Notes under the pieces: generated by a model
Told to the model about the DNA's origin: nothing
The model's input: only the letters and a program-made list of their open reading frames with translations
The model's database searches: none
Position numbers and translations under genes: made by a program
Assembly (NCBI GenBank): GCA_052033375.1
Contig: JBPOJQ010000004.1
Span: forward strand, 1 to 61,269
DNA from: Candidatus Magasanikiibacteriota bacterium
Lineage (GTDB): Bacteria; Patescibacteriota; Patescibacteriia; Magasanikbacterales; UBA922
Length of the DNA stretch: 61,269 nt
Direction: 5' to 3'
Shown here: positions 1-61,269 of the stretch, piece after piece
How the letters are laid out: each line of letters starts with the position of its first letter
How positions within the stretch are numbered: the first letter of the stretch is position 1

Positions 1-1
1 T

Positions 2-3000
2 ATTGAATGACACCGTAACTTCTTGTGACTTGGTGTATTGTGCCCCCTCATTGATAAGGATGAGTCCTGAAGGATTGTTTGGTGTTGAGGATGGAGTGGA
101 GGAGGAGGTGGTGACGGGAGGAGGTGGTGGTGACGATCCGCCACCAGATGACGCTTCGAGAGTCGTGATAACGAGTGGACTTGAATATGCGCTCTCATTG
201 CCATAGTTATCTACTGCTTTTATTTGGAATGTATATGGTGTCGCCATTAGCAAACCTGCAAATGTTGCCGATGTTTCGTCTGTTTCAGTCAACACATCAG
301 AAATAGTCGAAGAGACAACATAATACGAAACCCCACCAACAGTATCCCATGAAAGTGTAATTGACGTCTGTGTTTTATTTGCAGAAAGAGATGGAATTTG
401 CGGTGCCTGTAGCGGATTATCGACTGATACGATTCCTGAAACACGCGTACCCTCTACTTCACCATCATAGGGCGTCATGAATACACAATAGTCCCCTTCC
501 TCCCCCGGCTCATCGATATCTGCACGCCAGCTTGTAGTCGCAAGAGTAATCGGATAATCAGCGGAGCCATTAATAGTCAATTCAATCTGTCGATTATCCA
601 CTGCGGAATTATCAATTGAAGTAGTGTAGGTTGATGTTGCAGTCGTCGTAGAAAACGTCGTATATGCAGTGCCCGTATAGCTCGCACAACTACCTAGCTT
701 ATACTCCGCCTTAATCGACACAGTGTCCCGATCTCCATCAAAAAGATGGAAATTGGTATATGGCTCAGTCGACGCTGGAATAGATACATCAAATATGAAA
801 AACCCATTCCCATTAAAACTAGTGAAAAAAGCTGTGTCATCTACGACATTTACTGCCAGTGGAGTATTCATCTCTGTGGATCGCACAACAAAACTTCCTA
901 TCAAGGATGTTACTAATGGATTTGAAATATCATAAACTGCGAGACCTCGATTTTCTCCACCAAAACTCACATACGCATAATTTCCAGATACAGCTACCGC
1001 ATTCGGGCTGGAAAGAAATGCTAGATTTGGTCTTGGGTCGCCCCTCGCAATTCGTACAATTTCAGGAAGTGTTTTATTCGTCACATCGATAACCACAAGT
1101 GCATGATAATCAGGGCCAGTAGCGTAGACATAATTTCCAGACACTGCAATAGAACCAGTGTTATCAAGAATAGTAGTATCCTTCACTCCACCAACTATTA
1201 CTGGATTCTCTGGATCAGAGATATCAATAATTCGAACACTTGAATCCAGTGTGTTCACCACGTACGCATAATTTCCAGATACAGCTACTTCACGCGCTCC
1301 ATTCAAATTCACTGAATCTACAATACCACCGACGATTACCGGATTCTCTGGATCAGAGATATCAATAATTCGAAAAAAGTCAGCTAAACTCACTACATAC
1401 GCATAATTTCCAGATACAGCTACTGCAGTCGCACCTGCAAGATTTACATTATCTTTAATCCCACCAACAATTACCGGATTTGTCGAGCTCGATATATCAA
1501 TTACACGGAGACTATTATCTCCAAATGTTGTGACATATATATAATTTCCAGACAGAGCAACATCGCCAACATTTTGCAACGCTGAATCATCTTTGACACT
1601 GCCGACAATTACCGGATTTGTCGAGCTTGATATATCAATTACTTGTACACTGTTGTCAGCGTAGCTCGCTACATATGCATAATCCCCTGAAACAGCAAAA
1701 CCAATCGCTTGATTGAGCGCAGTCGATGATACGAGCGAGCCAATGAGTCGAGGCTGATGAAAATTCAGAAATAATTCAGGTGCCTCATTTGCTTTTTCAA
1801 TACTTGCAACTCCAACTTCTGCAGCTGCAGCAGATAATCCCCCACCGTCTACATGAAGACTCGAGGTCGTAAAATTAGTACCATTTGCATAAATATGATT
1901 TACAAAAATACATCCTCCTCCACCTCCTCCATATTGTGTTGGTGCAGGATCAGGATCCACTCCATTATCTCCTCCCCGAGCAAACACCTCGCCACTTCCC
2001 TGAATCGTTGGTGCATACAGTCTGACTGCACCACCCGCCCCAGCACCAGAAATTGACTCAAACACTTCGCCTCCGACAAAAAAATCAAATGCTCCGTCTT
2101 CACCATCTGCATATATGTCACCGTCCAACGTGATTGATGTGCTTGCAACCAACCAAACCAATCCACCACCATCGCCACCACCCAACCCCACACCTCCACT
2201 AAAATAACCTGAGCTACCACCAGACCCGAGGGTCGCAGGAAGTGTGGCAGTACAGTACGCAGATCCACCAGGCCCTGCATATGTCCCTGCATCAACGCTC
2301 GCAGTACCATCTCCCCCATGCCCCGCTCCTGATGCAGTGACTGCATCAACATATACCCCTGCCCCAGGTCCACTCCCATCATTATTCCCTGTCCCACCTT
2401 GAAACCCCTTTCCAGTTACATTGACAGTACCCCCTGCCGCAATTGAAATACTATTCGCTTGTATATACACCATTTGGGTTTGTTCATTATTTGTTTCATT
2501 TTCTGAATGTGTGACGGTACCACCAGATGCAATTTCAAAGGTATCAAACCGAAGCGGAGTAGAAGATGAAAAATCATGCAGTACTAATGTTGCATTACTA
2601 CCAACTACCATATCAAGCGTAGCTGATTCACCCGTAGCATCATCTACAAATTCTGGTCGACGTGTAACACTTTCATTATATACTTCAATAGTTACATGTT
2701 CGATACTCGCACCTGAAGTAAACCGTCCGACCACATCTCCCTGAAAGCGCACCGTCCCCGAAGGACTACTGCCATCAAATGGATACGCGCCAGTAAAAGA
2801 AGCACTGCTCACCCCTGTATTTTCAGAAATAATATATACTGCAGAGGTCGCGACTGATACCGAAGTCAACTCCTCAGTACCCGATATAAAATCAGTCCTT
2901 GCAGTAGCAAACGATTGATCAATACCATAGCTTGGTGTAGTGGTCGCAGTCAGATACATGTTTCGAATTGTCTGGTCTACTTTTTCTACCAGTGCAACAC

Positions 3001-4054
3001 CAGCTCCACCATTTTCGTAACCCACACCTCCATCCACATTAATTTCTGATCCTGTAATTGAAGTAGTCGTCCCGTATCGGATACGCACACACCCACCTCC
3101 TCCACCTCCTCCATTACTATCAAAACTATTTCCTCCCCGTGCAGCAATTAATTCTGGTGTGCCTGTGACAGTTCCTCCAATTAAATATATTGTTCCACCC
3201 GATCCCCCACCCGCACCTTCTCCAGCGACTTCAAACCCACTCAAATCAGCATCCGCAGTAATACGTCCATTTATAGTAAACGTGTCATTCGCTTCTAATC
3301 GGATAAGTCCTCCTCCATCACCTCCAGTAGAAGTTGCGCTCCCTCCTCCACCACTTCCACTGTATACCGGATTCAAGGTATCAAAAGAACAGGACTGAAA
3401 ACCACCATAATTTCCACTACTGCTCTGCCCACCAGTACCCGCATTACTCGCCCCAGCCCCAGTCACACCATTCGTATTTGCATCCCCACCTCCATACCCA
3501 TATCCATCTTCTCCTATTCCACCTCCTGGAGAGCCCTCATTATCCACACGAATATGCGATCCTGAATCGACGATAATATTTTCAGCTACAAAATTTAGCA
3601 TATATTCAGTCGTGGATGTATTCTGCAAATGAGTGAGCACACCACCATGTATCACGCTCAATGTTCCACTAATTGTCTGCTGATTTGAATTTCCCTGCAT
3701 AAATAAACTGGAAGAAACAATGAGGTCTCCACCAGAACCTATATCTCCTAGCAGCGTAAAACGTACATCAGTTCCTGCAAGTGTCAAACTCGCAAAGTCA
3801 ATTGTTGACGTTGCTGAAATAAACATGTCATCACCGGTAATTGTTACCTCATCTGTTGCTGTAGGAACTTCTCCTCCGCTCCAATTCGCAGGATTATGCC
3901 AATATCCACCTCCTGGGTCGCCAACCCAGGTGACTGCTGCAGCTTTTACCCTCAACGTAAAAAAACCAAGAAATCCAAACACAAAATGGTTCAGTAGAAC
4001 TAATACTAAACCTGAGACAATTGAAAGTCTTTGGTAAAATTTAAGTTTGTTCAT
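2..4054 (-). CDS. Giant secreted/surface protein, running off the left edge (>=1351 aa): signal/TM, two Gly-rich modules, LVIVD beta-propeller repeats, FN3, Ser/Pro linker
   Basis: Manual translation from ATG 4054: MNKLKFYQRLSIVSGLVLVLLNHFVFGFLGFFTLRVKAAAVTWVGDPGGGYWHNPANWSGGEVP... Later segments include GSGGGG..GGDGGGLIRLEA-type Gly modules (twice), VAVSGNYAYV..IIDISDPENPVIVG repeats and FN3-like SITLSWDTVGGVSYYVV..YTFQIKAVDNYGNES. The frame is open to the window edge, which explains its absence from the ORF track. Confidence 0.85.
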   Translation of the reverse strand, partial: MNKLKFYQRLSIVSGLVLVLLNHFVFGFLGFFTLRVKAAAVTWVGDPGGGYWHNPANWSGGEVPTATDEVTITGDDMFISATSTIDFASLTLAGTDVRFTLLGDIGSGGDLIVSSSLFMQGNSNQQTISGTLSVIHGGVLTHLQNTSTTEYMLNFVAENIIVDSGSHIRVDNEGSPGGGIGEDGYGYGGGDANTNGVTGAGASNAGTGGQSSSGNYGGFQSCSFDTLNPVYSGSGGGGSATSTGGDGGGLIRLEANDTFTINGRITADADLSGFEVAGEGAGGGSGGTIYLIGGTVTGTPELIAARGGNSFDSNGGGGGGGCVRIRYGTTTSITGSEINVDGGVGYENGGAGVALVEKVDQTIRNMYLTATTTPSYGIDQSFATARTDFISGTEELTSVSVATSAVYIISENTGVSSASFTGAYPFDGSSPSGTVRFQGDVVGRFTSGASIEHVTIEVYNESVTRRPEFVDDATGESATLDMVVGSNATLVLHDFSSSTPLRFDTFEIASGGTVTHSENETNNEQTQMVYIQANSISIAAGGTVNVTGKGFQGGTGNNDGSGPGAGVYVDAVTASGAGHGGDGTASVDAGTYAGPGGSAYCTATLPATLGSGGSSGYFSGGVGLGGGDGGGLVWLVASTSITLDGDIYADGEDGAFDFFVGGEVFESISGAGAGGAVRLYAPTIQGSGEVFARGGDNGVDPDPAPTQYGGGGGGCIFVNHIYANGTNFTTSSLHVDGGGLSAAAAEVGVASIEKANEAPELFLNFHQPRLIGSLVSSTALNQAIGFAVSGDYAYVASYADNSVQVIDISSSTNPVIVGSVKDDSALQNVGDVALSGNYIYVTTFGDNSLRVIDISSSTNPVIVGGIKDNVNLAGATAVAVSGNYAYVVSLADFFRIIDISDPENPVIVGGIVDSVNLNGAREVAVSGNYAYVVNTLDSSVRIIDISDPENPVIVGGVKDTTILDNTGSIAVSGNYVYATGPDYHALVVIDVTNKTLPEIVRIARGDPRPNLAFLSSPNAVAVSGNYAYVSFGGENRGLAVYDISNPLVTSLIGSFVVRSTEMNTPLAVNVVDDTAFFTSFNGNGFFIFDVSIPASTEPYTNFHLFDGDRDTVSIKAEYKLGSCASYTGTAYTTFSTTTATSTYTTSIDNSAVDNRQIELTINGSADYPITLATTSWRADIDEPGEEGDYCVFMTPYDGEVEGTRVSGIVSVDNPLQAPQIPSLSANKTQTSITLSWDTVGGVSYYVVSSTISDVLTETDETSATFAGLLMATPYTFQIKAVDNYGNESAYSSPLVITTLEASSGGGSSPPPPPVTTSSSTPSSTPNNPSGLILINEGAQYTKSQEVTVSFN
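960..1700 (-). repeat. Coding tandem repeats (LVIVD-type), period about 135-138 bp
   Basis: ggattctctggatcagagatatcaataattcgaa occurs at 1203 and 1341. ttaccggatttgtcgagct..atatatcaattac occurs at ~1471 and ~1609. gcataatttccagatacagctac recurs several times. Confidence 0.85.
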
Positions 4055-4121
4055 GTATCATAATATTCACACACTCTTATAGTATACTCATTTTTGTCCT
4101 GCTTTAAAAGTAAATTTGTGC

Positions 4122-4152
4122 ATAAAAAGACCCGGTGTACGGATCTTTTTAT
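4122..4152 (-). terminator. Intrinsic terminator downstream of pyk
   Basis: ataaaaagacccg-gtgta-cggatctttttat stem-loop with A/T tails. Confidence 0.6.
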
Positions 4153-4168
4153 TATGTGCTCGTAATTA

Positions 4169-5614
4169 CTATACTTCCCGAACTTCCAGCAAGTTCACAT
4201 GCCCAGCCTGACCCACCGGCTCCCCTGCAACAATAATCAAACAATCGCCATCTTCAACCATCTTTTTATCCTTCAAATTAAGTATCGAACGCTCAATCAA
4301 CTCCTCAATTGTCTTACACTCTTCCAAAATAAATGGTCCTACTCCCCACGAAAGATTTAACTGACGACGCACACGCTCGGAGCTTGTAGCGACTGCGATC
4401 GGCAGCTCTGGACGATATTTGGAAATAAGCCGTCCGGTATCACCAGACAATGACGCAGCTAAAATCAATTTTGCGCCCACCTCTTCAGCGACTAATTTTG
4501 ATAACCCACTAATAGTGGTGTCAACATTTTTTTGTTTTGTATGCGTCTCTACTACCACCGGCACATCATCGTAACTTGATTCTTCCGCAGATCTGATAAT
4601 TGATGCCATGGTCTCGACTGTTTCGACAGGATACTCTCCAGTCGCAGTCTCATTTGATAACATCACCGCATCAGTGTGATCAATAACCGCATTTGACACA
4701 TCCGAGACTTCTGCGCGGGTCGGCCGAGGATTGTGCTGCATTGAATCAAGCATCTGAGTGGCAACAATTACTGGCTTTGCTCCTGCGCGTGATAGATCGA
4801 TAATCCTTTTTTGAATCAAAGGCACTTCTTCTGCTGGAATTTCAATACCCAAATCTCCACGCGCCACCATAATACCATCAGCAACATCAATAATTTTTTC
4901 AATTTTTTTTACAGCCTCATGCTTTTCTATTTTTGCAATAATCCGTATCGGACTATTTTCTATATTTTTCATCGTGTGTTCAATCTCTTTGATAAAAAAC
5001 TTTACATCGAGGATATCTTGCGGATCCATTACAAATGACATCGCGACCAAATCTACCCCCTGTTCAATACCAAATTTCAAATCTGCCCTATCTTTTTCAG
5101 TCAACACTGTAAGATTTTTCAGACTAGTATCCGGCACATTGATACCTTTATGTGATGTCAATCGCCCTCCCACCACGACCGTAGCTATAATTTTTTTTTC
5201 CTCTACCCGTGCTACTACCGCTTCACATTTACCATCATCAAGCAGTATCCGCTCTCCTGGTTTTACATATTCATGCAATTCTTCGAAACCAATCGGAATT
5301 TCCACCGAAGTCTGTGGCGCATATGTAAGCACAATTTCAGTACCTTTTTTTATTTCTATTCCTGCTTCAGGTAATTCACCCAATCGCAGTTTTGGTCCTT
5401 GTAAATCCTGAAGGATTGCCACCGGCTCTCCCGTACGTTTTTCTACTTCACGAATATTCTTGATAAGAAGCGCGTGATTTTCATGCGTACCATGGGAAAA
5501 ATTCAATCGTGCCACATTCATACCCGCATGTACCATACGTTCAAGCACGTCAACACTTTCACACGCTGGACCAATTGTTGCGACTATTTTTGTTTGCTTT
5601 ATTTTTTTTGACAT
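4169..5614 (-). CDS. pyk: Pyruvate kinase
   Basis: TKIVATIGP, ARLNFSHG, DLQGPKLR, IIAKIE, MVARGDLG, ATQMLDSM..NPRPTRAE motifs. Start reassigned to MSKK at 5614. Confidence 0.97.
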   Translation of the reverse strand: MSKKIKQTKIVATIGPACESVDVLERMVHAGMNVARLNFSHGTHENHALLIKNIREVEKRTGEPVAILQDLQGPKLRLGELPEAGIEIKKGTEIVLTYAPQTSVEIPIGFEELHEYVKPGERILLDDGKCEAVVARVEEKKIIATVVVGGRLTSHKGINVPDTSLKNLTVLTEKDRADLKFGIEQGVDLVAMSFVMDPQDILDVKFFIKEIEHTMKNIENSPIRIIAKIEKHEAVKKIEKIIDVADGIMVARGDLGIEIPAEEVPLIQKRIIDLSRAGAKPVIVATQMLDSMQHNPRPTRAEVSDVSNAVIDHTDAVMLSNETATGEYPVETVETMASIIRSAEESSYDDVPVVVETHTKQKNVDTTISGLSKLVAEEVGAKLILAASLSGDTGRLISKYRPELPIAVATSSERVRRQLNLSWGVGPFILEECKTIEELIERSILNLKDKKMVEDGDCLIIVAGEPVGQAGHVNLLEVREV

Positions 5615-5747
5615 ATATACAAATAAGAATAGACCTAGTGTATCTTGAAATAAGAAAGGTGGCAATACAGTACTATTTACACTTAACGGACTGTATAGTA
5701 CACTCTTTGAGAAACGCCCTTTCTAGGGCACAAACACGAGGTGATGT

Positions 5748-5948
5748 GTGAGCCTTTTTACAAGACCGGACGGTACAACAGTGCGCCTTGAAATCAGGGG
5801 CGGCATCGGCCAGGTGTGGATCTACAACAAAGATGGTAAATGCATCAGGCGTCCAATCAGCGACATAGTCGCTCATGCACAACGCCAGGCAACCGACCAG
5901 GAGTCACCGACGGAGGGAGGCCCTGCCGAAAGAGCACCAGACGAGTGA
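5748..5948 (+). CDS. Small GC-rich ORFan (66 aa)
   Basis: GTG start after SD-like gaggtga; upstream tttaca-17-tacact (5676-5704); followed by hairpins. Confidence 0.6.
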   Translation: MSLFTRPDGTTVRLEIRGGIGQVWIYNKDGKCIRRPISDIVAHAQRQATDQESPTEGGPAERAPDE

Positions 5949-5960
5949 TTATTCTTCGCG

Positions 5961-6053
5961 GGGTATGCGGCGGCTGTTTTCAAACACCACCTGCGTACCC
6001 TTTATTACTCCAAAATATTTTGAGGTAGTAAAGGGAGGACACAGGTGGTGTTT
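5961..6053. terminator. Overlapping hairpins between convergent genes (bidirectional terminator-like)
   Basis: gggtatgcgg..ctgcgtaccc (5961-6000); aaacaccacctg (5982-5993) pairs with caggtggtgttt (6042-6053). Confidence 0.55.
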
Positions 6054-6060
6054 TGTATTA

Positions 6061-8736
6061 CTATTTTTTCCGGTTCATTATCGCTTTCAACATTTCGACA
6101 AACAACAAATTCAACAACCCAAATCCACACAACGCCATCCATTCGACAGCACCCAATGGAACTGTATGCAACAAACGCTGGAATATTGGCAGATAGGTCG
6201 CACAGAGTAACATGCCCCATCCGAATAGTACTGCAAGTGTCAAATAATGGTTATCAAACCAGCGCATGTGTAAAAGTGATTTTCTCAGATTTCTAATTGG
6301 GTAGATATAAAACAATGCATCCACTGCAAACGCCAGGAACATGATTGTTCGAACACGCGCAATATCATCAGTTGTCCGCTCAAAATAAAAAAACATACCG
6401 CCGAGCAAAATATTTGCAAAAATTGTTTTTGCAATAATTATAAACCTCATCTCACGATCAATAATTGGCGCATTCCGTTTGCGCGGAGGTTCTTCCATAT
6501 TCTGTTTGTCTCCACGATCAAATGCAAGTGCAATGACAGGAAATGAATCCTGAATTAAATTAACCCACAAAATTTGTACAGGTAACACGGGCAGGGGCAT
6601 ACCTGCAATAATACTGGCGCTAATTAACAATACCTCAGAAAAACTACTTGAGAGGAGATACAACACGACTTTTTTTATATTTTGATAGATTCCACGACCC
6701 TCCTCAACCGAAGCTACAATAGTAGTAAAAGAATTATTCAATAAAATCACATCCGCAATTTCTTTTGCCACATCAGTACCAGATCCTACCGCAACCCCGA
6801 TATCTGCTCCTTTGAGTGCAGGTGCATCATTCACCCCGTCCCCAGTCATAGCAACCACCTGCCCTCGAGCCTGTAGTGCAGCAATGACTCTCATCTTGTG
6901 CTTCGGCTCGACACGCGCAAATACTGACGTCTTTTTGAGTCTTTCATCAAGTTCTCGATCAGAAAGTCGATCGAGTTCCACCCCTTCACACACACTCTCA
7001 GTAGCCATTCCTATCCCCGCACTACGCGCAATTGCACGTGCAGTAATGGCATGATCCCCTGTCATCATAATTACCCTGATTCCTGCACGGAGTGCCGCAC
7101 GGACTGTTTCAGGAACATCCGCACGAAGCGGATCAGCAAGTACGATAAGTCCCACAAATATCATATCGCACAAATCATGTTCTCCTATCAACTTTTTACC
7201 CGCGTGAGTTTCTCTATATGCAACACCGATCACTCGCAACCCCTCTTCGGTGTACTCACGCTCTTTTTGTCTCACAAACGATTCTATTTTTTTATTCCAC
7301 ACATGCACTCCCCCTTCTGCACGATATGCACGTATACGGGGATATATTTTTTCAAGCGCGCCTTTCATAATTATGATTCGAGACGTGGTATCAGTCACCA
7401 GTACTGCCATATATTTCTGATCACTGCCAAAAGGTATATCCGACAGACGTTCATACACGTGGTCTAGTTCGGTCTTGTATAGACCAATATGTCCCCCATA
7501 TCTCAATAATGCTGAATCAGTAAGATTCCCAGAAATTCTCCATTCATTTTCTGGTTTTGTATAATTCTCAAGGACACCATCGTTGCATAATACCCCCAAT
7601 TCAATCAGGTATTTCGCATCATGCTCAAGTGAATTTTCATCTATTTTTTCTCCCACAAAATTCCGAGCATCAAATGCCGCACGCGCAGTCGACATATACA
7701 CCACAGACATATTCCCTTCGGTCAATGTTCCTGTCTTATCCGTACAAATTACTGAAACAGAACCGAGTGTTTCTGCTGCAAGTAATTTTCGAACAAGTGC
7801 ATTTCTTTTGAGTATATGTTTCATGCCAATCGCAAGAATTATTGTCATTGAGATGGCAAGTCCTTCTGGAATAGCTGCCACAGCTACAGCCACAGCAGTT
7901 TTGAACAATTCAATTCCTTTTTCAGTATGTTCTGATTGAGAAAATAAGCCAAGTAAGAGAATACTCGCGCACATACCCACCACCGTCACACCTAATATTT
8001 TCCCTAATTTTGAAATTTGTTTTTGCAATGGAGTTGTGTCTTCACCGATAGTTCCGACCATTTCTGCTATTTTTCCAATCTCTGTCGCACCCCCAATCGC
8101 AGTGACGAGAACTTTTGCTCGCCCCCTGGTCATGACTGTGCCACGATATACCATATTTATCCTATCAGCGACCGAGATATTTCTTTTCATCAAAGCATCG
8201 GTTGTCTTTTTCTGCGGCTCCACTTCACCGGTCAGTACAGATTCATTGACCTCGCACTCAGATACGTGAATTACACGCCCATCTGCTTGAATTTTGTCAC
8301 CAGCGCGAATAAGCATAATATCGCCCACCACTACCTCCTGGCTTGGTACACGGACAGAGGTGCCATTTCGAATTACTTCTGCACTATAGGTCACCATGTT
8401 TTTTAATTTCTTCAATGCTGCATTTGCTTGGTATTCCTGTACAAATCCCACCAACACATTCACAGCAACCGTAATACTAATTACGACCACATCAATGAAT
8501 TCAGATAATAAAAAACTGATTATCGATGCAACAATCAAAATCATAATCAACGGACTCGTAAATTGTTCACCTAAAATTCTCCATGCAGTGACATCCCGAC
8601 TCTTGGCAGGAATTTCATTCGGACCATATTGATTCAATTGATTCAGAGCCTCTGCAGACGAGATACCCCTTTCAGTACTCTTTAATATTTCAAGTGAATG
8701 TGGGATACTACGTATATGAAAATCTTCGTTTTTCAT
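6061..8736 (-). CDS. Cation-transporting P-type ATPase (P2, Ca2+-type)
   Basis: DKTGTLT phosphorylation motif, LTGE, AIPEGL, KGA, MTGDH, MTGDGVNDAPAL; about 10 TM segments. Confidence 0.95.
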   Translation of the reverse strand: MKNEDFHIRSIPHSLEILKSTERGISSAEALNQLNQYGPNEIPAKSRDVTAWRILGEQFTSPLIMILIVASIISFLLSEFIDVVVISITVAVNVLVGFVQEYQANAALKKLKNMVTYSAEVIRNGTSVRVPSQEVVVGDIMLIRAGDKIQADGRVIHVSECEVNESVLTGEVEPQKKTTDALMKRNISVADRINMVYRGTVMTRGRAKVLVTAIGGATEIGKIAEMVGTIGEDTTPLQKQISKLGKILGVTVVGMCASILLLGLFSQSEHTEKGIELFKTAVAVAVAAIPEGLAISMTIILAIGMKHILKRNALVRKLLAAETLGSVSVICTDKTGTLTEGNMSVVYMSTARAAFDARNFVGEKIDENSLEHDAKYLIELGVLCNDGVLENYTKPENEWRISGNLTDSALLRYGGHIGLYKTELDHVYERLSDIPFGSDQKYMAVLVTDTTSRIIIMKGALEKIYPRIRAYRAEGGVHVWNKKIESFVRQKEREYTEEGLRVIGVAYRETHAGKKLIGEHDLCDMIFVGLIVLADPLRADVPETVRAALRAGIRVIMMTGDHAITARAIARSAGIGMATESVCEGVELDRLSDRELDERLKKTSVFARVEPKHKMRVIAALQARGQVVAMTGDGVNDAPALKGADIGVAVGSGTDVAKEIADVILLNNSFTTIVASVEEGRGIYQNIKKVVLYLLSSSFSEVLLISASIIAGMPLPVLPVQILWVNLIQDSFPVIALAFDRGDKQNMEEPPRKRNAPIIDREMRFIIIAKTIFANILLGGMFFYFERTTDDIARVRTIMFLAFAVDALFYIYPIRNLRKSLLHMRWFDNHYLTLAVLFGWGMLLCATYLPIFQRLLHTVPLGAVEWMALCGFGLLNLLFVEMLKAIMNRKK

Positions 8737-8881
8737 GGAAAAAAGTTTACTTGACTTTTCTATTCATCTAGTATATCATATTCGCGTCTCTAGTAGTTCT
8801 TAGTTCATGACAAGAAAGCCAATAGTAAGAGAGTTTGTATTTCTTATGAACTTTCTTCCTATTTGCTATGAACTAATTTAT

Positions 8882-8957
8882 GACCCTGTAGCTCAGCTGG
8901 TAGAGCAGTGGCCTTTTAAGCCAATGGTCGTGGGTTCGATCCCCACCGGGGTCACCA
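8882..8957 (+). tRNA. tRNA-Lys(UUU), CCA encoded
   Basis: GACCCTG..CGGGGTC acceptor, TAGCTCAGCTGGTAGAGC D-arm, TGGC-CTTTTAA-GCCA anticodon arm, GTGGGTTCGATCCCCAC T-arm. Confidence 0.97.
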
Positions 8958-8960
8958 AAC

Positions 8961-8990
8961 ATAAAACTCTGAAATTACTCAGAGTTTTAT
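8961..8990 (+). terminator. Terminator after tRNA-Lys
   Basis: ataaaactctga-aattac-tcagagttttat. Confidence 0.7.
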
Positions 8991-9045
8991 TGTGTCTAAT
9001 TGATACTAGGTACACATATCGTCACGTGGTACGGCGCGACATCAC

Positions 9046-9120
9046 GACATAACCCATGTTCCCTCCCAACCTGTAGATACTCACACACAGTATAATATGC
9101 ACAGGTTGGGGGGTTATGTC
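9046..9120. terminator. Long imperfect inverted repeat 3' of the SnoaL-like gene
   Basis: gacataacc..cccaacctgt pairs with acaggttggg..ggttatgtc. Confidence 0.55.
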
Positions 9121-9139
9121 AGTATACCCCCCTTGAGAC

Positions 9140-9556
9140 TCAGCTGATGCGCGGGGTAATCACTCCACGAACCTGTGACTGCCGATCATCCACTTCTTCA
9201 ATCTTCGTACTCTGAATCAGACCGCCTTCGAAGGTGAACGTGATCATCCGGTGAGCCGGAGGACGTCCACCGCCCACCCCCTCGAAGTAGACGAGTATTG
9301 CAGTGTCTGATTCGCACGGGATGTACTGATCCATTTCGTATCTGAGATCCTGGTCGTCTCCGAAGATCGATCGCCACCACCAGGACAGCGGAATCCTCCC
9401 ATAGATCGTGCCGTGCGTCTTCGGATGCCTGCGTTTGATGTCTGGAGAGAAGTGCGTGGGTTTCTCGACGTAGAGCTCGAGGAGACGATCCGTATCATGT
9501 AGATTGAAGCACCTCAGCCACTCGTGGACGAGCATGTATCTTGTATCGCGAACCAT
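9140..9556 (-). CDS. SnoaL/NTF2-like fold protein (138 aa), GC-rich
   Basis: W..CFN.HD.DRLLELY....HFSP....HP.THG.I.G...L..WW...F pattern typical of SnoaL-like proteins; SD-like gagaggg before ATG 9556. Confidence 0.7.
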   Translation of the reverse strand: MVRDTRYMLVHEWLRCFNLHDTDRLLELYVEKPTHFSPDIKRRHPKTHGTIYGRIPLSWWWRSIFGDDQDLRYEMDQYIPCESDTAILVYFEGVGGGRPPAHRMITFTFEGGLIQSTKIEEVDDRQSQVRGVITPRIS

Positions 9557-9623
9557 TGTTTTGAACCCTCTCTTTTTCGATGTAGCTAATTCTGCGTCAC
9601 ATGTCGCAGAATCAACGTGACAT

Positions 9624-9652
9624 ATTTTACGTGTAAAAAAAAATTTTGTAAA
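9624..9652 (-). promoter_or_regulatory. sigma70-like promoter of the SnoaL-like gene
   Basis: TTTACA-17 nt-TAAAAT on the minus strand. Confidence 0.6.
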
Positions 9653-9693
9653 CAAAAACTCCATACCACTATTATGGTATGGAGTAAATTGTC

Positions 9694-9765
9694 TCCGACG
9701 CTGTGGGCGATCGACATGTCAGAGACATGGTTCGCTCGCAGCGTCGGAATCTACCCCCGGGGTAG
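9694..9765. other. Two hairpins 3' of ORFan 9777-10109
   Basis: tccgacgctgtgggcga..gacatgtc-aga-gacatg..tcgctcgcagcgtcgga (55 nt) and ctaccc-ccg-gggtag. Confidence 0.6.
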
Positions 9766-9776
9766 GATGGGCTGGA

Positions 9777-10109
9777 TCATCCCTGTAGGTAGCGAGAAAT
9801 CTGCACTTCCAGCTCACCCCATCCAGGACAGATATACCCGCCACCGTGTCCGCCCACCTTGACACTCACACGGGTAGGCCCGTGCAAATGCTCAGGTCTC
9901 CTCATATCGGTGGGCATTCTGACCTCCCACCCTTCGATGTACACACCCCAGAAGAGACTATGCGCCTCTCGAACTCTCTTCACCTTGTCGGCCCAGATCT
10001 CGACCTCGGTACCATCTTTCAGCCGGATTCTGACAGCGCTATTGGGCGCTGTACACCGGAGATGTTTGTGGCCTTCGAAATAGGCATATCCATCTGAAGG
10101 AAACTTCAT
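9777..10109 (-). CDS. GC-rich ORFan (110 aa)
   Basis: ATG 10109 after a gagggggg SD-like run; TTGACA at 10197-10202 with CATTAT 17 nt downstream. Confidence 0.6.
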   Translation of the reverse strand: MKFPSDGYAYFEGHKHLRCTAPNSAVRIRLKDGTEVEIWADKVKRVREAHSLFWGVYIEGWEVRMPTDMRRPEHLHGPTRVSVKVGGHGGGYICPGWGELEVQISRYLQG

Positions 10110-10263
10110 ACCCCCCTCTTGTTCAAAGCGAACACCCATGTCGTATGGGTAACCGATCCGCTCAAAACAATATATAATGGCATTTTTTTCTTTATTTGTC
10201 AAGTATCTCGCATAACCAGTGCTACTTATTGAACAGCCAGCATATCCCTACCTATACTCTCTA

Positions 10264-13200
10264 TCACCAAGAGAATAGATTTTGTGGGAACCAATTTTTA
10301 TTCGGAAAAAATACTGGATATAGATCAAAAAAATTCTCCCTACTCATGCGATTATGGGTAACGACTGAACCCTGATTTGATTCCACGACATAATCCATTT
10401 TTTTGAAATTCACATTTTCTATATACCCCACTGATTGAGTATTCAGGACTAATCCATAATCCAAAAAATTACTCAATTTATTATAGCTCGTATTCCACCC
10501 CATTTCTGTATCCCGTACGTCCACACTTCCATTCCTTACTACCATAATCCCCCCTGGTCGCCGTGCATCAATCAACTGAGAATGTGAAATTGAAACCGTC
10601 GCCCCATCAATCCATATCATGTAGGGACGAGACGAAGAAAATGGATAGCCCGAAATGCTTTGAAAATATCCTCCTCCACGAATCTTCACATGTGACAGAT
10701 CTCCCGAACTTCCTGGTAAAAACAAAATATGAGAAAAAGTAGATGAAGACGATGCGCCGCCCGCAATTTCACTTACATTACCATTCTCACCCCCACTTAG
10801 AGTCCCTTGTATTTTTATTTCTCTTGCATATACATTACCCCCATCAAGTATCAGATGTGCTCCAGATGTCACAAATACCGTGGAAAATTCAAATCTATGA
10901 TGTGGTGTAAGTGTATAAGAACTTGTAACAATGAGTGTCGGACTATATGCATATGAAGGAGAGTTTTCCAAAAACTGAATGTCTTCCCATGTGCTCGGCA
11001 TTTTTTCCTCAAAATAAACTACCTTATCTAATACATCGAAATCATTTATTTTGACTGATGTTGCTTGTACTTCTGTTTTTCCACCACTATGCAACGCACG
11101 TTTCCCATGATGAAATTGTATATTTTTTAAATACACTGTCCCACCATTTGAATACACCAATGTGTCTGGTCCGGCCCCAGAACCCAATTCAAATCCATTC
11201 CCAATGTCAACATCCTGCAATACCACATCTCCACCCAAATTGGTTATTACTTGCGACCGACTACATCCCTGACAGAATGCGCTTGTACCAAATCTATTCC
11301 CACCATATTTTAATACGCCATGTTCAATAGTTAATGTTCCACCCTCTCCTACCTCTATATTTTGCCAATCTCCCGGCTGCGCCACACCCGACGTAAATAT
11401 ATTTGAAAATAATGTACTGGTCACCACTATTTCTTGGTCATACCTGGAAGTAAGTATAATCGGATCATGTTCATTTCCTTTCAGTATCAATTCACCTTGT
11501 ACATTTATTCTTGACTCTGGACTCACGCCTACAAATACAACCCCAGCCCCCACATGTACAGACTCATTTTCAGCTATGGTGATACTAGAAAATAAATGTG
11601 GATTTTCCTCTTGCAAAAATACCACATTCCCCTCACTATTTCTCGGATAAAAACCTATTGTTTCATCTGAAATAAATGCGTATCCATTATTTGCCATTCC
11701 TGGACTACCTGTAATTTGTCCACAATTTCCTGAGTGCACCCCGTATCGTACTGAATCACTCGTATTCCATGTACTTGTCCCAACACCACGCTCAAGTGTA
11801 TGTGGAAATTGTCCCGAATCCCCTGCTAACCATCCATTCGCTTGATCTATCTCATCTACTATTTCTCCATCTTGATTTTTTAATATCAGTCTCGCACCAC
11901 CATCTGGAATATGTATATATTGTGGCAACTCCATATCTGGAGTGACAAATGTAGAAAATATATCTGTATGTGAAATTAGATAATAGCTATTTCCCCCAAT
12001 TGATCCAGCCAGTGTCAGTGTACTCGTAGCTTCGAATTCGTGTATATCGAGTGTCCAATTTTCAAGTGAGTATGCTGTACTTGAAGCATTATATATTTCA
12101 ATCCACTCACGATCAGCGCATATCCCACTTGACCCAGACCACGCAACTTCATTGAACATAATTTCCTGACGTATGTCTGGTACATTCTCAATTTCTACAC
12201 CCCCGCCCCCCTCTACCACCTCGCCTATCGGGGAATGTTCATCTTCTTTTATGGGGGGATTCTCTACAGCATCTTCTATTACAGTTTGTGTACTTTCATT
12301 CGGAGAAGATCTACTACCACGACCCCCACCAAAAATTCGAGGTACTCGCGTAATCACATCCACCACTGTATCAACAACAGTTTCTGCAATTTCTTTTATC
12401 CCACGCACCAATCCCCCAATCACTGATACTTTTTCTGTATTCACAGCCTCATCTGTATGTTCTGGTGAAACAGAAAGCATAATTTCTACCACCTCATCCC
12501 CAATCTGTTTCCACGTACCCACCTCGACCACCATACATGGGATCACATACTCCCCCTCATCCAACCCGCTAATGGTAAAAGTGAACGTCCCTGATTCACC
12601 CGCCTCAACAACTGTCTGATCAAGTAATGCCGGACGTAAATCTGTAACCCAAGATGGATGACGAAATACCGCAGACACTTTACGCCCACCCACAATATTT
12701 AATGAAACCGTGTTCTTTTTCCACGCAGTCTTACCACTATTTTTTGCTCTCACAGTGACTGTCACCTCTGTATGGGGAGTAGATGTCACATTGAACTTTT
12801 TTTCATGAAATGACACCCCCAACTCAGACACCGTATCTTTTTCCTGAGATACTCCATACGCCACCTCTGCAGGGTGTTCTGTGGACACAAATATATTTTT
12901 TATACCATTCCATATAGTAGACGCGTGTGTATGATTCGTATTTTTTTCCACACTTTCTACCATCATCGGTTGTGGCGGGTCATTCAACCATAGATGTTTC
13001 TCCCCCATTCCACGATATGATGTATTCGGTGGATAGAATTGTTTCGTCTGATATAAATCATAACTATCCACCCGCCCGGTCGAGTACGCACCTTTCGTCA
13101 CCTCGAAATGTAGGTGCACATTATCAGTACCCGAGGCACCGCACGTACCAATATAGTCGCCTGTTTTTACTTTGGTCCACTCTGTGTAATTAGTATTATT

Positions 13201-13596
13201 TCTTTTTTCAGTAGAATAGTGTGTTATCGTATCTGCGGTTGTATCCAAATGTCCATACAGAGTAGCGTACCCATTTTCATGTCTAATTAACACAAAATTT
13301 CCATATCCCCTCTGTATGAGCAAGTCAAGCTGGACCGAAGACATGGCCACCCCATCAAAAGCGGCATATACAGGTTCTCCTATTTCACAGTCATAATCAA
13401 TTGCCCCATGATTTTTATTACCGTTCACCACCACTGTATAATACCAACCCTGTAGCAGTCTCACGCTCGAAGCCAGCGGTACTGTCAAAAATTTTTCCAC
13501 TGATTCTTCTGCAAAAACTACAGGTGATACACGATGCAAAGAAAAATACACAACAAAAAAAATAATACAAAAAACTTTATGCCCCCTCCTACACAT
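10264..13596 (-). CDS. Secreted M23 peptidase multidomain protein: M23 + Ig-like + lamin-tail-like + beta-helix region
   Basis: Signal peptide; HGAIDY..YGNFVLIRH..TLYGHL..HLHFEV (M23 HxxxD/HxH); FNEVAWSG..EWIEIYN (LTD); PGDWQNI..I.HGVLKYGG beta-helix-like repeats. Confidence 0.85.
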   Translation of the reverse strand: MCRRGHKVFCIIFFVVYFSLHRVSPVVFAEESVEKFLTVPLASSVRLLQGWYYTVVVNGNKNHGAIDYDCEIGEPVYAAFDGVAMSSVQLDLLIQRGYGNFVLIRHENGYATLYGHLDTTADTITHYSTEKRNNTNYTEWTKVKTGDYIGTCGASGTDNVHLHFEVTKGAYSTGRVDSYDLYQTKQFYPPNTSYRGMGEKHLWLNDPPQPMMVESVEKNTNHTHASTIWNGIKNIFVSTEHPAEVAYGVSQEKDTVSELGVSFHEKKFNVTSTPHTEVTVTVRAKNSGKTAWKKNTVSLNIVGGRKVSAVFRHPSWVTDLRPALLDQTVVEAGESGTFTFTISGLDEGEYVIPCMVVEVGTWKQIGDEVVEIMLSVSPEHTDEAVNTEKVSVIGGLVRGIKEIAETVVDTVVDVITRVPRIFGGGRGSRSSPNESTQTVIEDAVENPPIKEDEHSPIGEVVEGGGGVEIENVPDIRQEIMFNEVAWSGSSGICADREWIEIYNASSTAYSLENWTLDIHEFEATSTLTLAGSIGGNSYYLISHTDIFSTFVTPDMELPQYIHIPDGGARLILKNQDGEIVDEIDQANGWLAGDSGQFPHTLERGVGTSTWNTSDSVRYGVHSGNCGQITGSPGMANNGYAFISDETIGFYPRNSEGNVVFLQEENPHLFSSITIAENESVHVGAGVVFVGVSPESRINVQGELILKGNEHDPIILTSRYDQEIVVTSTLFSNIFTSGVAQPGDWQNIEVGEGGTLTIEHGVLKYGGNRFGTSAFCQGCSRSQVITNLGGDVVLQDVDIGNGFELGSGAGPDTLVYSNGGTVYLKNIQFHHGKRALHSGGKTEVQATSVKINDFDVLDKVVYFEEKMPSTWEDIQFLENSPSYAYSPTLIVTSSYTLTPHHRFEFSTVFVTSGAHLILDGGNVYAREIKIQGTLSGGENGNVSEIAGGASSSSTFSHILFLPGSSGDLSHVKIRGGGYFQSISGYPFSSSRPYMIWIDGATVSISHSQLIDARRPGGIMVVRNGSVDVRDTEMGWNTSYNKLSNFLDYGLVLNTQSVGYIENVNFKKMDYVVESNQGSVVTHNRMSRENFFDLYPVFFPNKNWFPQNLFSW

Positions 13597-13614
13597 ATAT
13601 TTTGTAATTAAATT

Positions 13615-14172
13615 TTATTTAATAATTTTAATACTTTCTACATATGCACCGGCATATTCCTCTCCAAGCAATGTTATGCCGACAACAAATGAATTGTTTG
13701 TAAAAAAATAGTTGAAATATTCTCCTTCCCCCTCTACTGGTATTTTTACCATCTCTACATCTCCCACCCTGCTTTTTTCTCGCTTATCATACAAAAGAAA
13801 AAAATTCTTAGCATGCTCATCAGCTAGCCATGCATCCAAAGAAAGATCATCTTTGTTTTCAAAAATACGTATTCCCCCTACAATTGGTACGTCTGATTCT
13901 GAACTTTGAAATAATACTCTCTCACCCTCTGTTTTCAGACTCACGCCATGAGGGACAACCATCTCATAGTGTGCACGGTCATCTCTCAAAATTCTTTTTC
14001 CTTCTTTTTCGATAACATTCACCCCGCTCGGGAGAGATACTTCCGAAACACGAGAAATGGTATCTTCTTGCGGAATACGTACCTTCTCGAGACTCACAAA
14101 ATACGCTATTACACTAAACGAAAAAACAAAAAACAATCCAAACATAAATCCGATTGCTGTTCCCCTCCCCAT
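13615..14172 (-). CDS. Hypothetical protein with N-terminal TM anchor
   Basis: 185-aa ORF co-oriented with its neighbours; hydrophobic N-terminus. Confidence 0.7.
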   Translation of the reverse strand: MGRGTAIGFMFGLFFVFSFSVIAYFVSLEKVRIPQEDTISRVSEVSLPSGVNVIEKEGKRILRDDRAHYEMVVPHGVSLKTEGERVLFQSSESDVPIVGGIRIFENKDDLSLDAWLADEHAKNFFLLYDKREKSRVGDVEMVKIPVEGEGEYFNYFFTNNSFVVGITLLGEEYAGAYVESIKIIK

Positions 14173-14221
14173 ATAATTTTTTTTAAAACTCTATACCACA
14201 AAGAGTATAGATCTAAATTAC

Positions 14222-14548
14222 TTAGTTTTCTTTTCGAGACTTCACTTTTCTTCCTGCAAGCTTCTCATCAAGTTTATCTGATAATTTACTTACTACAAAT
14301 TTTTCAAACAGCCCTGACGCAATTCCTGATACTGCTCCGAGATGGCTCGACATATTATCCACTTTTTTTCGTATAAATTCTACTGCATTTGATATTAATT
14401 CCATCTTTTCAAGCGCAGTTTCTACAATTCTATTTACATTCCGGAGTGTACGCCCTGCCTGATACATGAGCCAGCACAAAAATACGGTAAACCAGATAAT
14501 CGCAAGTGAAAGCACTACATATAATAAATCGCGGCTTGTTTCAAACAT
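14222..14548 (-). CDS. Hypothetical membrane protein with coiled coil (108 aa)
   Basis: MFETSRDLLYVVLSLAIIWFTVFLCW TM followed by an amphipathic helix; start reassigned to 14548. Confidence 0.75.
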   Translation of the reverse strand: MFETSRDLLYVVLSLAIIWFTVFLCWLMYQAGRTLRNVNRIVETALEKMELISNAVEFIRKKVDNMSSHLGAVSGIASGLFEKFVVSKLSDKLDEKLAGRKVKSRKEN

Positions 14549-14731
14549 AGACAGGCATACAAAGTTAATAAATACAGTATACCATAATTTTTTGATCAAA
14601 AATAAACACACCCGAAATTGGGTGTGTATAAGTAGATTTTTTTAACATTTACTGAATTATGTAGTCCTCATTGAAACTCTAATTTCTTTATTGTTTACTA
14701 CTGCAAGATACATAGAGGACGCTGTCATAAC

Positions 14732-17197
14732 TTATTTTCTAATGTCTGCTTTGAATTTTTCTGTAAGCATTGTTTCAACCACATGATGAGCGGCATCAAT
14801 CTCTGAAGCTTCCAGTGTCTTATCTCTCGACTGATAGGTAATCCGGTATGCCATACTCTTTTTCCCTTCGCCTACCTTTTTCCCTTCAAACACATCAAAC
14901 AATGTTACTGCGGTGATAAGTGGATGAGCTACAGTGAGTGCTGCATCTATATCTCGATGGAACACTGACGTTGGCACCACACACGCGACATCACGAACAA
15001 CAGCGGGATACACCGACAGTGAGCGATAATCCACATGCGGTGCGGAATATTCAGACAACACTCGTATATTTAATTCCGCATATGCGACCCGATCGACAAA
15101 TCCATACTCCTGTGCAATTTTCGGATGTAATTCATATACGTCACCCACATATTCACCTGATAGGGTTACCACTCTTGCGATTCGTCCTGGATGCTGTAAT
15201 GCCCCTGATCCAACTGTAGGCTCCAATGCTAGTGCAACTCCGAGCGACATTCCGACTTCTCGTACCGCTTCAGATACTACGAAGAATGGTGTGTGTTCAC
15301 CTTTTTTGAGATAGGCAATCCCAAGCATCACATCTTGTCGTGGTAATAAATCACTTCCACTCCCAGATACGCGCGGGCCAGCCTCCTCTTTCAGATAAAT
15401 TTTTCCAATCTCATATACCTTTATTTCATCATGCGTATGGGAATTACGTTCCACCAATTCTAATATATTCGGCAATAAACTCCGACGAAGATATGGACGA
15501 TCGCTTGCAATTGGATTATTGAGTTCAATATGAGCGGAAACATCCAATCGTAATAATTCAATCACTCGAGGTGAGATAAATGAATAATTGAGCGTCTCTG
15601 AAAATCCAAGTGTTGCGGAAAGTGTCGTGCGGATAGCTCTTTCTGCTATTTTCGTTTCATTCCGCTCTGGTGGCGTAATTGCAAATACAGGTAATTTCGT
15701 CTCCACATTTCCATAACCATACATCCGAGCTATTTCTTCGATAATGTCTTCAGGAATCGCAATATCTTTCGTCCCCCTCCAACTCGGTACTGTCACAGTA
15801 AGTGTTTCGTGTTCTTTTTTCCCCTGAATAGTGACGCCAAAACCAAGATTTTCTAAAATCCGCACACATTCTTTCGTCGGGATACTTGCTCCGATTTTAT
15901 TATCAATAAATTCTTTGGTGATACGTATCGGCCCAGTAAAGGTAGCGGGTTTTCCTTTTTCCGCAACAGTACTTACCACACGTGCACCTGGACATACTTC
16001 GAAAACTAATTCAATCGCTCGAGCCAGTGCAGGTAGACAATTGGTAGGATCCAGACTTTTCTCAAATCGAGCAGACGAATCCGTACGCAGCCCGAGTGCG
16101 GTCGTAGTTTTCCGTATTAATGTGGGATCGAAATGTGCTGCTTCAAAAATAATTGACGTGGTAGTTTCGGTTATTTCAGTTTCTTTCCCCCCCATAATTC
16201 CCGCGAGTGCAAGCGGTTTTTCACTATCCGCAATAACGAGCATATCTTCTGTCAGCCTTCGTTGTTTTCCATCAATTGTCACCAATTCTTCTCCTGGGCG
16301 TGCCCTTCTCACTGAAATTTCAACTTTTGATTTTTGATTTTTGATTTTTGCGCTGTCGAATGCGTGCATGGGTTGTCCCAAATCACACATTACAAAATTG
16401 GTAATATCAACAATATTATTAATTGGGCGAATTCCTATCGCACGAAGACGTGCTTGCATTTTTTCAGGAGACGGTCCGATGACAACACCCTCAAGTGCGA
16501 CTGCACTATATTTCATCGAGTCAGATACATTTTCAATAGTCACTTTTATTTTCTTTTCATTACCTTCCTTTATTTGGGCAACTGAATATGGTGCGCATTT
16601 CTTTCTATATTTTGCAGCAATTTCTCTTGCTATACCATAATGCCCCCATAGATCTGGCCTATGATTGACCGATTTATTATCAATTTCAATTACTACATCA
16701 TTTAATTCCAATGCCTCAGCAAGCGGAGTACCCGGTTTTGCTTTTATTTTTGACAAATCTGCAATTTCTTTTTCTTCTTTTTTTGGAAACATCTCCGCGA
16801 GACCTACTTCATCAGCACCGCAAATCATTCCATATGAATCCACGCCCCGAATTTTCGTTTGTTTTAATTCTACGAGCTCTCCTTCGCCATGCCATTTGAC
16901 ACGAGCACCAATTTTTCCAAGTATCACCTTCATTCCTTCGCGCACGTTTGACCCCCCGCATACAATCTGAATAATTTCAGTTCCTGCATCCACGTCACAA
17001 ATTTTGAGTGAATCAGCATTTTCATGTTTTCGAACTTTCTGTATGACACCCACTACTATATTTTCAAATGCATGGGACTGATGATGTATACCCTCCACTT
17101 CAACCGTAGACATGGTCAACGCTAAACCAAGTTCTTCAGGAGACAGAGAATCGGGAAGATCTACATATTGTTTGAGCCACTTATACGAAAGTAACAT
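14732..17197 (-). CDS. pheT: Phenylalanine--tRNA ligase beta subunit
   Basis: MLLSYKWL, tRNA-binding domain, NRPDLWGHYGIARE-like motif, GIRPINNIVDITN, GQPMHAFD, FDX-ACB C-terminus. Confidence 0.97.
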   Translation of the reverse strand: MLLSYKWLKQYVDLPDSLSPEELGLALTMSTVEVEGIHHQSHAFENIVVGVIQKVRKHENADSLKICDVDAGTEIIQIVCGGSNVREGMKVILGKIGARVKWHGEGELVELKQTKIRGVDSYGMICGADEVGLAEMFPKKEEKEIADLSKIKAKPGTPLAEALELNDVVIEIDNKSVNHRPDLWGHYGIAREIAAKYRKKCAPYSVAQIKEGNEKKIKVTIENVSDSMKYSAVALEGVVIGPSPEKMQARLRAIGIRPINNIVDITNFVMCDLGQPMHAFDSAKIKNQKSKVEISVRRARPGEELVTIDGKQRRLTEDMLVIADSEKPLALAGIMGGKETEITETTTSIIFEAAHFDPTLIRKTTTALGLRTDSSARFEKSLDPTNCLPALARAIELVFEVCPGARVVSTVAEKGKPATFTGPIRITKEFIDNKIGASIPTKECVRILENLGFGVTIQGKKEHETLTVTVPSWRGTKDIAIPEDIIEEIARMYGYGNVETKLPVFAITPPERNETKIAERAIRTTLSATLGFSETLNYSFISPRVIELLRLDVSAHIELNNPIASDRPYLRRSLLPNILELVERNSHTHDEIKVYEIGKIYLKEEAGPRVSGSGSDLLPRQDVMLGIAYLKKGEHTPFFVVSEAVREVGMSLGVALALEPTVGSGALQHPGRIARVVTLSGEYVGDVYELHPKIAQEYGFVDRVAYAELNIRVLSEYSAPHVDYRSLSVYPAVVRDVACVVPTSVFHRDIDAALTVAHPLITAVTLFDVFEGKKVGEGKKSMAYRITYQSRDKTLEASEIDAAHHVVETMLTEKFKADIRK
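16324..16350. repeat. Heptamer microsatellite (TTTTTGA)n inside pheT
   Basis: cttttga tttttga tttttga tttttg, encoding AKIKNQKSK. Confidence 0.85.
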
Positions 17198-17236
17198 ATT
17201 TTAATGTTGAAATTTGAGTTTTGAATTTAACTATAT

Positions 17237-18295
17237 CTAAAATTGTTCCAAAAAACTTAAACTCCCTGCATGGAGGTGCCGTATATCTTCGATCCCATAT
17301 TTCTGCATACACAAACGCATTGAGCCGAGACCGAATGCAAACCCTGTCCACTCTTTTGGATCCAATCCTCCAGCCTCAATGACTCGTGGATGCACCAATC
17401 CACATGGCAATGTTTCAATCCAACCACTATGTTTACACGCGCCACAGCCAACACCGCCACACACGAGACATTTCATATCCAACTCAAACCCAGGTTCGAC
17501 AAATGGAAAATAACCTGGACGTAAACGGACTTCAACGTCCTTGCGAAGAACGCCTCGTAATAATTCTTTCATGACCCCAATTAGATTTCCGACTGAAATA
17601 TTCTTATCAATCACCAAACCTTCCATTTGGTAAAACGTATGTTCATGACTTGCATCTGTCGACTCATTTCTAAAACAACGTCCTGAAACTACTGCACGCA
17701 AAGGTGCTCCATATTTTTGCATTGCACGAATCTGTACCGGACTTGTATGTGTACGCATGACCCACTGTGGGTGATCTTTGATAAAAAAAGTATCTTGCGA
17801 ATCACGAGCAGGATGATTTTTTGAAATATTGAGAGCATCAAAATTATAATATTCACTCTCGAGCTCCGGTCCATCAAGTAACACAAAACCCATTGAAGTG
17901 CAGAGATCTTCAAGCTCTGTGTGTACAATCGACATTGGGTGTAGATGACCTTTCTTTGCACCATGAAGACGTGGCTGTGTAACATCAATCATCTCACTCT
18001 CTCCGAGAGACTCCCACACCTTATTTTCAAACTCATGTTTTTTTGCTTCAAATTCAGATTCAATCGCTTTTTTTACTTCATTTATTTTTTGTCCAAAAAT
18101 CTTACGCTGGGCATCTGATATACCACCTTCACTGCTGATAATATGTTTTGTAAGTAAGGTAAATGTCCCTGTCTTTCTGGAAAAAAAACGATCACGTACT
18201 GCATCAAGCTCAGTAAGTGACGTCACTTTTTTGACTGCTGCAATTGCTTCTTTTTTAATTTTGTCTAATTGTTCAATCATATTTTTCAAGTTCAT
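17237..18295 (-). CDS. pheS: Phenylalanine--tRNA ligase alpha subunit
   Basis: GHLHP, NFDALNI..HPARD.QDTF, MRTHTSPVQIR, FPFVEP, GFAFGLG. Confidence 0.97.
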   Translation of the reverse strand: MNLKNMIEQLDKIKKEAIAAVKKVTSLTELDAVRDRFFSRKTGTFTLLTKHIISSEGGISDAQRKIFGQKINEVKKAIESEFEAKKHEFENKVWESLGESEMIDVTQPRLHGAKKGHLHPMSIVHTELEDLCTSMGFVLLDGPELESEYYNFDALNISKNHPARDSQDTFFIKDHPQWVMRTHTSPVQIRAMQKYGAPLRAVVSGRCFRNESTDASHEHTFYQMEGLVIDKNISVGNLIGVMKELLRGVLRKDVEVRLRPGYFPFVEPGFELDMKCLVCGGVGCGACKHSGWIETLPCGLVHPRVIEAGGLDPKEWTGFAFGLGSMRLCMQKYGIEDIRHLHAGSLSFLEQF

Positions 18296-18360
18296 GGCGA
18301 GAAAGCCGACGGTCGGTAGAACATATACATTCTCCTACGATTGGATTCTTTGCCATTGCT

Positions 18361-18379
18361 TGCCTGTCAGCAGACAGGG
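18361..18379. repeat. Short palindromic REP-like element between rseP and pheS
   Basis: cctgtc-agca-gacagg; resembles the cctgtctgccgacaggcagg-type repeats I recall from CPR genomes. Confidence 0.4.
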
Positions 18380-18394
18380 CTCTGAACTATAAAG

Positions 18395-19564
18395 TTAAAA
18401 TAATTTTGCAATATCTCTCCAGGTAACTACCACCACCAGTGCCATCAATAATACAAATCCAATCGTATGTGCGAGCTGTTCGTATTTCATAGAAACCGGA
18501 CGTCTGATAATTTTTTCAATGATAATAAAGAGGATTCTTCCACCATCGAGTGCTGGTATCGGCAAAATATTAATCGCAGCAAGACTCAATGAAAGCATCG
18601 CGATAACATTCAACACATAATGGAAACCTAATTTTGCACTCTGTCCCACAATCTGGGCAATACCCACCGGACCCGCGATATCAAACATAAGTCCATGTCC
18701 CGTAACAAGACTCACTATCAGATAATAAAATGAGACAAAGATAGTCACTAGCCCAATCCCTGCAGCAACAAAACCCTTGTATAGCGCAATATACCACGGA
18801 TATCTGATAATTCCCGCTTCCGTAATCGCTATTCCGAGGCGGGGTATCGTATCACCTGCTGCTATTACTGGACGAAGTTGTATATCGAGTTCTTCTTGAC
18901 CACGGACAATATGTACAACAACCTCTGTATCTCCGTGTTCTTGTATATATTCAATCAGATCACGCGCTCCTGCGACAGCGACCCCATCAACAGAAATAAT
19001 TTTGTCCCCAAACACCATACCAGCAGTGTCTGCTGGCAGCCCTTCTTCGACTGACTCGACGATTACACTTGGAGGCTCGACAATGTATGCGTGTTTATCA
19101 ACTCCTTGAGAAAGATCAGTAGGCAACCCAATCATAAACCCAAATCCAAGGACTACCGCTGCCAATAATACATTCATAATCACACCTGCTGAAAGCACGA
19201 GTATTCGTTTCCACGCTTTGTGATATCCAAAACTGTTTTGTTCTTGAGCTTTTTCACCATTTTCTCCTTTAATTCGGACAAATCCTCCTAATGGAAGCCA
19301 ATTCACCGACCAGAGCATGCCTGGAAACTCACCACTCTGTTCATTCCCTGCAACAGTCTCTTTGAGACTACTTTTCCCACGTCCCCATATCCATACTATT
19401 TTCTTAGTTTTTGGATCACGATACCACCCAAACGCACGAGGCGGATAGCCAAAACCGAATTCATGAACCTTGATACCAAATTTTTTTGCCGTAATGTAGT
19501 GTCCCCATTCATGTGCGATCACTAAAATACCTAAAATTACAATAAACAATACGATAGTTGTCAT
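18395..19564 (-). CDS. rseP: RIP metalloprotease RseP (M50 + PDZ)
   Basis: HEWGH, LPLGGFVRIKGE, LSAGVIMN, NILPIPALDGG. Confidence 0.95.
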   Translation of the reverse strand: MTTIVLFIVILGILVIAHEWGHYITAKKFGIKVHEFGFGYPPRAFGWYRDPKTKKIVWIWGRGKSSLKETVAGNEQSGEFPGMLWSVNWLPLGGFVRIKGENGEKAQEQNSFGYHKAWKRILVLSAGVIMNVLLAAVVLGFGFMIGLPTDLSQGVDKHAYIVEPPSVIVESVEEGLPADTAGMVFGDKIISVDGVAVAGARDLIEYIQEHGDTEVVVHIVRGQEELDIQLRPVIAAGDTIPRLGIAITEAGIIRYPWYIALYKGFVAAGIGLVTIFVSFYYLIVSLVTGHGLMFDIAGPVGIAQIVGQSAKLGFHYVLNVIAMLSLSLAAINILPIPALDGGRILFIIIEKIIRRPVSMKYEQLAHTIGFVLLMALVVVVTWRDIAKLF

Positions 19565-19677
19565 AAGAGAAGGTGTATTGACTAGAGACTTAAGTTACCC
19601 TACACTATTACTATACTCATACAGTATTCCATATATAGATCTTTTTTTCAATACTTGTTTTATTTATATTTAACTTT

Positions 19678-20247
19678 TTGAATATGCCTCTCTTAGCAAT
19701 TTTACTAATTGTTGCAGGTGTTATAGTGCTTTGGGTAATTGCTCTATACAACAGTCTTATTCGGTTACGCAATCGAACACAGGAAGGCTGGAGTGATATT
19801 GATGTACAGCTCAAACGACGTCATGATCTGATCCCGAATTTGATTGAAAGTGTCAAGGGATATATGAAACATGAGCGAGAACTGCTTGAAAATGTTACCA
19901 AATACCGAACTGCTGCAATGTCTGCCCAAGACAGCGGAGATACTAAAGCACTTGCCTCAGCTGAGAGCATGCTTGGAAGTACTCTCGGAAAATTACAGAT
20001 CGCTGTTGAAGCATATCCAGACCTCAAAGCAAATACGAATGTTGCACAATTGATGGATGAATTATCTGACACTGAAAACAAAATTCAAGCATCACGACGC
20101 TTCTACAACGGCATGGTACGTGATTTCAATACTAAAATTGAATCATTCCCAAATAACATGATTGCCGGTCAGCTCAAGTTCACTAAGTTTGAATATTTTG
20201 AAATTGAGGATGCGAAAGAGCGAGAGAATGTAAAAGTGCAGTTCTAA
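19678..20247 (+). CDS. lemA: LemA family protein
   Basis: YNSLIRLRN..WSDIDVQLKRRHDLIPNL, EAYPDLKAN, SRRFYNG. Confidence 0.95.
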   Translation: MNMPLLAILLIVAGVIVLWVIALYNSLIRLRNRTQEGWSDIDVQLKRRHDLIPNLIESVKGYMKHERELLENVTKYRTAAMSAQDSGDTKALASAESMLGSTLGKLQIAVEAYPDLKANTNVAQLMDELSDTENKIQASRRFYNGMVRDFNTKIESFPNNMIAGQLKFTKFEYFEIEDAKERENVKVQF

Positions 20248-20248
20248 A

Positions 20249-20760
20249 TACGTTCGAACTTACGAACTAGTGCCAAAAATACGAAATAATATGCGGGAGG
20301 GACATATTTATTACGAAGAAATGATTTGTTATATCCTGAATTAAGTTTTCGTATTAATGGTATTCTGTATGAAGTCGCTCGTGAATTAGGTGGAGGTCAT
20401 CAGGAAAAATATTATCAAAAAGCGGTGGCTATAGGATTGCAAAATCAACAAATAAAATTTCAAGAATAATTTTACGCTCCTCTCGCATTTCAAGGTGAAC
20501 AGGTGGAAAAATATTTTCTTGATTTTTTAGTAGAAGATAGCATTGTGATTGAACTCAAACGAGAATTATTCATACCTCGAAAAATTATTGAATAGACGTT
20601 TCGATACCTCCAAGCCTTGGATCTCCAACTCGGCATTATTGCCTGCTTTACTAATCAAGGTGCTATCATAAAGAGAATTATTAATCAGCGATCAGTAAAA
20701 TAAAACTACTTCTAAAATTAATTTTCATACTTTCGTATTTAGTTCGTGAGTTCGAACGTA
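20249..20760. mobile_element. Inverted-repeat-bounded GxxExxY cassette inserted between lemA and htpX
   Basis: Left end tacgttcgaacttacgaacta..aaatacgaaa (20249-20286) is the inverse of right end tttcgtatttagttcgtgagttcgaacgta (20731-20760). Confidence 0.7.
20291..20703 (+). pseudogene. GxxExxY (PD-(D/E)XK-like) protein pseudogene
   Basis: LRRNDLLYPELSFRINGILYEVARELGGGHQEKYYQKA..YFLDFLVEDSIVIELK..YLQALDLQLGII; in-frame TAA at 20467 and TAG at 20593; ATG 20291 is out of frame. Confidence 0.85.
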
Positions 20761-20772
20761 AAAGAAATAATT

Positions 20773-21654
20773 ATGTATTCCCAAATTGATTCAAACAAAC
20801 GAAAGACTAGAATGCTGATTGCAATTTTTTGTGCATTCATCATTGGACTCGGCGTGCTTGGTGCAAGTTATCTCGGCCTGGGATACGAGTCTGTTCTCCT
20901 CGCTTTCATCATCTCGATCATCATGACCCTAGTGTCGTATTACAAAGGTGATGCAATTGCACTCCGATCCACCGGTGCCAAGGAAATCAGCAAAGAAGAT
21001 AATCCCTATGTGTATCGCATGGTCGAAAACCTCGCGATTGCAAATGGTATGCCGACACCGCGTGTACACATTATTGATTCTCCTGCACTGAATGCATTTG
21101 CGACTGGACGAGATCCCGAACATGCTTCAATTGCAGTCACCACAGGATTGATCAGTGCGCTTGAAAACGAAGAACTCGAAGGAGTGCTTGCACACGAACT
21201 GTCACATGTGAAAAATTATGATATTCGCGTCATGACAATCGTTATTGTCCTGGTTGGCACCGTTACACTCCTCGCAGACATGTTTTTTCGATTCGGGCTC
21301 TTTGGAGGCAAACGAAATTCTGATAATAAGGGCGGCGGAGGAATTCTTGCTATTGTCGGACTAGTACTCATTATCCTCTCCCCTATCATCGCGGAACTTA
21401 TCAAGCTAGCAGTATCACGAAAACGTGAATATCTGGCTGATGCATCGGGTGCACTCATGACACGTTATCCCGAAGGGTTGGCAAAAGCATTGGAAAAAAT
21501 TCAGCAATCAAATATACCTCTCAAAACGGCAAATTCTGCGACTGCGCATTTGTTTATTTCAAATCCGTTCAAAGGAAAAATGTTTGCTAACGCGTTTTCA
21601 ACACATCCGCCGATTGAAGAACGAATTAAGAGATTAAGAGAACACGTAACTTAA
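20773..21654 (+). CDS. htpX: Zinc metalloprotease HtpX (M48)
   Basis: NAFATGRDP, GVLAHELSHVKNYD, SRKREYLAD, STHPPIEERI; start reassigned to MYSQI. Confidence 0.95.
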   Translation: MYSQIDSNKRKTRMLIAIFCAFIIGLGVLGASYLGLGYESVLLAFIISIIMTLVSYYKGDAIALRSTGAKEISKEDNPYVYRMVENLAIANGMPTPRVHIIDSPALNAFATGRDPEHASIAVTTGLISALENEELEGVLAHELSHVKNYDIRVMTIVIVLVGTVTLLADMFFRFGLFGGKRNSDNKGGGGILAIVGLVLIILSPIIAELIKLAVSRKREYLADASGALMTRYPEGLAKALEKIQQSNIPLKTANSATAHLFISNPFKGKMFANAFSTHPPIEERIKRLREHVT

Positions 21655-21684
21655 TCTTTCTTTCACTCAAGCATAAAAACTGAT

Positions 21685-22713
21685 GTGGATATACAAATAA
21701 ATAAAAAACCTTTCTGGCAATTACTTATTACTACCTCGATTTTAGTTGTCTTGATGCCACTACCAAGACTCGGTTGCTTTGATGGTTGTGAATGGCAAAT
21801 TGCACCACTTTTTTCATCGAGTGGATTGGGTGGTATCTTTTTTGTATGGCCACTTCTTATACCCTCAGCTTTCTACGGAATTTTTTATCTCTCGCTGTTG
21901 TGGATTACCAATCAACTCTCATGGATTACCCGGTCAAAAATACGTTGGTATGTGAATGTAGTCGCTATTGCACTCATTGGCGTCTTTTCTATAAACGCTT
22001 ATACTATCCATTTCAACAAAGATGTCCGCGATATATATGAAAGTTTAAAATCAAGATACCTTGTACTCCCTCGTATAACCATCGGGATGACCCGTGAAGA
22101 AGTGCTTCGTCTATACCCTGATGCGGTTCCTAAAGACTCAGTTTATGTGTCCTTTGATACAGAAGATTTCTTTATCCATCGTGAAGGGGGACTACAAGAC
22201 TGTTTATCATTCTCTGGAACATACAGTTGCTTTAAAGAAGATCGTGTGTATATTACTATTGCCCCTCGAGTACGGAAGTATGGCGGCACAGGTGAGATAC
22301 ATGATGATTATAGTTCTACTTTAAAAAAGTATACCCTTAGTGATCTAGAGGTGTGTAACAGAATTAACACAGCACCCTGGTATATGGGGTACCCCGATGT
22401 GCCTGGCTGTTTCCGCGCTCTCGCTAAGTCGACTGGCGATGATACCTTCTGTCTCCAGGCTTCAGGAGTTTTTGATAAACAATGCTTAGAAAATTTAGGG
22501 TGGACAACCGGACGTCTTGAGGTGTGCGAGAAAATTGGTCTTAAAGAAAAATTTAGCTACCAAGACAAGAGTGAATATTATAGAGACCTATCGCATTATA
22601 ACATGTGCATACTCCACGTTGCGGATAAGCAAAATGACGTCGCCATTTGTGAAAAATTAATTCATGATGATGATCGCAAACAACAATGCATAACGATAAT
22701 AGGTGGACGCTAA
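21685..22713 (+). CDS. Hypothetical membrane protein with Cys-rich C-terminal repeats
   Basis: Three to four N-terminal TM segments; repeated C..A....D...C / LEVCEKI / VAICEKLI..KQQCI units. Confidence 0.7.
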   Translation: MDIQINKKPFWQLLITTSILVVLMPLPRLGCFDGCEWQIAPLFSSSGLGGIFFVWPLLIPSAFYGIFYLSLLWITNQLSWITRSKIRWYVNVVAIALIGVFSINAYTIHFNKDVRDIYESLKSRYLVLPRITIGMTREEVLRLYPDAVPKDSVYVSFDTEDFFIHREGGLQDCLSFSGTYSCFKEDRVYITIAPRVRKYGGTGEIHDDYSSTLKKYTLSDLEVCNRINTAPWYMGYPDVPGCFRALAKSTGDDTFCLQASGVFDKQCLENLGWTTGRLEVCEKIGLKEKFSYQDKSEYYRDLSHYNMCILHVADKQNDVAICEKLIHDDDRKQQCITIIGGR

Positions 22714-22724
22714 TCGACATTCTT

Positions 22725-22760
22725 TTTTAAAACCCCCTCCAAATGGAGGGGGTTTTAAAA
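22725..22760. terminator. Bidirectional terminator
   Basis: ttttaaaaccccctcc-aaat-ggagggggttttaaaa, perfect 16-bp stem. Confidence 0.8.
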
Positions 22761-23091
22761 TCAAACAATTCTTTATAGTTTCCCTGTACTTATCTTCTTG
22801 TGATTGGAAGTCTTTTGGCCTTTTCTCCTGCAAATCTTCAACACACGCTTGATCTTTTGATGAAACTTTCAATCTCTCAGTATCACTATCTCCCATATCA
22901 GTAATATACGCTCCAAATGCCTCAACATCATCTATACTCAAAGGATGATCTTCTTGATTATGCGCACCAAATAGCTGAATTACCTTGATCTGTTCTGAAG
23001 AGAGCTTGCCATGCTTATCCGTTACAAAACTATCAAAGTCCTTGTTATTTGAAGACACAAATGACAAAAAATAATTTTATTTATTTTCCAT
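22761..23091 (-). pseudogene. Possible degraded gene coupled to pgm
   Basis: ATG 23091 lies 2 nt after the pgm stop and reads MENK*NYFLSFVSS.. (TAA 23079-23077); the frame then runs through the terminator with no own stop. Confidence 0.35.
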
Positions 23092-23093
23092 AT

Positions 23094-24458
23094 CTAAAGT
23101 GCAATCAACCCTCTAATTTCTTCTACAATCCCCTCCATCTTCTGCTTATCGTGTGCTTCAACATTCAATCTGAGCACAGGCTCAGTATTACTTTTTCGTA
23201 CGCTGACCCAGTAGTCTGGATATTCAAATAATACTCCATCTAGTTCACTGATTTTTGCGTCTGAAAAACGTTCGGTGATTTTTTGTATCACCTCATCAGT
23301 ATGTTCTACATGAAAATTAATTTCACCTGAATGCGAATATTTCTCTAGTGTTTTCCAGAGCGCACTCAAAGGTGTCTCTGATGTCGAAAGCATAAGGAGG
23401 GTGAGCAGTAATGAAAAATCAGTTGACTCCACATCATGCGTGGCCTGATAGAACAAATGGAGTGACAACTCAGCAGCAAACACTGCTTTTTTATCTTTCA
23501 TCATCTTCTTAATATTTGCATGCCCTACCTTGCATATTTCAGTAGTTGCCCCACGCGATTCCCATGCTTCTCTTACACTTCTACTCATACGAAGATCGTA
23601 GAACATGTGCGCTCCTGGACGTAACTTTAAAATTTCAAGCCCTATCAACCCACCAACAAATGATGCAGGTACCACTTCACCCGTTTCGTCCACCAATCCG
23701 ATACGATCAGCATCACCATCAAGTGCAAACCCAAAATCTGCATTATTTTCTTTTACTTTCTTTTGTAAATCTCTCAATGTTTCCTCTTTCAGCGGATTTG
23801 CTTCGTGATTTGGGAATGTTCCATCTGGTTCGAGAAATAGATACTCAACTTCGACAGGTAATTTACTTAATAATTTTGGAATTGAAACATTTGCCATTCC
23901 GTTTCCAGCGTCGACCACGATTTTCATAGGTCGAATTTTTGACGTATCCACTAAACTCAAAATATATTCTACATACTCGTCAACTACTGCAAATGTTGAA
24001 TATTCTCCTTTTTCCTGTTTTTCTTCTCGATAATTTGAAATAATCAAATCCCTCAGTTCTTCCATTCCACTTCCCGTACCTAGTGCCAATCCATTTTCAT
24101 ACGTTAGCTTAAATCCATTGTATTCTGCAGGATTATGACTTGCAGTCACCATAATTCCCCCGGCATGTGTCGGATAATGCGCGCAGGCAAAATTGAAAAC
24201 TGGGGTCGAGGTAAGACCAATATCAACGACTGATACACCGGCCGCCTGAATTCCTTCGATTACTTTTTTTGCAAATGGTACACTGGTAGGCCGCATATCG
24301 TAACCGACCACCACAGAGCGACCTTCGAGTACCGCCCCTCTCTTCTTCAGCACACACACAAATGCATGGCCAATGTGCCACGCCAAATCTTCTGAAAGTT
24401 CTGATTCTGCCAGTCCGCGGATGTCATATGCCTTAAATATGTGTTTTGGGTAGATCAT
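23094..24458 (-). CDS. Phosphomannomutase/phosphoglucomutase
   Basis: FKAYDIRG, VTASHNPAEYNG (phospho-Ser), DGDADR, SNTEPVLRLNVE; start reassigned to MIYPK. Confidence 0.95.
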   Translation of the reverse strand: MIYPKHIFKAYDIRGLAESELSEDLAWHIGHAFVCVLKKRGAVLEGRSVVVGYDMRPTSVPFAKKVIEGIQAAGVSVVDIGLTSTPVFNFACAHYPTHAGGIMVTASHNPAEYNGFKLTYENGLALGTGSGMEELRDLIISNYREEKQEKGEYSTFAVVDEYVEYILSLVDTSKIRPMKIVVDAGNGMANVSIPKLLSKLPVEVEYLFLEPDGTFPNHEANPLKEETLRDLQKKVKENNADFGFALDGDADRIGLVDETGEVVPASFVGGLIGLEILKLRPGAHMFYDLRMSRSVREAWESRGATTEICKVGHANIKKMMKDKKAVFAAELSLHLFYQATHDVESTDFSLLLTLLMLSTSETPLSALWKTLEKYSHSGEINFHVEHTDEVIQKITERFSDAKISELDGVLFEYPDYWVSVRKSNTEPVLRLNVEAHDKQKMEGIVEEIRGLIAL

Positions 24459-24541
24459 ATAGAAATTAATTTCGATTGATTTTAGAGTGAAATTAGTATA
24501 TACTACCCTACGCAGAAAAAGCAATCTTATGAGCTAATTTT

Positions 24542-27154
24542 ATGGATGCACAAAAACTTCTTGATAATTTTTCAACACATTTAAAAAATACTATCGCGCG
24601 ATCAATTGCTCTGGCTGCACGCCTGAGGAAAACACAAGTCGAAATTCCTCATCTTCTTCATGCGCTTACCGAAGAATCCGGAAGTATTGGAAGTGAGCTT
24701 CTGAAAAAATTTTCAATTACCCCAGAACTTATCAGCTCGCACCTCCCACATCATTTTGAAGAACAGGATACTACTACCCACAAAACGTCCGCCGGTGTTT
24801 CTGCTCAAGTACCTAATTTGAGCGAACAATCACGAAGCGCTCTTGAAAAAGCACTTCTTCGTGCACACGAGGAAGGGCACTCATACATTGGCACCGAACA
24901 TCTACTCTCCGGTATCTTATCTCTGCAAAATAAAGAAATACAGGAATTATGTGCAACCCTCTCAATCAATGTGAATGAGCTCAATAGTCAGATTGATATT
25001 TCTTTCCATAATGCAGAAAAATTCACTCAAATGGGAGAGGTGATGGAAATATTTGAAGAAATACAAGGCGCTCCACTCGAAACCCCTCGCGAAGAAGATA
25101 CACACGAAGAATCAATGCCAGAAAATAACGCGCCAGAAGTCGCGCCCACCTCTCTCTCTCGTGACCGCAAACAAACGTCAGCTGTTGCATTATTTACCAC
25201 AAATCTTACTCATCGCCAGTATACCGAAAAAATTGATCCGGTAATTGGGCGCGACGACGAGATTGAGCGGATGATCAACATACTTTCGCGCAGAAATAAA
25301 AATAATCCTATTTTGGTAGGAGAACCAGGTGTGGGAAAAACCGCAATTGTAGAAGGGCTTGCACGACGAATCGGAGAAGGAGACGTGCCTGATATTTTAA
25401 AACGGAAAAAAATTCTCTCCCTTGATCTTACACTTCTCGTTGCAGGTACCATCTACCGTGGAGAATTCGAAGCGCGACTTAAATCTATTATTGATGAATG
25501 TGCCAAAAATCCAAATTATATTCTTTTTATTGACGAATTGCATAATATTATCGGTGCAGGATCCAATCAGGGCACAATGGATGCGGCAAATATTTTGAAA
25601 CCTGCTCTCGCGCGCGGACAATTACGCTGTATCGGTGCAACTACCTATGATGAATACAAAAAATATATTTCATCCGACCCTGCACTTGAAAGACGATTTC
25701 AAAAAATCGACGTCGACGAACCAAACCGTGACGAAGTACTCACGATTCTCACAGGTGTACGGAAACAATATGAAAAATACCACCATGTACATATTCTCGA
25801 TAGTGCACTTGCGGAAGCAGTCCGGCTGAGTAACCGATATATCCACGATAATTTCCAACCTGACAAAGCGATTGATCTGATTGATGAAGCGGCCAGTTCG
25901 GTAAAGACCAAACAAAAAACACCTATTCCTGTCGCAAAACTGGAAACACTTGAAAAAAAACTAGAAGAATATACTGAAAAGAAAAATCAAGCGATTGCAT
26001 CAGAACGACTCAAAGACGCTGCTAAAATCAAAGATACCATAACTGCGCTTGAGAAAAAAATACTTATTGCAAAAAAAGCTGCAGAAAAAAATGCAAAGAA
26101 AAAAATAATATCTGCCCCCATAGTAAGTGAGGAGCATGTACGCGATGTGTTGAGTAAAAAGATGCACATTGACCGCGATATACTCAATCAAAATGAATGG
26201 GATCGTCTAAAAATGCTGAAAGAAAAACTCACGCATCATATTATCGGACAAGACGAGGTATTGGAAGAAGTTGTGGAGACTTTGAAAATGTCCGAACTCG
26301 GTATCCGAGATCACAAAAAACCATATGCATCGTTCCTCTTTACCGGACCTTCGGGAGTAGGAAAAACAGAACTTGCAAAACGACTTGCTGAGGAACTCTA
26401 TCACGATGAGAAGGCATTCATCCGACTTGATATGGGTGAATTTTCTGAGGGACATAGCACAGCAAAACTCCTCGGATCTCCTGCTGGATATATCGGATAC
26501 AAAGATCGCAATCCATTTCTGGAGAAATTAAAATTACGCCCCTACTCTGTCTTGTTATTTGATGAAATTGATAAAGCGCATCCTGACGTAATGAAATTAT
26601 TACTTCAAATTCTTGATGAGGGGGAAATTAGTGACACGAATGGAAAAAAAGTAAAACTCACACATTCAATCATTATTCTCACCTCAAACATTGGCGCAGA
26701 ATTATACAAATCGCAAGGAATTGGTTTTGGTGACACGCGTACCAGTAACATCGAAAGTAGAAAAACTCTGGAAAAAGTGATTATGTCAAAACTCAAGGAA
26801 GGATTCTCATCCGCACTCATGAGCAGAATCAGCGCAACGTGCGTATTCAATCAACTCACCGAGGTAGACGTACGAAATATTATCTTAAAACACATTGCAA
26901 AACTCAGTGATTCTCTGACTGAGAGTCAGCATATTGCCATCGCAACAGATACAGCTGCCCTTGATGCCCTCGCCCGCGAAACACGAGACAAAGACTTGGG
27001 TGCTCGAAATATCGAACGAAAACTGGAGCGTATTATTGAAGAACTTGTCATTACGGTACTCGGAAAAAAATCTACAAAACAGAGTAGTGGTCCTCGTGAA
27101 AAAAAGAAAACATACACACTCACTCGTAAAAAAGATGAGTATCTCTTAAGTTAA
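24542..27154 (+). CDS. clpC: ATP-dependent Clp protease ATP-binding subunit (ClpC-like)
   Basis: Clp-N repeats (GHSYIGTEHLL), GEPGVGKT/FIDELH, GPSGVGKT/LFDEIDK, ClpP-docking IGF loop. Confidence 0.9.
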   Translation: MDAQKLLDNFSTHLKNTIARSIALAARLRKTQVEIPHLLHALTEESGSIGSELLKKFSITPELISSHLPHHFEEQDTTTHKTSAGVSAQVPNLSEQSRSALEKALLRAHEEGHSYIGTEHLLSGILSLQNKEIQELCATLSINVNELNSQIDISFHNAEKFTQMGEVMEIFEEIQGAPLETPREEDTHEESMPENNAPEVAPTSLSRDRKQTSAVALFTTNLTHRQYTEKIDPVIGRDDEIERMINILSRRNKNNPILVGEPGVGKTAIVEGLARRIGEGDVPDILKRKKILSLDLTLLVAGTIYRGEFEARLKSIIDECAKNPNYILFIDELHNIIGAGSNQGTMDAANILKPALARGQLRCIGATTYDEYKKYISSDPALERRFQKIDVDEPNRDEVLTILTGVRKQYEKYHHVHILDSALAEAVRLSNRYIHDNFQPDKAIDLIDEAASSVKTKQKTPIPVAKLETLEKKLEEYTEKKNQAIASERLKDAAKIKDTITALEKKILIAKKAAEKNAKKKIISAPIVSEEHVRDVLSKKMHIDRDILNQNEWDRLKMLKEKLTHHIIGQDEVLEEVVETLKMSELGIRDHKKPYASFLFTGPSGVGKTELAKRLAEELYHDEKAFIRLDMGEFSEGHSTAKLLGSPAGYIGYKDRNPFLEKLKLRPYSVLLFDEIDKAHPDVMKLLLQILDEGEISDTNGKKVKLTHSIIILTSNIGAELYKSQGIGFGDTRTSNIESRKTLEKVIMSKLKEGFSSALMSRISATCVFNQLTEVDVRNIILKHIAKLSDSLTESQHIAIATDTAALDALARETRDKDLGARNIERKLERIIEELVITVLGKKSTKQSSGPREKKKTYTLTRKKDEYLLS

Positions 27155-27155
27155 T

Positions 27156-28409
27156 ATGGCACCAAAAAAAAGCAACTTCGTCTCACGCCTAGCTCGCGGA
27201 GCTGCTCTTGCTTCTACCATAGGCTCGGGTCAGATTTCAGATGCAACACTGACTGAAAAAAATCAGGCATCCCAGATGTACCGCAGCCAGAATAGTGCCC
27301 GGAATAATGCGCGGCAGACTGCTACTCGTGATGAAAACGAAGAGATGGGACTCCAACTTGATGATTTGCAAGCAAGTCTCGAATCAGACGGTGTGCTCAA
27401 CCCAAATTTTCATTCTACGTCTGATGGAAATGGCGGTATCACTATACAACTGGATGTTGACGTTCCCTTCGACCGCACCACTGAGAATAGAGCCACTCCA
27501 CGCCAGAAATCTCCCACTACCCCTTCGAATCTATCACGCCAACGTCGTACTCGTCCTAGACCTCCCTATACGACACCTCCTCCCGATAATACATCACGCG
27601 AAGCCCCTGATGATGCTGTAGCGCAACCGGAGAATACTGTGGATACACCCAACAGCCCGACTGACACTCCACCGACTGATTCTACTCAGGAACTTGCAGA
27701 TACTCCCCCAGCACCTGCTCAAACTGATACTCCTTTTCCGCTCGCAGACAGCGAATCTACCTCTCCGGCAGCCTCTGGGACCAACCCAAGCGAAGACATG
27801 TACGGATCTGAAGAAGATCAAAATGCCTTTCTCGACCAGTCTCTCGCAGAAGAACAGGCACAGGAACAAGCACTGGACCAATCACGGGCACAAAAAAAAC
27901 AAAAGGCTCAAAAAAAGAAAAATCTCGAAATGAATATCTTGCAACAAACACAAGCACAAGACATGGCACAAAAACAGGACCAGCAGCTCGCACAAAAATT
28001 AAACCGTGCCATAGAAATCAAAAAAAAACTGGATAAAAAAATTCAAAATCTTGAGCACGAAAAATCTCCCCTCACCTATCAACTTCGGGCTCTACAAATT
28101 TTAAAACTATTTATTATACTTGCAAGAATTTTTGTTTTACTTCTTGCAGTCGTTTTCTTCATCACTATCCTTTTAGCCTTTATTGGATCTGCTTTATTAA
28201 CTTTTAATAGATTTTTGGGAGTTTTACAAAAAGGGCTAGGTGAAAAAATTGATGCACTAAAAGATAAAATCAAAACAATCGATGAAAAAATCGACAAAGC
28301 AGACGAAGATCGAAAAAAAGCAATTAATGTGATACAATCTATACAAAGACGAAAAAGGGTGGGTCCGCGGATGCCAGCTCAAAAATTTGATGTTCCGCAG
28401 ACATCCTAA
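27156..28409 (+). CDS. Hypothetical Pro/Thr-rich disordered protein with coiled coil and C-terminal TM hairpin
   Basis: 417-aa ORF starting 1 nt after the clpC stop; low-complexity middle region; hydrophobic LFIILARIFVLLLAVVFFITILLAF. Confidence 0.75.
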   Translation: MAPKKSNFVSRLARGAALASTIGSGQISDATLTEKNQASQMYRSQNSARNNARQTATRDENEEMGLQLDDLQASLESDGVLNPNFHSTSDGNGGITIQLDVDVPFDRTTENRATPRQKSPTTPSNLSRQRRTRPRPPYTTPPPDNTSREAPDDAVAQPENTVDTPNSPTDTPPTDSTQELADTPPAPAQTDTPFPLADSESTSPAASGTNPSEDMYGSEEDQNAFLDQSLAEEQAQEQALDQSRAQKKQKAQKKKNLEMNILQQTQAQDMAQKQDQQLAQKLNRAIEIKKKLDKKIQNLEHEKSPLTYQLRALQILKLFIILARIFVLLLAVVFFITILLAFIGSALLTFNRFLGVLQKGLGEKIDALKDKIKTIDEKIDKADEDRKKAINVIQSIQRRKRVGPRMPAQKFDVPQTS

Positions 28410-28527
28410 ATTACAAATTATTCTAATTGATCTAAAACTTCCACGGACAATAAGCGGTGACCAACGATGTTACTATCTACTTATTTCTTCGTTACTTACT
28501 GTTTGTGGATCGTTCCTAATGTATCAT

Positions 28528-29781
28528 ATGGATCGAAAGCGCTTACTTCTAATGATTGGTTTTCTCGGTATTTGTGTACTTCTCGGATTTGCAATTTATT
28601 GGGTTTTTTTTAGAAAAGCCCCTACGGGTACTGTACCTATCGAGACAGGTACACGAACTGATGGATCCACTTTTCCCCAGATAGGTGAGCGGGATACCCC
28701 GCCAATCACAGGCGGAAATACAACACTCCCCACTAATTCCCAACAGAATGGACAGACCGGGGGACAAACAGGTAGTATCGTTTCGCCAGATAGTATTACT
28801 CGACCAAATTCACAACCTCTTATTACCAAAACAGTCGATGTGAATGTGGGAAGCCCCAGTCCTGGACCACGAGGAGATGCACGATTTTATAATCGAAATG
28901 ATGGAAAATTCTATACTCTTGATCAAAATGGAGATGTCCGAGTATTAAGCGACACTGTCTTTTATAACGTGACTCAGGCAACATGGTCGCCTAAAACCAA
29001 TGAATCAGTTATTGAATATCCTGATGGATCAAATATTTACTATAATTTTGACACTAATACACAAGTAACTCTTCCAAAACACTGGGAATCTTTTTCTTTT
29101 TCTGAAGAAGGTGCCCGTATTACTGCAAAAAGCATGGGGCTCTCAGTTGATAATCGTTGGCTAATCACCAGTGATCCTACAGGTAATAACGTATCCCTCA
29201 TAGAACCTCTAGGGGACAATGCATCGAAAGTGATTGTAGATTGGTCACCAAATCGACAAGTAGTCGCACTCTCACTTACAGGAGACGAAATTGGAGGACA
29301 GCGGCAGGAAGTACTTCTAATCGGTCAAAATCACGAAAACTTCAAATCAATTGAAGTCGAAGGACGAGGTCTACAAACACAGTGGTCTCCTCAAGGAAGT
29401 AAATTACTTCATAGTGTACACAGCTCGCGAACTGATTACAAACCTGAGCTATGGATTGTGGATGCGAGTCCAGATACTGCTGGCTCCAACCGAAAACCAC
29501 TTGGTGTCAATACATGGGCATCCAAGTGTACAATGTCAGATGAGCGCACCGTGTATTGCGGAGTACCTTCTTCACTCGAAAGCGGTGCTGGATTTGCACC
29601 TGAGGTAGCCGACTTCACCCAAGATACGTTTTACCGCATAGATACAGTCACGGGAGTGCGAACAGAATTGGTTGTCGACGACGCACATGTCGTAGAATCT
29701 ATGTTTGTCAGCGGAGACGGAAGTACACTGTATTTCACTGATAAAAATCAAAGTGGATTATTCAGTATTCCGTTGAAATAA
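28528..29781 (+). CDS. Membrane-anchored beta-propeller-like (TolB/WD40-like) protein
   Basis: N-terminal TM, Gly/Thr linker, repeated WSP motifs (ATWSPK, VDWSPN, TQWSPQ); start reassigned to MDRKR. Confidence 0.75.
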   Translation: MDRKRLLLMIGFLGICVLLGFAIYWVFFRKAPTGTVPIETGTRTDGSTFPQIGERDTPPITGGNTTLPTNSQQNGQTGGQTGSIVSPDSITRPNSQPLITKTVDVNVGSPSPGPRGDARFYNRNDGKFYTLDQNGDVRVLSDTVFYNVTQATWSPKTNESVIEYPDGSNIYYNFDTNTQVTLPKHWESFSFSEEGARITAKSMGLSVDNRWLITSDPTGNNVSLIEPLGDNASKVIVDWSPNRQVVALSLTGDEIGGQRQEVLLIGQNHENFKSIEVEGRGLQTQWSPQGSKLLHSVHSSRTDYKPELWIVDASPDTAGSNRKPLGVNTWASKCTMSDERTVYCGVPSSLESGAGFAPEVADFTQDTFYRIDTVTGVRTELVVDDAHVVESMFVSGDGSTLYFTDKNQSGLFSIPLK

Positions 29782-29864
29782 ATATGACTGTGAATAATGA
29801 GTGGTAAGTAAATACAATTCATTTTCTAACTTACAACTTACTACGTAGCATCTGCCACTTCTCT

Positions 29865-30518
29865 ATGCCCCACGAACTTACACACAAAAAAATCTACGCT
29901 GTTTTTTTCCCTGCTATTCTTCTCGGAGGACTCGCACTTTTTATTCAGATTATTCGGTATCAGCCGCTCAATCCTACCAATACCGCATCTGAAAAAAATA
30001 CTCCTACTGAATTCAATATTCCAATCCTCCCAACAGACCCTGTTATTGGAAGCAAAAAATCACCACTCACAGTCGTTGCATTCGAAGATTTCTCTTGCAG
30101 TGCGTGTCGATCTCTCCAGGAATTATTTTCAAAGGTGCAGCAAAAATATCCTGAAAAAATAAAAATGATCTGGAAAGGTCTCCCAGTAAATGATTTTCCC
30201 TACCCTTCTATTAACGCACTACGATATGGCATATGTGCGCACGAACAAGAACAATTCGAAAAATTCTCAGCTTACGCTTTTTCCAATAATGACAATCTCT
30301 CGGATGCAACTCTTGAAAAAATTTCTGAAGAAATCACCATGGATGCCGAAGAATTGGCCTCATGCCTTGCGTCAGACCGCCCTGACCGCATCATTGAATT
30401 GAACAAACAAATTGCCAATACATTGAATATTCAATCTGTCCCTACGTTGTTTATAGATAATACCCAAATACAAACACCCGAATCACTCGCAGACTGGGAA
30501 CATCTACTCGGGATATGA
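29865..30518 (+). CDS. DsbA-family thioredoxin-fold protein
   Basis: TM anchor; VAFEDFSCSAC (CxxC); cis-Pro SVPTLFID. Confidence 0.9.
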   Translation: MPHELTHKKIYAVFFPAILLGGLALFIQIIRYQPLNPTNTASEKNTPTEFNIPILPTDPVIGSKKSPLTVVAFEDFSCSACRSLQELFSKVQQKYPEKIKMIWKGLPVNDFPYPSINALRYGICAHEQEQFEKFSAYAFSNNDNLSDATLEKISEEITMDAEELASCLASDRPDRIIELNKQIANTLNIQSVPTLFIDNTQIQTPESLADWEHLLGI

Positions 30519-32557
30519 TATTCAAATCTTTTTTTTCCTCGATATTTTTTTTATCCCTCATTCTCCTTGGACTCTGTAGTAGTGCCGAAGTTTTTGCGCT
30601 CAAAAAAATTGGCGAAGCCTGTAATGATGCAAATGAATGCGCAAGTGACAATTGTCAAGATTCATTTTGTACCTGTGGAGATGGTGCCCCATCTGCGCAC
30701 TGTGCGGCTGCGTATGGAGGTACCGAAGCTGACTGGAAATGTGTAGATTCGGGTGAAGATCCTGATTCGACTCGTAATGAATGGAATTTTTGTAGAAAAG
30801 CAGATTATCTCAGTAGTCTTCCCAAGAAATCGACTACTGACGTGATATATCCAGTTGAAAAAAAGATACTCATGGGCTTTCCCTGTGCTGCAGAAGATGT
30901 ATGTCTTTCTGCAAATGGACACGCCCTCAATACCTGTGAAGAGACAAGTATTGATAGCAAATCGACACAAGGTGACCCACACTACGATCCCTGGTATACC
31001 CCTGGGAAAAAACTCAGTGTATGCGCTGCTCCTCAAAATTATTACGCCCCAAGCGTATGTGAAAAACAGTATGGAACAGGAACATGGTTTTTCACACAAG
31101 GCACTGGTGATTTGAACGGAATTGACGTCTGTCAAAAAGAAGGTGCTCCGCCTATTACCACTCTAGAACAGATGAGGAAAAATAATATGAAAGATGAAAA
31201 TAACGTGGAGGCGAATTTTCTGGGTTTTGATATTTCAATTGAAGCACCCGAGCTCATAGTCCCTGAAACAAAAATTAAAATACCTGGAGTGATTTTTTCC
31301 AAAATTACCAAGGAAAGTCATATCACGACTGATGAATCGGGAACTACCTGGCTGAATATCCCCTTTCTTGGAGAATATATCTCATCAATCTATAAATACA
31401 GCGTCGGACTGATTTCTTTGATTGCAGTCATGACCATGATTATTTCTGGTGTACAAATTATCACTTCCGCTGGAAATAGTGAAGCAATCAGCGGAGCAAA
31501 ACACCGTATTATCTCATCGGTCATTGCAATCATACTCACCGCAGGATCATATACCATTCTTTACACCGTTAATCCTGATTTGGTGAATTTGAAGAATTTG
31601 AAGATACTCGTTGTACCTGGTCAACAACTCGAAATCCCAGAAGAGAATGATGAGTCCACTCAAAATTTACCCACAGACGCGGAAGGTAACGTGATAAACT
31701 CTATCCAAACCACATCTGTGACAGTGCAGACCGAATCAGGAGCTGTTACGCAGATTGTACAAACAGGAGCAGATGGTCCGGTGACTAAAAAACCAACATC
31801 GCCGAACGAAATTACAGAAAAAGAATTCAGAAAAGACACTATCAATGGTATAAAAGCCAATGGATGGGAAATTTGGCAGAGCCTAAGCGAGGAACAAAAA
31901 AACACAGTCCTACCTCATCTTTTTATCAAGACTGGAAGTTGTCTTACCAATGAGTTAATCAAAACAGGTGTAACCAGCTGTGGCTGGAAAAACTATTTAT
32001 TACACAGTGCTGTAGTTCCTTTATTCCAACAGGCGGTACAAAACGCACAAAAATATGGTTTCCAATTATGTCCCGGAAGTACATATCGAGATCTTGATGA
32101 AGAAACTCAGTTGTGGAATACAGGAATTGTTGCACGTTTCAGCCACAATGACACTGGCTGGAGTTCAAACCAAGGAAAAATTGCAAAGCCTTCCTGCACA
32201 GCCCCCCACTCTTCAGGTGGCTCAGTAGATGTTGCACTAAGACGAATCGGGGAAGAAAAAAATGTCACTAACTTTTCTGGACAAATGAATTCTCTCCAAC
32301 AAGGAATCGCTTATTATTCAAATACAGCTGATGCAAACGTATACGCAACTATACTAGAACAAATTATGTATGAATCAGGATGGGTACGTTACTGTCAAGA
32401 AAAATGGCATTTTGAAGCAGTAGTCACTACCAGATATTCAAAATGGACCAATAAGGAGGCGCGCTGTGTCATGCATTGGGATAATTGGATAATTCCTATC
32501 CCCGATGCAGTAAAACAGAAAGCTAATACTCTAACCACTCAACCAATTTTCCCGTAG
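30515..32557 (+). CDS. Cys-rich CPR-type pilin fused to an M15 (VanY/VanX-like) peptidase
   Basis: Signal peptide; Cys-rich N-region; EYISSIYKYSVGLISLIAV..SAGNSEAISGAKHRI..ILYTVNPDL pilin motif; STYR, APHSSGGSVDV, EKWHFE. Start overlaps the dsbA stop (ATGA). Confidence 0.8.
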   Translation: MIFKSFFSSIFFLSLILLGLCSSAEVFALKKIGEACNDANECASDNCQDSFCTCGDGAPSAHCAAAYGGTEADWKCVDSGEDPDSTRNEWNFCRKADYLSSLPKKSTTDVIYPVEKKILMGFPCAAEDVCLSANGHALNTCEETSIDSKSTQGDPHYDPWYTPGKKLSVCAAPQNYYAPSVCEKQYGTGTWFFTQGTGDLNGIDVCQKEGAPPITTLEQMRKNNMKDENNVEANFLGFDISIEAPELIVPETKIKIPGVIFSKITKESHITTDESGTTWLNIPFLGEYISSIYKYSVGLISLIAVMTMIISGVQIITSAGNSEAISGAKHRIISSVIAIILTAGSYTILYTVNPDLVNLKNLKILVVPGQQLEIPEENDESTQNLPTDAEGNVINSIQTTSVTVQTESGAVTQIVQTGADGPVTKKPTSPNEITEKEFRKDTINGIKANGWEIWQSLSEEQKNTVLPHLFIKTGSCLTNELIKTGVTSCGWKNYLLHSAVVPLFQQAVQNAQKYGFQLCPGSTYRDLDEETQLWNTGIVARFSHNDTGWSSNQGKIAKPSCTAPHSSGGSVDVALRRIGEEKNVTNFSGQMNSLQQGIAYYSNTADANVYATILEQIMYESGWVRYCQEKWHFEAVVTTRYSKWTNKEARCVMHWDNWIIPIPDAVKQKANTLTTQPIFP

Positions 32558-32623
32558 TTTTCCTTGTGTTCAATGCCTGTCCATGGGTATACTTATATCT
32601 TCTAAGTCTACTAACCCAGGCAT

Positions 32624-33964
32624 ATGGTCGTGAAAACAAAAATAATCTTCACCTGTTCCAAGTGCGATGCACAATACCAGAAGTGGATTGGAAGATGTCT
32701 CGAATGTGGTTCATGGGGCACCGTCACGGAAACAGCTGAACGAATCCCAGAAAATAATACGACGGTTTCCACTTCTCAGCCCGCATCAATTCACACACTC
32801 TCAAGTGTTGATTCAACTACCACTAAACGGACACAAACTACGATTTCGGAACTTGATCGTGTGCTCGGCGGCGGAATTGTCCCTGGTAGTTTTATGCTCC
32901 TTGGCGGAGAGCCTGGTATTGGCAAATCCACACTAGCGCTCCAGCTCGCAGCTACAATCCCCTCTTCTCTCTATATCTCTGCAGAAGAATCGGTAAGTCA
33001 GGTAAAAATGCGGGCTGACCGATTGAATATTACCTCGACCACACTTTCCCTCGCGAATGAAACCGCGGTCGAAAAAATTATTTCAACTATACAAACTCAC
33101 AAACCTACGCTTGCGATTATTGATTCTATCCAGACTATTTCAAGCGAACAGGTGCAAGGTGAAGCTGGATCAGTGTCTCAGGTACGCGCGTGCGCCACAT
33201 TACTTCTTGAGGTAGCAAAACAATCCGGAATTCCGATTGTGATTATTGGACACGTGACGAAAGAAGGTAGTGTCGCAGGACCAAAAACACTTGAACATCT
33301 GGTCGATACAGTACTTTATCTTGAAGGAGATCAGTATCACACGTATCGAATTTTACGAGCAGTAAAAAATAGATTTGGCGCGACTGATGAAGTAGGTATT
33401 TTTGAAATGGAAGGAGTAGGTCTTATCTCGGTTGCAAATCCTTCGGCGTCCTTGCTTCGTGAGCGCGGAGAAGATATGCCTGGGAATGTGGTGACATGTA
33501 TCATGGAGGGTACTCGCCCACTCTTGGTCGAAGTACAAGCACTCGTTCATAAAACGACGTTTGGCTATCCGGTGCGCAAAGCAAGTGGATTTGATTTGAA
33601 CCGTCTACACCTACTCACTGCAGTACTTGAGAAACGTGCAGGGCTTACGCTTGCACAGTATGACATTCACCTGAATATTGTGGGTGGAATAAAAATTCAA
33701 GAACCTGCAGCTGACCTCGCAGTGTGCCTTGCAATTGCAAGCTCATACAAAGATAAGTCACTTGGTCGCGACACGATTGTGTTTGGTGAAGTAGGATTGG
33801 GCGGAGAAGTGAGATCCGTACGACACAATGAAAAACGAATAAAAGAATCAATTGATCTCGGTATGAAGCGCATCATTGTTCCTGCAGGGAAAAAAATTAC
33901 TGAACAGCCTGGTGTGAATATGATTGAAGTAAAGAATATTGAAGAGCTTATTAAGAAGACGTGA
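32624..33964 (+). CDS. radA: DNA repair protein RadA/Sms
   Basis: CSKC..KWIGRCLECGSWGT zinc finger, GGEPGIGKST, KNRFG, GEVGLGGEVR. Confidence 0.97.
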   Translation: MVVKTKIIFTCSKCDAQYQKWIGRCLECGSWGTVTETAERIPENNTTVSTSQPASIHTLSSVDSTTTKRTQTTISELDRVLGGGIVPGSFMLLGGEPGIGKSTLALQLAATIPSSLYISAEESVSQVKMRADRLNITSTTLSLANETAVEKIISTIQTHKPTLAIIDSIQTISSEQVQGEAGSVSQVRACATLLLEVAKQSGIPIVIIGHVTKEGSVAGPKTLEHLVDTVLYLEGDQYHTYRILRAVKNRFGATDEVGIFEMEGVGLISVANPSASLLRERGEDMPGNVVTCIMEGTRPLLVEVQALVHKTTFGYPVRKASGFDLNRLHLLTAVLEKRAGLTLAQYDIHLNIVGGIKIQEPAADLAVCLAIASSYKDKSLGRDTIVFGEVGLGGEVRSVRHNEKRIKESIDLGMKRIIVPAGKKITEQPGVNMIEVKNIEELIKKT

Positions 33965-33968
33965 CTAA

Positions 33969-34498
33969 ACGCGTCCCTCCCCTTTTAGGGGAGGGACGCG
34001 TGAGGTCTGCCGAAGCTTCGACTTTACTCTATACTAAAATTTAACAAGGAGGGATTATGCCGTATGTTTATACAAACAAACGTTCTTTAATTAATAGAAG
34101 AAAACTGTTACGTAGAAGACAGACCAAAGCAGAACAAATTCTATGGAAAGAATTACGTGGTAGAAAATCTGGAGTCGTATTTAGAAGACAATATGGCATC
34201 GGATCATATATTACTGATTTTTATTGTCATGAATTTAGATTAGTGATCGAGCTTGATGGACCAATTCATGACGAACAAAAAGAATATGACCGACGACGAG
34301 AAAATTTTCTAAAAAAGCAAGGATTCACAATACTACGATTTAAAAATGATGAAGTGTTATTTGAAAGAGAAAGTGTAATAGAGAAAATAAAAAGTGCTTG
34401 TAATATTTCTCCTCAGTAAACTACGCAAATATTATTATACTCACTTATAATAATATCCTTCGAACGACCTCACCCTTCCCTCTCCTGAGAGGAGAGGG
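33969..34498. mobile_element. DUF559 gene flanked by inverted REP-like hairpins
   Basis: 33975-34007 versus reverse complement of 34466-34498: 27/33 identical, with a compensatory C-G/T-A stem pair. Confidence 0.7.
34057..34419 (+). CDS. DUF559 family (Vsr-like) endonuclease
   Basis: LRRRQTKAEQILWKELR..FRRQYGIGSYITDFYC..LVIELDGPIH..YDRRRENFL..GFTILRFKNDEV; SD aaggagg. Confidence 0.92.
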   Translation: MPYVYTNKRSLINRRKLLRRRQTKAEQILWKELRGRKSGVVFRRQYGIGSYITDFYCHEFRLVIELDGPIHDEQKEYDRRRENFLKKQGFTILRFKNDEVLFERESVIEKIKSACNISPQ

Positions 34499-34505
34499 TT
34501 TAATT

Positions 34506-34631
34506 CAATACAAACAAAAATCCACACTCGCCCTCCCGCGATGACTCCCATATATGAGATTCATTGCGTGATTCGAGTGTGGATTTTGTATTCGAGACGC
34601 GAGCGGTCGCCGAAGCGATCCGCCCGCTCTC
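34506..34631. other. Two hairpins 3' of ORFan 34638-35054
   Basis: aaaatccacactcg (34517-30) pairs with cgagtgtggatttt (34574-87), with an inner stem; the second hairpin 34594-34631 has a cUUCGg loop on the minus strand. Confidence 0.65.
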
Positions 34632-34637
34632 TTCCCA

Positions 34638-35054
34638 TCAGTGGAAGTGCATCGGACGCCGGCTGCTGGGCTGGATCACCGAGACCTTCGGCTCACCCTG
34701 CTCGAGCTCCTCCTGCCAGAGGAGGAGCTTCTCGTGCGAGATGCCGAGGTTCTCCATGAGGAACCTCGAGACCCGCGGGTGCGTACGGAAGCTCCGGTAG
34801 ATGGTGCGCGAGATGTCATCGACCTTGGACTGCCGACCCACCTTGAGACCTCCGATGTCGAAAGTACCCCTGAACGAATCGTACAGGCCCTTCGACGCCA
34901 CCTGTTCATGGCCGATCACCCTGACGAGGCTACTGCAGATCTCGGGCGAGAGATGCTGGCTCGAGCCGGGAGGTCCTCCGACGAGACGGACCGCAGGACC
35001 ATGGGTCCCGAGGAAGGTCCCCGTGATCGCACACGTTCGACTGACTGACTTCAT
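34638..35054 (-). CDS. GC-rich ORFan (138 aa)
   Basis: ATG 35054 after aagggg; consensus promoter upstream; 39/60 G+C at 34681-34740. Confidence 0.65.
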   Translation of the reverse strand: MKSVSRTCAITGTFLGTHGPAVRLVGGPPGSSQHLSPEICSSLVRVIGHEQVASKGLYDSFRGTFDIGGLKVGRQSKVDDISRTIYRSFRTHPRVSRFLMENLGISHEKLLLWQEELEQGEPKVSVIQPSSRRPMHFH

Positions 35055-35140
35055 TGGTATACCCCTTGATGTTGTGCTTTTATGTGACGGCGTGACGGCC
35101 GAATCCACCCCAAAGCACGGAAAGAGTAGACATAGGTGCG

Positions 35141-35169
35141 AGTATAAACAAAAAATCCCAATCTGTCAA
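35141..35169 (-). promoter_or_regulatory. Near-consensus sigma70 promoter
   Basis: TTGACA-17 nt-TATACT. Confidence 0.75.
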
Positions 35170-35190
35170 TGCAAACTGGGGAAAAACATG

Positions 35191-35291
35191 AAATCCAAAA
35201 CTAAAAACTCAAATATCAAAACTTCAGCTTAAATCTCGAATTTTGACTTTTTAGTTGGAGCTTTGAGTTTTGAACTTTAAATTTTGAGTTT
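35191..35291. repeat. Inverted array of degenerate heptamers directly after the recG stop
   Basis: A-rich arm aaatccaaaactaaaaactcaaatatcaaaa and T-rich arm ttttgactttttagttggagctttgagttttgaactttaaattttgagttt. Confidence 0.65.
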
Positions 35292-37406
35292 CTACTCCAT
35301 ATGCACCCGAGCTTCCCACTCTTGTACCCGCTCTTTGAGCTCTGGAAACTTCTCAAAATCCATACCTCGAGCTGATTCCCTCGCAGCCCTGATAATATCC
35401 TGATCACGCATGGTCGCGAGCCGGAGTTCTTCCATTCCACTCTGCGCCGTACCATATACTTCTCCCGGGCCTCTAGTTTCAAGATCATATTCTGCAAGCA
35501 CAAATCCATCAAGTGTTTTCGCAAAGTACTCTAATCGACCTTTTGATACTACATTCTCAACCTCGGTAAACAAAATACAATACGACTGATACTCCGCTCG
35601 CCCTACTCTCCCACGGAATTGGTGCAGCTGAGCTAACCCAAATCTCTCAGCTCCCTCAATCATCATAATTGATGCATTGGGAATATTTACTCCAACTTCA
35701 ATTACTGAGGTTGAGACTAATATGTCAGTTTCTCCTGCAGCAAATTTTTTCATGATTCCTTCTTTTTCTTTTGATTTCATTTTTCCATGCAAATACCCAA
35801 CTCGGAGATCTGGAAATATTTTCGTTGACAACTTTTCGTATTCAGACAATACAGTTTTCTTTTCTGATACCAGACTTACATTTTCGCCTTCTTTTGTTTT
35901 CTGTTCTATCAACGGACACACGACAAATACTTGTCGTCCTTTTTCTACTTGCTCTCTAATAAATCCATAGGCCTTTTCTCTCTTATTCGGTTCAACGAGT
36001 CTCGTAATAATATCTTTTCTCCCCGCTGGTTTTGTCTTGATATACGATACATCGAGATCACCATACAAGGTCAGTGCGTACGAGCGTGGAATTGGTGTTG
36101 CAGTCATGGATAAAAAATGCGGATACATTCCTTCCATACCAGACTTATCACGAATTGTTTTTCTTTGTTCCACCCCAAATCGATGTTGCTCGTCGATCAC
36201 CACCAGCCCTAATTGGTGAAACTGTGTATCCTCAGTCAATAATGCGTGAGTACCGATAACTAAATCAATTAATCCCTCATTAATCTGTTTTTTTACTTCT
36301 TGTTTCTCTAATTTTCTCGATTTACTTTCGGCTTCATGCACTTTCGACTTTCGACTTTCGACTTGAGAACCTGTGAGAAGTCCAATACTTATCTTATCAC
36401 CAAATAGTTTTATTAGAGTCTCATAGTGCTGCGTCGCCAAAATTTCTGTCGGCGCCATAATGACTGATTGATATCCATTCAAAAAACTCAAATACGCAGA
36501 CAATCCAGCAACAATTGTTTTTCCAGACCCCACGTCTCCTTGCAATAGACGATTCATCGGTGAACCCTGCCCAATATCTTGGAAAATTTCCCATGCTGAT
36601 TTCTTCTGATCTACCGTTAATTCAAATGGTAGTGATTGTACAAACTCACGAATTTCTTTTTCCTTGAATCCAATATGTGGTGCGTGTTGTCTTGCACTCG
36701 ACTGTCGAATCAATTCTGCTCGAAGTTGCAATATGAACAATTCACCAAACTTAAGACGGCGCTCAGCGCACACTCTTTCTTCATGATTTTCTGGAAAATG
36801 AATTTTTTGTATTGCTTCAGATAACGTTATTAGTTTATTTTCTACAAGAATACTGTGCGGAATCCATTCTGTAATTTGCTCTGCAAGCGGAAGTACTTGC
36901 TCTACAAGAAACCTCATTTGTTTTTGTGTAACTCCTGATGTAAGCGGATACATAGGTACAATACGCGCGGTGTGTGTCGCCTGTTTGTCTTCTCGTACAC
37001 GTTCATACGCAGGACTAGTCATATGTGTCCCAAATACATCTTCTTTTATGGCACCCGACAGATACACCTCGTCCCCCACTTTCAATATTTTTGCAATAAA
37101 CGGCTGCCCAAACCAAATCACCCGGATCACGTCAGTCTCGTCCCGAACTACCGCTTCAGTAATCATTGTGCGTTTGCGAGGACTTCGTTTATTTGCGATT
37201 AATTCAATCGTGCCTTTAATCGTCAGATCTACCCCTGGCATAACATTCGCAATCGGTACGACTGATCGATAATCTTCGTATCGAAAAGGAAAATGAAATA
37301 ATATATCTTGTGCTCTAATTATCCCAAGAACATTCAATTTCTTTTCAAGATTTTTTCCTACACGATGGAGTTCGGATACTGGAGTTGTGAGGCGAAGCGC
37401 GGACAT
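35292..37406 (-). CDS. recG: ATP-dependent DNA helicase RecG
   Basis: DILFHFPFRYED, LQGDVGSGKT, IDEQHRFG, MTATPIPR, LAQLHQFRGRVGR. Confidence 0.97.
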   Translation of the reverse strand: MSALRLTTPVSELHRVGKNLEKKLNVLGIIRAQDILFHFPFRYEDYRSVVPIANVMPGVDLTIKGTIELIANKRSPRKRTMITEAVVRDETDVIRVIWFGQPFIAKILKVGDEVYLSGAIKEDVFGTHMTSPAYERVREDKQATHTARIVPMYPLTSGVTQKQMRFLVEQVLPLAEQITEWIPHSILVENKLITLSEAIQKIHFPENHEERVCAERRLKFGELFILQLRAELIRQSSARQHAPHIGFKEKEIREFVQSLPFELTVDQKKSAWEIFQDIGQGSPMNRLLQGDVGSGKTIVAGLSAYLSFLNGYQSVIMAPTEILATQHYETLIKLFGDKISIGLLTGSQVESRKSKVHEAESKSRKLEKQEVKKQINEGLIDLVIGTHALLTEDTQFHQLGLVVIDEQHRFGVEQRKTIRDKSGMEGMYPHFLSMTATPIPRSYALTLYGDLDVSYIKTKPAGRKDIITRLVEPNKREKAYGFIREQVEKGRQVFVVCPLIEQKTKEGENVSLVSEKKTVLSEYEKLSTKIFPDLRVGYLHGKMKSKEKEGIMKKFAAGETDILVSTSVIEVGVNIPNASIMMIEGAERFGLAQLHQFRGRVGRAEYQSYCILFTEVENVVSKGRLEYFAKTLDGFVLAEYDLETRGPGEVYGTAQSGMEELRLATMRDQDIIRAARESARGMDFEKFPELKERVQEWEARVHME
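36341..36366. repeat. Heptamer microsatellite (CTTTCGA)3 inside recG
   Basis: ctttcga ctttcga ctttcga cttga, encoding QVESRKSKV. Confidence 0.85.
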
Positions 37407-37411
37407 ATATG

Positions 37412-37930
37412 TTATCTCTCATAAATATATAATGAAAGATCGTTCTTTGTCTTGTCGATTACTTTGGGAGTCCACCCTTCTATCGGCCATACATAGGTAG
37501 CAATTTTTACCCCAGGCTTCAGTTCTTTGACAAACTTCTTTCCCAATCGGGCATGCGCCTTGTAGCTCAAAAACAAAAATATCACAGTCGCATGAGACAG
37601 GTCAGCCGTATAAAAATCTCGATATAAAATCCTGCACTTCTTCCCATGTTTTCTACCCTTGATTCGAGCAAGAATGTAGGGAATCAATGATACTTCGAAA
37701 CCGACCGCTTCTGCAACGCCTTTTTCAAGTGCGTGTATCAGTGTTCGCGCATCTCCACAACCGAGATCATACACTCGATCTGTTGGTTTCAATGGGATTA
37801 ATCGATCAAGTCTAGAAAGGTCCCGAGAACGCATAGGCACCCATGGAGCTGCTTTCAACCCTCCATACGTGTACGTGCCCAATAGCGCCATAAGGAAACA
37901 GAAAACTAGTATGGACAGCCAGATAGTCAT
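37412..37930 (-). CDS. Class I SAM-dependent methyltransferase with N-terminal TM
   Basis: APWVPMR, YDLGCGDAR, GFEVS, ATVIFLFL; start reassigned to MTIWL. Confidence 0.85.
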   Translation of the reverse strand: MTIWLSILVFCFLMALLGTYTYGGLKAAPWVPMRSRDLSRLDRLIPLKPTDRVYDLGCGDARTLIHALEKGVAEAVGFEVSLIPYILARIKGRKHGKKCRILYRDFYTADLSHATVIFLFLSYKAHARLGKKFVKELKPGVKIATYVWPIEGWTPKVIDKTKNDLSLYIYER

Positions 37931-38026
37931 AGTACGGGTATAGTAGCATGTAACACTTTCTTCTTCAAAAGCATACAGTACACGCCCATGCATCGGCACA
38001 ACATGCACTCTATACACATACTCCAC

Positions 38027-38602
38027 TTACAATAAACTAAAGATATTGAGTATGCCTTTTGAATATAGAATATTAAATACTACATTTCCTGCAAATAGGA
38101 CTGGCACAATATGGCGTAGACGGTAACCAAGAAAAGCAAAAGGTACTAATAGAATTTCATTCGGTAATGGCGCGAGTGAGGCAAATAAAAATAATATACT
38201 CAATGGTGCCCACTCATATTTTTCATGAATAATTTTTATTTTTGATTCAATTTTTTCTGAAAATGTATGCGAAACCATCTTCTTCCCCAAATTTCCAAGA
38301 AAATAAGCAATCGTGTCCGCCACCGTCATTCCCAAACTAATAATGGCAATAACGGTGTACAAATTAAGCCCTGATTCAATACACAATGGTAAAAATGAAA
38401 TTGCCGGAATAGGAATTATAAAATTGAATCCGCTAATCATGGATATGATAAAAATACCTACATAGCCATAGGATGTGATGATTCTCTGTATATTTTCATT
38501 CCCTCGAGCTAAATCAGCAAAATAAAATGCGCCTCCGATCACTGCAATAAGAGATATCCCTTGGATTACCAGTTTTATTATCTTCTTGTGTTCCATATAC
38601 AC
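38027..38602 (-). CDS. DedA/VTT-like membrane protein
   Basis: Multi-TM; GMTVADTIAYFLG, ASLAPLPNEILLVP. Confidence 0.7.
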   Translation of the reverse strand: MYMEHKKIIKLVIQGISLIAVIGGAFYFADLARGNENIQRIITSYGYVGIFIISMISGFNFIIPIPAISFLPLCIESGLNLYTVIAIISLGMTVADTIAYFLGNLGKKMVSHTFSEKIESKIKIIHEKYEWAPLSILFLFASLAPLPNEILLVPFAFLGYRLRHIVPVLFAGNVVFNILYSKGILNIFSLL

Positions 38603-38634
38603 ATCTTAACGTGTGTATGTTCTCGGGTCAATTG

Positions 38635-38706
38635 TGCCTCCAGCGGGAATCGAACCCACATCACCGGCTCCGGAGGCCAGTGCTCTATCCATTAAGCTAT
38701 GGAGGC
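38635..38706 (-). tRNA. tRNA-Arg(CCG), no encoded CCA
   Basis: GCCTCCA..TGGAGGC acceptor; CTGGC-CTCCGGA-GCCGG anticodon arm; GTGGGTTCGATTCCCGC. Confidence 0.95.
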
Positions 38707-38779
38707 AATGATACAAAATTGTACACCATGCATATACACAGACAAGCGCGCATGGTTTTTCCAAACCCACACGCGCCTC

Positions 38780-39241
38780 TTAGTCATGACTGAGCAGTTC
38801 TTCAAGAAAAATCACGTTCCCGCGAATTTCATGCGCCTGCTCTTCGTCGATCAATCCACTTCCATTGCCAGTTGTATAGTACTGGTGCAGTCGGATGAAG
38901 AACTGGAGTCTCCACCTGAGGTATTCTGCTCTGAGCACTGAAGGCACTTCTCCAACTTCGACCTCAAGTGACTTTCTACAGCTATTATCCAAATTGCAGT
39001 ACGTGAGAGCTTCTCTCAGCTCATGGCGCGCTATGATTTCCCTATACTCTTGCGGAATATCCTCCGAAAGATACAGGAATCTTGGGTAGCGCACAAAACC
39101 GGCAATATTCGCTACATCTGGCTGGAATTCCCTCCTCAGTACTGTGTAAAAAAACTTTCTACCACGATAGTTGACCCTTTCTCTACCCAGTACAAAATCT
39201 TTTGCCCAGGTTGGAACACCTGTAAAATTCTTGAATCTCAT
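38780..39241 (-). CDS. ORFan (153 aa) with an HELRE (HExxE) zincin-like motif
   Basis: ATG 39241 after gaggggg; YLSEDIPQEYREIIARHELRE; followed by a hairpin near 38746-38776. Confidence 0.65.
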   Translation of the reverse strand: MRFKNFTGVPTWAKDFVLGRERVNYRGRKFFYTVLRREFQPDVANIAGFVRYPRFLYLSEDIPQEYREIIARHELREALTYCNLDNSCRKSLEVEVGEVPSVLRAEYLRWRLQFFIRLHQYYTTGNGSGLIDEEQAHEIRGNVIFLEELLSHD

Positions 39242-49134: not shown

Positions 49135-49266
49135 CGGTGGGCACACAAACAGCCCCGCACGATTCATCGTGACGGGGCTTGACTTTTTTTAGTGCGCACA
49201 TAGTACGCACATATAGCTCATTTAATTTCTTGTGTTAATACACGCCATTACAACACCATTCAAATG

Positions 49267-50766
49267 TTACCCTTTTTTCCCAGGCATTACTGATTTCAAG
49301 AGTTTTCGAATTGTCATTTTTCCATCCTGTTTGAGCGCATCCCGAATATGGAATCTCGCGCTATGCGTCTTTACTATCTTCAACCAATCATGACTGGGAA
49401 GTTTTCGATTCTTATCAGTGACAATTTCTACCACATCACCATTGTTCAGTTCGGTATCAAGAGAAACCATTTTATCGTTTATAATCGCCGCAGTACATTT
49501 ATTTCCAATCTCAGAGTGTATATGATATGCAAAATCAATTGGTGTTGCGCCTTCCGGCAAATCAATAACATCACCTTTTGGTGTAAATACAAAAATACGA
49601 CTTTGCAAAAAATCGACCTTAATCTCTTCAAGATCTGACAATTTATTCAAAATATCTTTCTGAATCTCGGCCAACTCTTTGACCCACTTAATTTCTCTCG
49701 ATGGCATTCGACTACCATTTTCAGCATAATGCCAATGTGCAGCGATACCAAATTCTGCATTTTCGTCCATCTCTTCAGTTCTAATTTGGAATTCTACTAC
49801 TTCACCTTCATCTCCAAAGACACTTGTATGAAGTGACTGATAATCATTTGGTTTTGGTTGAGAAATATAGTCTTTGATTCTACCCTTCATCGGAGTCCAT
49901 ATATTGTGGAGAATGCCCAACGTCGCATAGCACTCTCCTACGGTTCCCACAATGATTCTAATCGCCACCAGATCATACACTTTGTGTATGTCATTATTTT
50001 TACGTATGAGTTTTCGATAGAGACTATATAATCGCTTATTCCGCCCCTGGATTGATATTGAGGCAATACCCGCTTTTTTCAATTCTTCGTCTGCTTTTTT
50101 AATAATGGTTGCAAAATATCTCTCTTTTCCTTGCAAGCGCTCATCTCGTATTTTTTTTACTCGCTCATATTCTTTTGGGTATACGTGCTTAAACGAAAGA
50201 TCTTCCAATTGCCCCTTGATATCATCCATACCCAAACGATTTGCAATGGGGGCATAGATCTCAAGACTTTCGAGTGCGATTCGATATCTTTTTTGTGGCG
50301 GTAGCGCATCGAGTGTTTCTAGATTATGAATACGATCAGCAAATTTGATAATCATTACACGGATATCTTCAGCCATGGCCACAAACATTTTCCGTAAATT
50401 CTCGATATAACGCTCGACGCCACGATATTTTAATTTACCCAATTTGGTAATACCACGGACCATTGAAGATACTTCTGATCCAAAATTCTTTTCAATATCT
50501 TCGAGTGTGCGAGATGTATCTTCTGGCACGTCATGTAATAGGGTTGCAATAATAATAATCGGATCAATTCTAATATCTGCGAGAATATATGCTGCTGAAA
50601 GTGGGTGTGTAATGTAGGGTTCGCCTGATTTTCTCGTCTGTCCACGATGTGCCTCTTCAGCAAAATCATAGGCAAGTCGTATCATATCAAAATCAGCATT
50701 CGGATTATACGACCGAACGATCCCAATTAATCCTTCAATTGACTCATTTCTATTTCTTTGTGTCAT
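49267..50766 (-). CDS. rel: RelA/SpoT family (p)ppGpp synthetase/hydrolase ending after the TGS domain
   Basis: AHRGQ.RKSGEPYI.HP, LLHDVPEDT, IKFADRIHN, RIKDYI, YQSLHT, EFQIRT, FTPKG..TPIDFAY; start reassigned to MTQR. Confidence 0.9.
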   Translation of the reverse strand: MTQRNRNESIEGLIGIVRSYNPNADFDMIRLAYDFAEEAHRGQTRKSGEPYITHPLSAAYILADIRIDPIIIIATLLHDVPEDTSRTLEDIEKNFGSEVSSMVRGITKLGKLKYRGVERYIENLRKMFVAMAEDIRVMIIKFADRIHNLETLDALPPQKRYRIALESLEIYAPIANRLGMDDIKGQLEDLSFKHVYPKEYERVKKIRDERLQGKERYFATIIKKADEELKKAGIASISIQGRNKRLYSLYRKLIRKNNDIHKVYDLVAIRIIVGTVGECYATLGILHNIWTPMKGRIKDYISQPKPNDYQSLHTSVFGDEGEVVEFQIRTEEMDENAEFGIAAHWHYAENGSRMPSREIKWVKELAEIQKDILNKLSDLEEIKVDFLQSRIFVFTPKGDVIDLPEGATPIDFAYHIHSEIGNKCTAAIINDKMVSLDTELNNGDVVEIVTDKNRKLPSHDWLKIVKTHSARFHIRDALKQDGKMTIRKLLKSVMPGKKG

Positions 50767-50926
50767 ATAATTCAATGTATCACCGACGTCCTCTTTTGGC
50801 AAGAATTAGAGAAATATTATGTTTCAAAATCTGCTTATTTTTGATAAAAATTCACCAAAATTACGATAATTTTTATTGTACAAAAAACCAAGCGCCCTAC
50901 ACGCTGGTTGTAATATATGGAAATAT

Positions 50927-51790
50927 TTATATAATCTCTTCTAGAATACGTTTCAATTCTTCTCTCGTATGATACTCGATAACAATCGTACCTCGATCTC
51001 CTTTTCTCGTGATATGAACTCTCGTATGCAACCTATCTTCGAGCATCCGCTCTTGTGCACTCAAATTCGGATCACGACGTACAGAGCCTTTTCGTGATTC
51101 AGCACCTTTCCCTGACACCTCTGCCTCAAGCGCACGAACACTCATCATTTTACCTGCGAGACTATTGAATACTTCTAGCTGCTCTTTTTCATCCTTCAGA
51201 CTCAATAATGCCCTCGCTTTTCCTGCATTGATTTCTCCATTAATCAATGCTTTTTGAATTACTGATGGAAGATCAAGTAGTCTGATCGTATTTGCCACGG
51301 CAGGACGACTCTTACCTACCTGTTCTGCTACCTGCGCTTGTGTCAAATTAAATTCTTCCATAAGACGCGAGTATGCATATGCTTCTTCAATCGCATTCAA
51401 TGCCTGACGCTGGATATTCTCAATCAATGCCAACTCAAGCTTTTCTTGTTGCGTGGCTGTTCTTACAATCGCCGGTACTGTCGACAAACCTGCAATCTGT
51501 GATGCACGAAGACGTCTTTCACCCGCAATCAATTCATACCCGCCATCAGATCTCTCTGTCACTACGAGAGGTTGGAGGATACCATGTTTCTTTATTGATG
51601 CAACCAAATCTTCCAAATCCTGATGGTTGAATTCTTTTCGAGGCTGTTCTGAATTTGGTGTGATTTCAGTTATTGAGATCTGAAGTATGGCATCATTCTT
51701 TTGTGGTACCAATCCCGTTTCTTTACGAATAATATCTCGTACTTTTTTTTGTTGTGGAATAAGAGAGCTTAAGCCCTTGCCAAGTGCCAT
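50927..51790 (-). CDS. parB: Chromosome partitioning protein ParB/Spo0J
   Basis: MALGKGLSSLIP, QPR, GILQPLVV, IAGERRLRA, ENIQRQ.LN. Confidence 0.95.
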   Translation of the reverse strand: MALGKGLSSLIPQQKKVRDIIRKETGLVPQKNDAILQISITEITPNSEQPRKEFNHQDLEDLVASIKKHGILQPLVVTERSDGGYELIAGERRLRASQIAGLSTVPAIVRTATQQEKLELALIENIQRQALNAIEEAYAYSRLMEEFNLTQAQVAEQVGKSRPAVANTIRLLDLPSVIQKALINGEINAGKARALLSLKDEKEQLEVFNSLAGKMMSVRALEAEVSGKGAESRKGSVRRDPNLSAQERMLEDRLHTRVHITRKGDRGTIVIEYHTREELKRILEEII

Positions 51791-51800
51791 ATAGAAAAAA

Positions 51801-52565
51801 TTATTGATGACGTTCTAAAATTTCTCTCGCAAGCTTTTCATATGCTTTTGCACCCTTGCCACTGGGTTCGTATTGCAAAATCGATTGGCCAAAACTGGGC
51901 GCTTCGGCCAAGCGTACCGTACGAGGAATTACTGAACGAAAGATATTATTTGGGAAATATTTATATAACTCAGTCATTACTTCGGTTGATAATTTCGTCC
52001 TCTTATCAAACATGGTCAAAACCGCACCCAACACTTCTAAATCAGGATGGATATGCGTCTGTACTAATTTTACTGTTTCCAATAATTGTCCCAATCCTTC
52101 AAGTGCATAATATTCTGCCTGCACAGGTATCAATAGCTGATCTGCCGCAACCAGACTATTCACTGTAAGTAATCCAAGTGAAGGGGGGCAATCAATAAAA
52201 ATATAATCGTATCCATGTCTAATTTCACTCAACAATTCTCGCAATTGAAATTCTCGATTATCAACAGATACCAATTCGACTGACGCGCCAGCTAGATTCT
52301 GGGTAGCCGGTGCAATACGCAATCCGACATGACCTGTATCGCAGACCACATCTGAAATATTTTTCTGTTTTGCTAATGCCTCATAAATTCCATGCACCAC
52401 CTCGCTTCGGTTGACCCCAAGTCCACTTGTTGCATTACCCTGAGGATCCATATCGACAATCAGAACCATTTTTCCGAGCTCGGCCAAAAAAGCCGCCACA
52501 TTGACTGTGGTCGTAGTCTTTCCCACCCCTCCCTTTTGATTAACAACTGAAATGACTTTTGCCAT
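51801..52565 (-). CDS. parA: ParA/Soj ATPase
   Basis: NQKGGVGKTT, DMDPQGNAT, IDCPPSLG, PVQAEYYALEG, EAPSFG; start reassigned to MAKV. Confidence 0.95.
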   Translation of the reverse strand: MAKVISVVNQKGGVGKTTTTVNVAAFLAELGKMVLIVDMDPQGNATSGLGVNRSEVVHGIYEALAKQKNISDVVCDTGHVGLRIAPATQNLAGASVELVSVDNREFQLRELLSEIRHGYDYIFIDCPPSLGLLTVNSLVAADQLLIPVQAEYYALEGLGQLLETVKLVQTHIHPDLEVLGAVLTMFDKRTKLSTEVMTELYKYFPNNIFRSVIPRTVRLAEAPSFGQSILQYEPSGKGAKAYEKLAREILERHQ

Positions 52566-52649
52566 AGGTATTTTACTGCATACAGTATAGCATATCGTTG
52601 ACAAGTGTACGAGTACAGGCTATACTCATCTTCACAAATAGTACAAAAT

Positions 52650-52733
52650 GCCCAGGTGGTGAAATTGGTAGACACGCGGGACTCAAAATCCCGTGATAGC
52701 GATATCGTGAGAGTTCGATTCTCTCCCTGGGCA
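52650..52733 (+). tRNA. tRNA-Leu(CAA), long variable arm, no encoded CCA
   Basis: GCCCAGG..CCTGGGC acceptor; CGGGA-CTCAAAA-TCCCG anticodon arm; GAGAGTTCGATTCTCTC. Confidence 0.95.
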
Positions 52734-52738
52734 CTATG

Positions 52739-52762
52739 AAGAAGTCTTATATAAGACTTCTT
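52739..52762 (+). terminator. Palindrome after tRNA-Leu
   Basis: aagaagtcttat|ataagacttctt. Confidence 0.65.
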
Positions 52763-52857
52763 TTGATATATATTTCTTGACTTTTTGGCTTTATTACGAT
52801 AGTATCTGTGCCAAACCAACAGCCCCGTCAGAGGCATTGTTCCGGAGGTTCATCACC

Positions 52858-53484
52858 ATGCTCTGCGCTGAAATCTGGATCCCGCGAAGGGGAAACATAC
52901 GCGTCTCCCCACAGATCAAACTCACAACAACCTTCTGCATTCAGATTGGAGGCACCCCTCAACGGAGGGTACCTGGGATATACATCCCTCTGAGTACAAG
53001 AGCACAGCATGTCCACACCACACGTGAATTCATGACGACTACACTACCAGACGGTAGTGAAAAAATCGTCTCTGAATCTCGATACTTGTCTGGAGGTCAA
53101 GTCATTCCCCATCCGGATGGCACAAGACTACTCATCGTAGAACACTCAACTGCCTCTCTGGTTCCCGACCAGATACTCGTCGTAGTCCATCTGGAATCCG
53201 GGTCTGGAGTAGGAAACCAAAGCAGCGCGTTCTTCACGACGCAGTCGACTGCACACATCCTGATCCAGGGCTACAAATACCGCCGACCAGACCCCGCCCG
53301 GTATGCCACACTCGGTACCATTGGCGATGTACTCGCCATCATGCGCCCAGGTGAGCATCTCAACTGGAAACGTTCCGGAACCGGACTGGCACAGACCGAA
53401 GGGAACATGTACTACTACGGACGAACACTGGGTGACACAAACTTCTTTGGACACATTCCACCTGGTGCTACAGAAACCGGATGA
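52858..53484 (+). CDS. GC-enriched ORFan (208 aa)
   Basis: ATG 52858 after ggagg; TTGACT-17-TAGTAT at 52777-52805. Confidence 0.6.
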   Translation: MLCAEIWIPRRGNIRVSPQIKLTTTFCIQIGGTPQRRVPGIYIPLSTRAQHVHTTREFMTTTLPDGSEKIVSESRYLSGGQVIPHPDGTRLLIVEHSTASLVPDQILVVVHLESGSGVGNQSSAFFTTQSTAHILIQGYKYRRPDPARYATLGTIGDVLAIMRPGEHLNWKRSGTGLAQTEGNMYYYGRTLGDTNFFGHIPPGATETG

Positions 53485-53591
53485 CTGTGGTATACACGAG
53501 GTCGTGTGTCACGCGCACATACAGCGCGTGCCACCCGACCTTGTTCACATACGTCATATATTGAACCGGTAGCACGAGGCTATCGGTTTTT
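53482..53591 (+). terminator. Long imperfect hairpin plus intrinsic terminator after the ORFan
   Basis: acgaggtcg..cacgcgc-acataca-gcgcgtg..cgaccttgt; then aaccggtagc-acga-ggctatcggtt plus T run. Confidence 0.6.
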
Positions 53592-53678
53592 GAATACCGA
53601 GAGTGTACAAAAGCACGATGCTATGCTAGACTCCATGTCATCTTTCGAGTACCATTCTTCAATAAAAAATCCTATTCT

Positions 53679-54644
53679 ATGAAGCCCATATATTATGATT
53701 CATTGATTGTCGTAGGTATTATCCTCGGTATCAGCACGTGGATTGGATTTTTGCTATTTATCCCTCTTATTTCTGTAGTATCGCTCATTGGTGTCATACT
53801 GATCGTCTGGAGCAGTTTTATCGAACCGAAAATTATACAGATACGTCACATTCCTATCAGACTCTCCAAAGTACATCATGATTTTACCATCGCCGTGCTC
53901 AGCGATTTGCATGCGGGTCCATATAAAAAGACTGATTTTTTTGAACGTGTTGTTTCTGAAACAATTAAACTACACCCTGATATAGTGGTGCTGGTCGGAG
54001 ACCACACATTTAATTGTGAACCTAATCAAGATGAAATACATTATGTATCTCCCCTGACAAAGTTAACAGAAAAATATCCAGTATACGCGGTCCACGGAAA
54101 CCATGAATATGGACTGGGCGCCCATATCAGGACTAACCCAGAAAAAAAACGATATGCTGATATCAGCGGATATGTAAAAAAAACACTCCAATCATATGGA
54201 GTAACATATCTTCAGAACCAAATGATCACCATTTCAATACGCAATCAACGATTTCACCTGTTTGGTGGTGATGAAGTATGGGCAGACACACTCAATTATT
54301 CATCGCTTAATAATCGCGATATCACACTTCCCCTTATTTCTCTCATTCATAATCCTGTGTATCTCTATCACCCACATCCACCAGGAATGGATCTGACAAT
54401 TAGCGGACATACACATGGAGGGCAGCTTCGACTCCCCTGTATCGGTCCACTCGCACGAGTAGACACAGTGCTCCCAAAAAAATTATATCAGGGACTTCAT
54501 GAACCCGAACGAAAAGGAGAATATCTTTTTGTATCACGCGGACTCGGAGAATCAGAACCCCGAGCACGTCTTTTCTGTATGCCAGAAATTACACTTCTTA
54601 CGGTTAGTGGAATGCCCACACCACATACATCACACGAAATATAA
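53679..54644 (+). CDS. Membrane-anchored calcineurin-like metallophosphoesterase
   Basis: SDLH, VGD, GNHE, HNP, SGHTHGGQ motifs. Confidence 0.92.
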   Translation: MKPIYYDSLIVVGIILGISTWIGFLLFIPLISVVSLIGVILIVWSSFIEPKIIQIRHIPIRLSKVHHDFTIAVLSDLHAGPYKKTDFFERVVSETIKLHPDIVVLVGDHTFNCEPNQDEIHYVSPLTKLTEKYPVYAVHGNHEYGLGAHIRTNPEKKRYADISGYVKKTLQSYGVTYLQNQMITISIRNQRFHLFGGDEVWADTLNYSSLNNRDITLPLISLIHNPVYLYHPHPPGMDLTISGHTHGGQLRLPCIGPLARVDTVLPKKLYQGLHEPERKGEYLFVSRGLGESEPRARLFCMPEITLLTVSGMPTPHTSHEI

Positions 54645-54664
54645 CCAGCCACCTCTACTGTCGG

Positions 54665-55714
54665 TTAGCGTACCCATTCATAGTTCGTGAATGCCCAGTC
54701 TGCCAATGTCATAGCGTCAGTAAAACGCGTTGTTTCATTTTCTGACCCTAGAATGACAGTGATAATTTGACGTTCAGGACTTTTTGAAAACTTACCCGCA
54801 AAATTATACTCCGACTCTATAATATACCCTGTTTTTCCAACTACTGGCTCAGCGAACTCATTGCGGACCCACTGGGTGAGTAACCAATTAGTATTTCGAA
54901 TTGTAGTTGTTTTTCCTGTTACTGAAGATCGATGATCGACCCCATGTATACCTAATATGCCTGCAATGTGCTCATGACGGAGAGCCTCGGCAAGCAATAG
55001 AGCTGCGTCTGAAGCGGTGGATAAATTCCCTGCATCAATTCCCGTAGGTTCAGTAAAATATGTGTCCGACATACCTAATTCAATAGCTTTCTCATTCATC
55101 CTCGCGACAAATGCCTCGCGTGTTTTTCCACTTGCATCAACAAGAGTGAGTATTGCCCGATTAGAGGATCCAATCAATGCAACTTGAAACCATTCTTCAA
55201 GTGAAGTTTTATCATAGGCAAATATGTGCGAATCATACACGGTATCATCTGGTGCAGAAGCCTCCGTATTCCAATCAGAAATACTTTCTTCAAGAACGAG
55301 TGCACTCATCAATTTTGTAATACTTGCAAGCGAGTGAGGAGTGTACTCATTTTTCCCAAATAACACCTCGCCAGTGACACTATCTTTTACCAATACAATA
55401 TCAGCTGAGATATCTCTCATTTCAAACGGAATAAACATATCGCGCTTCTGTGGCACATGTATACTCGAGGCGATGTCTCCCCCGATAATATATGGGCGAT
55501 ACTCTTGTATTCCTTTTACTTGAGCTAACGGTGCATTCACTGCTACGAGTGTTTGCGCTGTCTCAGATACAGTAATCGGCTCATATACGCGCGCGTGGAA
55601 TACAAATAATCCCCATCCTGTTGCCACAGCAACAAAAAAAACCACACACACCAAATTCCTCCATGTGTTAGGAGAAATCAAAGTCAATTTTTTTCGTATT
55701 GTCATTTTTTCCAT
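54665..55714 (-). CDS. D-alanyl-D-alanine carboxypeptidase (S11)
   Basis: ASITKLM (SxxK), SSN (SxN), GKTG; N-terminal TM. Confidence 0.9.
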   Translation of the reverse strand: MEKMTIRKKLTLISPNTWRNLVCVVFFVAVATGWGLFVFHARVYEPITVSETAQTLVAVNAPLAQVKGIQEYRPYIIGGDIASSIHVPQKRDMFIPFEMRDISADIVLVKDSVTGEVLFGKNEYTPHSLASITKLMSALVLEESISDWNTEASAPDDTVYDSHIFAYDKTSLEEWFQVALIGSSNRAILTLVDASGKTREAFVARMNEKAIELGMSDTYFTEPTGIDAGNLSTASDAALLLAEALRHEHIAGILGIHGVDHRSSVTGKTTTIRNTNWLLTQWVRNEFAEPVVGKTGYIIESEYNFAGKFSKSPERQIITVILGSENETTRFTDAMTLADWAFTNYEWVR

Positions 55715-55732
55715 ATATGCCTATATTGCATG

Positions 55733-56287
55733 TCATGAAACATTCGATGAACTATCTTCTTTTTCAACTTGATTAAAATAAGGATGCTGATGAATTTCAC
55801 CATACTCTGGTAATTCTTCCACTTTGGTAACCCCCAATTGCCTCAATGCGGTTATAGAAATGGTGTAGGTAGGAAGTACACTATCGTGTGATTCATGTTC
55901 CTCAATCAAATCACGAATCAACAATGTTCGAAGAATCACAGCGCAATTTACCCCTCGTATCTCTTCAATTTCTGGTCGTGTAATCGGTCCCCGATATCCT
56001 ATCACTGTGAGTGTCTCCAGCTGTGCTTTGGTAAGTTCCCCAAGAATATCTCGTGCAACAAATTTCTCGACTTCTTGAGCATTCTGTGGATTGGTCACCA
56101 GTTGCACAGTGTCTTCCACACGAACGCAATGGACCCCGCATACACCGGTGTACTTGTCACTCACTGATGATAACGCACCTTCGATATCCCCCTCGCTCAC
56201 CTCAAGTGCACGCGCAAGTGCCTTTATTGTAAGTGGCTTTGAGGCTACAAACAAAATGGATTCGAGAATACTTACAATATCTTTCAT
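55733..56287 (-). CDS. scpB: SMC-Scp subunit ScpB
   Basis: ILESILFVA, LTKAQLETL..IGYRGPITRPEIEEIRGVN; start reassigned to MKDI. Confidence 0.93.
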   Translation of the reverse strand: MKDIVSILESILFVASKPLTIKALARALEVSEGDIEGALSSVSDKYTGVCGVHCVRVEDTVQLVTNPQNAQEVEKFVARDILGELTKAQLETLTVIGYRGPITRPEIEEIRGVNCAVILRTLLIRDLIEEHESHDSVLPTYTISITALRQLGVTKVEELPEYGEIHQHPYFNQVEKEDSSSNVS

Positions 56288-56291
56288 ACAA

Positions 56292-56978
56292 TTATACTTT
56301 AGCAATATGTATATCTGAAAAGGCTTGTGTCTGATCGAGCGCAATCTCGCGTTGCTTTACTAGCTCAAGCAGTGCGAGAAAACTTACAATAATTTCTGTC
56401 TTAGTTGCACCATGCCCTACAATATCAGAAAATTTTGCCTGGCTTTCAACTTCTAATAATTTTTTCAATCGTGAAATAGTCTCCTTCAAAGACACTGTGC
56501 GATCGATTCGAGTTTCAGGCAATGCCTTTGGTGGCGCCAATCGTTTGAGTAAATTTGCAACACTCATTCTCCAATTCTTGACTGTAAGATTTTCCGGTAC
56601 GGGAATTGTGTGTGGAAGATGTGGGGGCTCTATTCTCACATACCCGCGATACGGTCCGAGCCACTGTGCGTCAATTTTTTTACTCACGCCGACAAAGAGG
56701 CGATATATTTTCAATTGTTCTTCCAGTGGCTTGCCCTCATCTTCTTCTGGCTCAATTGAAAATAACAATCGCTTTGATTTGGTGAACAATAATTTTGCAG
56801 CAATCACGAGAAAATCTGCCAATTCATCTGGATTTGTTTCTTCAAGCTCCTCAAGATAGTGAAGAAATTGTTCTGTCACTTTTGATAAAGAAACTTCGCT
56901 TATTTCCATCTTTTGATCCTGTATCAGACCAAGCAAGAGGTCTAATGGACCACTAAATTGTCCCACTTTTATATCCAT
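56292..56978 (-). CDS. scpA: SMC-Scp subunit ScpA
   Basis: FSGPLDLLL.LI, ADFLVIAAKLL..KSK, IVSFLALLELVK. Confidence 0.93.
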   Translation of the reverse strand: MDIKVGQFSGPLDLLLGLIQDQKMEISEVSLSKVTEQFLHYLEELEETNPDELADFLVIAAKLLFTKSKRLLFSIEPEEDEGKPLEEQLKIYRLFVGVSKKIDAQWLGPYRGYVRIEPPHLPHTIPVPENLTVKNWRMSVANLLKRLAPPKALPETRIDRTVSLKETISRLKKLLEVESQAKFSDIVGHGATKTEIIVSFLALLELVKQREIALDQTQAFSDIHIAKV

Positions 56979-57021
56979 ACGTACACTCTAGTCTAACAAA
57001 CATTACCCTTGGTCGCAAGGC

Positions 57022-58677
57022 TTACTGGGCAAATAATTGAAATGCGTTGTGATTGAAATATATTATCCTCACATCTTCATTCACATTTTCAATACGAATA
57101 CTCGCTCCTGTGTGATCACTTTTTCTAAAATCTTCTAATATAAATTTTGTATTGTACATCTCTACCGTAGGTAGTCCTGTAAATACATGGCCCCTACTCT
57201 CTCCAGAAAATATACATCTATCTGCACTATCATCCTTACACTCACCCGCCACGACTACCGGAGTTTCTTTTGAATACCCCTCTGATAAGAGTGGCGACAT
57301 CAGCACACGGTCTCCATTGAATTTTCCATACCCCAATAATTCTAGTGCAAGGAGGGTCCCATTTCTAAACAACTGGGCACCTTCAATTCGATCTGGTAAT
57401 CCCACAAGTATAATCGGTGTGTCAGTCGTAGTGGACACATATTTAATCGTTGGTAATGTTTCTCGCACAATGCGTCCAGCCTGCACCCATTCATTATTTT
57501 TTTTCTGAACAGGATTAATGCACACCACTACTATAAGAACTAGAACTCCTATATATATCTTATTTCCCCCGCGAAAACGACTTAGAATATAATGCAGACA
57601 ATATGCTATCCCCAAAGAAACAAATAATGAAGGTAGATATGTATAGCGCTCCCCCTCGTTACTCAGTGCATTATAGTGGAGCGTAAGATACGGGATAAGT
57701 GCAGAAGCATAACCGAGCGTAATTAATACTATAGCGGATATCTGTTTTCTACATACCCATAGAATGCCCGCATAGATAACTATAATACACGCCACAACGA
57801 TATGGCTATAGTCCATGATTCCAGCAACAATGCTCTCTCTCAGTGGATACGACAGAAATACACCTACTGTCATCCGAATCGCCATTTCAACCATTTCTGG
57901 TAATGAAAAAATCAACGATTGGCTGCCGTAATACCCAAGCACCACTCCCGTTGTATATCTACGCATCACCATGTACACCAGAAGAATCGTAATCAGCGGC
58001 ACATAATATTGCAGCACATGTACTAACGTTTTTCTTACTGCTATTTTTTTGAATGAAACAGTCCCAAACCATACATCAATAAGAAAAAATAGTGCAATAA
58101 CACTAATACCTATTTCTTTTGTAAATAGGGATCCAAGCACCAAACCGCATGCCGCAATATAATACTTCACTTTTTTTTGTGACGAAAACACACTATAGCA
58201 ATACAGTGCAGCAACATAGAACGCAGTTGCTATCAGATGCGGCTGGCTCGATACCCATGCAACCGACTCAACATGACTTGGGAACGATACAAACAACAGT
58301 GCTGTGGCACTCGCAATTAGAAAAGACTTTGTCAGTCGACGGGTAAATCCGTACCACCCGAGAGCTGTAACAATCATGGTAACAATACTGACTGTATGAT
58401 ATCCGACTGGTTGTAGGTGAAATATCTGATACTGAAGAAATAATGTAAGGTTCCACATCGGTCCATAACTGCTTCCGACCGTAGTTCCCACAATATTAGT
58501 AACAAAGAATTGAAACAAATTTTTTGTATCTTTGACGACCGACACCGCATGCCAATCATCGCTCAAAAATCCCACCCCGAGTGTCTGATAGTACAACAAA
58601 AAACCTAGTGTCACGAGAGTGATACCCACTAACCCGTGCTGTATCCTAGGTTTTCTTATATAGTCCCTGAGATGCAT
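57022..58677 (-). CDS. Multi-TM GT-C-type (ArnT/PMT-like) glycosyltransferase
   Basis: FLSDDW, ALLFVSFPSHVESVAW, SLFTKE, GERYTYLPS. Confidence 0.75.
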   Translation of the reverse strand: MHLRDYIRKPRIQHGLVGITLVTLGFLLYYQTLGVGFLSDDWHAVSVVKDTKNLFQFFVTNIVGTTVGSSYGPMWNLTLFLQYQIFHLQPVGYHTVSIVTMIVTALGWYGFTRRLTKSFLIASATALLFVSFPSHVESVAWVSSQPHLIATAFYVAALYCYSVFSSQKKVKYYIAACGLVLGSLFTKEIGISVIALFFLIDVWFGTVSFKKIAVRKTLVHVLQYYVPLITILLVYMVMRRYTTGVVLGYYGSQSLIFSLPEMVEMAIRMTVGVFLSYPLRESIVAGIMDYSHIVVACIIVIYAGILWVCRKQISAIVLITLGYASALIPYLTLHYNALSNEGERYTYLPSLFVSLGIAYCLHYILSRFRGGNKIYIGVLVLIVVVCINPVQKKNNEWVQAGRIVRETLPTIKYVSTTTDTPIILVGLPDRIEGAQLFRNGTLLALELLGYGKFNGDRVLMSPLLSEGYSKETPVVVAGECKDDSADRCIFSGESRGHVFTGLPTVEMYNTKFILEDFRKSDHTGASIRIENVNEDVRIIYFNHNAFQLFAQ

Positions 58678-59386
58678 ATGAGCGAATACGAATAATATCA
58701 GCTATAATTTTCCACCCGTGTGTCAAAAAATGCACTCCTCCCCTACGTGTCACACACGCAGGTTTTAGTTGTACTGGCAATTCTTGATACGTCAGCCAAT
58801 TCTCTTCTGCAATCAGAAAAATTTCAATATCGAATACCCATCGATTCGTACGCACAAGAGAAAAAATAATTTCAGCTGCAGATCTTTTGAATATTTTTAA
58901 CCCACTCTGGGTATCAGAAATATTCCTGAGTCTCCGGGGCAATAATAATCGAAATACACTCGTACCAATTTTTCGATACAACGAATACTGATTCTGTATC
59001 CGATGAGCAGCGGTTCTCGTTCCATAGACAAACGATACTCCACTATTTTCTTCAAGCACACGAAAACCATTCTCCAGGGCTGCAATACCATAAGGAATTT
59101 CTACATCGGTAAACGCCACTATTGAGCACTGTTCCCCAACTTTCTTCAATCCTTCGCGTATTGCATATCCTTTACCCATGTTTGTTGCATATGTGACAAT
59201 TGTAACCGAAGACCTATGTTCTATATAGAATTTTTCCAAGAGCACTCCGGTCTCATCAGTACTTCCATCGTTAACAAAAATAATTGAGTAGTCTTTTACT
59301 ACCGTATGTAGCTCGCGAAATGTCCCAGGTAAATATCGTGCACCATTGTACACCGGAATAATGATCGTTGGGTTTAGTCCCATCAT
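58646..59386 (-). CDS. GT2 glycosyltransferase (polyprenol-P sugar synthase-like)
   Basis: IIIPVYNG, FVNDGSTD, NMGKGYAIREG, DTQSGLKIF, RWVFDIEI. Confidence 0.9.
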   Translation of the reverse strand: MMGLNPTIIIPVYNGARYLPGTFRELHTVVKDYSIIFVNDGSTDETGVLLEKFYIEHRSSVTIVTYATNMGKGYAIREGLKKVGEQCSIVAFTDVEIPYGIAALENGFRVLEENSGVSFVYGTRTAAHRIQNQYSLYRKIGTSVFRLLLPRRLRNISDTQSGLKIFKRSAAEIIFSLVRTNRWVFDIEIFLIAEENWLTYQELPVQLKPACVTRRGGVHFLTHGWKIIADIIRIRSYASQGLYKKT

Positions 59387-59415
59387 AGTTTATATTCCAG
59401 GTTATACAGTACGAT

Positions 59416-61182
59416 TTATTTTTTTTCAATTGAAATCTGTATTCCAAGCTCTTTTAGCTGAATATCTTCAACTTCAGAAGGACTTCCAACCATTGGTTCT
59501 TCGGCTTTTTGATTCTTTGGGAATGGAACTACTGCCCTAATATTATCTTCGCCACGAAGAAGCATAACGAGGCGCTCGATTCCTGGTGCAAATCCACAGT
59601 GAGGAGGGGCACCGAAACTAAAGGCCTTGATCATATGTCCAAATTTCTTATCTACCACCTCTGGTCCATAGCCAGCAATTTCGAATGCTTTGTACATAAT
59701 TGCAGCATCCTTATTTCTCACTGCGCCGCTTGAAAGCTCGAGTCCATTTGCAATAATATCGTATTGAAATGCTTTGATCGTAAGTGGATCTTGATTCAGC
59801 AACGCATCCATTCCACCTTGTGGCATAGAAAATGGATTATGCGCAAAATCAATTTTTTTCTGATCCTCATTCCATTCGTAAAATGGAAAATCTACCACCC
59901 ATGCCCATGCAATTTCCTGTGGATCAGCAAGCTTGAGTTTCTTGCCCGCAAGATCTCTGACTGCGCCGAGCGCTTTACATGATACTTCCCACGCATCAGC
60001 CACAAAGAAAAGAATACTACCTGCCTCTATTTTTTGAGTTTGTACTAATTCTTGTAATTGAACTTCCGTAAAAAATTTAGCAATACCTCCATCGAATTTC
60101 ACTCCATCATATTTCATCCACGCAAGACCTTTGGCATGTGAACGCTTTGCTACATCAGCATACTCGTTATCAATTTCAGCGCGAGTAAATTCGGCTCCAC
60201 CTGGAATCGACAGTAATCGCACATGCTGAGCTTTCGTAAATACTTCAAAAGAACTCGCATGCGCCCAATCAGTCACCTCTACTATTTTCAACTCATACCG
60301 CAAGTCAGGGCGATCACTGCCGTACGTCTCCATCACTTCTCGAAATGGAATTCTGGGGAACGGTTTTGATTTTACCTTTTTTCCCGCAACTTTTTCTGTA
60401 AGTTCAATAAATAACGGTTCCATGAGGGTAAAAAATTCATCCTGGGTCATGAAACTAGTTTCGCAGTCAAGCTGATAAAATTCTCCAGGTGATCGATCGG
60501 CACGAGGATCTTCATCGCGCATACAGGGAGCTACCTGATAGTAGCGATCAAACCCTGCTACCATCAGCAGTTGTTTGTATTGCTGTGGAGCCTGTGGTAG
60601 CGCATAGAATTTCCCCTTGTGCAAACGTGAAGGGACGAGAAAATCACGAGCACCTTCAGGTGAACTCACAGTCAAAATCGGAGTCGCAATGTCCACGAAA
60701 TTTCGTGACTCCATAAAATTTCTGATATGCCCAATCATACGCGCGCGAAACAATATATTTTCTTTCAACCGTTCGCGACGTAGCTCGAGAAAACGATATT
60801 TGAGACGAAGCTCTTCGTCTTCTTCGCCTTTTCCTGAATCAAAAATTTCAAATGGTAGAGTTTCTGCCTCACTGAGGATTTTAATCTCACTTACTACAAG
60901 TTCGATCTCTCCTGTTCCAATTTCTGTATTAATATTCTTTTCATCTCGAGCAACAATAGTACCAGTGACTGAAATCACATATTCATACTTCAATTTTTCA
61001 GCTAATTCAAATTCTTTTGTTTTTTCAGGGCTAAAAACTACTTGTGTAATACCATATCGATCACGCAAGTCCACAAATACCAAATTCCCAAATTTTCGAC
61101 GTTTATTGACCCATCCAGCCAAGGTGACAGATGCCCCTACTGACCCCTTTGTTAACTCCCCACATGTATGCGTTCGGTACAT
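59416..61182 (-). CDS. aspS: Aspartate--tRNA ligase
   Basis: MYRTHTCGEL, YALPQAPQQYKQLLM, CMRDEDPRADR, GAPPHCGFAPGIERL; ARDEKNIN resembles the discriminating E. coli-type loop. Confidence 0.97.
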   Translation of the reverse strand: MYRTHTCGELTKGSVGASVTLAGWVNKRRKFGNLVFVDLRDRYGITQVVFSPEKTKEFELAEKLKYEYVISVTGTIVARDEKNINTEIGTGEIELVVSEIKILSEAETLPFEIFDSGKGEEDEELRLKYRFLELRRERLKENILFRARMIGHIRNFMESRNFVDIATPILTVSSPEGARDFLVPSRLHKGKFYALPQAPQQYKQLLMVAGFDRYYQVAPCMRDEDPRADRSPGEFYQLDCETSFMTQDEFFTLMEPLFIELTEKVAGKKVKSKPFPRIPFREVMETYGSDRPDLRYELKIVEVTDWAHASSFEVFTKAQHVRLLSIPGGAEFTRAEIDNEYADVAKRSHAKGLAWMKYDGVKFDGGIAKFFTEVQLQELVQTQKIEAGSILFFVADAWEVSCKALGAVRDLAGKKLKLADPQEIAWAWVVDFPFYEWNEDQKKIDFAHNPFSMPQGGMDALLNQDPLTIKAFQYDIIANGLELSSGAVRNKDAAIMYKAFEIAGYGPEVVDKKFGHMIKAFSFGAPPHCGFAPGIERLVMLLRGEDNIRAVVPFPKNQKAEEPMVGSPSEVEDIQLKELGIQISIEKK

Positions 61183-61269
61183 ATTTTATGTAATTTAACT
61201 ATAGAAACAGTACTCTGAGTGTACCAGCTCCCACAGGCTTTTTCAAGCCCTACTAAGCCAAAAAATCAA

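Follow-up and report, generated by a model that had tools for sequence, protein, structure and literature searches.

Seven small GC-rich ORFs in an AT-rich Candidatus Magasanikbacteria genome: a probable accessory gene class with conserved frames and recombining cores

The AT-rich genome of an ultra-small Candidatus Magasanikbacteria bacterium analysed here carries seven small GC-rich ORFs (c1 to c7) in the window, which is the whole stretch of 61,269 nt. All seven were found where the original prediction had placed self-contained, modular ORF units, in intergenic slots between housekeeping genes. We consider it probable that they belong to a clade-wide accessory gene class with fixed slots, conserved frames and recombining, hypervariable GC-rich cores. 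Fixed shared positions, conserved signals and hypervariable cores together argue for a native recombining class and not for recent foreign imports. The units and relevant neighbours are as follows (promoter scores as matches out of 12; SD, Shine-Dalgarno sequence).

5676-6057, plus strand: c1, with a weak promoter-like site at 5676-5704 (TTTACA-17-TACACT, 9/12), SD at 5738-5744 (GAGGTGA), ORF 5748-5948 (GTG start, 66 aa) and a near-perfect hairpin of 74 nt at 5982-6057 that abuts the ATPase stop
9030-9652, minus strand: c2, with a promoter at 9652-9624 (TTTACA-17-TAAAAT, 10/12), SD at about 9563-9572 (GAGAGGG), ORF 9140-9556 (138 aa, SnoaL_2/NTF2-like) and a 3' hairpin at about 9030-9132
9658-10202, minus strand: c3, with a promoter at 10202-10174 (TTGACA-17-CATTAT, 10/12 with TG), SD at about 10113-10122 (AGAGGGGGG), ORF 9777-10109 (110 aa) and a 3' module of a hairpin at about 9690-9757 (base CCGACGC/GCGTCGG) followed by a terminator at 9685-9658
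32624-33964: RadA (RadA-like)
34505-35169, minus strand: c4, with a promoter at 35169-35141 (TTGACA-17-TATACT, 11/12), a leader of 86 nt at 35055-35140 (SD AAGGGGT), ORF 34638-35054 (138 aa, GC 0.62, GC3 0.81) and a double 3' hairpin with U-run at 34505-34637
35292-37406: RecG
38634-38706: tRNA-Arg(CCG), neighbour of c5
38780-39310, minus strand: c5, with SD at about 39245-39256 (AGAGGGGGTG) and ORF 38780-39241 (153 aa, GC3 0.47, the mildest outlier)
39621-39693: tRNA-Arg(GCG), neighbour of c5
43800-44903, plus strand: DprA (Pfam DNA_processg_A, 247 bits)
48705-49185, plus strand: c6, with a promoter at 48705-48733 (TTGACA-17-TAAACT, 10/12 with TG), SD at 48772-48776 (GGAGG), ORF 48784-49134 (TTG start, 116 aa) and a terminator hairpin at about 49150-49185
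52650-52734: tRNA-Leu(CAA), just before c7
52777-53592, plus strand: c7, with a promoter-like site at 52777-52805 (TTGACT-17-TAGTAT, 9/12), SD at 52844-52848 (GGAGG), ORF 52858-53484 (208 aa, all-beta model), a hairpin at 53486-53549 and a terminator at 53563-53592

The GC content of c1-c7 was 0.45-0.62 compared to 0.408 ± 0.028 for 40 backbone ORFs, and GC3 was 0.47-0.81 compared to 0.334 ± 0.038. The sharp GC-richness that had been claimed, with a weaker effect for c5, was borne out: all seven ORFs were outliers, with GC3 z-scores from 3.5 (c5) to 12.7 (c4). The quoted spot count of 39/60 at 34681-34740 was exact, but its control at 26101-26160 was 23/60 and not 22/60. A sliding GC scan (120 nt), as the original prediction had proposed, resolved discrete islands at 5695-6026, 9065-10118, 34508-35140, 48742-49223 and 52786-53592. 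In the called frame of the cassettes GC3 was far above GC1 and GC2. The GC pressure was general (NNC 0.62 vs 0.24, NNG 0.57 vs 0.32), was not limited to particular codons and extended to the amino-acid composition. GC-rich DNA of this kind has few stop codons and frames were open on both strands, e.g., at 34641-35048 on the plus strand opposite c4.

The SD-like run announced for every unit was present and strong. Duplex energies with a generic anti-SD averaged -9.9 kcal/mol for c1-c7 and -0.6 kcal/mol for 39 backbone genes (Mann-Whitney p = 3e-5), and the contrast held when the best in-frame start was allowed for the backbone (-4.1 kcal/mol, p = 2e-4). The link between SD and GC was replicated on independent gene calls (p = 0.003). 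It is not exclusive, since some AT-rich accessory genes (the g13615 family, DUF559) also carry an SD. Promoters had been proposed for six units. TTGACA-17-TATACT of c4 was confirmed with 11/12, c2, c3 and c6 reached 10/12 and no promoter of c5 passed the scan, but c1 and c7 scored 9/12, barely above the shuffled expectation. The cassette promoters are of the organism's own type, with the same near-consensus -35/-10 elements as its tRNA genes. The 110 nt 3' flanks of the cassettes folded with a mean of -42.7 kcal/mol (z -4.65), compared to -21.7 kcal/mol (z -1.9) for 19 backbone 3' ends (p = 1e-4). Hairpins had been claimed behind all units; they were unusually stable in six of the seven, the exception being c5, because its flank is a tRNA. 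The hairpins are slot-specific, are predicted terminators with U-runs, and were better conserved than the ORFs.

Comparison of synteny with independently assembled relatives (numbered L) revealed fixed slots for six of the seven cassettes. Homologs occupied the same loci for c4 in L001-L003, for c1 and c2 in L155, and for c5, c6 and c7 among L004, L008, L010, L018 and L026. For c3 no same-position homolog was found, but a single distant relative on a short contig elsewhere. The gene order of the backbone was identical to that of the window, and backbone proteins were 81.9-90% identical when concatenated (57-96% for individual genes). The frame, consisting of promoter, leader, SD and terminator hairpins, was kept with each slot, and the coding core varied: slots held orthologs, non-homologous GC-rich ORFs, extra copies or GIY-YIG genes, or were empty. 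Cores either diverged 3-10 times faster than the backbone, gave way to a non-homologous GC-rich ORF, were duplicated or disappeared. The original prediction was to be given up if the ORFs sat at the same loci across the lineage with a composition inside the genomic range; the first was observed for six of seven cassettes, but their composition was far outside the backbone distribution, in the relatives as well. In Magasanikbacteria, close loci and some of the distant ones contained GC-rich, SD-led small ORFs at a density of 0.8-1.8 per 10 kb; none were found in non-CPR controls.

The term ORFan, used originally, was too strong, as c2 matched Pfam SnoaL_2 (28.4 bits, cutoff 27) and each cassette had at least one relative elsewhere. 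From this match c2 is predicted to have a SnoaL/NTF2-like fold. No homologs outside this clade's style of locus were found for c2 and c4 by a word-based search of 5.8 billion proteins, or for c3 by exhaustive HMMER against 1.84 billion representatives, and the cassettes matched no Rfam family and no PHROG. We concluded that the proteins of c1-c7 are real but lineage-restricted.

The c1 ortholog in L155 (55% aa identity, GC3 0.58) lies in the same slot between PK and ATPase and its hairpin is 89% conserved; in L157 and L158 this slot measures just 69-97 nt. The ortholog of c2 in L155 is 67% identical (GC3 0.61) and was the sole relative among the 5.8 billion proteins. At the adjoining c3 position, L155 has a non-homologous GC-rich ORF of ~113 aa that shares the -35 region and the 3' module of c3, and this module also accompanies the single relative of c3, P0137 (42%), on L159. 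L001 has a c4 ortholog (61%) in the slot between RecG and DUF559, and the short contigs L002/L003 have theirs (71%) downstream of RecG; GC3 is 0.80-0.81 in each case. Leader and 3' hairpin of c4 were nearly invariant in four genomes, compared to 61-72% identity of the protein. The adjoining DUF559 gene, which has its own strong SD and is kept in L001, neighbours the most GC-rich cassette. The same pair of tRNAs encloses homologs of c5 (41-44%) in L004, L010 and L001; in L008 the homolog is shifted.

The protein of c6 has a hydrophobic core and His-rich ends and, judged from these features, is a putative His-rich small membrane protein. Promoter and terminator of c6 were kept in L004, L006, L010 and L026. 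The ORFs between them were 25-36% identical, belonged to another family of small membrane proteins or numbered two to three, so that promoter and terminator were common to different ORF families; the slot was empty (82 nt) in L018. The c7 family was present in L004, L008, L010 and L018 with 27-36% identity and 23 invariant columns, and the c7 model (pTM 0.59) gave no fold match. Between L004 and L010, the c7 region from the promoter through the first codons was 83% identical at the nucleotide level and the last ~45 nt plus hairpins 87%, while the core was unalignable. The breakpoints map to the ends of the ORF.

Backbone genes showed dN/dS of 0.03-0.10 at dS of 1.4-2.2; cassettes had dN of 0.21-0.82 and, where measurable, dN/dS of 0.35-0.51. 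L004 and L010 were 96.6% identical in the backbone and 33.5% in c7, L008 and L018 82.6% and 56.7%, which reverses the rank of distances. At four-fold sites 71% differed in the c7 core compared to 36.7% in the backbone (p = 3e-5), and synonymous sites of the core were saturated inside flanks diverged by 13%. The c7 core is therefore older than its flanks. For c1 plus c2 the proportion was 36% compared to 63% (p = 5e-5), with dS of 0.66 for c2 and 1.5-2.2 in its flanks, and these cores are apparently younger. Local hypermutation could mimic cores that are older.

These cassettes could instead be strictly vertical, fast-evolving orphans, which lineages do not exchange and in which selection on expression preserves the GC codons and the SD. 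We regard this as unlikely. The slots and frames are shared across relatives, the SD is confined to this accessory class and the divergence of c5 equals that of the backbone in L004 and L010. Constrained synonymous sites, and not recent exchange, could be the reason why dS is low in c1, c2 and c4. A clade of L004 and L010 was not rejected for c7 by the AU test (p = 0.149), so branch lengths and synonymous sites carry the case for recombination. The reversed ranks and saturated core of c7 do not fit strict descent, nor do the non-homologous ORFs that the c3 and c6 slots hold within a common frame, the general GC enrichment that includes amino-acid composition, and the SD-led accessory genes that are AT-rich.

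A recombining native class would work as follows. Each slot has a frame of a native sigma-70-type promoter, a leader with strong SD and, on the 3' side, one or two hairpins that end in a terminator, and these frames would be inherited with the chromosome. The cores would be diversified, duplicated, lost or swapped for very divergent or non-homologous alleles, most likely by DNA uptake followed by homologous recombination within the conserved frames and flanking genes, with no involvement of an integrase or a specific recombination site. DprA, RadA and RecG could be the machinery for such an exchange. The fast, allele-swapping evolution may hint at roles in conflict or host interaction.

Four-fold sites of the backbone were near saturation (48-65% differ), but GC4 of c4 stayed at 0.72-0.82, with ~45% of its changes being G<->C, and the saturated c7 alleles all had GC3 of 0.53-0.61. 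Since GC did not decay despite saturation of the backbone synonymous sites, the GC-richness is not left over from a foreign source. These data showed it to be a locus-specific equilibrium that is actively maintained, either by recombination-linked GC-biased repair or by selection tied to SD-led mRNA expression. Flanking gene ends showed no GC3 gradient (0.350 vs 0.338, p = 0.38), a result that speaks against simple biased gene conversion.

The original prediction favoured a repeated acquisition route for single genes. Its modular and foreign-looking units, the turnover in slots and the lack of any mobile-element gene in the window stood; novel capture did not, in view of positional homologs and native frames. 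Recent repeated capture of single-gene cassettes from GC-rich donors, by an integron-like, site-specific route with the 3' hairpins as sites, would account for the compositional contrast, the single ORF with imperfect 3' hairpin per unit and the presence, absence and replacement among relatives. As predicted, four of the seven lie beside tRNAs and three do not. No general target duplication was seen, in line with the prediction, and flanking direct repeats were absent at c1, c2/c3, c6 and c7; but the 3' end of tRNA-Arg(GCG) is duplicated over 17 nt near c5 (39414-39430 and 39620-39636), flanking a 190 nt hairpin insert and not c5. The positional homologs with conserved promoters, leaders and terminators largely refuted capture for six of the seven cassettes. 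No integrase or transposase was present among the 39 long ORFs of the window, and comparison of the 3' hairpins yielded no common family, nor any attC-like common site or R''/R' consensus, in agreement with the original prediction, which saw no canonical attC ends. The promoters are native, as is not the case for integron cassettes, the searches of c2, c3 and c4 gave no donor homologs and GC did not decay against the saturated backbone. We therefore hold capture to be very improbable.

Little credit can likewise be given to turnover driven by nucleases, in which GIY-YIG and DUF559/Vsr-like enzymes cut near the slots, repair from DNA taken up swaps the cores and a Vsr-type T:G-to-C:G bias enriches GC. 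GIY-YIG genes (55-60 bits) sit exactly in the c5 and c7 slots of L005, abutting tRNAs, the SD-led DUF559 gene next to c4 is conserved in L001, and a repair bias would fit the general GC pressure. However, there were three cases of adjacency only, no nuclease adjoins c1, c2, c3, c6 or c7 in the window, GIY-YIG proteins of small size are common and in many cases immobile, and no GC3 spilled over into the flanks. Assembly chimeras, contaminant inserts or structured RNA genes with incidental ORFs, for which one could cite the metagenome-assembled source genome, the GC-rich DNA open on both strands, the higher conservation of the UTR hairpins than of the ORFs and the poor c4 model (pLDDT 44), are scarcely credible given the same units in several independent assemblies from different studies, wastewater-run contigs that span the AT/GC junction of c4 with 0 mismatches, the in-frame indels of c4, dN/dS below 1, invariant c7 columns across saturated alleles, the Pfam score of c2, the GC3 excess in the called frame and the lack of Rfam matches.

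The native recombining class shares traits with several known systems. Phage morons (Hendrix/Juhala) sit between conserved phage genes as autonomous units of promoter, ORF and terminator whose GC deviates. The cassettes resemble them in having their own promoter, a single ORF, a terminator and atypical GC between conserved genes, but the backbone is a housekeeping chromosome and not a prophage, PHROG matches were absent, positions are conserved across species and GC is maintained and not ameliorating. In the model of Lawrence and Ochman, horizontally acquired genomic islets ameliorate toward host composition; the atypical composition, the patchy distribution and the proximity of some units to tRNAs fit such islets, whereas the loci shared by six of seven, the lack of decay and the native promoters do not. 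Integron cassettes and CALINs are likewise single-ORF modules followed by an imperfect hairpin of tens of nt, and c2 and c3 are adjacent. Unlike these, c1-c7 carry their own promoters, are scattered and not arrayed, have U-run terminators that form no R''/R' family and come with no IntI in the window.

The closest known model is the minimal mobile element, which has no integrase and is exchanged through homologous recombination. According to the definition quoted in PMC3787668, the minimal mobile elements of Neisseria (MMEs; Saunders & Snyder 2002, Snyder et al. 2007) have no mobility genes, and their exchange is ascribed to homologous recombination in conserved flanks after natural transformation. 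The cassettes also lack mobility genes, slot contents differ between near relatives and DprA, RadA and RecG are present. Unlike in MMEs, exchange affects mainly the coding core and leaves promoter, leader, SD and terminator in the slot, the cassettes are single small genes and their cores form a GC-rich, SD-led compositional class in an AT-rich, largely SD-free genome. Transformation, to which the exchange of MMEs is linked, is putative in this organism. In bacterial GC-biased gene conversion GC3 is higher in genes with evidence of recombination, independent of codon optimisation (PMC4450053). The general GC pressure and discordant histories of the cassettes agree with this, but their effect is far larger (GC3 +0.2 to +0.5) and sharply bounded, with flat flanks.

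Six of the seven cassettes of the window (c1-c7) had positional homologs in relatives, and only c3 had none. The loci of the relatives (L numbers) came from independent assemblies and were obtained via conserved-neighbour anchors and cassette homologs. Their backbone gene order was identical, with a concatenated backbone identity of 82-90%. Relatives of TopA and pyruvate kinase (PK) were at most 91% and 86% identical, respectively, and stood on records titled Candidatus Magasanikbacteria. The closest relatives (L004, L005, L006, L008 and L010) were deposited as 'uncultured Gammaproteobacteria' (binned MAGs), which is probably a taxonomic mislabel; TopA was ~90% identical to the Candidatus Magasanikbacteria records. 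The P-type cation ATPase (6061-8736) is AT-rich yet accessory: L156 had none between M23 and PK. An ATPase-anchored metagenome scan revealed no close relative (52% identity at most). PK was therefore taken as the anchor instead.

Cassettes in the window, their slots (fixed intergenic positions) and the occupants of these slots in relatives, with identity in brackets
c1, 5748-5948 (+), between PK and ATPase: L155 (55%); slot just 69-97 nt in L157 and L158
c2, 9140-9556 (-), between ATPase-tRNA-Lys and M23: L155 (67%)
c1 and c2 slots, other states: other GC-rich genes in L156 and L158
c3, 9777-10109 (-), beside c2: no positional homolog; non-homologous GC-rich ORF in L155
c4, 34638-35054 (-), between RecG and DUF559: L001 (61%); L002 and L003 (71%, downstream of RecG, short contigs); all with GC3 0.80-0.81
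c5, 38780-39241 (-), between two tRNA-Arg genes: L004, L010 and L001 (42-44%); shifted in L008 (41%); GIY-YIG gene in L005
c6, 48784-49134 (+), between TopA and RelA: L004, L008, L010 and L026 (25-36%); other small-membrane-protein families; empty (82 nt) in L018
c7, 52858-53484 (+), after tRNA-Leu: L004, L008, L010 and L018 (27-36%); GIY-YIG gene in L005; additional GC-rich ORF in L008 and L010

The original prediction had read the cassettes as a repeated route of single-gene acquisition. The presence of six of the seven at the same locus in relatives, with a composition that was not decaying toward that of the host, spoke against a recently acquired genomic islet. These six cassettes are not recent imports, whereas the turnover of slot contents among relatives is among the parts of that reading that stood. 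No GC-rich donor lineage was visible in the protein searches with c2, c3 and c4. Word-based searches of 5.8 billion proteins gave no c2 or c4 homologs beyond the positional orthologs, and a HMMER search, exhaustive over 1.84 billion representatives, gave one relative of c3 (42%), on a short contig with the same kind of layout. In L005, stand-alone AT-rich GIY-YIG nuclease genes at 2788-3051 (-) and 16752-17039 (+) (Pfam 55-60 bits) abut tRNA-Arg(GCG) and tRNA-Leu(CAA), in exactly the positions that c5 and c7 have in the window. An assembly artefact can be dismissed, since the same units occurred in independent assemblies from different studies; contigs from a wastewater run spanned the AT/GC junction of c4 with 0 mismatches. 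Among sequencing runs, the cassettes were seen in low-depth DNA contigs only and in no RNA run.

The window is the whole contig (61,269 bp, 41.9% GC), and its 39 long ORFs all encode housekeeping or envelope functions (PheS/T, ClpC, RadA, RecG, Der, Pth, DprA, TopA, RelA, ParA/B, ScpA/B, AspS and others). As in the original prediction, no integrase was seen: none of the 39 carried an integrase, transposase or recombinase domain. The spot counts and coordinates that accompanied the original prediction were right to within one base count, and its view of the seven ORFs as compositionally distinct held for every one of them. Their GC3 was 0.47-0.81 (z = 3.5 to 12.7), compared to 0.334 ± 0.038 for 40 backbone ORFs, and the cassettes appeared as discrete GC islands in a 120-nt scan. 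The Shine-Dalgarno (SD) sites claimed for all cassettes were likewise found, with a strong match in 7/7 (mean -9.9 kcal/mol). They were all but absent from the backbone, which reached -0.6 kcal/mol, or -4.1 kcal/mol with the best of all in-frame starts (p = 3e-5 and 2e-4, respectively). In SD-using control genomes this metric gave -4.5 to -6.2, as expected.

Near-consensus -35/-10 elements (10-11/12) were present upstream of c2, c3, c4 and c6. The same type precedes three tRNA transcription units, which indicates that the cassette promoters are of the organism's own type. For c1 and c7, promoter-like sites scored 9/12 only, barely over the shuffled expectation, and the scan gave no promoter for c5. 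With -42.7 kcal/mol, the 3' flanks of the cassettes had about double the stability of backbone 3' ends (-21.7 kcal/mol, p = 1e-4). An all-against-all comparison of the seven cassettes revealed no shared sequence in proteins or flanks. Each 3' element matched only its own positional counterpart in relatives, with no dispersed hairpin family, and no flanking direct repeats were found at c1, c2/c3, c6 or c7.

The non-coding parts of the cassettes were kept with the slot and the coding part was not. In c4, a promoter-leader stretch of ~90 nt and a 3' hairpin of ~100 nt (-66 kcal/mol, z -7.5) were nearly invariant in four genomes, the backbone four-fold sites of which differ by 34-48%. The ORF between these invariant ends was 61-72% identical, with indels in frame. 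For c7, promoter, leader, SD and first codons of L004 and L010 aligned at 83% of nucleotides, and the last ~45 nt of the ORF together with the hairpins at 87%; the core of ~540 nt between them was unalignable. At c6, one promoter and terminator enclosed different small-membrane-protein families, singly or as two or three ORFs. In the c3 slot of L155, a non-homologous GC-rich ORF stood behind the same -35 region and was followed by the same 3' module. In this module, which is also present on L159, the hairpin base CCGACGC/GCGTCGG is constant and the top variable, followed by the linker ACAATYTAC and the terminator. The unusual feature of these loci is that the expression frame remains in its slot as cores are swapped. 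It is also unusual that the cores form a GC-rich class led by SD sites and that this class is maintained in a genome otherwise without them.

Backbone genes had dS values of 1.4-2.2 and dN/dS of 0.03-0.10. The cassettes showed dN of 0.21-0.82, with dN/dS of 0.35-0.51 where dS was measurable. The comparison of RecG between the window and L001 was left out, its coordinates being incomplete. On L001 (a JGI contig), RecG (7736-9853) was called as four or five fragments, pointing to frameshifts that are due to sequencing errors or to a pseudogene.

Divergence of backbone and cassettes in pairs of genomes
L004-L010, amino acid identity: backbone 96.6%, c7 33.5%, c5 86%
L008-L018, amino acid identity: backbone 82.6%, c7 56.7%
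L004-L010, four-fold sites differing: backbone 36.7%, c7 core 71% (p = 3e-5)
L004-L010, four-fold sites differing: backbone 36.7%, c5 35% (p = 0.88)
Window-L155, four-fold sites differing: backbone 63%, c1+c2 36% (p = 5e-5)

The core of c7 was older than its flanks, which implies either that a deeply diverged allele took its place or that hypermutation acted locally. The cores of c1 and c2 were apparently younger than their flanks, which would fit recent exchange or synonymous constraint. In an AU test, the backbone clade was not rejected for c7 (p = 0.149), so it is from distances and not from topology that we infer cassette histories differing from those of the flanks, probably through recombination. 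A cassette-like rate was also seen for an AT-rich gene of 185 aa (13615-14172), with 30-49% identity compared to 77-95% for its neighbour and with strong SD sites in relatives. Fast evolution and SD use are thus not confined to GC-rich genes.

Synonymous sites of the backbone were near saturation, so that no trace of an earlier composition would be left in neutral sequence. Nevertheless, GC at four-fold sites of c4 was kept at 0.72-0.82 in three orthologs although 34-53% of these sites had changed; ~45% of the changes were G<->C, compared to ~7% in the backbone. The fully saturated c7 alleles were all at GC3 0.53-0.61, and non-homologous occupants of the same slots were likewise GC-rich. By these sequence comparisons, the composition of the cores is maintained. 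Translational codon optimisation does not explain it, because the GC pressure is general: C over T was 0.62 in the cassettes versus 0.24 in the backbone, G over A was 0.57 versus 0.32, and the amino acids were shifted toward His, Trp, Arg, Pro and Gly, so that G-ending codons, C-ending codons and amino-acid composition all moved. A gradient test showed no spill-over of GC3 into the ends of flanking genes (p = 0.38). The effect of biased gene conversion reported for bacteria is far smaller than the GC effect in the cassettes (PMC4450053).

The link between GC and SD was also seen in independent gene calls of the relatives, in which genes with GC3 of at least 0.5 had SD values of -7.6 versus -2.1 (p = 0.003). 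SD was used as well by some AT-rich accessory genes (the family of the gene at 13615, DUF559), which argues that SD marks an autonomous accessory class rather than GC alone. With 0.165, the DUF559 gene (Vsr-like endonuclease fold, 34057-34419) is lowest in GC3 within the window, yet it has a strong SD (AAGGAGGG); it is 85% conserved in L001 and adjoins the most GC-rich cassette, c4. By a crude scan, close Magasanikbacteria loci and some distant ones had 0.8-1.8 members of the GC-rich SD-led class per 10 kb, L029 had an ORF of GC3 0.91 in the same post-TopA slot, and non-CPR controls showed no such class. No account of GC-rich SD-led genes in CPR turned up in a literature search.

In their dynamics the cassettes resembled the minimal mobile elements (MMEs) of Neisseria, and in their anatomy phage morons. 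An MME is defined as a variable region that lies between specific conserved flanking genes (PMC3787668). All six slots varied in this manner between identical flanks: they had orthologs, non-homologous ORFs, additional ORFs or nothing at all. In MMEs, distant genomes resemble each other more in these contents than close ones do, which implies exchange by homologous recombination in the flanks. For c7, identity was 56.7% in L008-L018 (backbone 82.6%) and 33.5% in L004-L010 (backbone 96.6%), and the synonymous sites of the core were older than the flanks (p = 3e-5), but the AU test left the backbone clade standing. The MME host is naturally transformable; DprA, RadA and RecG are all encoded on the contig.

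An integron cassette has an attC site at its end, and these sites have common R''/R' core motifs and a common fold that one integrase recognises. The cassettes of integrons have no promoter and rely on a common Pc for expression, and a complete integron has the IntI tyrosine recombinase. In contrast, the hairpins here had no shared attC-like motif, and c2, c3, c4 and c6 had promoters of their own. An integron or CALIN was rejected, since the 3' elements were slot-specific and unshared with no consistent RYYYAAC...GTTRRRY pair by eye, the promoters of c2, c3, c4 and c6 were conserved in relatives, and the 61-kb contig had no IntI. A phage moron lies within a phage or prophage genome; the flanks here are PK, P-type ATPase, M23 peptidase, RecG, RadA, TopA, RelA, ParA/ParB and others, and the seven proteins had no PHROG match. 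The target of a diversity-generating retroelement has a variable region and a near-identical template repeat with adenine-specific differences, but the window contained no repeat of a core, variation spanned the whole core including indels, and four-fold sites showed no A-depletion. The moron and the retroelement target were likewise rejected as readings of the cassettes.

Overall, we consider it fairly probable that these are native fixed-slot cassettes, whose frames descend with the chromosome and whose GC-rich cores diversify or are exchanged by homologous recombination. A more far-reaching proposal, which we regard as rather unlikely, is that Magasanikbacteria keep an integrase-free 'frame-and-core' system. 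The frames (promoter, SD leader and structured 3' module) would also be landing pads for recombination, GC-rich cores, including non-homologous ones, would cross lineages through them by transformation, and GC-biased repair or selection connected with this exchange would keep the cores as an SD-dependent class apart in composition and translation. CPR/Patescibacteria have small genomes that are regarded as streamlined, and the ways in which their gene content varies are poorly understood. A dedicated set of fast-swapping mini-genes at fixed slots would provide a compact means of varying the accessory repertoire, perhaps for interaction with host or phage. A class with its own translation signals and preserved GC would be a test bed for what holds GC against AT-biased mutation (biased repair or selection), and for SD-dependent and SD-independent initiation in one cell. 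Such compositional outliers are not automatically recent horizontal transfers or MAG contamination.

Searches of the seven proteins with Pfam, NCBIfam, PHROGs and PADLOC gave only SnoaL_2 for c2 (PF12680; SnoaL-like/NTF2-like), a marginal match of 28.4 bits versus a cutoff of 27 over profile positions 1-100 of 102, and no phage or defence family. Rfam gave tRNAs and chance hairpin matches only, at gathering and permissive thresholds. The c6 protein has His-rich termini flanking a hydrophobic core, a layout common to its relatives. The c7 proteins are a true family with 23 invariant columns; the predicted structure was all-beta (pTM 0.59) and had no significant PDB or viral fold match. The structure model of c4 was poor (pLDDT 44). 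The swapping of alleles might recall loci under frequency-dependent selection.

Possible small elements were seen near c4 and c5. The RecG stop and the c4 promoter are separated by an AT-rich inverted repeat of ~120 nt (35178-35298). This repeat was missing at the same spot in L001-L003, a similar copy was present at L005 8521-8616, and it is possibly a small mobile element. Close to c5 (39414-39636), a GC-rich multi-hairpin insert of ~190 nt has on either side a copy of a perfect 17-nt direct repeat, TGTGCACTCGCGTGGAA, which corresponds to the 3' end of tRNA-Arg(GCG). The insert was missing from L004 and L010, and part of it matched L008 3171-3242. It resembles the trace of an integration event at the tRNA 3' end, or else a miniature element. 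The tRNA-Arg with anticodon GCG (39621-39693), adjoining tRNA-Arg(CCG), was kept in all relatives; bacteria usually read CGY with an ACG (inosine) anticodon. GC-rich stretches also occurred within backbone genes, namely at 27431-27891 (460 nt, 0.53 GC) in an unannotated gene of 417 aa (27156-28409) and in 1909-3570, where they are GGAGG-rich repeats of a large LVIVD/fn3 surface protein (2-4054).

Follow-up and report, generated by a model that had tools for sequence, protein, structure and literature searches.

In-frame heptamer arrays in pheT and recG of a Magasanikbacteria-like bacterium: candidate members of a Patescibacteria-wide class of A-rich repeats

Introduction

Two housekeeping genes of an ultra-small, Magasanikbacteria-like CPR bacterium (genome 965 kb, GC 41%, AAA codons dominant) carry perfect heptamer arrays that are translated in frame. 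With confidence a little beyond even, we read the tracts in pheT and recG as belonging to a Patescibacteria-wide class of A-rich heptamer arrays with the loose unit TCRAARN, about 4–5 units (25–35 nt) in size, which behave as persistent DNA-level modules, homogenised per array and filtered for open frames. Alignment of orthologues shows the genic arrays to hold fixed positions in what appear to be tolerant loops or strands, and to have been passed on, as far as such alignments can tell, by vertical descent or, together with their flanking DNA, through homologous recombination among congeners. Our best reading makes them neither newly inserted in this genome nor on/off switches.

The arrays in pheT and recG

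The window, here the whole analysed stretch of 61,269 nucleotides, contains pheT, encoding the 821-aa phenylalanyl-tRNA synthetase beta chain (14732–17197, minus strand; Pfam B3_4, B5, FDX-ACB, and other domains), and recG, encoding a 704-aa protein (35292–37406, minus strand; Pfam wedge, DEAD, and Helicase_C). The sequence and Tandem Repeats Finder place a perfect array in pheT at 16325–16350 on the minus strand, which reads (TCAAAAA)x3.7 on the coding strand and TTTTGAT x3.7 on the plus strand, and encodes AKIKNQKSK in frame (residues 283–291). Together with its degenerate outer units the tract spans 16317–16351 and runs, unit by unit, GCAAAAA, TCAAAAA twice, TCAAAAG, and TTGAAAT. The recG array, identified in the same way at 36340–36364 on the minus strand, is (GTCGAAA)x3.6 on the coding strand (TCGAAAG in another register) and ACTTTCG x3.6 on the plus strand, and encodes VESRKSKV in frame (residues 349–356). 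The earlier note on this DNA had placed both arrays to within 1–2 nt, and its PheT and RecG peptides, HAFDSAKIKNQKSKVEISVR and LLTGSQVESRKSKVHEAESKSRKLEKQEVK, are present in the translations.

In structural models, both array peptides map to a loop or turn. That of PheT lies in the B3/4 domain, in a turn between strands 277–281 and 291–298 of the AF2 model, and its loop is 4 aa longer than in the solved structure of S. haemolyticus PheT (2RHS). In RecG, 15 excess residues relative to T. maritima RecG (1GM5), R352–L366 (36309–36353, minus strand), with a roughly equal excess over E. coli RecG (9WM0), lie between the strand that follows motif Ia and the helix preceding GTHAL, where they overlap both the array and a low-confidence loop (pLDDT <50, residues 353–362). 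The previously proposed excesses of about 5 and 15 residues were thus about right, and the loops are indeed longer than in solved homologues.

Abundance in the genome and the phylum

The arrays are part of a broader over-representation. Across the whole genome, 8 perfect period-7 arrays (at least 12 self-matches) were observed, compared to a mean of 0.3 and a maximum of 2 in 20 order-3 Markov simulations, and seven is the commonest perfect tandem period, with 8 arrays versus three of period 6, one of period 9, and two of period 12. Arrays of the TCRAARN type occupy about 33 loci, mainly intergenic, while most permuted units give 0–15. Among 28 inspected loci, 19 are intergenic or no more than a few codons away from an ORF end, and the pheT and recG arrays represent the genic minority. 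Where inspected loci fall within long ORFs, the A-rich strand is the coding strand in seven; the remaining two consist of TCG units, and the complement of TCGAAAG is free of stop codons. Beyond this genome, four-unit arrays are found in 56 of 301 Patescibacteria genomes, far above the reversed control. That pheT and recG share a single heptamer family, as first suggested, holds insofar as both fit the loose, over-represented TCRAARN unit; the genome nonetheless contains at least one other family, ACTTACC/AGTAAGT.

Two genomes of the phylum, G090 and G114, carry 19–26 near-identical 27-nt modules each, TCAAAAGTCAAAGGTCAAAAGTCAAAA, at about 20 loci, some as inverted pairs 110–210 nt apart directly behind a stop codon. 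Their near-identity shows that copying between loci also happens within the phylum, a point that weighs against our preferred reading. The GxxExxY cassette in the window (20249–20760) was considered as a relative of the heptamer arrays and set aside as unrelated, its arm unit (CGAACT) being different. Rfam returns four tRNAs only in the window, and no RNA family at the heptamer arrays.

Conservation of the pheT array

The pheT site holds a four-unit array, intact or decayed, of the same length in all nine congeners and in one other genus. Orthologous (TCAAAAG)x4 arrays occur in G001, G008, G004, and the non-congeneric G021, and the other congeners have decayed copies. Comparison of G001 with either G008 or G004 gives 100% identity in the array and 72% overall, a rank of first or second among 875 windows, and the flanks diverge at once, such that in some species pairs the array is the best-conserved 28 nt of the roughly 900 nt of pheT DNA compared. 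Identical residues use the same codon in 9 of 10 cases within the array versus a fraction of 0.41–0.55 outside it, and the codon choices agree with the repeat unit in three separate lineages.

These observations bear on one alternative, that Lys-rich loops with biased, AT-rich codons merely look periodic. The composition of the genome and its dominant AAA codons lend themselves to such an account, as does the K-x-K pattern of the PheT loop, which is kept even in decayed copies. We find it scarcely credible, given the excess of perfect arrays over simulation, the peptide being a three-frame reading of a single heptamer, and the agreement between codons and unit in separate lineages; the Markov simulations and the orthologue DNA alignments together rule it out. 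The earlier note would have taken close relatives with the same peptides but no heptamer periodicity as a refutation; instead, relatives encode these tracts with that periodicity, and the refutation fails.

Another alternative, which we judge quite unlikely, is that the arrays are selected as nucleic-acid sites and that genic copies are kept for that role, for example as cooperative sites for a protein reading 7-bp repeats, as DNA-uptake-type signals, or as unstructured, YC-spaced RNA tracts. The pheT identity island is exactly coextensive with the array and is accompanied by excess codon identity; the same few units recur in distant families of the phylum, where arrays of at least 4 units are frequent, and arrays sit a few nucleotides from stop and start codons. 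However, among the nearest relatives of this genome (G000) the pheT array erodes just as fast as the background (G000 and G005 share 79% identity there, window rank 368 of 875), units vary from one locus to another and, at a single locus, from species to species, sister species dispense with the intergenic copies, and the arrays have neither a known partner nor an Rfam match.

Descent at the pheT site has an exception. In the PheT tree G021 is not sister to the genus, and yet it carries this array at the matching position. A single origin in an ancestor shared with G021 was therefore rejected, and re-insertion, transfer, or DNA-level selection would fit the G021 array better than simple descent. 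The changes that perfect the array in this genome are equally open to more than one account. G006 and G003 share its G-to-A changes at some units, and a "concerted G-to-A change" was entertained as proof of conversion, but was downgraded, as unit position 7 changes independently in G006, G003, G002, and G005. Such changes yield conservative V/I/L and S/N/T replacements, and the three G-to-A changes in question could be independent conservative transitions.

Copy number

Adding or removing one 7-nt unit shifts the reading frame, and perfect repeats are a classic slippage substrate, so that the two loci had been suspected of being slippage-prone and could conceivably serve as contingency loci that turn pheT or recG off and on. 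We consider such phase variation very improbable. Both genes are essential or housekeeping and carry their arrays mid-gene; the length of the pheT array is identical in 10 species and unchanged over genus-level divergence. Furthermore, no indel at either array was seen in Logan contigs of runs X1–X4, drawn from two independent samples at about 6x depth and blind to rare alleles. The suspicion of slippage is accordingly unsupported, minor variants being beyond the reach of contigs. The same lack of length or within-population variants in these low-depth contigs counts against our preferred reading as well, since slippage or conversion should occasionally yield some.

Unit turnover at fixed sites

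At other genic sites, position persists while the unit does not. The recG site holds GTCGAAA in G000 and G009, GTTCAAA x4 in G005, and an exact ATCCAAA-GTTCAAA alternation x2 (14 nt) in G003. The leuS site holds AAGTTCA x3 in G000 and G007, AATTTCA x2 plus AAGTTCA in G002, and AAGTCAA x3.5 in G009. The prmC site has a distinct 7-nt unit in four of five species compared, and a period of about 8 nt in the fifth, G005. Because the same site holds different units in different species, the units within these three arrays appear, on alignment, to change in concert; and since the gene position is fixed across species while the unit changes as a block, it would be the DNA repeat, not the peptide, that persists. 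A proto-repeat such as AAGTTCAAAGT encodes K-F-K-V, and would be a starting point for a stepwise origin in situ.

The recG gene is a mosaic, with residues 421–570 100% identical to G003 and residues 331–390, which include the array, nearest to G009. The array region is common to this genome and G009 and lies within a recombination mosaic, which does not favor the recent insertion proposed for this gene. The array is missing from G004 and G006, where the alignment is ambiguous, and recG of G005 is about 30 nt longer than in these two species, approximately the size of the G005 array. Nor does colonisation as a general gain of length find support, as the arrays in leuS and prmC take the place of sequence already there, changing length by only 0–2 aa among the relatives compared.

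Intergenic blocks and the question of mobility

The intergenic arrays behave differently, and are often inverted pairs directly behind stop codons. The 39-nt pheS-pheT spacer (17198–17236, minus strand), delineated by sequence, Tandem Repeats Finder, and congener comparison, is composed of degenerate AAAYTCA heptamers; its block of about 37 nt is species-specific, and the spacer measures 2–6 nt in six congeners. A heptamer hairpin of about 105 nt, with arms built of TCAAARN arrays, extends from the recG stop codon (35188–35294, minus strand); it is present only in G000 and G009, with a short form in G008, and absent from five congeners. It is followed by a terminator-like hairpin, CCCAGTTTG..CAGATTGGG with a T run (35141–35180, minus strand), which overlaps a TTGACA-17-TATACT promoter match. 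As this second hairpin is found in all congeners, including relatives that lack the heptamer hairpin, the latter is an extra, and unlikely to be the recG terminator. Congener comparison clearly shows intergenic heptamer blocks to be gained and lost, as whole blocks, between sister species.

Of the notion of selfish repeats colonising permissive loops, the gain and loss of heptamer blocks is supported in intergenic DNA; recent insertion is not supported for pheT, whose array is present in all nine congeners and another genus. A stronger version would have the genic arrays be solo arms of a MITE-like hairpin, or pre-formed modules of about 30 nt, inserted or copied into such loops. We consider this unlikely. 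In its favor are the block-wise presence and absence in sister species, the near-identical and partly inverted modules of G090 and G114, the (TCAAAAG)x4 of G021, and the excess length of G005 recG. Against it, neither a target-site duplication nor defined ends nor a transposase was found; units vary from locus to locus inside one genome, leuS and prmC arrays replace sequence rather than add it, and the pheT array is stable in all congeners. Genic arrays also stand alone, with no inverted partner within 300 nt of the pheT or recG array, and a hairpin structure resembling Rickettsia palindromic elements was discarded for them.

A related proposal, tentative and in our estimation improbable, is that an active, sequence-aware process writes or rewrites TCRAARN modules of about four units in Patescibacteria DNA, whether by templated short-patch copying between arrays or by recombination- or uptake-driven molecular drive. 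It would explain the occurrence of (TCAAAAG)x4 in pheT of non-sister genera, the identity island in otherwise saturated DNA, and the recurrence at about 20 loci in other families. If true, essential proteins would carry peptides dictated by such a process.

A model for array maintenance

Under our preferred reading of persistent modules homogenised per array, a copying process acting at the DNA level inside the array, either synthesis on misaligned units or short-patch conversion, would work in a 7-nt register and keep the periodicity with zero net change in length. Selection would act as a filter only, passing arrays whose frame is open and whose hydrophilic peptide does no harm. Three units span 21 nt, which gives 7 codons, and a unit with TCA in it would be readable only with the A-rich strand coding. 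A concertedly evolving array read in all three frames would have no truly synonymous unit position, and peptides such as SKIKNQK and SKVESRK would be by-products.

Relation to known repeat systems

Rickettsia palindromic elements, the precedent invoked in the earlier note, are palindromes of 100–150 bp inserted as units, in frame, in proteins. The genic arrays are likewise repeat DNA translated within housekeeping proteins and tolerated in surface loops, but are old, direct repeats of 21–28 nt that lack an inverted partner and sometimes any length excess. Phase-variable contingency repeats of Haemophilus and Neisseria reside in genes for surface or virulence functions, mostly close to the 5′ end, and generate frame-shifting copy-number polymorphism. 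The arrays described here share with them perfect short tandem repeats in coding sequence and a unit that is not a multiple of three, and differ in their mid-gene location in essential genes (residues 283–291 of 821 and 349–356 of 704), their constant copy number across species in pheT, and the lack of variants seen.

DNA uptake sequences (USS/DUS) direct the preferential uptake of DNA carrying the motif. By distribution pattern, and as an analogy only, the arrays resemble them in being a short over-represented motif in both orientations, with inverted pairs behind genes and tolerance in permissive coding frames, possibly maintained by molecular drive; the density here is much lower (tens per Mb), and the motif is an array, not a single word. 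MITE-like and other small hairpin elements offer a parallel to the intergenic forms, which are inverted arms around a short spacer, gained and lost between species, except that the arms here are themselves heptamer arrays, and neither an autonomous partner nor a target duplication was identified.

The closest likeness is to heptanucleotide simple sequence repeats (SSRs): three tandem heptanucleotides are reported in Calothrix PCC7601, and GGGNATC repeats in Xanthomonas and Nostoc (Rehm et al., 2015; PMC4692102), while a 2007 survey, as cited therein, found heptameric SSRs over-represented. Those repeats too are tandem 7-nt units in arrays of about four, dispersed over the genome on both strands, mostly intergenic and clustered no farther than about 50 bp from ORF ends; the present arrays have at least about 3 copies (3.7 and 3.6 perfect), and are over-represented, dispersed, and mainly near ORF ends. 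Yet GGGNATC-type units are G-rich and G-quadruplex-capable, whereas TCAAAAA and TCGAAAG are A-rich, with 0–2 G and no G-tracts, and are incapable of forming G-quadruplexes. The arrays here are moreover read in frame within essential genes, where they keep orthologous positions from species to species while the unit turns over. Our literature search found no description of heptamer repeats for Patescibacteria, and conserved in-frame arrays in essential genes appear to be an undescribed form of the heptamer class known from cyanobacteria and Xanthomonas.

Implications

The genes pheT, recG, leuS, and prmC offer concrete loci at which comparative and population genomics can address why 7-nt repeats are over-represented in bacteria, a question of long standing. 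In CPR marker genes, annotators and phylogeneticists should be prepared for such tracts to be sensitive to frame and to behave as convergent or recombining characters. The arrays offer a naturally occurring case of three-frame reading inside a single array, and the want of a truly synonymous unit position suggests a possible reason why, where the array is intact, a variable protein loop could be the best-conserved DNA of its gene. Should this reading be right, a DNA repeat process, not protein selection, would shape short stretches of essential proteins across the phylum.

Heptamer arrays in pheT and recG

Two minus-strand genes of the window, which is contig C7 of a 965-kb, 41% GC genome in 24 contigs (G000), harbor perfect tandem arrays of a 7-nt unit. 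The PheT ORF (14732–17197), with tRNA_bind, B3_4, B5, catalytic-like, and FDX-ACB domains and 48% identity to its closest named relative, from a Candidatus Magasanikbacteria MAG, contains TTTTGAT ×3.7 on the plus strand at 16325–16350 (coding unit TCAAAAA). That relative places the bacterium among the CPR/Patescibacteria. The RecG ORF (35292–37406; wedge, DEAD, and Helicase_C domains) contains ACTTTCG ×3.6 on the plus strand at 36340–36364 (coding unit TCGAAAG). Read in frame, the arrays encode AKIKNQKSK and VESRKSKV, respectively, and translation places both within the peptides that the earlier note had quoted. No inverted partner occurs within 300 nt of either array, and neither shows indels in contigs from public sequencing runs, at a depth (~6×) too shallow for rare variants; the pheT array is unchanged in assembled contigs of a second, independent sample from aquaculture. 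A 535-nt contig of a wastewater run (X1) matches window 36325–36362 with a similar ACTTTCG array and unrelated flanks, and comes from a different locus, or a different organism, of that sample.

An over-represented class

Both arrays are genuine, and the class to which they belong is over-represented. At a threshold of at least 12 self-matches, the genome holds eight perfect period-7 arrays, whereas 20 order-3 Markov simulations average 0.3, and period 7 is commoner than periods 6 (three arrays), 9 (one), and 12 (two). With two mismatches allowed, 33 three-unit loci match the loose unit TCRAARN; most permuted units yield 0–15 loci, and one near-shifted control yields 29. Among 28 TCRAARN loci inspected, 19, often paired in inverted orientation, are intergenic or a few codons from an ORF end, and nine lie within long ORFs. 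The A-rich strand is the coding strand in seven of these nine, and the remaining two have TCG units. Every TCA-containing unit tested carries TGA in its complement, which cannot be read through; the complement of TCGAAAG is stop-free. Inside genes, leuS (AAGTTCA ×3.3) and prmC (CAATCTT ×3 and ACTTTCG ×2.7) likewise contain perfect arrays, and the run in the DnaK-like C-terminal tail, ACAAGGA ×2.6 within an imperfect CAAGGAA ×4.4 array, is shorter.

The earlier note had assigned the pheT and recG repeats to one family of selfish heptamers colonising permissive loops. That a single family is involved is only partly right, as another unit family, ACTTACC/AGTAAGT, is arranged between genes in long arrays of up to ~12 units on contigs C22 (10623–10758, 13794–13847, and 14234–14260) and C10 (22903–22933), with an inverted pair 5′ of a 377-aa ORF.

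Other repeats are also present in the window. A perfect 9-nt repeat, TCTCACGGT ×2.9, at 48787–48812 in a 141-aa ORF encodes SHGSHGSHG, followed by HGHGHH, a His/Gly-rich tract, and 1188–1480 is occupied by 2.1 copies of a 135-nt tandem unit with 79% matches. Between the lemA-like and htpX-like ORFs, at 20249–20760, lies a broken small gene of the GxxExxY type (PD-(D/E)xK-like) that contains internal stops and is flanked by inverted ends of 20 nt, ACGTTCGAACTTACGAACTA and a near-perfect complement of it; this small cassette is of another kind and does not consist of TCRAARN units.

The pheT site in relatives

All nine congeners (G001–G009; 68–78% protein identity) share a PheT loop of identical length and a four-unit array in its DNA. 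This array is perfect (TCAAAAG)×4 in G001, G004, and G008, two changes off in G006, and decayed to varying extents in G002, G003, G005, G007, and G009. Outside the genus, G021 pheT (51% identity) has at the same place one degenerate unit, TTGAAAG, followed by three perfect TCAAAAG units. On the PheT tree, G021 does not branch as the sister of the genus, and G001 with its perfect array is sister to G009 with a decayed one; simple descent fails to explain this distribution. The G021 case favors two rival explanations, namely, that pre-formed heptamer modules may have been inserted, or that the arrays may be a selected cis-element.

G001 matches both G008 and G004 throughout the 28-nt array (100% identity), as compared to 72% for the 900-nt region and 89% for the next best window, and the flanks diverge directly at the array edges. 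Identical residues within the array use the same codon in 9 of 10 cases, versus fractions of 0.41–0.55 elsewhere. Because every position of the unit takes in turn the first, second, and third place of a codon, we infer that an array has no synonymous sites, which would explain this island of identity without any nucleic-acid function. In the nearest relatives of G000, the array changes at an average pace, with 79% identity between G000 and G005, which ranks 368 among 875 windows. Relative to the inferred ancestor, the G000 TCAAAAA run carries a G-to-A change at position 7 of three units, producing V-to-I, S-to-N, and one silent change. Since G006 and G003 share these changes at single units, they are possibly three independent transitions as opposed to conversion.

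The recG, leuS, and prmC sites

Within the genus, the RecG loop is 13–31 residues long. An array in register is GTCGAAA ×3 in G000 and nearly the same in G009, perfect GTTCAAA ×4 in G005, an exact ATCCAAA-GTTCAAA alternation ×2 with a period of 14 in G003, and degenerate in G007 and G002; none is found in G004 or G006, nor in G008, which instead has an unrelated palindrome. The encoded peptides follow the unit differences (VESRKSKV vs. SSKFKVQ). RecG residues 421–570 are 100% identical to those of G003, whereas the array-bearing residues 331–390 are 87–95% identical to G009 and 62–77% to G003. By these identities, recG (35292–37406) is a recombination mosaic, which points to frequent homologous exchange among species of the genus.

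At the leuS site, AAGTTCA ×3 is present in G000 and G007 and is one change off in G003; G002 has AATTTCA ×2 plus AAGTTCA, and in G004, G006, and G008 the copies are decayed and of equal length. G009, whose gene is divergent, bears AAGTCAA ×3.5, equivalent to the TCAAAAG unit. Its LeuRS (locus L071) is 58% identical to that of G000, as compared to 88–98% for the other congeners compared, which suggests gene replacement, with a heptamer array nonetheless at the same site. Four of the five species compared show a 7-nt period in one prmC segment, each with its own unit (ACTTTCG, ACTTACC, GTACRRC, and TTTCNNN), and the fifth, G005, has a period of ~8 nt (ATTTCTNA). Protein length changes by 0–2 residues at the leuS and prmC arrays among the relatives compared.

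Protein loops carrying the arrays

Compared with S. haemolyticus (2RHS), the PheT loop has four extra residues, and RecG has 15 additional residues relative to T. maritima (1GM5), with about equal excess over E. coli (9WM0), located between the strand that follows motif Ia and the helix preceding GTHAL. In AlphaFold2 models built on alignments of relatives, PheT 283–292 is predicted to be a turn joining strands 277–281 and 291–298 (mean pLDDT of 85 for residues 281–290 and 93 for the neighboring block on each side), and RecG 353–362, which adjoins the end of the array peptide (349–356), has a pLDDT below 50. G008 RecG (locus L037, 2527–2640) carries in the loop, in frame, the palindrome GTTCTAGAGACG ... 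CGTCTCTAGAAC and no heptamer array. The RecG loop at window 36309–36366 accepts several kinds of small insert.

Intergenic heptamer blocks

The pheS–pheT spacer, 39 nt in G000 and made of AAAYTCA heptamers, measures 2–6 nt in six congeners, and G009 and G007 have in its place a heptamer-armed hairpin 5′ of pheT. In G000 and G009, a ~105-nt hairpin with heptamer arms (MFE −29.3 kcal/mol; z-score −2.2) lies 3′ of recG, between the stop codon and a terminator-like hairpin with a promoter match. The latter (35141–35180), whose loop and stem hold the near-consensus promoter TTGACA-17-TATACT, is conserved in all congeners and appears to be one compact element combining terminator and promoter, whereas the heptamer hairpin is absent from five. 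Arrays are stable in position within genes and mobile or ephemeral between them.

Heptamer arrays across Patescibacteria

Of 301 Patescibacteria genomes sampled, 56 contain TCRAARN arrays of four units, the reversed control being far rarer, and a small set of units recurs: TCAAAAG, TCAAAAA, TCAAAAT, TCAAAGT, TCGAAAT, and TCGAAAG. Two genomes of other families, G090 and G114, hold 19–26 near-identical copies of TCAAAAGTCAAAGGTCAAAAGTCAAAA, which in G114 form inverted pairs 110–210 nt apart, immediately 3′ of a stop codon. Such multi-copy modules again favor module insertion or a cis-element.

[quoted passage not shown] The known repeats are mostly intergenic, prefer four units, and lie close to ORF ends (PMC4692102). 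In contrast, the Patescibacteria arrays have A-rich units and a conserved in-frame form within essential genes, of which we found no description for Patescibacteria in the literature.

Among species, the arrays vary unit-wise and not site-wise. At orthologous sites an array thus stays at its locus as its unit is replaced, apparently as a block. Units within an array would be made alike, with no net change in length, by a process that copies in a 7-nt register, its best hints being the period-14 pattern of G003 recG and the paired AATTTCA units of G002 leuS; selection would then discard array states that introduce stops or break the frame.

Follow-up and report, generated by a model that had tools for sequence, protein, structure and literature searches.

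The window (the whole stretch of 61,269 nucleotides of Candidatus Magasanikiibacteriota DNA that was analysed) contains, between the membrane-stress genes lemA and htpX, a fossil member of a class of repeat-armed GxxExxY cassettes: a dead gene of the PD-(D/E)XK nuclease type, enclosed by two inverted arrays of short phased units. Comparison with related loci indicates that these cassettes are a real and widespread class, resembling a tiny mobile element in their behaviour; no published description of them was found in the literature searched. Our reading, by analogy with known nuclease and repeat systems, is that the window probably holds a degenerating cassette whose live relatives encode a nuclease that would read its own phased arms, with the unit persisting and occasionally relocating.

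All features of the locus are on the + strand and the cassette has the same orientation as both neighbours. The lemA gene (19684-20247; PF04011, 196 bits) encodes 187 aa from the ATG at 19684, has an alternative TTG start at 19678 in the ORF listing and ends with the TAA at 20245-20247. The left arm (20249-20290), defined by repeat finding and by alignment to the intact orthologue of a related assembly (L081), begins 1 nt past this stop and consists of TACG, unit 1 (TTCGAA, 20253-58), unit 2 (TACGAA, 20261-66), the degenerate unit 3 (GTGCCAA, 20270-76) and unit 4 (TACGAA, 20280-85). It is followed by the GxxExxY pseudogene (20293-20703, terminal TAA at 20701-03) and by the right arm (20722-20760), again defined by alignment to L081, in which the units are read as reverse complement: the degenerate unit 4' (TTCATA, 20724-29; TTCGTA in L081), unit 3' (TTCGTA, 20732-37), the degenerate unit 2' (TTCGTG, 20743-48) and unit 1' (TTCGAA, 20751-56), then CGTA. 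The right arm finishes 12 nt before the ATG of htpX (20773-21654; NF003425, 346 bits; PF01435), which encodes an M48 zinc metalloprotease of 293 aa; the 12 nt in between, aaagaaataatt (20761-20772), are a remnant of the native spacer and identical in L081.

The arm ends at 20249 and 20760, next to the lemA stop and the htpX start, agree in position and sequence with the earlier note on this DNA. Its description of the ends as inverted repeats is correct in that the arms are near-mirror images built of short units, but they are more than a plain inverted repeat: in each arm, four TACGAA-type units follow one another in phase, at start-to-start distances of about 8, 9-11 and 8-10 nt. The bracketed 'gtgccaa', which had been taken for an insert, is in the alignment to L081 the decayed third of the four units; in total, three of the eight units of the window are damaged. 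Repeat finding gave an arm length of 38 nt, and a 20-nt core of the arm occurs exactly twice in the 61 kb, in inverted orientation. Shuffled sequence expects 0 matches, which rules out a chance inverted repeat. No second copy of the cassette and no gene-less array were found within the 61-kb window, and neither was any rRNA; the cassette sits between two protein-coding genes. That the arms abut stop and start codons was dismissed as a meaningful signal, since the small native spacers (1-60 nt) force any insertion to abut both genes. Inside the window's cassette there is neither a promoter-like site on the + strand nor a terminator, whereas a promoter-like site is present upstream of lemA; read-through is therefore the most likely source of expression for the cassette ORF.

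The gene between the arms belongs to the GxxExxY family, as had been proposed from its GHQEKYY motif (20395-20415): with both in-frame stops read through as X, it matches TIGR04256 with 80 bits (cut-off 35) and PF13366 with 76 bits (cut-off 22). It is the sole ORF of the cassette, and the element is thus transposase-free, as predicted. PF13366 has no function assigned (PMC3424549). The family is large: a phmmer search with a single query returned 3,582 cluster representatives (50% identity clusters). Some members of about 265-277 aa (P0175, P0178, P0184 and others) have two tandem GxxExxY domains. A D-ExK triad (D77, E87, K89) is invariant across 29 aligned homologues and kept in the window (codons 20521-23, 20551-53 and 20557-59). 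No solved structure related by sequence was found; the top PDB matches to an AlphaFold2 model (pLDDT 90.8) are Cas4 SSO0001, MGME1 and lambda exonuclease, all with TM-scores around 0.5. A live cassette is predicted to encode a Cas4/RecB-like nuclease of the PD-(D/E)XK type, about 136 aa long.

The window's copy, however, is not a working gene but a pseudogene, with its start lost and two nonsense codons. Compared with a 91%-identical orthologue (P0003), the start codon has changed from ATG to GCG (20293-95), a CAA has become TAA (20467-69; Q52 of the partial translation P0001, Q59 of the full-length P0003) and a CAG has become TAG (20593-95; Q94 of P0001, Q101 of P0003). Both stops hit conserved glutamines: in the alignment of 29 homologues Q101 is invariant and Q59 is at least 90% conserved. 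Independent assemblies rule out sequencing or assembly errors: in three runs of the probable source sample, Logan contigs span all three lesions and show 0 differences to the window, and a contig from a second sample, covering the TAA stop only, likewise has 0 differences. Because dN/dS between the window and L081 is 0.09, the gene appears to have been under purifying selection until recently, and its inactivation appears recent relative to the divergence from L081.

The architecture is not peculiar to lemA-htpX. With 80 further loci taken from metagenomes, 85 related loci could be scored, and these gave 58 distinct cassettes with paired arms (arm alignment score of at least 35), with protein identities of 47-100%. 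Elsewhere, arms of the window's type show a strong and specific association with GxxExxY genes, and intact GxxExxY genes with arms were found in other genomes. The units are of several types, among them TACGAAA, TACGAAT, TACAGAT, TACTAAT and TACAAAT, and their phasing is similar: in the 27 cassettes with four recognisable units per arm, successive units start at intervals of 7-8, 9-11 and 7-9 nt, and two spacings (7, 9 and 8 nt; 7, 10 and 8 nt) account for 32 of the 54 arms. In 530 kb of control Patescibacteria DNA, four-unit arrays are present only at one further lemA-htpX cassette (L006) and as a remnant in one lemA-htpX spacer. A Bacteroidota gene and a Berkelbacteria gene have the same inverted-array framing. 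The four-unit pattern had no match in IMG/VR that would indicate carriage by phages.

The 58 distinct cassettes occupy 27 junction types, for example pilB-pilC, tgt-SPOUT methyltransferase and a site downstream of GDP-mannose dehydratase. No consistent target-site duplication was found across them, and the window shows only low-complexity AAA on each side. Where both neighbours are co-directional, the cassette is in sense orientation at 15 junction types and in antisense at 2 (p = 0.002; 39 versus 2 when counted per cassette). Several loci have more complex arrangements: three tandem four-unit arrays upstream (L098, 1-200), doubled arms of about eight units (L091, 1310-1382 and 1956-2028), a whole gene-less hairpin next to the cassette (L121, 534-630), or three left and two right arrays (L170, 1339-1496 and 1899-1981).

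Movement can be followed in one case, the only one, and between genomes that are about 90% identical rather than near-identical strains. Two groups of related genomes (L141, L142 and L143 versus L140 and L144) have the same cassette, at 93% nucleotide identity, at two different positions of the type IV pilus operon: pilB and pilC enclose it in L141, and in L140 it follows pilC. Between L140 and L141, the pilB 3' end has 96.8% identical nucleotides and pilC has 89% nucleotide and 90% protein identity, and the TAATG overlap of pilB and pilC in L140 is the empty pilB-pilC site. When the two regions are compared (L140:1-1921; L141:995-2919), the similarity breaks exactly at the outer arm ends, CCCTACGAA...TTCGTAGG. 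The comparison of these sequences shows that, in this lineage, the gene and its arms relocated as a unit. For the window's copy, only inheritance is observed.

In a live cassette, a gene about 410 nt long, for which no own promoter-like site was detected, lies between inverted arrays of four phased TACGAA-type units. We propose that its nuclease would recognise the phased units of the arms around it, in the manner of Ssn nucleases and RAYT transposases with their flanking repeats, and that the arms would pair as hairpin or duplex. Gene and arms would persist, and occasionally relocate, as one unit, and would be expressed when transcription of the host operon reads through them. Pairing of the arms in the transcript may bring the stop on one side and the start on the other together again, so that the operon could tolerate the insertion. 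A more far-reaching version is rather doubtful: that each cassette is a minimal selfish element, autonomous and about 0.47-0.55 kb in size, whose sole protein, a Cas4/RecB-like nuclease with some 130 aa, reads the four phased units of either arm and moves or maintains gene and arms together, that the PF05635 '23S rRNA IVS proteins' head a parallel class of like design, and that lemA-htpX of Magasanikbacteria records invasion, long vertical persistence under purifying selection, decay (in the window) and clean loss.

Among the closest published parallels are the Ssn GIY-YIG nucleases, which are flanked by the NTS repeats that they cut (NTS/SRM repeats; Chenal et al. 2025, PMC11893778). Both systems have a gene for a small single-domain nuclease with its own short hairpin-forming repeats on both sides, both are spread across phyla, and in both the repeat variants follow the protein variants. 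However, Ssn is a GIY-YIG protein (cd10448) and the cassette protein is PD-(D/E)XK by fold and HMM; the NTS is a single hairpin motif with hundreds of dispersed copies, whereas the cassette arm is a phased four-unit array with no dispersed copies in the window. Site-specific cleavage of single-stranded DNA is proven for Ssn (PMC11893778), and binding or cutting of the arms by the PF13366 protein is suggested by analogy.

RAYT genes are flanked by REP repeats or terminal inverted repeats (PMC3733652) and resemble the cassette in that a single-copy enzyme gene lies between inverted repeats or long terminal inverted repeats on which the enzyme is thought to act, in their position between co-directional genes and in the existence of gene-less hairpin copies. 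RAYT is, however, a HUH/Y1 transposase and its REPs are tagged with GTAG/CGTC, whereas the cassette lacks a Y1 domain and has TACGAA units. Transposons with multi-site terminal inverted repeats, and MITEs, share with the cassette several phased units in the ends that look like binding sites, discrete boundaries and the presence of one lineage at two sites, but the cassette lacks a transposase of the DDE, HUH or serine type, shows no consistent target-site duplication and, in the 61-kb window, gives no evidence of multiple copies. The coexistence of intact, decayed (the window) and empty sites among related genomes resembles the life cycle of homing endonucleases; unlike these, the cassette has no intron or intein context and many different target sites.

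Clues to what the arms are kept for come from how they evolve. The two arms of a cassette covary: 94.3% of the cells are paired, compared to 80.6% in shuffles (0 of 500 shuffles match this value), and double changes are seen at 18 of 32 pairs. The stretches between units are more similar within a cassette (identity 0.73) than between cassettes (0.50; p = 2e-4), and the unit cores have 3.9% mismatches versus 15.5% in the between-unit stretches, a measure that is partly circular. Only about 14 of the 768 pair cells are wobble pairs, compared to 108 cells with Watson-Crick double changes. There is no excess of G:U among the mismatches either, as 36 are G:U-compatible in the sense RNA and 44 are A:C, and 143 of the 223 arm mismatches are transversions. 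Because of the conservation of the cores, the Watson-Crick-only complementarity and the missing G:U excess, this pattern points to conserved motifs combined with DNA-type complementarity, or with one arm copied from the other. It speaks more for arms that are recognised by a protein, or as DNA, than for a stem selected in the mRNA.

These data bear on the explanation that the earlier note had preferred, namely that the cassette resembles an intervening sequence. On this view the arms would be kept as a double-stranded RNA stem, and RNase III cleavage, or looping-out of about 450 nt, would be the selected function. The ends are indeed predicted to pair in RNA, as had been suggested: the fold of 20249-20760 has a 21-bp terminal stem (20249-69 with 20740-60) in both the MFE and the centroid structure (z = -3.6), in which the sole mismatch is a U:G pair, and an additional inner segment of 10 bp. 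In the predicted structure the stem would place the lemA stop beside the htpX start, a plausible reason for why the insertion is tolerated, and the corresponding stem at pilB-pilC would restore the native stop/start overlap. Sense orientation and the absence of an own promoter imply co-transcription, and a 212-nt contig from a soil library matches the window exactly at 20179-20389, from the 3' end of lemA through the left arm into the 5' end of the ORF; the library is labelled 'metatranscriptomic', but the contig shows no cut at the arm, its origin from RNA or DNA is uncertain, and the environment differs from the wastewater source.

The 23S rRNA intervening sequences of Coxiella, Leptospira and Salmonella resemble the cassette as inserts of about 0.45 kb with terminal inverted repeats and a stem of about 28 bp that has one mismatch and a bulge. 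The parallel goes further in Coxiella, where the intervening sequence has a 28-bp terminal stem and tandem GACAGAT heptamers upstream of a decaying ORF and is excised by RNase III (PMC4990558): tandem heptamers, a small decay-prone ORF and vertical inheritance are common to both. In addition, genes for the PF05635 '23S rRNA IVS protein' are present at lemA-htpX in three other loci (L035, L059 and L066; at about 2500-3000 in the locus), in cassettes whose arms are made up of short repeats and begin immediately behind the lemA stop. The arms of two GxxExxY loci (L123 and L146) have TACAGAT units that are near-identical to the Coxiella heptamers (PMC4990558); the Coxiella ORF is the unrelated PF05635.

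The likeness to intervening sequences has substance in the architecture, but the evolution of the arms does not suggest that the RNA stem is what was selected. Intervening sequences are inserted in helix 25 or 45 of the 23S rRNA, the cassette at an operon junction in mRNA; their ORF is PF05635 rather than PF13366, and the cassette arms lack an RNA-type wobble signature. The rarity of wobble cells next to so many Watson-Crick double changes fits complementarity at the DNA level or concerted copying, a stem needs no conserved phased cores, and an inverted repeat in antisense pairs equally well, leaving the orientation bias unexplained by the stem. We therefore consider a selected RNA function of this type unlikely.

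The history of the lemA-htpX site argues for a long residence of the cassette. Among 80 Patescibacteria loci, lemA is directly upstream of htpX in 73, in agreement with the view that the two genes are commonly adjacent, and the spacers of these 73 junctions are mostly 1-130 nt long; the more distant Patescibacteria thus mostly show an empty allele. The best match of the window's HtpX to species-representative genomes has only 72-73% identity, but LemA and HtpX together are 93% identical to those of two Magasanikbacteria assemblies (L081 and L082). The closest homologues of the GxxExxY protein in a collection of 5.8 billion proteins are all encoded between lemA and htpX. Intact orthologous cassettes with homologous arms are present at lemA-htpX in L081 and L082 (P0003, 91% protein identity), L083 (P0004, 74%) and L085 (P0012, 66%), and further orthologues, likewise with homologous arms at this junction, in L006, L095, L100, L104, L107 and L120. 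Since intact orthologous cassettes fill lemA-htpX in the nearest Magasanikbacteria, the window's copy is, by this comparison, evidently inherited and not newly inserted, and a recent insertion is ruled out by the orthologues at 91, 74 and 66% identity. The previous description of an insertion into the lemA-htpX operon therefore holds relative to the ancestral short spacer, but not as a recent event. Many contigs (L003, L008, L009 and other 'binchicken' MAG records) are labelled 'uncultured Gammaproteobacteria'; their LemA and HtpX place them in Patescibacteria and the labels are probably wrong.

How often the site was occupied is less clear-cut. In the LemA+HtpX tree the cassette loci cluster, yet empty loci are intermixed and at least three changes are needed. 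In the maximum-likelihood tree of the GxxExxY proteins, the copies from the lemA context fall into about four groups, but a single clade of lemA-htpX proteins is not rejected by the AU test (p = 0.18 and 0.51), and we therefore do not claim independent repeat invasions. One old insertion with later losses is compatible with these trees, and intact, decayed (the window) and empty states of lemA-htpX are all seen among related genomes.

Window and L081 share a block of high identity (20006-20845; 85-97% of the nucleotides, compared to 75-83% in the remaining parts of lemA and htpX), and synonymous divergence is two to three times lower in the cassette than in the flanking genes (dS 0.48 versus 1.0-1.6). 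The block outruns the left arm by about 250 nt and the right arm by 85 nt, and horizontal transfer of the cassette alone between the two lineages was therefore rejected; the block looks like an ordinary tract of homologous recombination.

A long vertical persistence under purifying selection would also fit a host-beneficial gene. The GxxExxY protein could be a domesticated component of the lemA-htpX stress operon, for instance a regulator or nuclease that binds flanking operators, and could have been lost in the window's lineage. This agrees with the occupation of lemA-htpX across relatives with 51-91% protein identity, with the low dN/dS (0.09-0.18), with the single origin that the AU test leaves standing and with the start codon, which often abuts or overlaps the innermost unit and suggests autoregulation. 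A domesticated gene is however difficult to reconcile with a cassette type that turns up in no fewer than 27 unrelated kinds of junction (among them those of pilB-pilC, tgt-SPOUT and GDP-mannose dehydratase), has a patchy distribution on the host tree, has relocated within an operon in one lineage and is dispensable in the organism of the window. We regard domestication as quite improbable.

The lemA-htpX junction also houses other small genes, likewise at about 2500-3000 in the locus. In L016, a DUF559 endonuclease-like gene lies between GGGGAGGGG hairpins; in L040, a fragment of an IS200-like Y1_Tnp gene is flanked by inverted repeats. The seemingly 'empty' spacers of 120-280 nt (L004, L009, L001, L015, L011 and L022) are gene-less inverted-repeat hairpins, with TTCGTAA...TTACGAA in L004, AGCTAA units in L009 and a TACAAA array in L015; in L001, four TTACTAAT units close the spacer and adjoin the ATG of htpX. 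These gene-less hairpins may be orphan arms or remnants of cassettes.

The Y1_Tnp fragment in L040 and the gene-less hairpins in L004 and L009 are also what would be expected if the arms were ends for an enzyme that acts in trans, such as an IS200/RayT-like Y1 transposase, with the GxxExxY gene as a mere passenger, and PF13366 has no known catalytic role in movement. However, in the DNA examined TACGAA-type arrays occur essentially only beside GxxExxY genes, the unit sequence shifts with the protein lineage (TACGAAA, TACGAAT, TACAGAT, TACTAAT), and a Y1 gene is absent near the cassettes examined, which makes a passenger role very improbable. That the gene is intact and its host decodes TAA and TAG as glutamine, as the position of both in-frame stops at conserved glutamines could suggest, is practically impossible and was excluded: lemA, htpX and the cassette ORF itself all terminate in TAA, the adjacent ORFs are long and normal under table 11, the orthologue has CAA and CAG at the two positions, and the start codon is lost too.

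Our preferred reading, a degenerating cassette whose live relatives encode a nuclease that would read its own phased arms, would have consequences for the family and for the organisms that carry it. The lemA-htpX junction links PF13366, a very large family, with rRNA intervening sequences and their small ORFs, the origin of which has been a question since 1990. It also provides matched material: an intact protein with its cognate arms (P0003) and a naturally dead orthologue with damaged unit cores. If the nuclease reads its own phased repeats, the cassettes would be a new nuclease-plus-repeat system, with a fold other than those of Ssn and RAYT, and the protein might then serve as a sequence- or structure-specific nuclease. 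For annotation, such cassettes account for many of the oversized intergenic spacers in the streamlined CPR genomes.

Follow-up and report, generated by a model that had tools for sequence, protein, structure and literature searches.

Among the described systems, the one closest to the repeats considered here is the BoxC/PIT/TM_ECO family (Bergler 1992; Hoyne 2000; Holder 2015, PMC4666352), for which neither a mechanism of spread nor an associated gene has been reported. Catalogues of these repeats span hundreds of genomes, and a link to genome instability has been drawn; in Enterobacteria and Cyanobacteria they occur as singles and inverted pairs that mark variable loci (Holder 2015, PMC4666352). 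Their pattern, CCCTCNCCC-N3-6-GGGNGAGGG-N3-GGGNGAGGG, consists of a C-rich arm, a loop of 3-6 nt, a G-rich arm, another short loop and a further G-rich block. In vitro, a stable triplex has been demonstrated for TM_ECO as single-stranded DNA only, and none was seen in vivo or with duplex DNA; mobility genes were not observed by Holder et al. around its sites, and no promoter or terminator activity was found for triplex motifs (Holder 2015, PMC4666352, citing Maher). Two further systems are relevant: the REP/REPIN repeats with their RAYT transposases (Nunvar 2010; Bertels and Rainey 2011, PMC3116915; Ton-Hoang 2012), and the Vsr-like (EDxHD) homing endonucleases such as I-Bth0305I (Taylor 2011, PMC3239194), together with the free-standing genes of the 'fractured genes' type (Dassa 2009, PMC2677866). 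DUF559 and Vsr have been placed in the same superfamily clade (Steczkiewicz 2012, PMC3424549). The DUF559 family, a very large one without a known function, comprises 57,382 clusters at 50% identity in a representative library; YcjD of E. coli belongs to it, as does a Neisseria protein of solved structure. A literature search that covered few subscription journals found no paper in which DUF559 is connected with these repeats.

The locus described here lies in a window of 61,269 nucleotides (61 kb; the whole stretch of DNA that was analysed) from a genome of the candidate phyla radiation (CPR). Between the upstream host gene radA (DNA repair protein RadA/Sms; 32624-33964, plus strand; recognized by its ORF, Pfam domains and synteny kept in relatives) and the downstream host gene recG (35292-37406, minus strand; ORF and Pfam) is a cassette that extends from a left to a right hairpin, about 33969-34498. 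It comprises a left unit (33969-34007, plus strand), a cassette-internal leader (34011-34056, plus strand), an intact DUF559 gene encoding 120 aa (34057-34419, plus strand) and an inverted right unit (34458-34498, minus strand). The left unit is delimited by sequence, fold, its match to the right unit, triad score and covariation in relatives, the right unit by sequence, its match to the left unit and its triad score, and the gene by Pfam, alignment, a PDB match, AF2/Foldseek and composition. A neighbouring minus-strand transcription unit (34505-35180) lies outside the cassette and forms the right border of the insertion site.

In plus-strand reading, the left hairpin is CCCTCCCCT-TTT-AGGGGAGGG (33975-33995), followed by the spacer ACGC and a third-strand tail, GTGAGGTC (34000-34007), that faces the gene. 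In the window genome its stem is lengthened by ACGCGT arms into a 15-bp palindrome (33969-34001; fold -39.9 kcal/mol, z = -6.7), which begins 4 nt after the radA stop codon (TGA, 33962-33964). The right hairpin, in minus-strand reading, is CCCTCTCCT-CTC-AGGAGAGGG (34478-34498), followed by the spacer AA, the tail GGGTGAGGTC and then GTTCGAAG, again facing the gene. In each unit a pyrimidine-rich 5' arm pairs with a purine-rich 3' arm over 9 bp, around a loop of 3 nt. Triplex-motif hairpins were defined by arms of 6-15 nt and a loop of 1-6 nt, and the third strand was scored as a block that is separated from the purine arm by a short loop and mirrors this arm with G.G, A.A or T.A triads. By this scoring, the right-unit tail GGGTGAGGT, which follows the arm AGGAGAGGG after a spacer of 2 nt, mirrors it at 9/9 triads, and the left-unit tail gives a triplex-type mirror match at 7/9. 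The hairpin pattern occurs at only two places in the 61 kb, where 0.04 were expected from shuffles. The sequence-only reading of this locus had reported that 33975-34007 matches the reverse complement of 34466-34498 at 27/33 positions, that the differences at positions 6 and 16 form a compensatory C-G versus T-A stem pair while two more fall in the loop, and that both units carry a gene-facing tail, GTGAGGTC-NNN-CGAAG. All of this was confirmed, as was its placing of the left unit 4 nt past the radA stop, which holds for the palindrome starting at 33969.

Judged by this architecture of arm, loop, arm, short loop and mirroring G-rich block, which they share with BoxC/PIT/TM_ECO, the window units are members of the BoxC/PIT/intrastrand-triplex family and not REPs. 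They are shorter and more A/T-tolerant than the described repeats, and their tails are GTGAGGTC and GGGTGAGGT. Moreover, the multi-copy dispersal of BoxC/PIT/TM_ECO has no counterpart among the two copies in 61 kb of this CPR genome, and units of the present kind are tied to DUF559 and also stand in frame inside genes, whereas no flanking-gene pattern has been published for the described family. The REP likeness suggested by the sequence-only reading does not make them REPs, the GTAG/CGTC tag of REPs being absent from the units. The likeness to REP/REPIN-RAYT systems is one of organization: a single-copy gene of nuclease type is flanked by inverted palindromic repeats, a conserved tag adjoins the hairpin, and singlets and inverted doublets that enclose no gene lie scattered through the genome. 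The tag here, however, is a G-rich triplex strand of the GTGAGG type, the enzyme is a Vsr-like PD-(D/E)XK nuclease where RAYT is an HUH Y1 transposase, and the units together with the DUF559 gene also occur in frame inside protein-coding genes.

The leader between the left unit and the gene contains the sub-terminal sequence CGAAGCTTCG (34011-34020), an A/T-rich stretch with TATACT and, as had been noticed before, a Shine-Dalgarno sequence of the gene's own (AAGGAGG, 34046-34052, ahead of ORF 34057-34419). It is kept in L001, L002 and L004 and absent from the second DUF559 allele of L129 and L130 (see below); a promoter scan of it gave weak matches only. No solo unit was detected by the pattern scan of the 61-kb window, in which the two flanking units are all the copies, nor does the window contain another DUF559 gene, which gives no sign of activity in this genome; within 61 kb, the cassette has the look of a lone resident copy without detectable solo progeny. 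The inverted resemblance of the DUF559 gene to 47871-47909, which lies inside topA, was discarded as chance. In the window and in L001, L002 and L129, the sequence beyond the units contains no consistent direct repeat that would represent a target-site duplication, and no fixed cut site could be defined. Rfam, at gathering and permissive thresholds, returned no credible RNA family for the hairpins or the GC-rich neighbour. This neighbouring unit carries a GC-rich (60-67%) orphan ORF (34638-35054), a minus-strand promoter TTGACA-17-TATACT (35169-35141) with a conserved leader, and a long conserved terminator hairpin (about 34511-34594).

The cassette protein matches DUF559 (PF04480) with an E value of 6.6e-36 over profile positions 6-108 of 109, and its only other Pfam match is MTES_1575; it is not a RAYT, and Pfam found no transposase domain in it. 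The claim that the gene is intact is borne out, all family-invariant residues being kept (E26, W30, Q45, D54, F55, E65, D67, G68, H71, D78 and R94); among them, D54, E65, D67, G68 and H71 of the acidic/His core D...E-x-D-G-x-x-H are invariant across 37 homologues. The GC content of the gene is about 32%, compared with 42% for the window. The protein matches 3HRL in PDB (E 6e-33) and I-Bth0305I (3R3P) in a profile comparison (E 7.8e-5). A Foldseek search with its AF2 model (pLDDT 85.9) gave a TM of 0.85, with I-Bth0305I at TM 0.74-0.76 (E 8e-5) and a weaker structural likeness to Vsr (E 0.05). Close homologues are labelled as Vsr by the JGI annotation pipeline; unlike Vsr, the cassette protein has no Vsr family match in Pfam and no linked C5-cytosine methyltransferase, dcm being absent among the neighbours (radA, the GC-rich unit and recG), and a true Vsr was rejected. 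A reading as a defence system was likewise set aside, PADLOC giving only weak partial matches to the nuclease domains of DpdF and mREase_II.

Relative to close relatives, the cassette is an insertion. Both units recur in four close relatives, where their stems covary (CCCTCCCC/GGGGAGGG, CCTCTCC/GGAGAGG and CCTTCCC/GGGAAGG), and the left unit is conserved with covariation in L001, L002, L004, L129 and L130; in L004, homology to the window stops right after the right hairpin. In L131, L132 and L133 the site is empty, without any hairpin, and the terminator hairpin of the GC-rich neighbouring unit directly follows radA. L127 has one solo hybrid hairpin at the point where radA and the GC-rich unit converge; its left arm is that of the left unit, whereas its loop and right arm are those of the right unit. 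In L129 and L130, whose RadA is 95% and 92% identical, a DUF559 protein of only 54% identity is enclosed by near-identical units, and L128 has at this site a GIY-YIG cassette with different inverted repeats of its own. Nucleotide identity is a mosaic across the modules of the site among the relatives. These comparisons show that the units persist while the enclosed gene is exchanged.

The association extends well beyond this lineage. We examined 91 DUF559 loci or cores from many phyla for hairpins within 200 nt of the gene, 80 comparison loci being best matches to the subfamily of the window and not a random DUF559 sample. A hairpin was present upstream in 56/91 (62%), downstream in 54/91 (59%) and on both sides in 44/91 (48%), and on neither side in 25/91, about a quarter. 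The corresponding values for the remaining long ORFs of these loci were 16/315 (5%), 10/315 (3%) and 0/315, and 2.7% of random 230-nt windows had a hairpin. A third strand was present in 78% of the hairpins near DUF559 vs 1% of control flanks. Moreover, the upstream flank resembled the reverse-complemented downstream flank of the same gene (median score 32) more than non-cognate flanks (17; p = 4e-19), the flanks being cognate to each gene copy, including L088, and the window cassette scoring 37. Among 81 pairs of neighbouring hairpins, 49 enclose DUF559; the remainder enclose pieces of host genes, and no other family recurs. Gene-less solo units and doublets are found in many DUF559-bearing genomes. 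Tails face the gene in 33 free-standing cases and point away in 21, and in the in-frame cases 46 point away vs 11 facing the gene. A scan of a metagenome collection without this lineage, using CTTCGNNNGACCTCAC-N3-6-CCTCNCC, gave 39 matches, nearly all attributable to chance in GC-rich DNA, and 0/39 adjoin a DUF559 gene.

It could be argued that the hairpins are ordinary signals, that is, terminators or mRNA-stabilising stem-loops around a horizontally acquired gene, which look alike through shared constraints. On the plus strand the right hairpin is directly followed by TTTAATT and was picked up as terminator-like in a terminator scan, the left one is placed after the radA stop codon, and the position of the solo hairpin of L127 would also suit a terminator. 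However, the inverted likeness runs past the stem into the GTGAGGTC-NNN-CGAAG tail, which follows triplex mirror rules, the left hairpin has no U-tract, and other genes in the same loci have no such units. In addition, units flank DUF559 inside coding regions too, where they are translated as PSPxGEG-type linkers, and the earlier work mentioned above found no promoter or terminator activity for such motifs. This explanation, already disfavoured, is highly improbable.

The in-frame modules deserve separate description. A unit-DUF559-unit arrangement was found in frame in LeuRS (two sites), MetH (two sites), HsdR, HsdM, HsdS, Lhr, Acs and type IIG/ISP enzymes. Alignment of LeuRS demonstrates that the insert consists of a linker (unit), DUF559 and a second linker (unit); sites 1 and 2 are occupied in some species and empty or filled by units alone in others. 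Cultured Bacteroidota with such a LeuRS-DUF559 chimera include Aequorivita and Pedobacter. No intein (Hint) domain was detected by Pfam in 26 in-frame host proteins, the insert being read through, and no self-splicing intron was matched by Rfam at the cassette. DUF559 domains group by host lineage rather than by host gene, which suggests movement between sites, and some loci contain several divergent DUF559 paralogues within 12 kb. As shown by comparison, the unit-gene-unit module recurs across phyla, both in varied intergenic sites and in frame inside conserved genes. With the EDxHD homing endonucleases and the free-standing genes of 'fractured genes', these modules share a related catalytic fold, presence/absence polymorphism at fixed sites in conserved genes (occupied and empty alleles at the radA-recG site and LeuRS sites 1 and 2) and tolerated insertion into essential genes. 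Unlike those endonucleases, DUF559 has no large N-terminal DNA-binding domain and no intron or intein, so that the module is translated through; it also carries its own flanking repeats, of which related gene-less copies exist. Rickettsia palindromic elements and other small palindromic repeats are reportedly inserted in frame at surface-permissive sites of housekeeping proteins. The tolerance of short palindromic repeats in frame is common to both; those elements are not known to have an associated nuclease gene, whereas the repeat pair here often encloses a complete nuclease domain.

The sequence-only reading had set three checks in advance: enrichment of the hairpin pair around DUF559 homologues, solo copies, and the same site in relatives. 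The pair flanks 48% of the homologues vs 0/315 other ORFs, solo units and gene-less doublets exist in many DUF559-bearing genomes though not in the 61-kb window, and in relatives the gene is accompanied by both hairpins or the cassette is missing altogether. These favourable outcomes support the view of a mobile unit in which the nuclease gene stands between inverted repeats of its own kind; of the proposed RAYT/REP-analogous system, the mobile behaviour is supported by comparison, but the repeats are not REPs, nor is the protein a RAYT. It seems that the cassette is a selfish nuclease-plus-repeat element, analogous to REP/RAYT and homing endonucleases, to which we assign a probability of roughly 0.55. 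In such an element, the DUF559 protein would recognize the units, whether in the form of a duplex palindrome or of the hairpin/triplex into which single-stranded DNA can fold, and nick or cut at or beside them. Break repair or recombination off the gene-carrying copy could then move the gene and its units into unit-bearing or permissive sites in a homing-like manner, and deletion between two units would leave solo units, comparable to REPINs relative to RAYTs and MITEs relative to insertion sequences. The cassette differs from an insertion sequence or MITE by having neither a transposase domain nor a consistent target-site duplication. More tentatively, and with odds somewhat short of even, DUF559 might be the long-missing partner nuclease of the BoxC/PIT/triplex repeats, the two together forming a widespread class of selfish elements that would range over CPR, Bacteroidota, Cyanobacteria, Chloroflexota and E. 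coli and spread by nuclease-triggered recombination at structured repeats. Such an element could settle in frame in essential enzymes (LeuRS, MetH), its repeat ends being translated into linkers rich in Pro and Gly, and would in effect resemble an intein that invades without splicing.

An unlikely alternative is that other machinery (host recombination, slippage at non-B DNA or a transposase) moves the units and that DUF559 is trapped beneficial cargo; such a benefit could be of restriction, repair or addiction type. In many loci units that enclose a gene are far fewer than solo units and doublets, the units differ in the direction in which they face the gene, the PADLOC matches, although weak, are to restriction-type models, and BoxC copies remain in E. 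coli without ycjD. The GIY-YIG cassette of L128 with its different repeats, together with a decayed PDDEXK_3 gene with 38-nt inverted repeats in the window, suggests a general habit of small nuclease genes between repeats. However, no family other than DUF559 recurs between unit pairs, the flanks are cognate to each gene copy, which is not required of a random passenger, the gene is fused in frame into essential enzymes without obvious host benefit, and no transposase or recombinase is nearby, either here or in the survey of Holder et al.

E. coli offers a further comparison. A degenerate unit overlaps the stop codon of ycjD, and a canonical BoxC lies about 170 nt downstream. The repeat family was first noticed next to E. 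coli envM/fabI, this copy being the one beside ycjD; Salmonella lacks TM_ECO. The ycjD+BoxC segment is present in 3346/5426 E. coli genomes and replaced in the remainder; the empty site does not represent clean excision, as a 7.5-kb efflux island replaces the segment, with no BoxC at the junctions. In sampled chromosomes, BoxC-like places had a median of 20 with ycjD vs 7 without it (p = 9e-9, uncorrected for phylogeny), a correlation confounded by phylogroup. Some ycjD-negative E. coli retain about 20 BoxC copies; hence, the repeats persist without the gene.

These data also bear on the idea that DUF559 is a domesticated caretaker, a structure-specific nuclease of benefit to the host that processes the repeat hairpin or triplex, for example by relieving replication blocks, and is kept beside the repeats via co-inheritance or cis-preference. 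Some RAYTs have been argued to be domesticated single-copy genes. The single intact DUF559 copy in the window and in E. coli, the catalytic residues conserved over very wide phylogenetic distances and the correlation of BoxC number with ycjD would agree with such a role, as would the in vitro triplex and the unstable loci marked by TM_ECO (Holder 2015, PMC4666352). However, very close relatives have the gene only patchily and can do without it, an allele of 54% identity takes its place at the site, and it is inserted in frame in essential genes and occurs as divergent paralogues, which points to selfish rather than housekeeping behaviour; a caretaker role is quite improbable.

If the cassette is a selfish element of the proposed kind, in which recognition of the units by DUF559 is inferred, the pairing would give a testable function to both the BoxC/PIT/TM_ECO repeats and the DUF559 family, and would predict matched specificities of nuclease and repeat, a resource to be mined for nucleases that are specific to a structure or a sequence. 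Selfish nuclease genes would also have a further way of colonising genomes that depends on neither transposase nor intron nor intein and extends to domains inserted in frame in restriction enzymes and aminoacyl-tRNA synthetases. As to annotation, the pairing accounts for the many spurious extensions (such as SPLLGGVGGG or PLPRGEGD) at the N- and C-termini of predicted DUF559 proteins. Finally, contigs of four sequencing runs (depth 2-6x, fragmentary), among which no joint spans the cassette, contained a co-occurring strain with an L001-type left unit and a different GC-rich cargo.

The cassette lies in a CPR genome that is Candidatus Magasanikbacteria-like, as its closest protein relatives are so annotated, and the window has a GC content of 42%. 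radA ends at 33964, directly before a left palindrome (33969-34001; core CCCTCCCCT-TTT-AGGGGAGGG; fold of -39.9 kcal/mol, z = -6.7) that runs on contiguously into GTGAGGTC-TGC-CGAAGCTTCG. The DUF559 ORF (34057-34419, 120 codons) has the Shine-Dalgarno sequence AAGGAGG in front and encodes a full-length domain (E = 6.6e-36), and 3' of its stop codon CTTCGAAC-GACCTCACCC is followed by the hairpin CCCTCTCCT-GAG-AGGAGAGGG (34478-34498). The sequence-only reading had 27 of 33 positions matching between the left unit and the reverse-complemented right unit, with one compensatory stem pair and two loop positions among the differences, and both statements were confirmed. The hairpin pattern is absent from the rest of the 61-kb window (chance expectation 0.04); since the cassette is present once and the 61 kb contain no solo unit, current activity in this genome is not indicated. 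A second small nuclease cassette was seen at 20249-20760, between LemA-like and HtpX-like genes, where a decayed PDDEXK_3 gene (GxxExxY-type; E = 1.2e-17 with read-through of an in-frame TAA at 20467) lies between inverted repeats of 38 nt (20249-20286 and 20723-20760, 79% complementary).

The window gene encodes an intact predicted nuclease related to a homing endonuclease. None of the family-invariant residues is missing (D54, E65-x-D67-G68 and H71 are among them), and the sequence matches PDB 3HRL (N. gonorrhoeae DUF559, E = 6e-33) and 3R3P (I-Bth0305I catalytic domain, E = 7.8e-5). An AlphaFold model (pLDDT 85.9) gave Foldseek matches to 3HRL (TM 0.85) and I-Bth0305I (TM 0.74-0.76), with a weaker match to Vsr (E about 0.05). 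Homing endonucleases are established among Vsr-like nucleases (Dassa 2009, PMC2677866; Taylor 2011, PMC3239194), and Vsr, DUF559 and I-Bth0305I form one clade (Steczkiewicz 2012, PMC3424549).

In four close relatives (L001-L004), a DUF559 protein 80-85% identical to that of the window is encoded after radA in the same way, with both units present and stems that covary (CCCTCCCC/GGGGAGGG, CCTCTCC/GGAGAGG, CCTTCCC/GGGAAGG). Similarity between L004 and the window ends directly after the right hairpin, which places a cassette border there. Retrieval of the radA-recG regions of further relatives via their RadA proteins revealed four site states. An empty site, for which a comparison of relatives had been proposed, was indeed found in L131, L132 and L133 (RadA 80%): neither C/G hairpin nor DUF559 is present at their radA-recG site, and the terminator hairpin of the neighbouring transcription unit directly follows radA. 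L127 (RadA 84%) carries one hairpin, CCCTCCCCT-AAA-AGGAGAGG, without tails or gene; its left arm seems to come from the left unit and its loop and right arm from the right unit, as would be expected either of a deletion between the two hairpins or of an unoccupied target. L129 and L130 (RadA 95% and 92%) have near-identical units (…CCCTCCCCTTTTAGGGGAGGACAGGTGAGGT…, …AACCTCACCTAACCTCTCCTAAGAGGAGAGG…) around a second allele, whose DUF559 is just 54% identical to that of the window and whose sequence inside the tails is unrelated. In L128 (RadA 83%, GCA_964565405.1), positions 2690-3100 hold an apparently broken GIY-YIG nuclease gene between inverted repeats of its own (GTCATTGCGAG…GAAGCAATC / GATTGCTTC…CTCGCAATGAC), so the site downstream of radA collects different small nuclease cassettes. 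Sliding identity is mosaic: between the window and L130 it is 75-95% in radA and 32-72% in the cassette, and between the window and L002 it is 70-92% in the cassette and 28-42% in the next module. Taken together, the site states and the mosaic identity show by sequence comparison an insertion that comes, goes and gets exchanged, a polymorphism of insertion, deletion and exchange whose borders are the units.

The units belong to a known type of repeat. The right-unit tail GGGTGAGGT mirrors the purine arm AGGAGAGGG, T opposite A, in 9 of 9 triads, and the left unit scores 7/9; the architecture, CCCTCNCCC-N3-6-GGGNGAGGG-N3-GGGNGAGGG, is shared with the repeats called BoxC, 'potential intrastrand triplex' or TM_ECO. 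MG1655 has 23 TM_ECO copies, five as inverted pairs; as a single strand the repeat folds into a triplex that is stable in vitro, unstable loci are marked by such repeats, no functional class emerged among flanking genes, and a specific search for nearby mobility genes turned up no remnants of a transposase or integrase (Holder et al. 2015, PMC4666352). The window units thus fit a repeat family that is known and for whose spread no mechanism has been reported.

E. coli offers an independent check: K-12 ycjD, flanked by sapF and fabI, is a DUF559 gene. Its stop codon is overlapped by a degenerate unit (…SPSP*), and a canonical BoxC (CCCCTCGCCCCTCTGGGGAGAGGGTTAGGGTGAGGGG) follows some 170 nt downstream; by a rough estimate from 23 copies in 4.6 Mb, the probability that a TM_ECO falls no more than 200 nt from any one gene is about 0.002. 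Between ycjD and BoxC (4250-4400 of the K-12 locus) the 3' end of ycjD is partly duplicated in tandem (…ETVLENIRQGLNRP…), together with a degenerate unit, which suggests past recombination at the units. The segment holding ycjD and BoxC occurs in 3346 of 5426 complete E. coli genomes; those without it (e.g. O157:H7) have a 7.5-kb efflux island instead, with the break about 40 nt beyond BoxC. In a sample of evenly spaced records, BoxC-like places numbered a median of 20 per ycjD+ chromosome (14-32, n = 37) versus 7 per ycjD- chromosome (2-22, n = 21; 4 in CFT073, 3 in NC101), a difference (Mann-Whitney p = 9e-9) that is in line with prediction though confounded by phylogroup. About 20 copies are retained in some ycjD- strains. 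The copy-number difference would also fit another explanation, that DUF559 is a domesticated caretaker nuclease for structure-forming repeats, which we consider quite unlikely.

A profile built from 37 homologues was used to retrieve 80 further loci (contigs, one genome per species) from Patescibacteria, Bacteroidota, Chloroflexota, Cyanobacteria, Lentisphaerota, Spirochaetota and MAGs labelled Gammaproteobacteria, and the hairpins scored were those with 7 or more stem base pairs and a 5' arm rich in pyrimidines. They lie within 200 nt upstream of 56, downstream of 54 and on both sides of 44 of 91 DUF559 cores, versus 16, 10 and 0 of 315 other ORFs of at least 200 aa at the same loci, which bears out the proposed enrichment of the hairpin pair; random 230-nt windows of these loci contain a hairpin in 2.7%. 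A triplex-type third strand accompanies 78% of hairpins near DUF559, 1% in control flanks and 46% of hairpins elsewhere in DUF559 loci. That the hairpins are plain terminators is highly improbable. The two flanks of one gene, in inverted orientation, align better than flanks of different genes (median local score 32 vs 17, p = 4e-19). L088 (Magasanikbacteria RIFCSPLOWO2_12_FULL_43_12) has three DUF559 paralogues, 34-40% identical, within 12 kb (5800-11920), each flanked by its own unit variant with a different tail extension (GGATGAGGTCTC vs GGGGGTGTGTTCGC), which hints at cognate nuclease-repeat specificity. Across phyla, these sequences thus establish a specific association of DUF559 with inverted, cognate triplex-motif units. 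Solo copies, anticipated by the sequence-only reading and missing from the window, do occur at other DUF559 loci, together with gene-less doublets (L045 7555/7630, L092 7914/7953, several in L096 and L078); these are the hairpins counted above as lying elsewhere in the loci. DUF559 is enclosed by 49 of 81 adjacent hairpin pairs spaced 200-1200 nt, and the others enclose host-gene pieces, with no second recurrent gene family between them. A rival possibility, that other machinery moves the repeats and DUF559 travels along as a passenger, we regard as rather unlikely. In L060 (Chloroflexota CFX11, 4500-11600), eight DUF559-profile matches within about 7 kb, some overlapping and some weak, look like a cluster or graveyard of copies.

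The odd terminal extensions frequent on called homologues (such as SPLLGGVGGG or PLPRGEGD) are translated units, and at about 30 loci the domain is embedded in one long ORF without interruption. Of these hosts, 26 could be assigned by Pfam: LeuRS (11 loci, two different sites), HsdR (3), MetH (2, two different sites), Type IIG (2), Type ISP, Lhr helicase, acetyl-CoA synthetase, HsdM, HsdS, an N6/N4 methyltransferase and a polysaccharide-synthesis protein (1 each), and amino-acid kinase as an N-terminal fusion (2 scanned, 3 more look alike). Restriction-modification proteins (HsdR, HsdM, HsdS, type IIG, type ISP, N6/N4 methyltransferase) make up 10 of the 26, which looks far above their share of genes. 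In the LeuRS alignment the insert reads linker-DUF559-linker, with translated units as its linkers (…LTPNPSPPERG…, …SPSFGGGWGE…). Site 1 is empty in L077, holds two units without DUF559 in L097, whose site 2 has a full module, and carries the module in a patescibacterium (L109) as in nine Bacteroidota; site 2 of L123 has a lone unit. Conserved genes are thus colonised in frame by the module. The third strand points outward in 46 in-frame cases versus 11 toward the gene; in free-standing cases, 33 point toward the gene versus 21 away. The domains group by host lineage, not by host gene, which argues for movement between sites within lineages: the L097 site 2 domain is closest to the L106 LeuRS site 1 domain, MetH domains are closest to LeuRS ones, and cyanobacterial HsdR, type IIG and free-standing copies are intermixed. 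In a representative library of 1.84 billion proteins, 57,382 clusters match the DUF559 profile, and about 25 of the best 150 of these matches exceed 400 residues with an internal DUF559. Solo units also lie in frame inside HsdR and LeuRS (L078 9150-10720; L087 6375-7143; L123 7151-7670; L120 4798-5801), several per gene, and read as PLPKGEG / LSFGEGRGE-type peptides.

We favour, at slightly better than even odds (roughly 55%), a reading in which DUF559 would recognise the units and cut at them, and repair or recombination would then spread the module, leaving solo units behind. The cassette would work like REP/RAYT systems, as had been suggested, but is not a member, since its enzyme class and repeat tag differ; it would likewise resemble homing endonuclease genes, which it does not join, being without intron or intein. 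The repeat family and the DUF559 family are each already known, as is the general kind, a repeat with a flanked nuclease gene. In the searchable literature, to which subscription-only papers do not belong, no paper was found that describes the two together, the behaviour as a cassette or the modules inserted in frame.

Between the cassette and recG, a minus-strand transcription unit (34505-35180) forms an island of 60-67% GC in the 42% GC genome. Its promoter is close to consensus (TTGACA-17-TATACT, 35169-35141), its leader is conserved and contains repeated GTGACGGC, and its long terminator hairpin is conserved as well; for its orphan ORF (34638-35054, 138 aa), only two homologues were found and no Pfam, NCBIfam or PADLOC match. 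Directly downstream of the recG stop, 35196-35291 contains A/T-rich imperfect direct repeats of 14-20 nt (TTTTGA-type), with similar ones at 16319 and 17199 (repeat family D4). In close relatives, the promoter, leader and terminator of the GC-rich unit are kept, and the ORF inside comes from four or more GC-rich families unrelated to one another; in a second strain from the same metagenome the cargo at this place is different.
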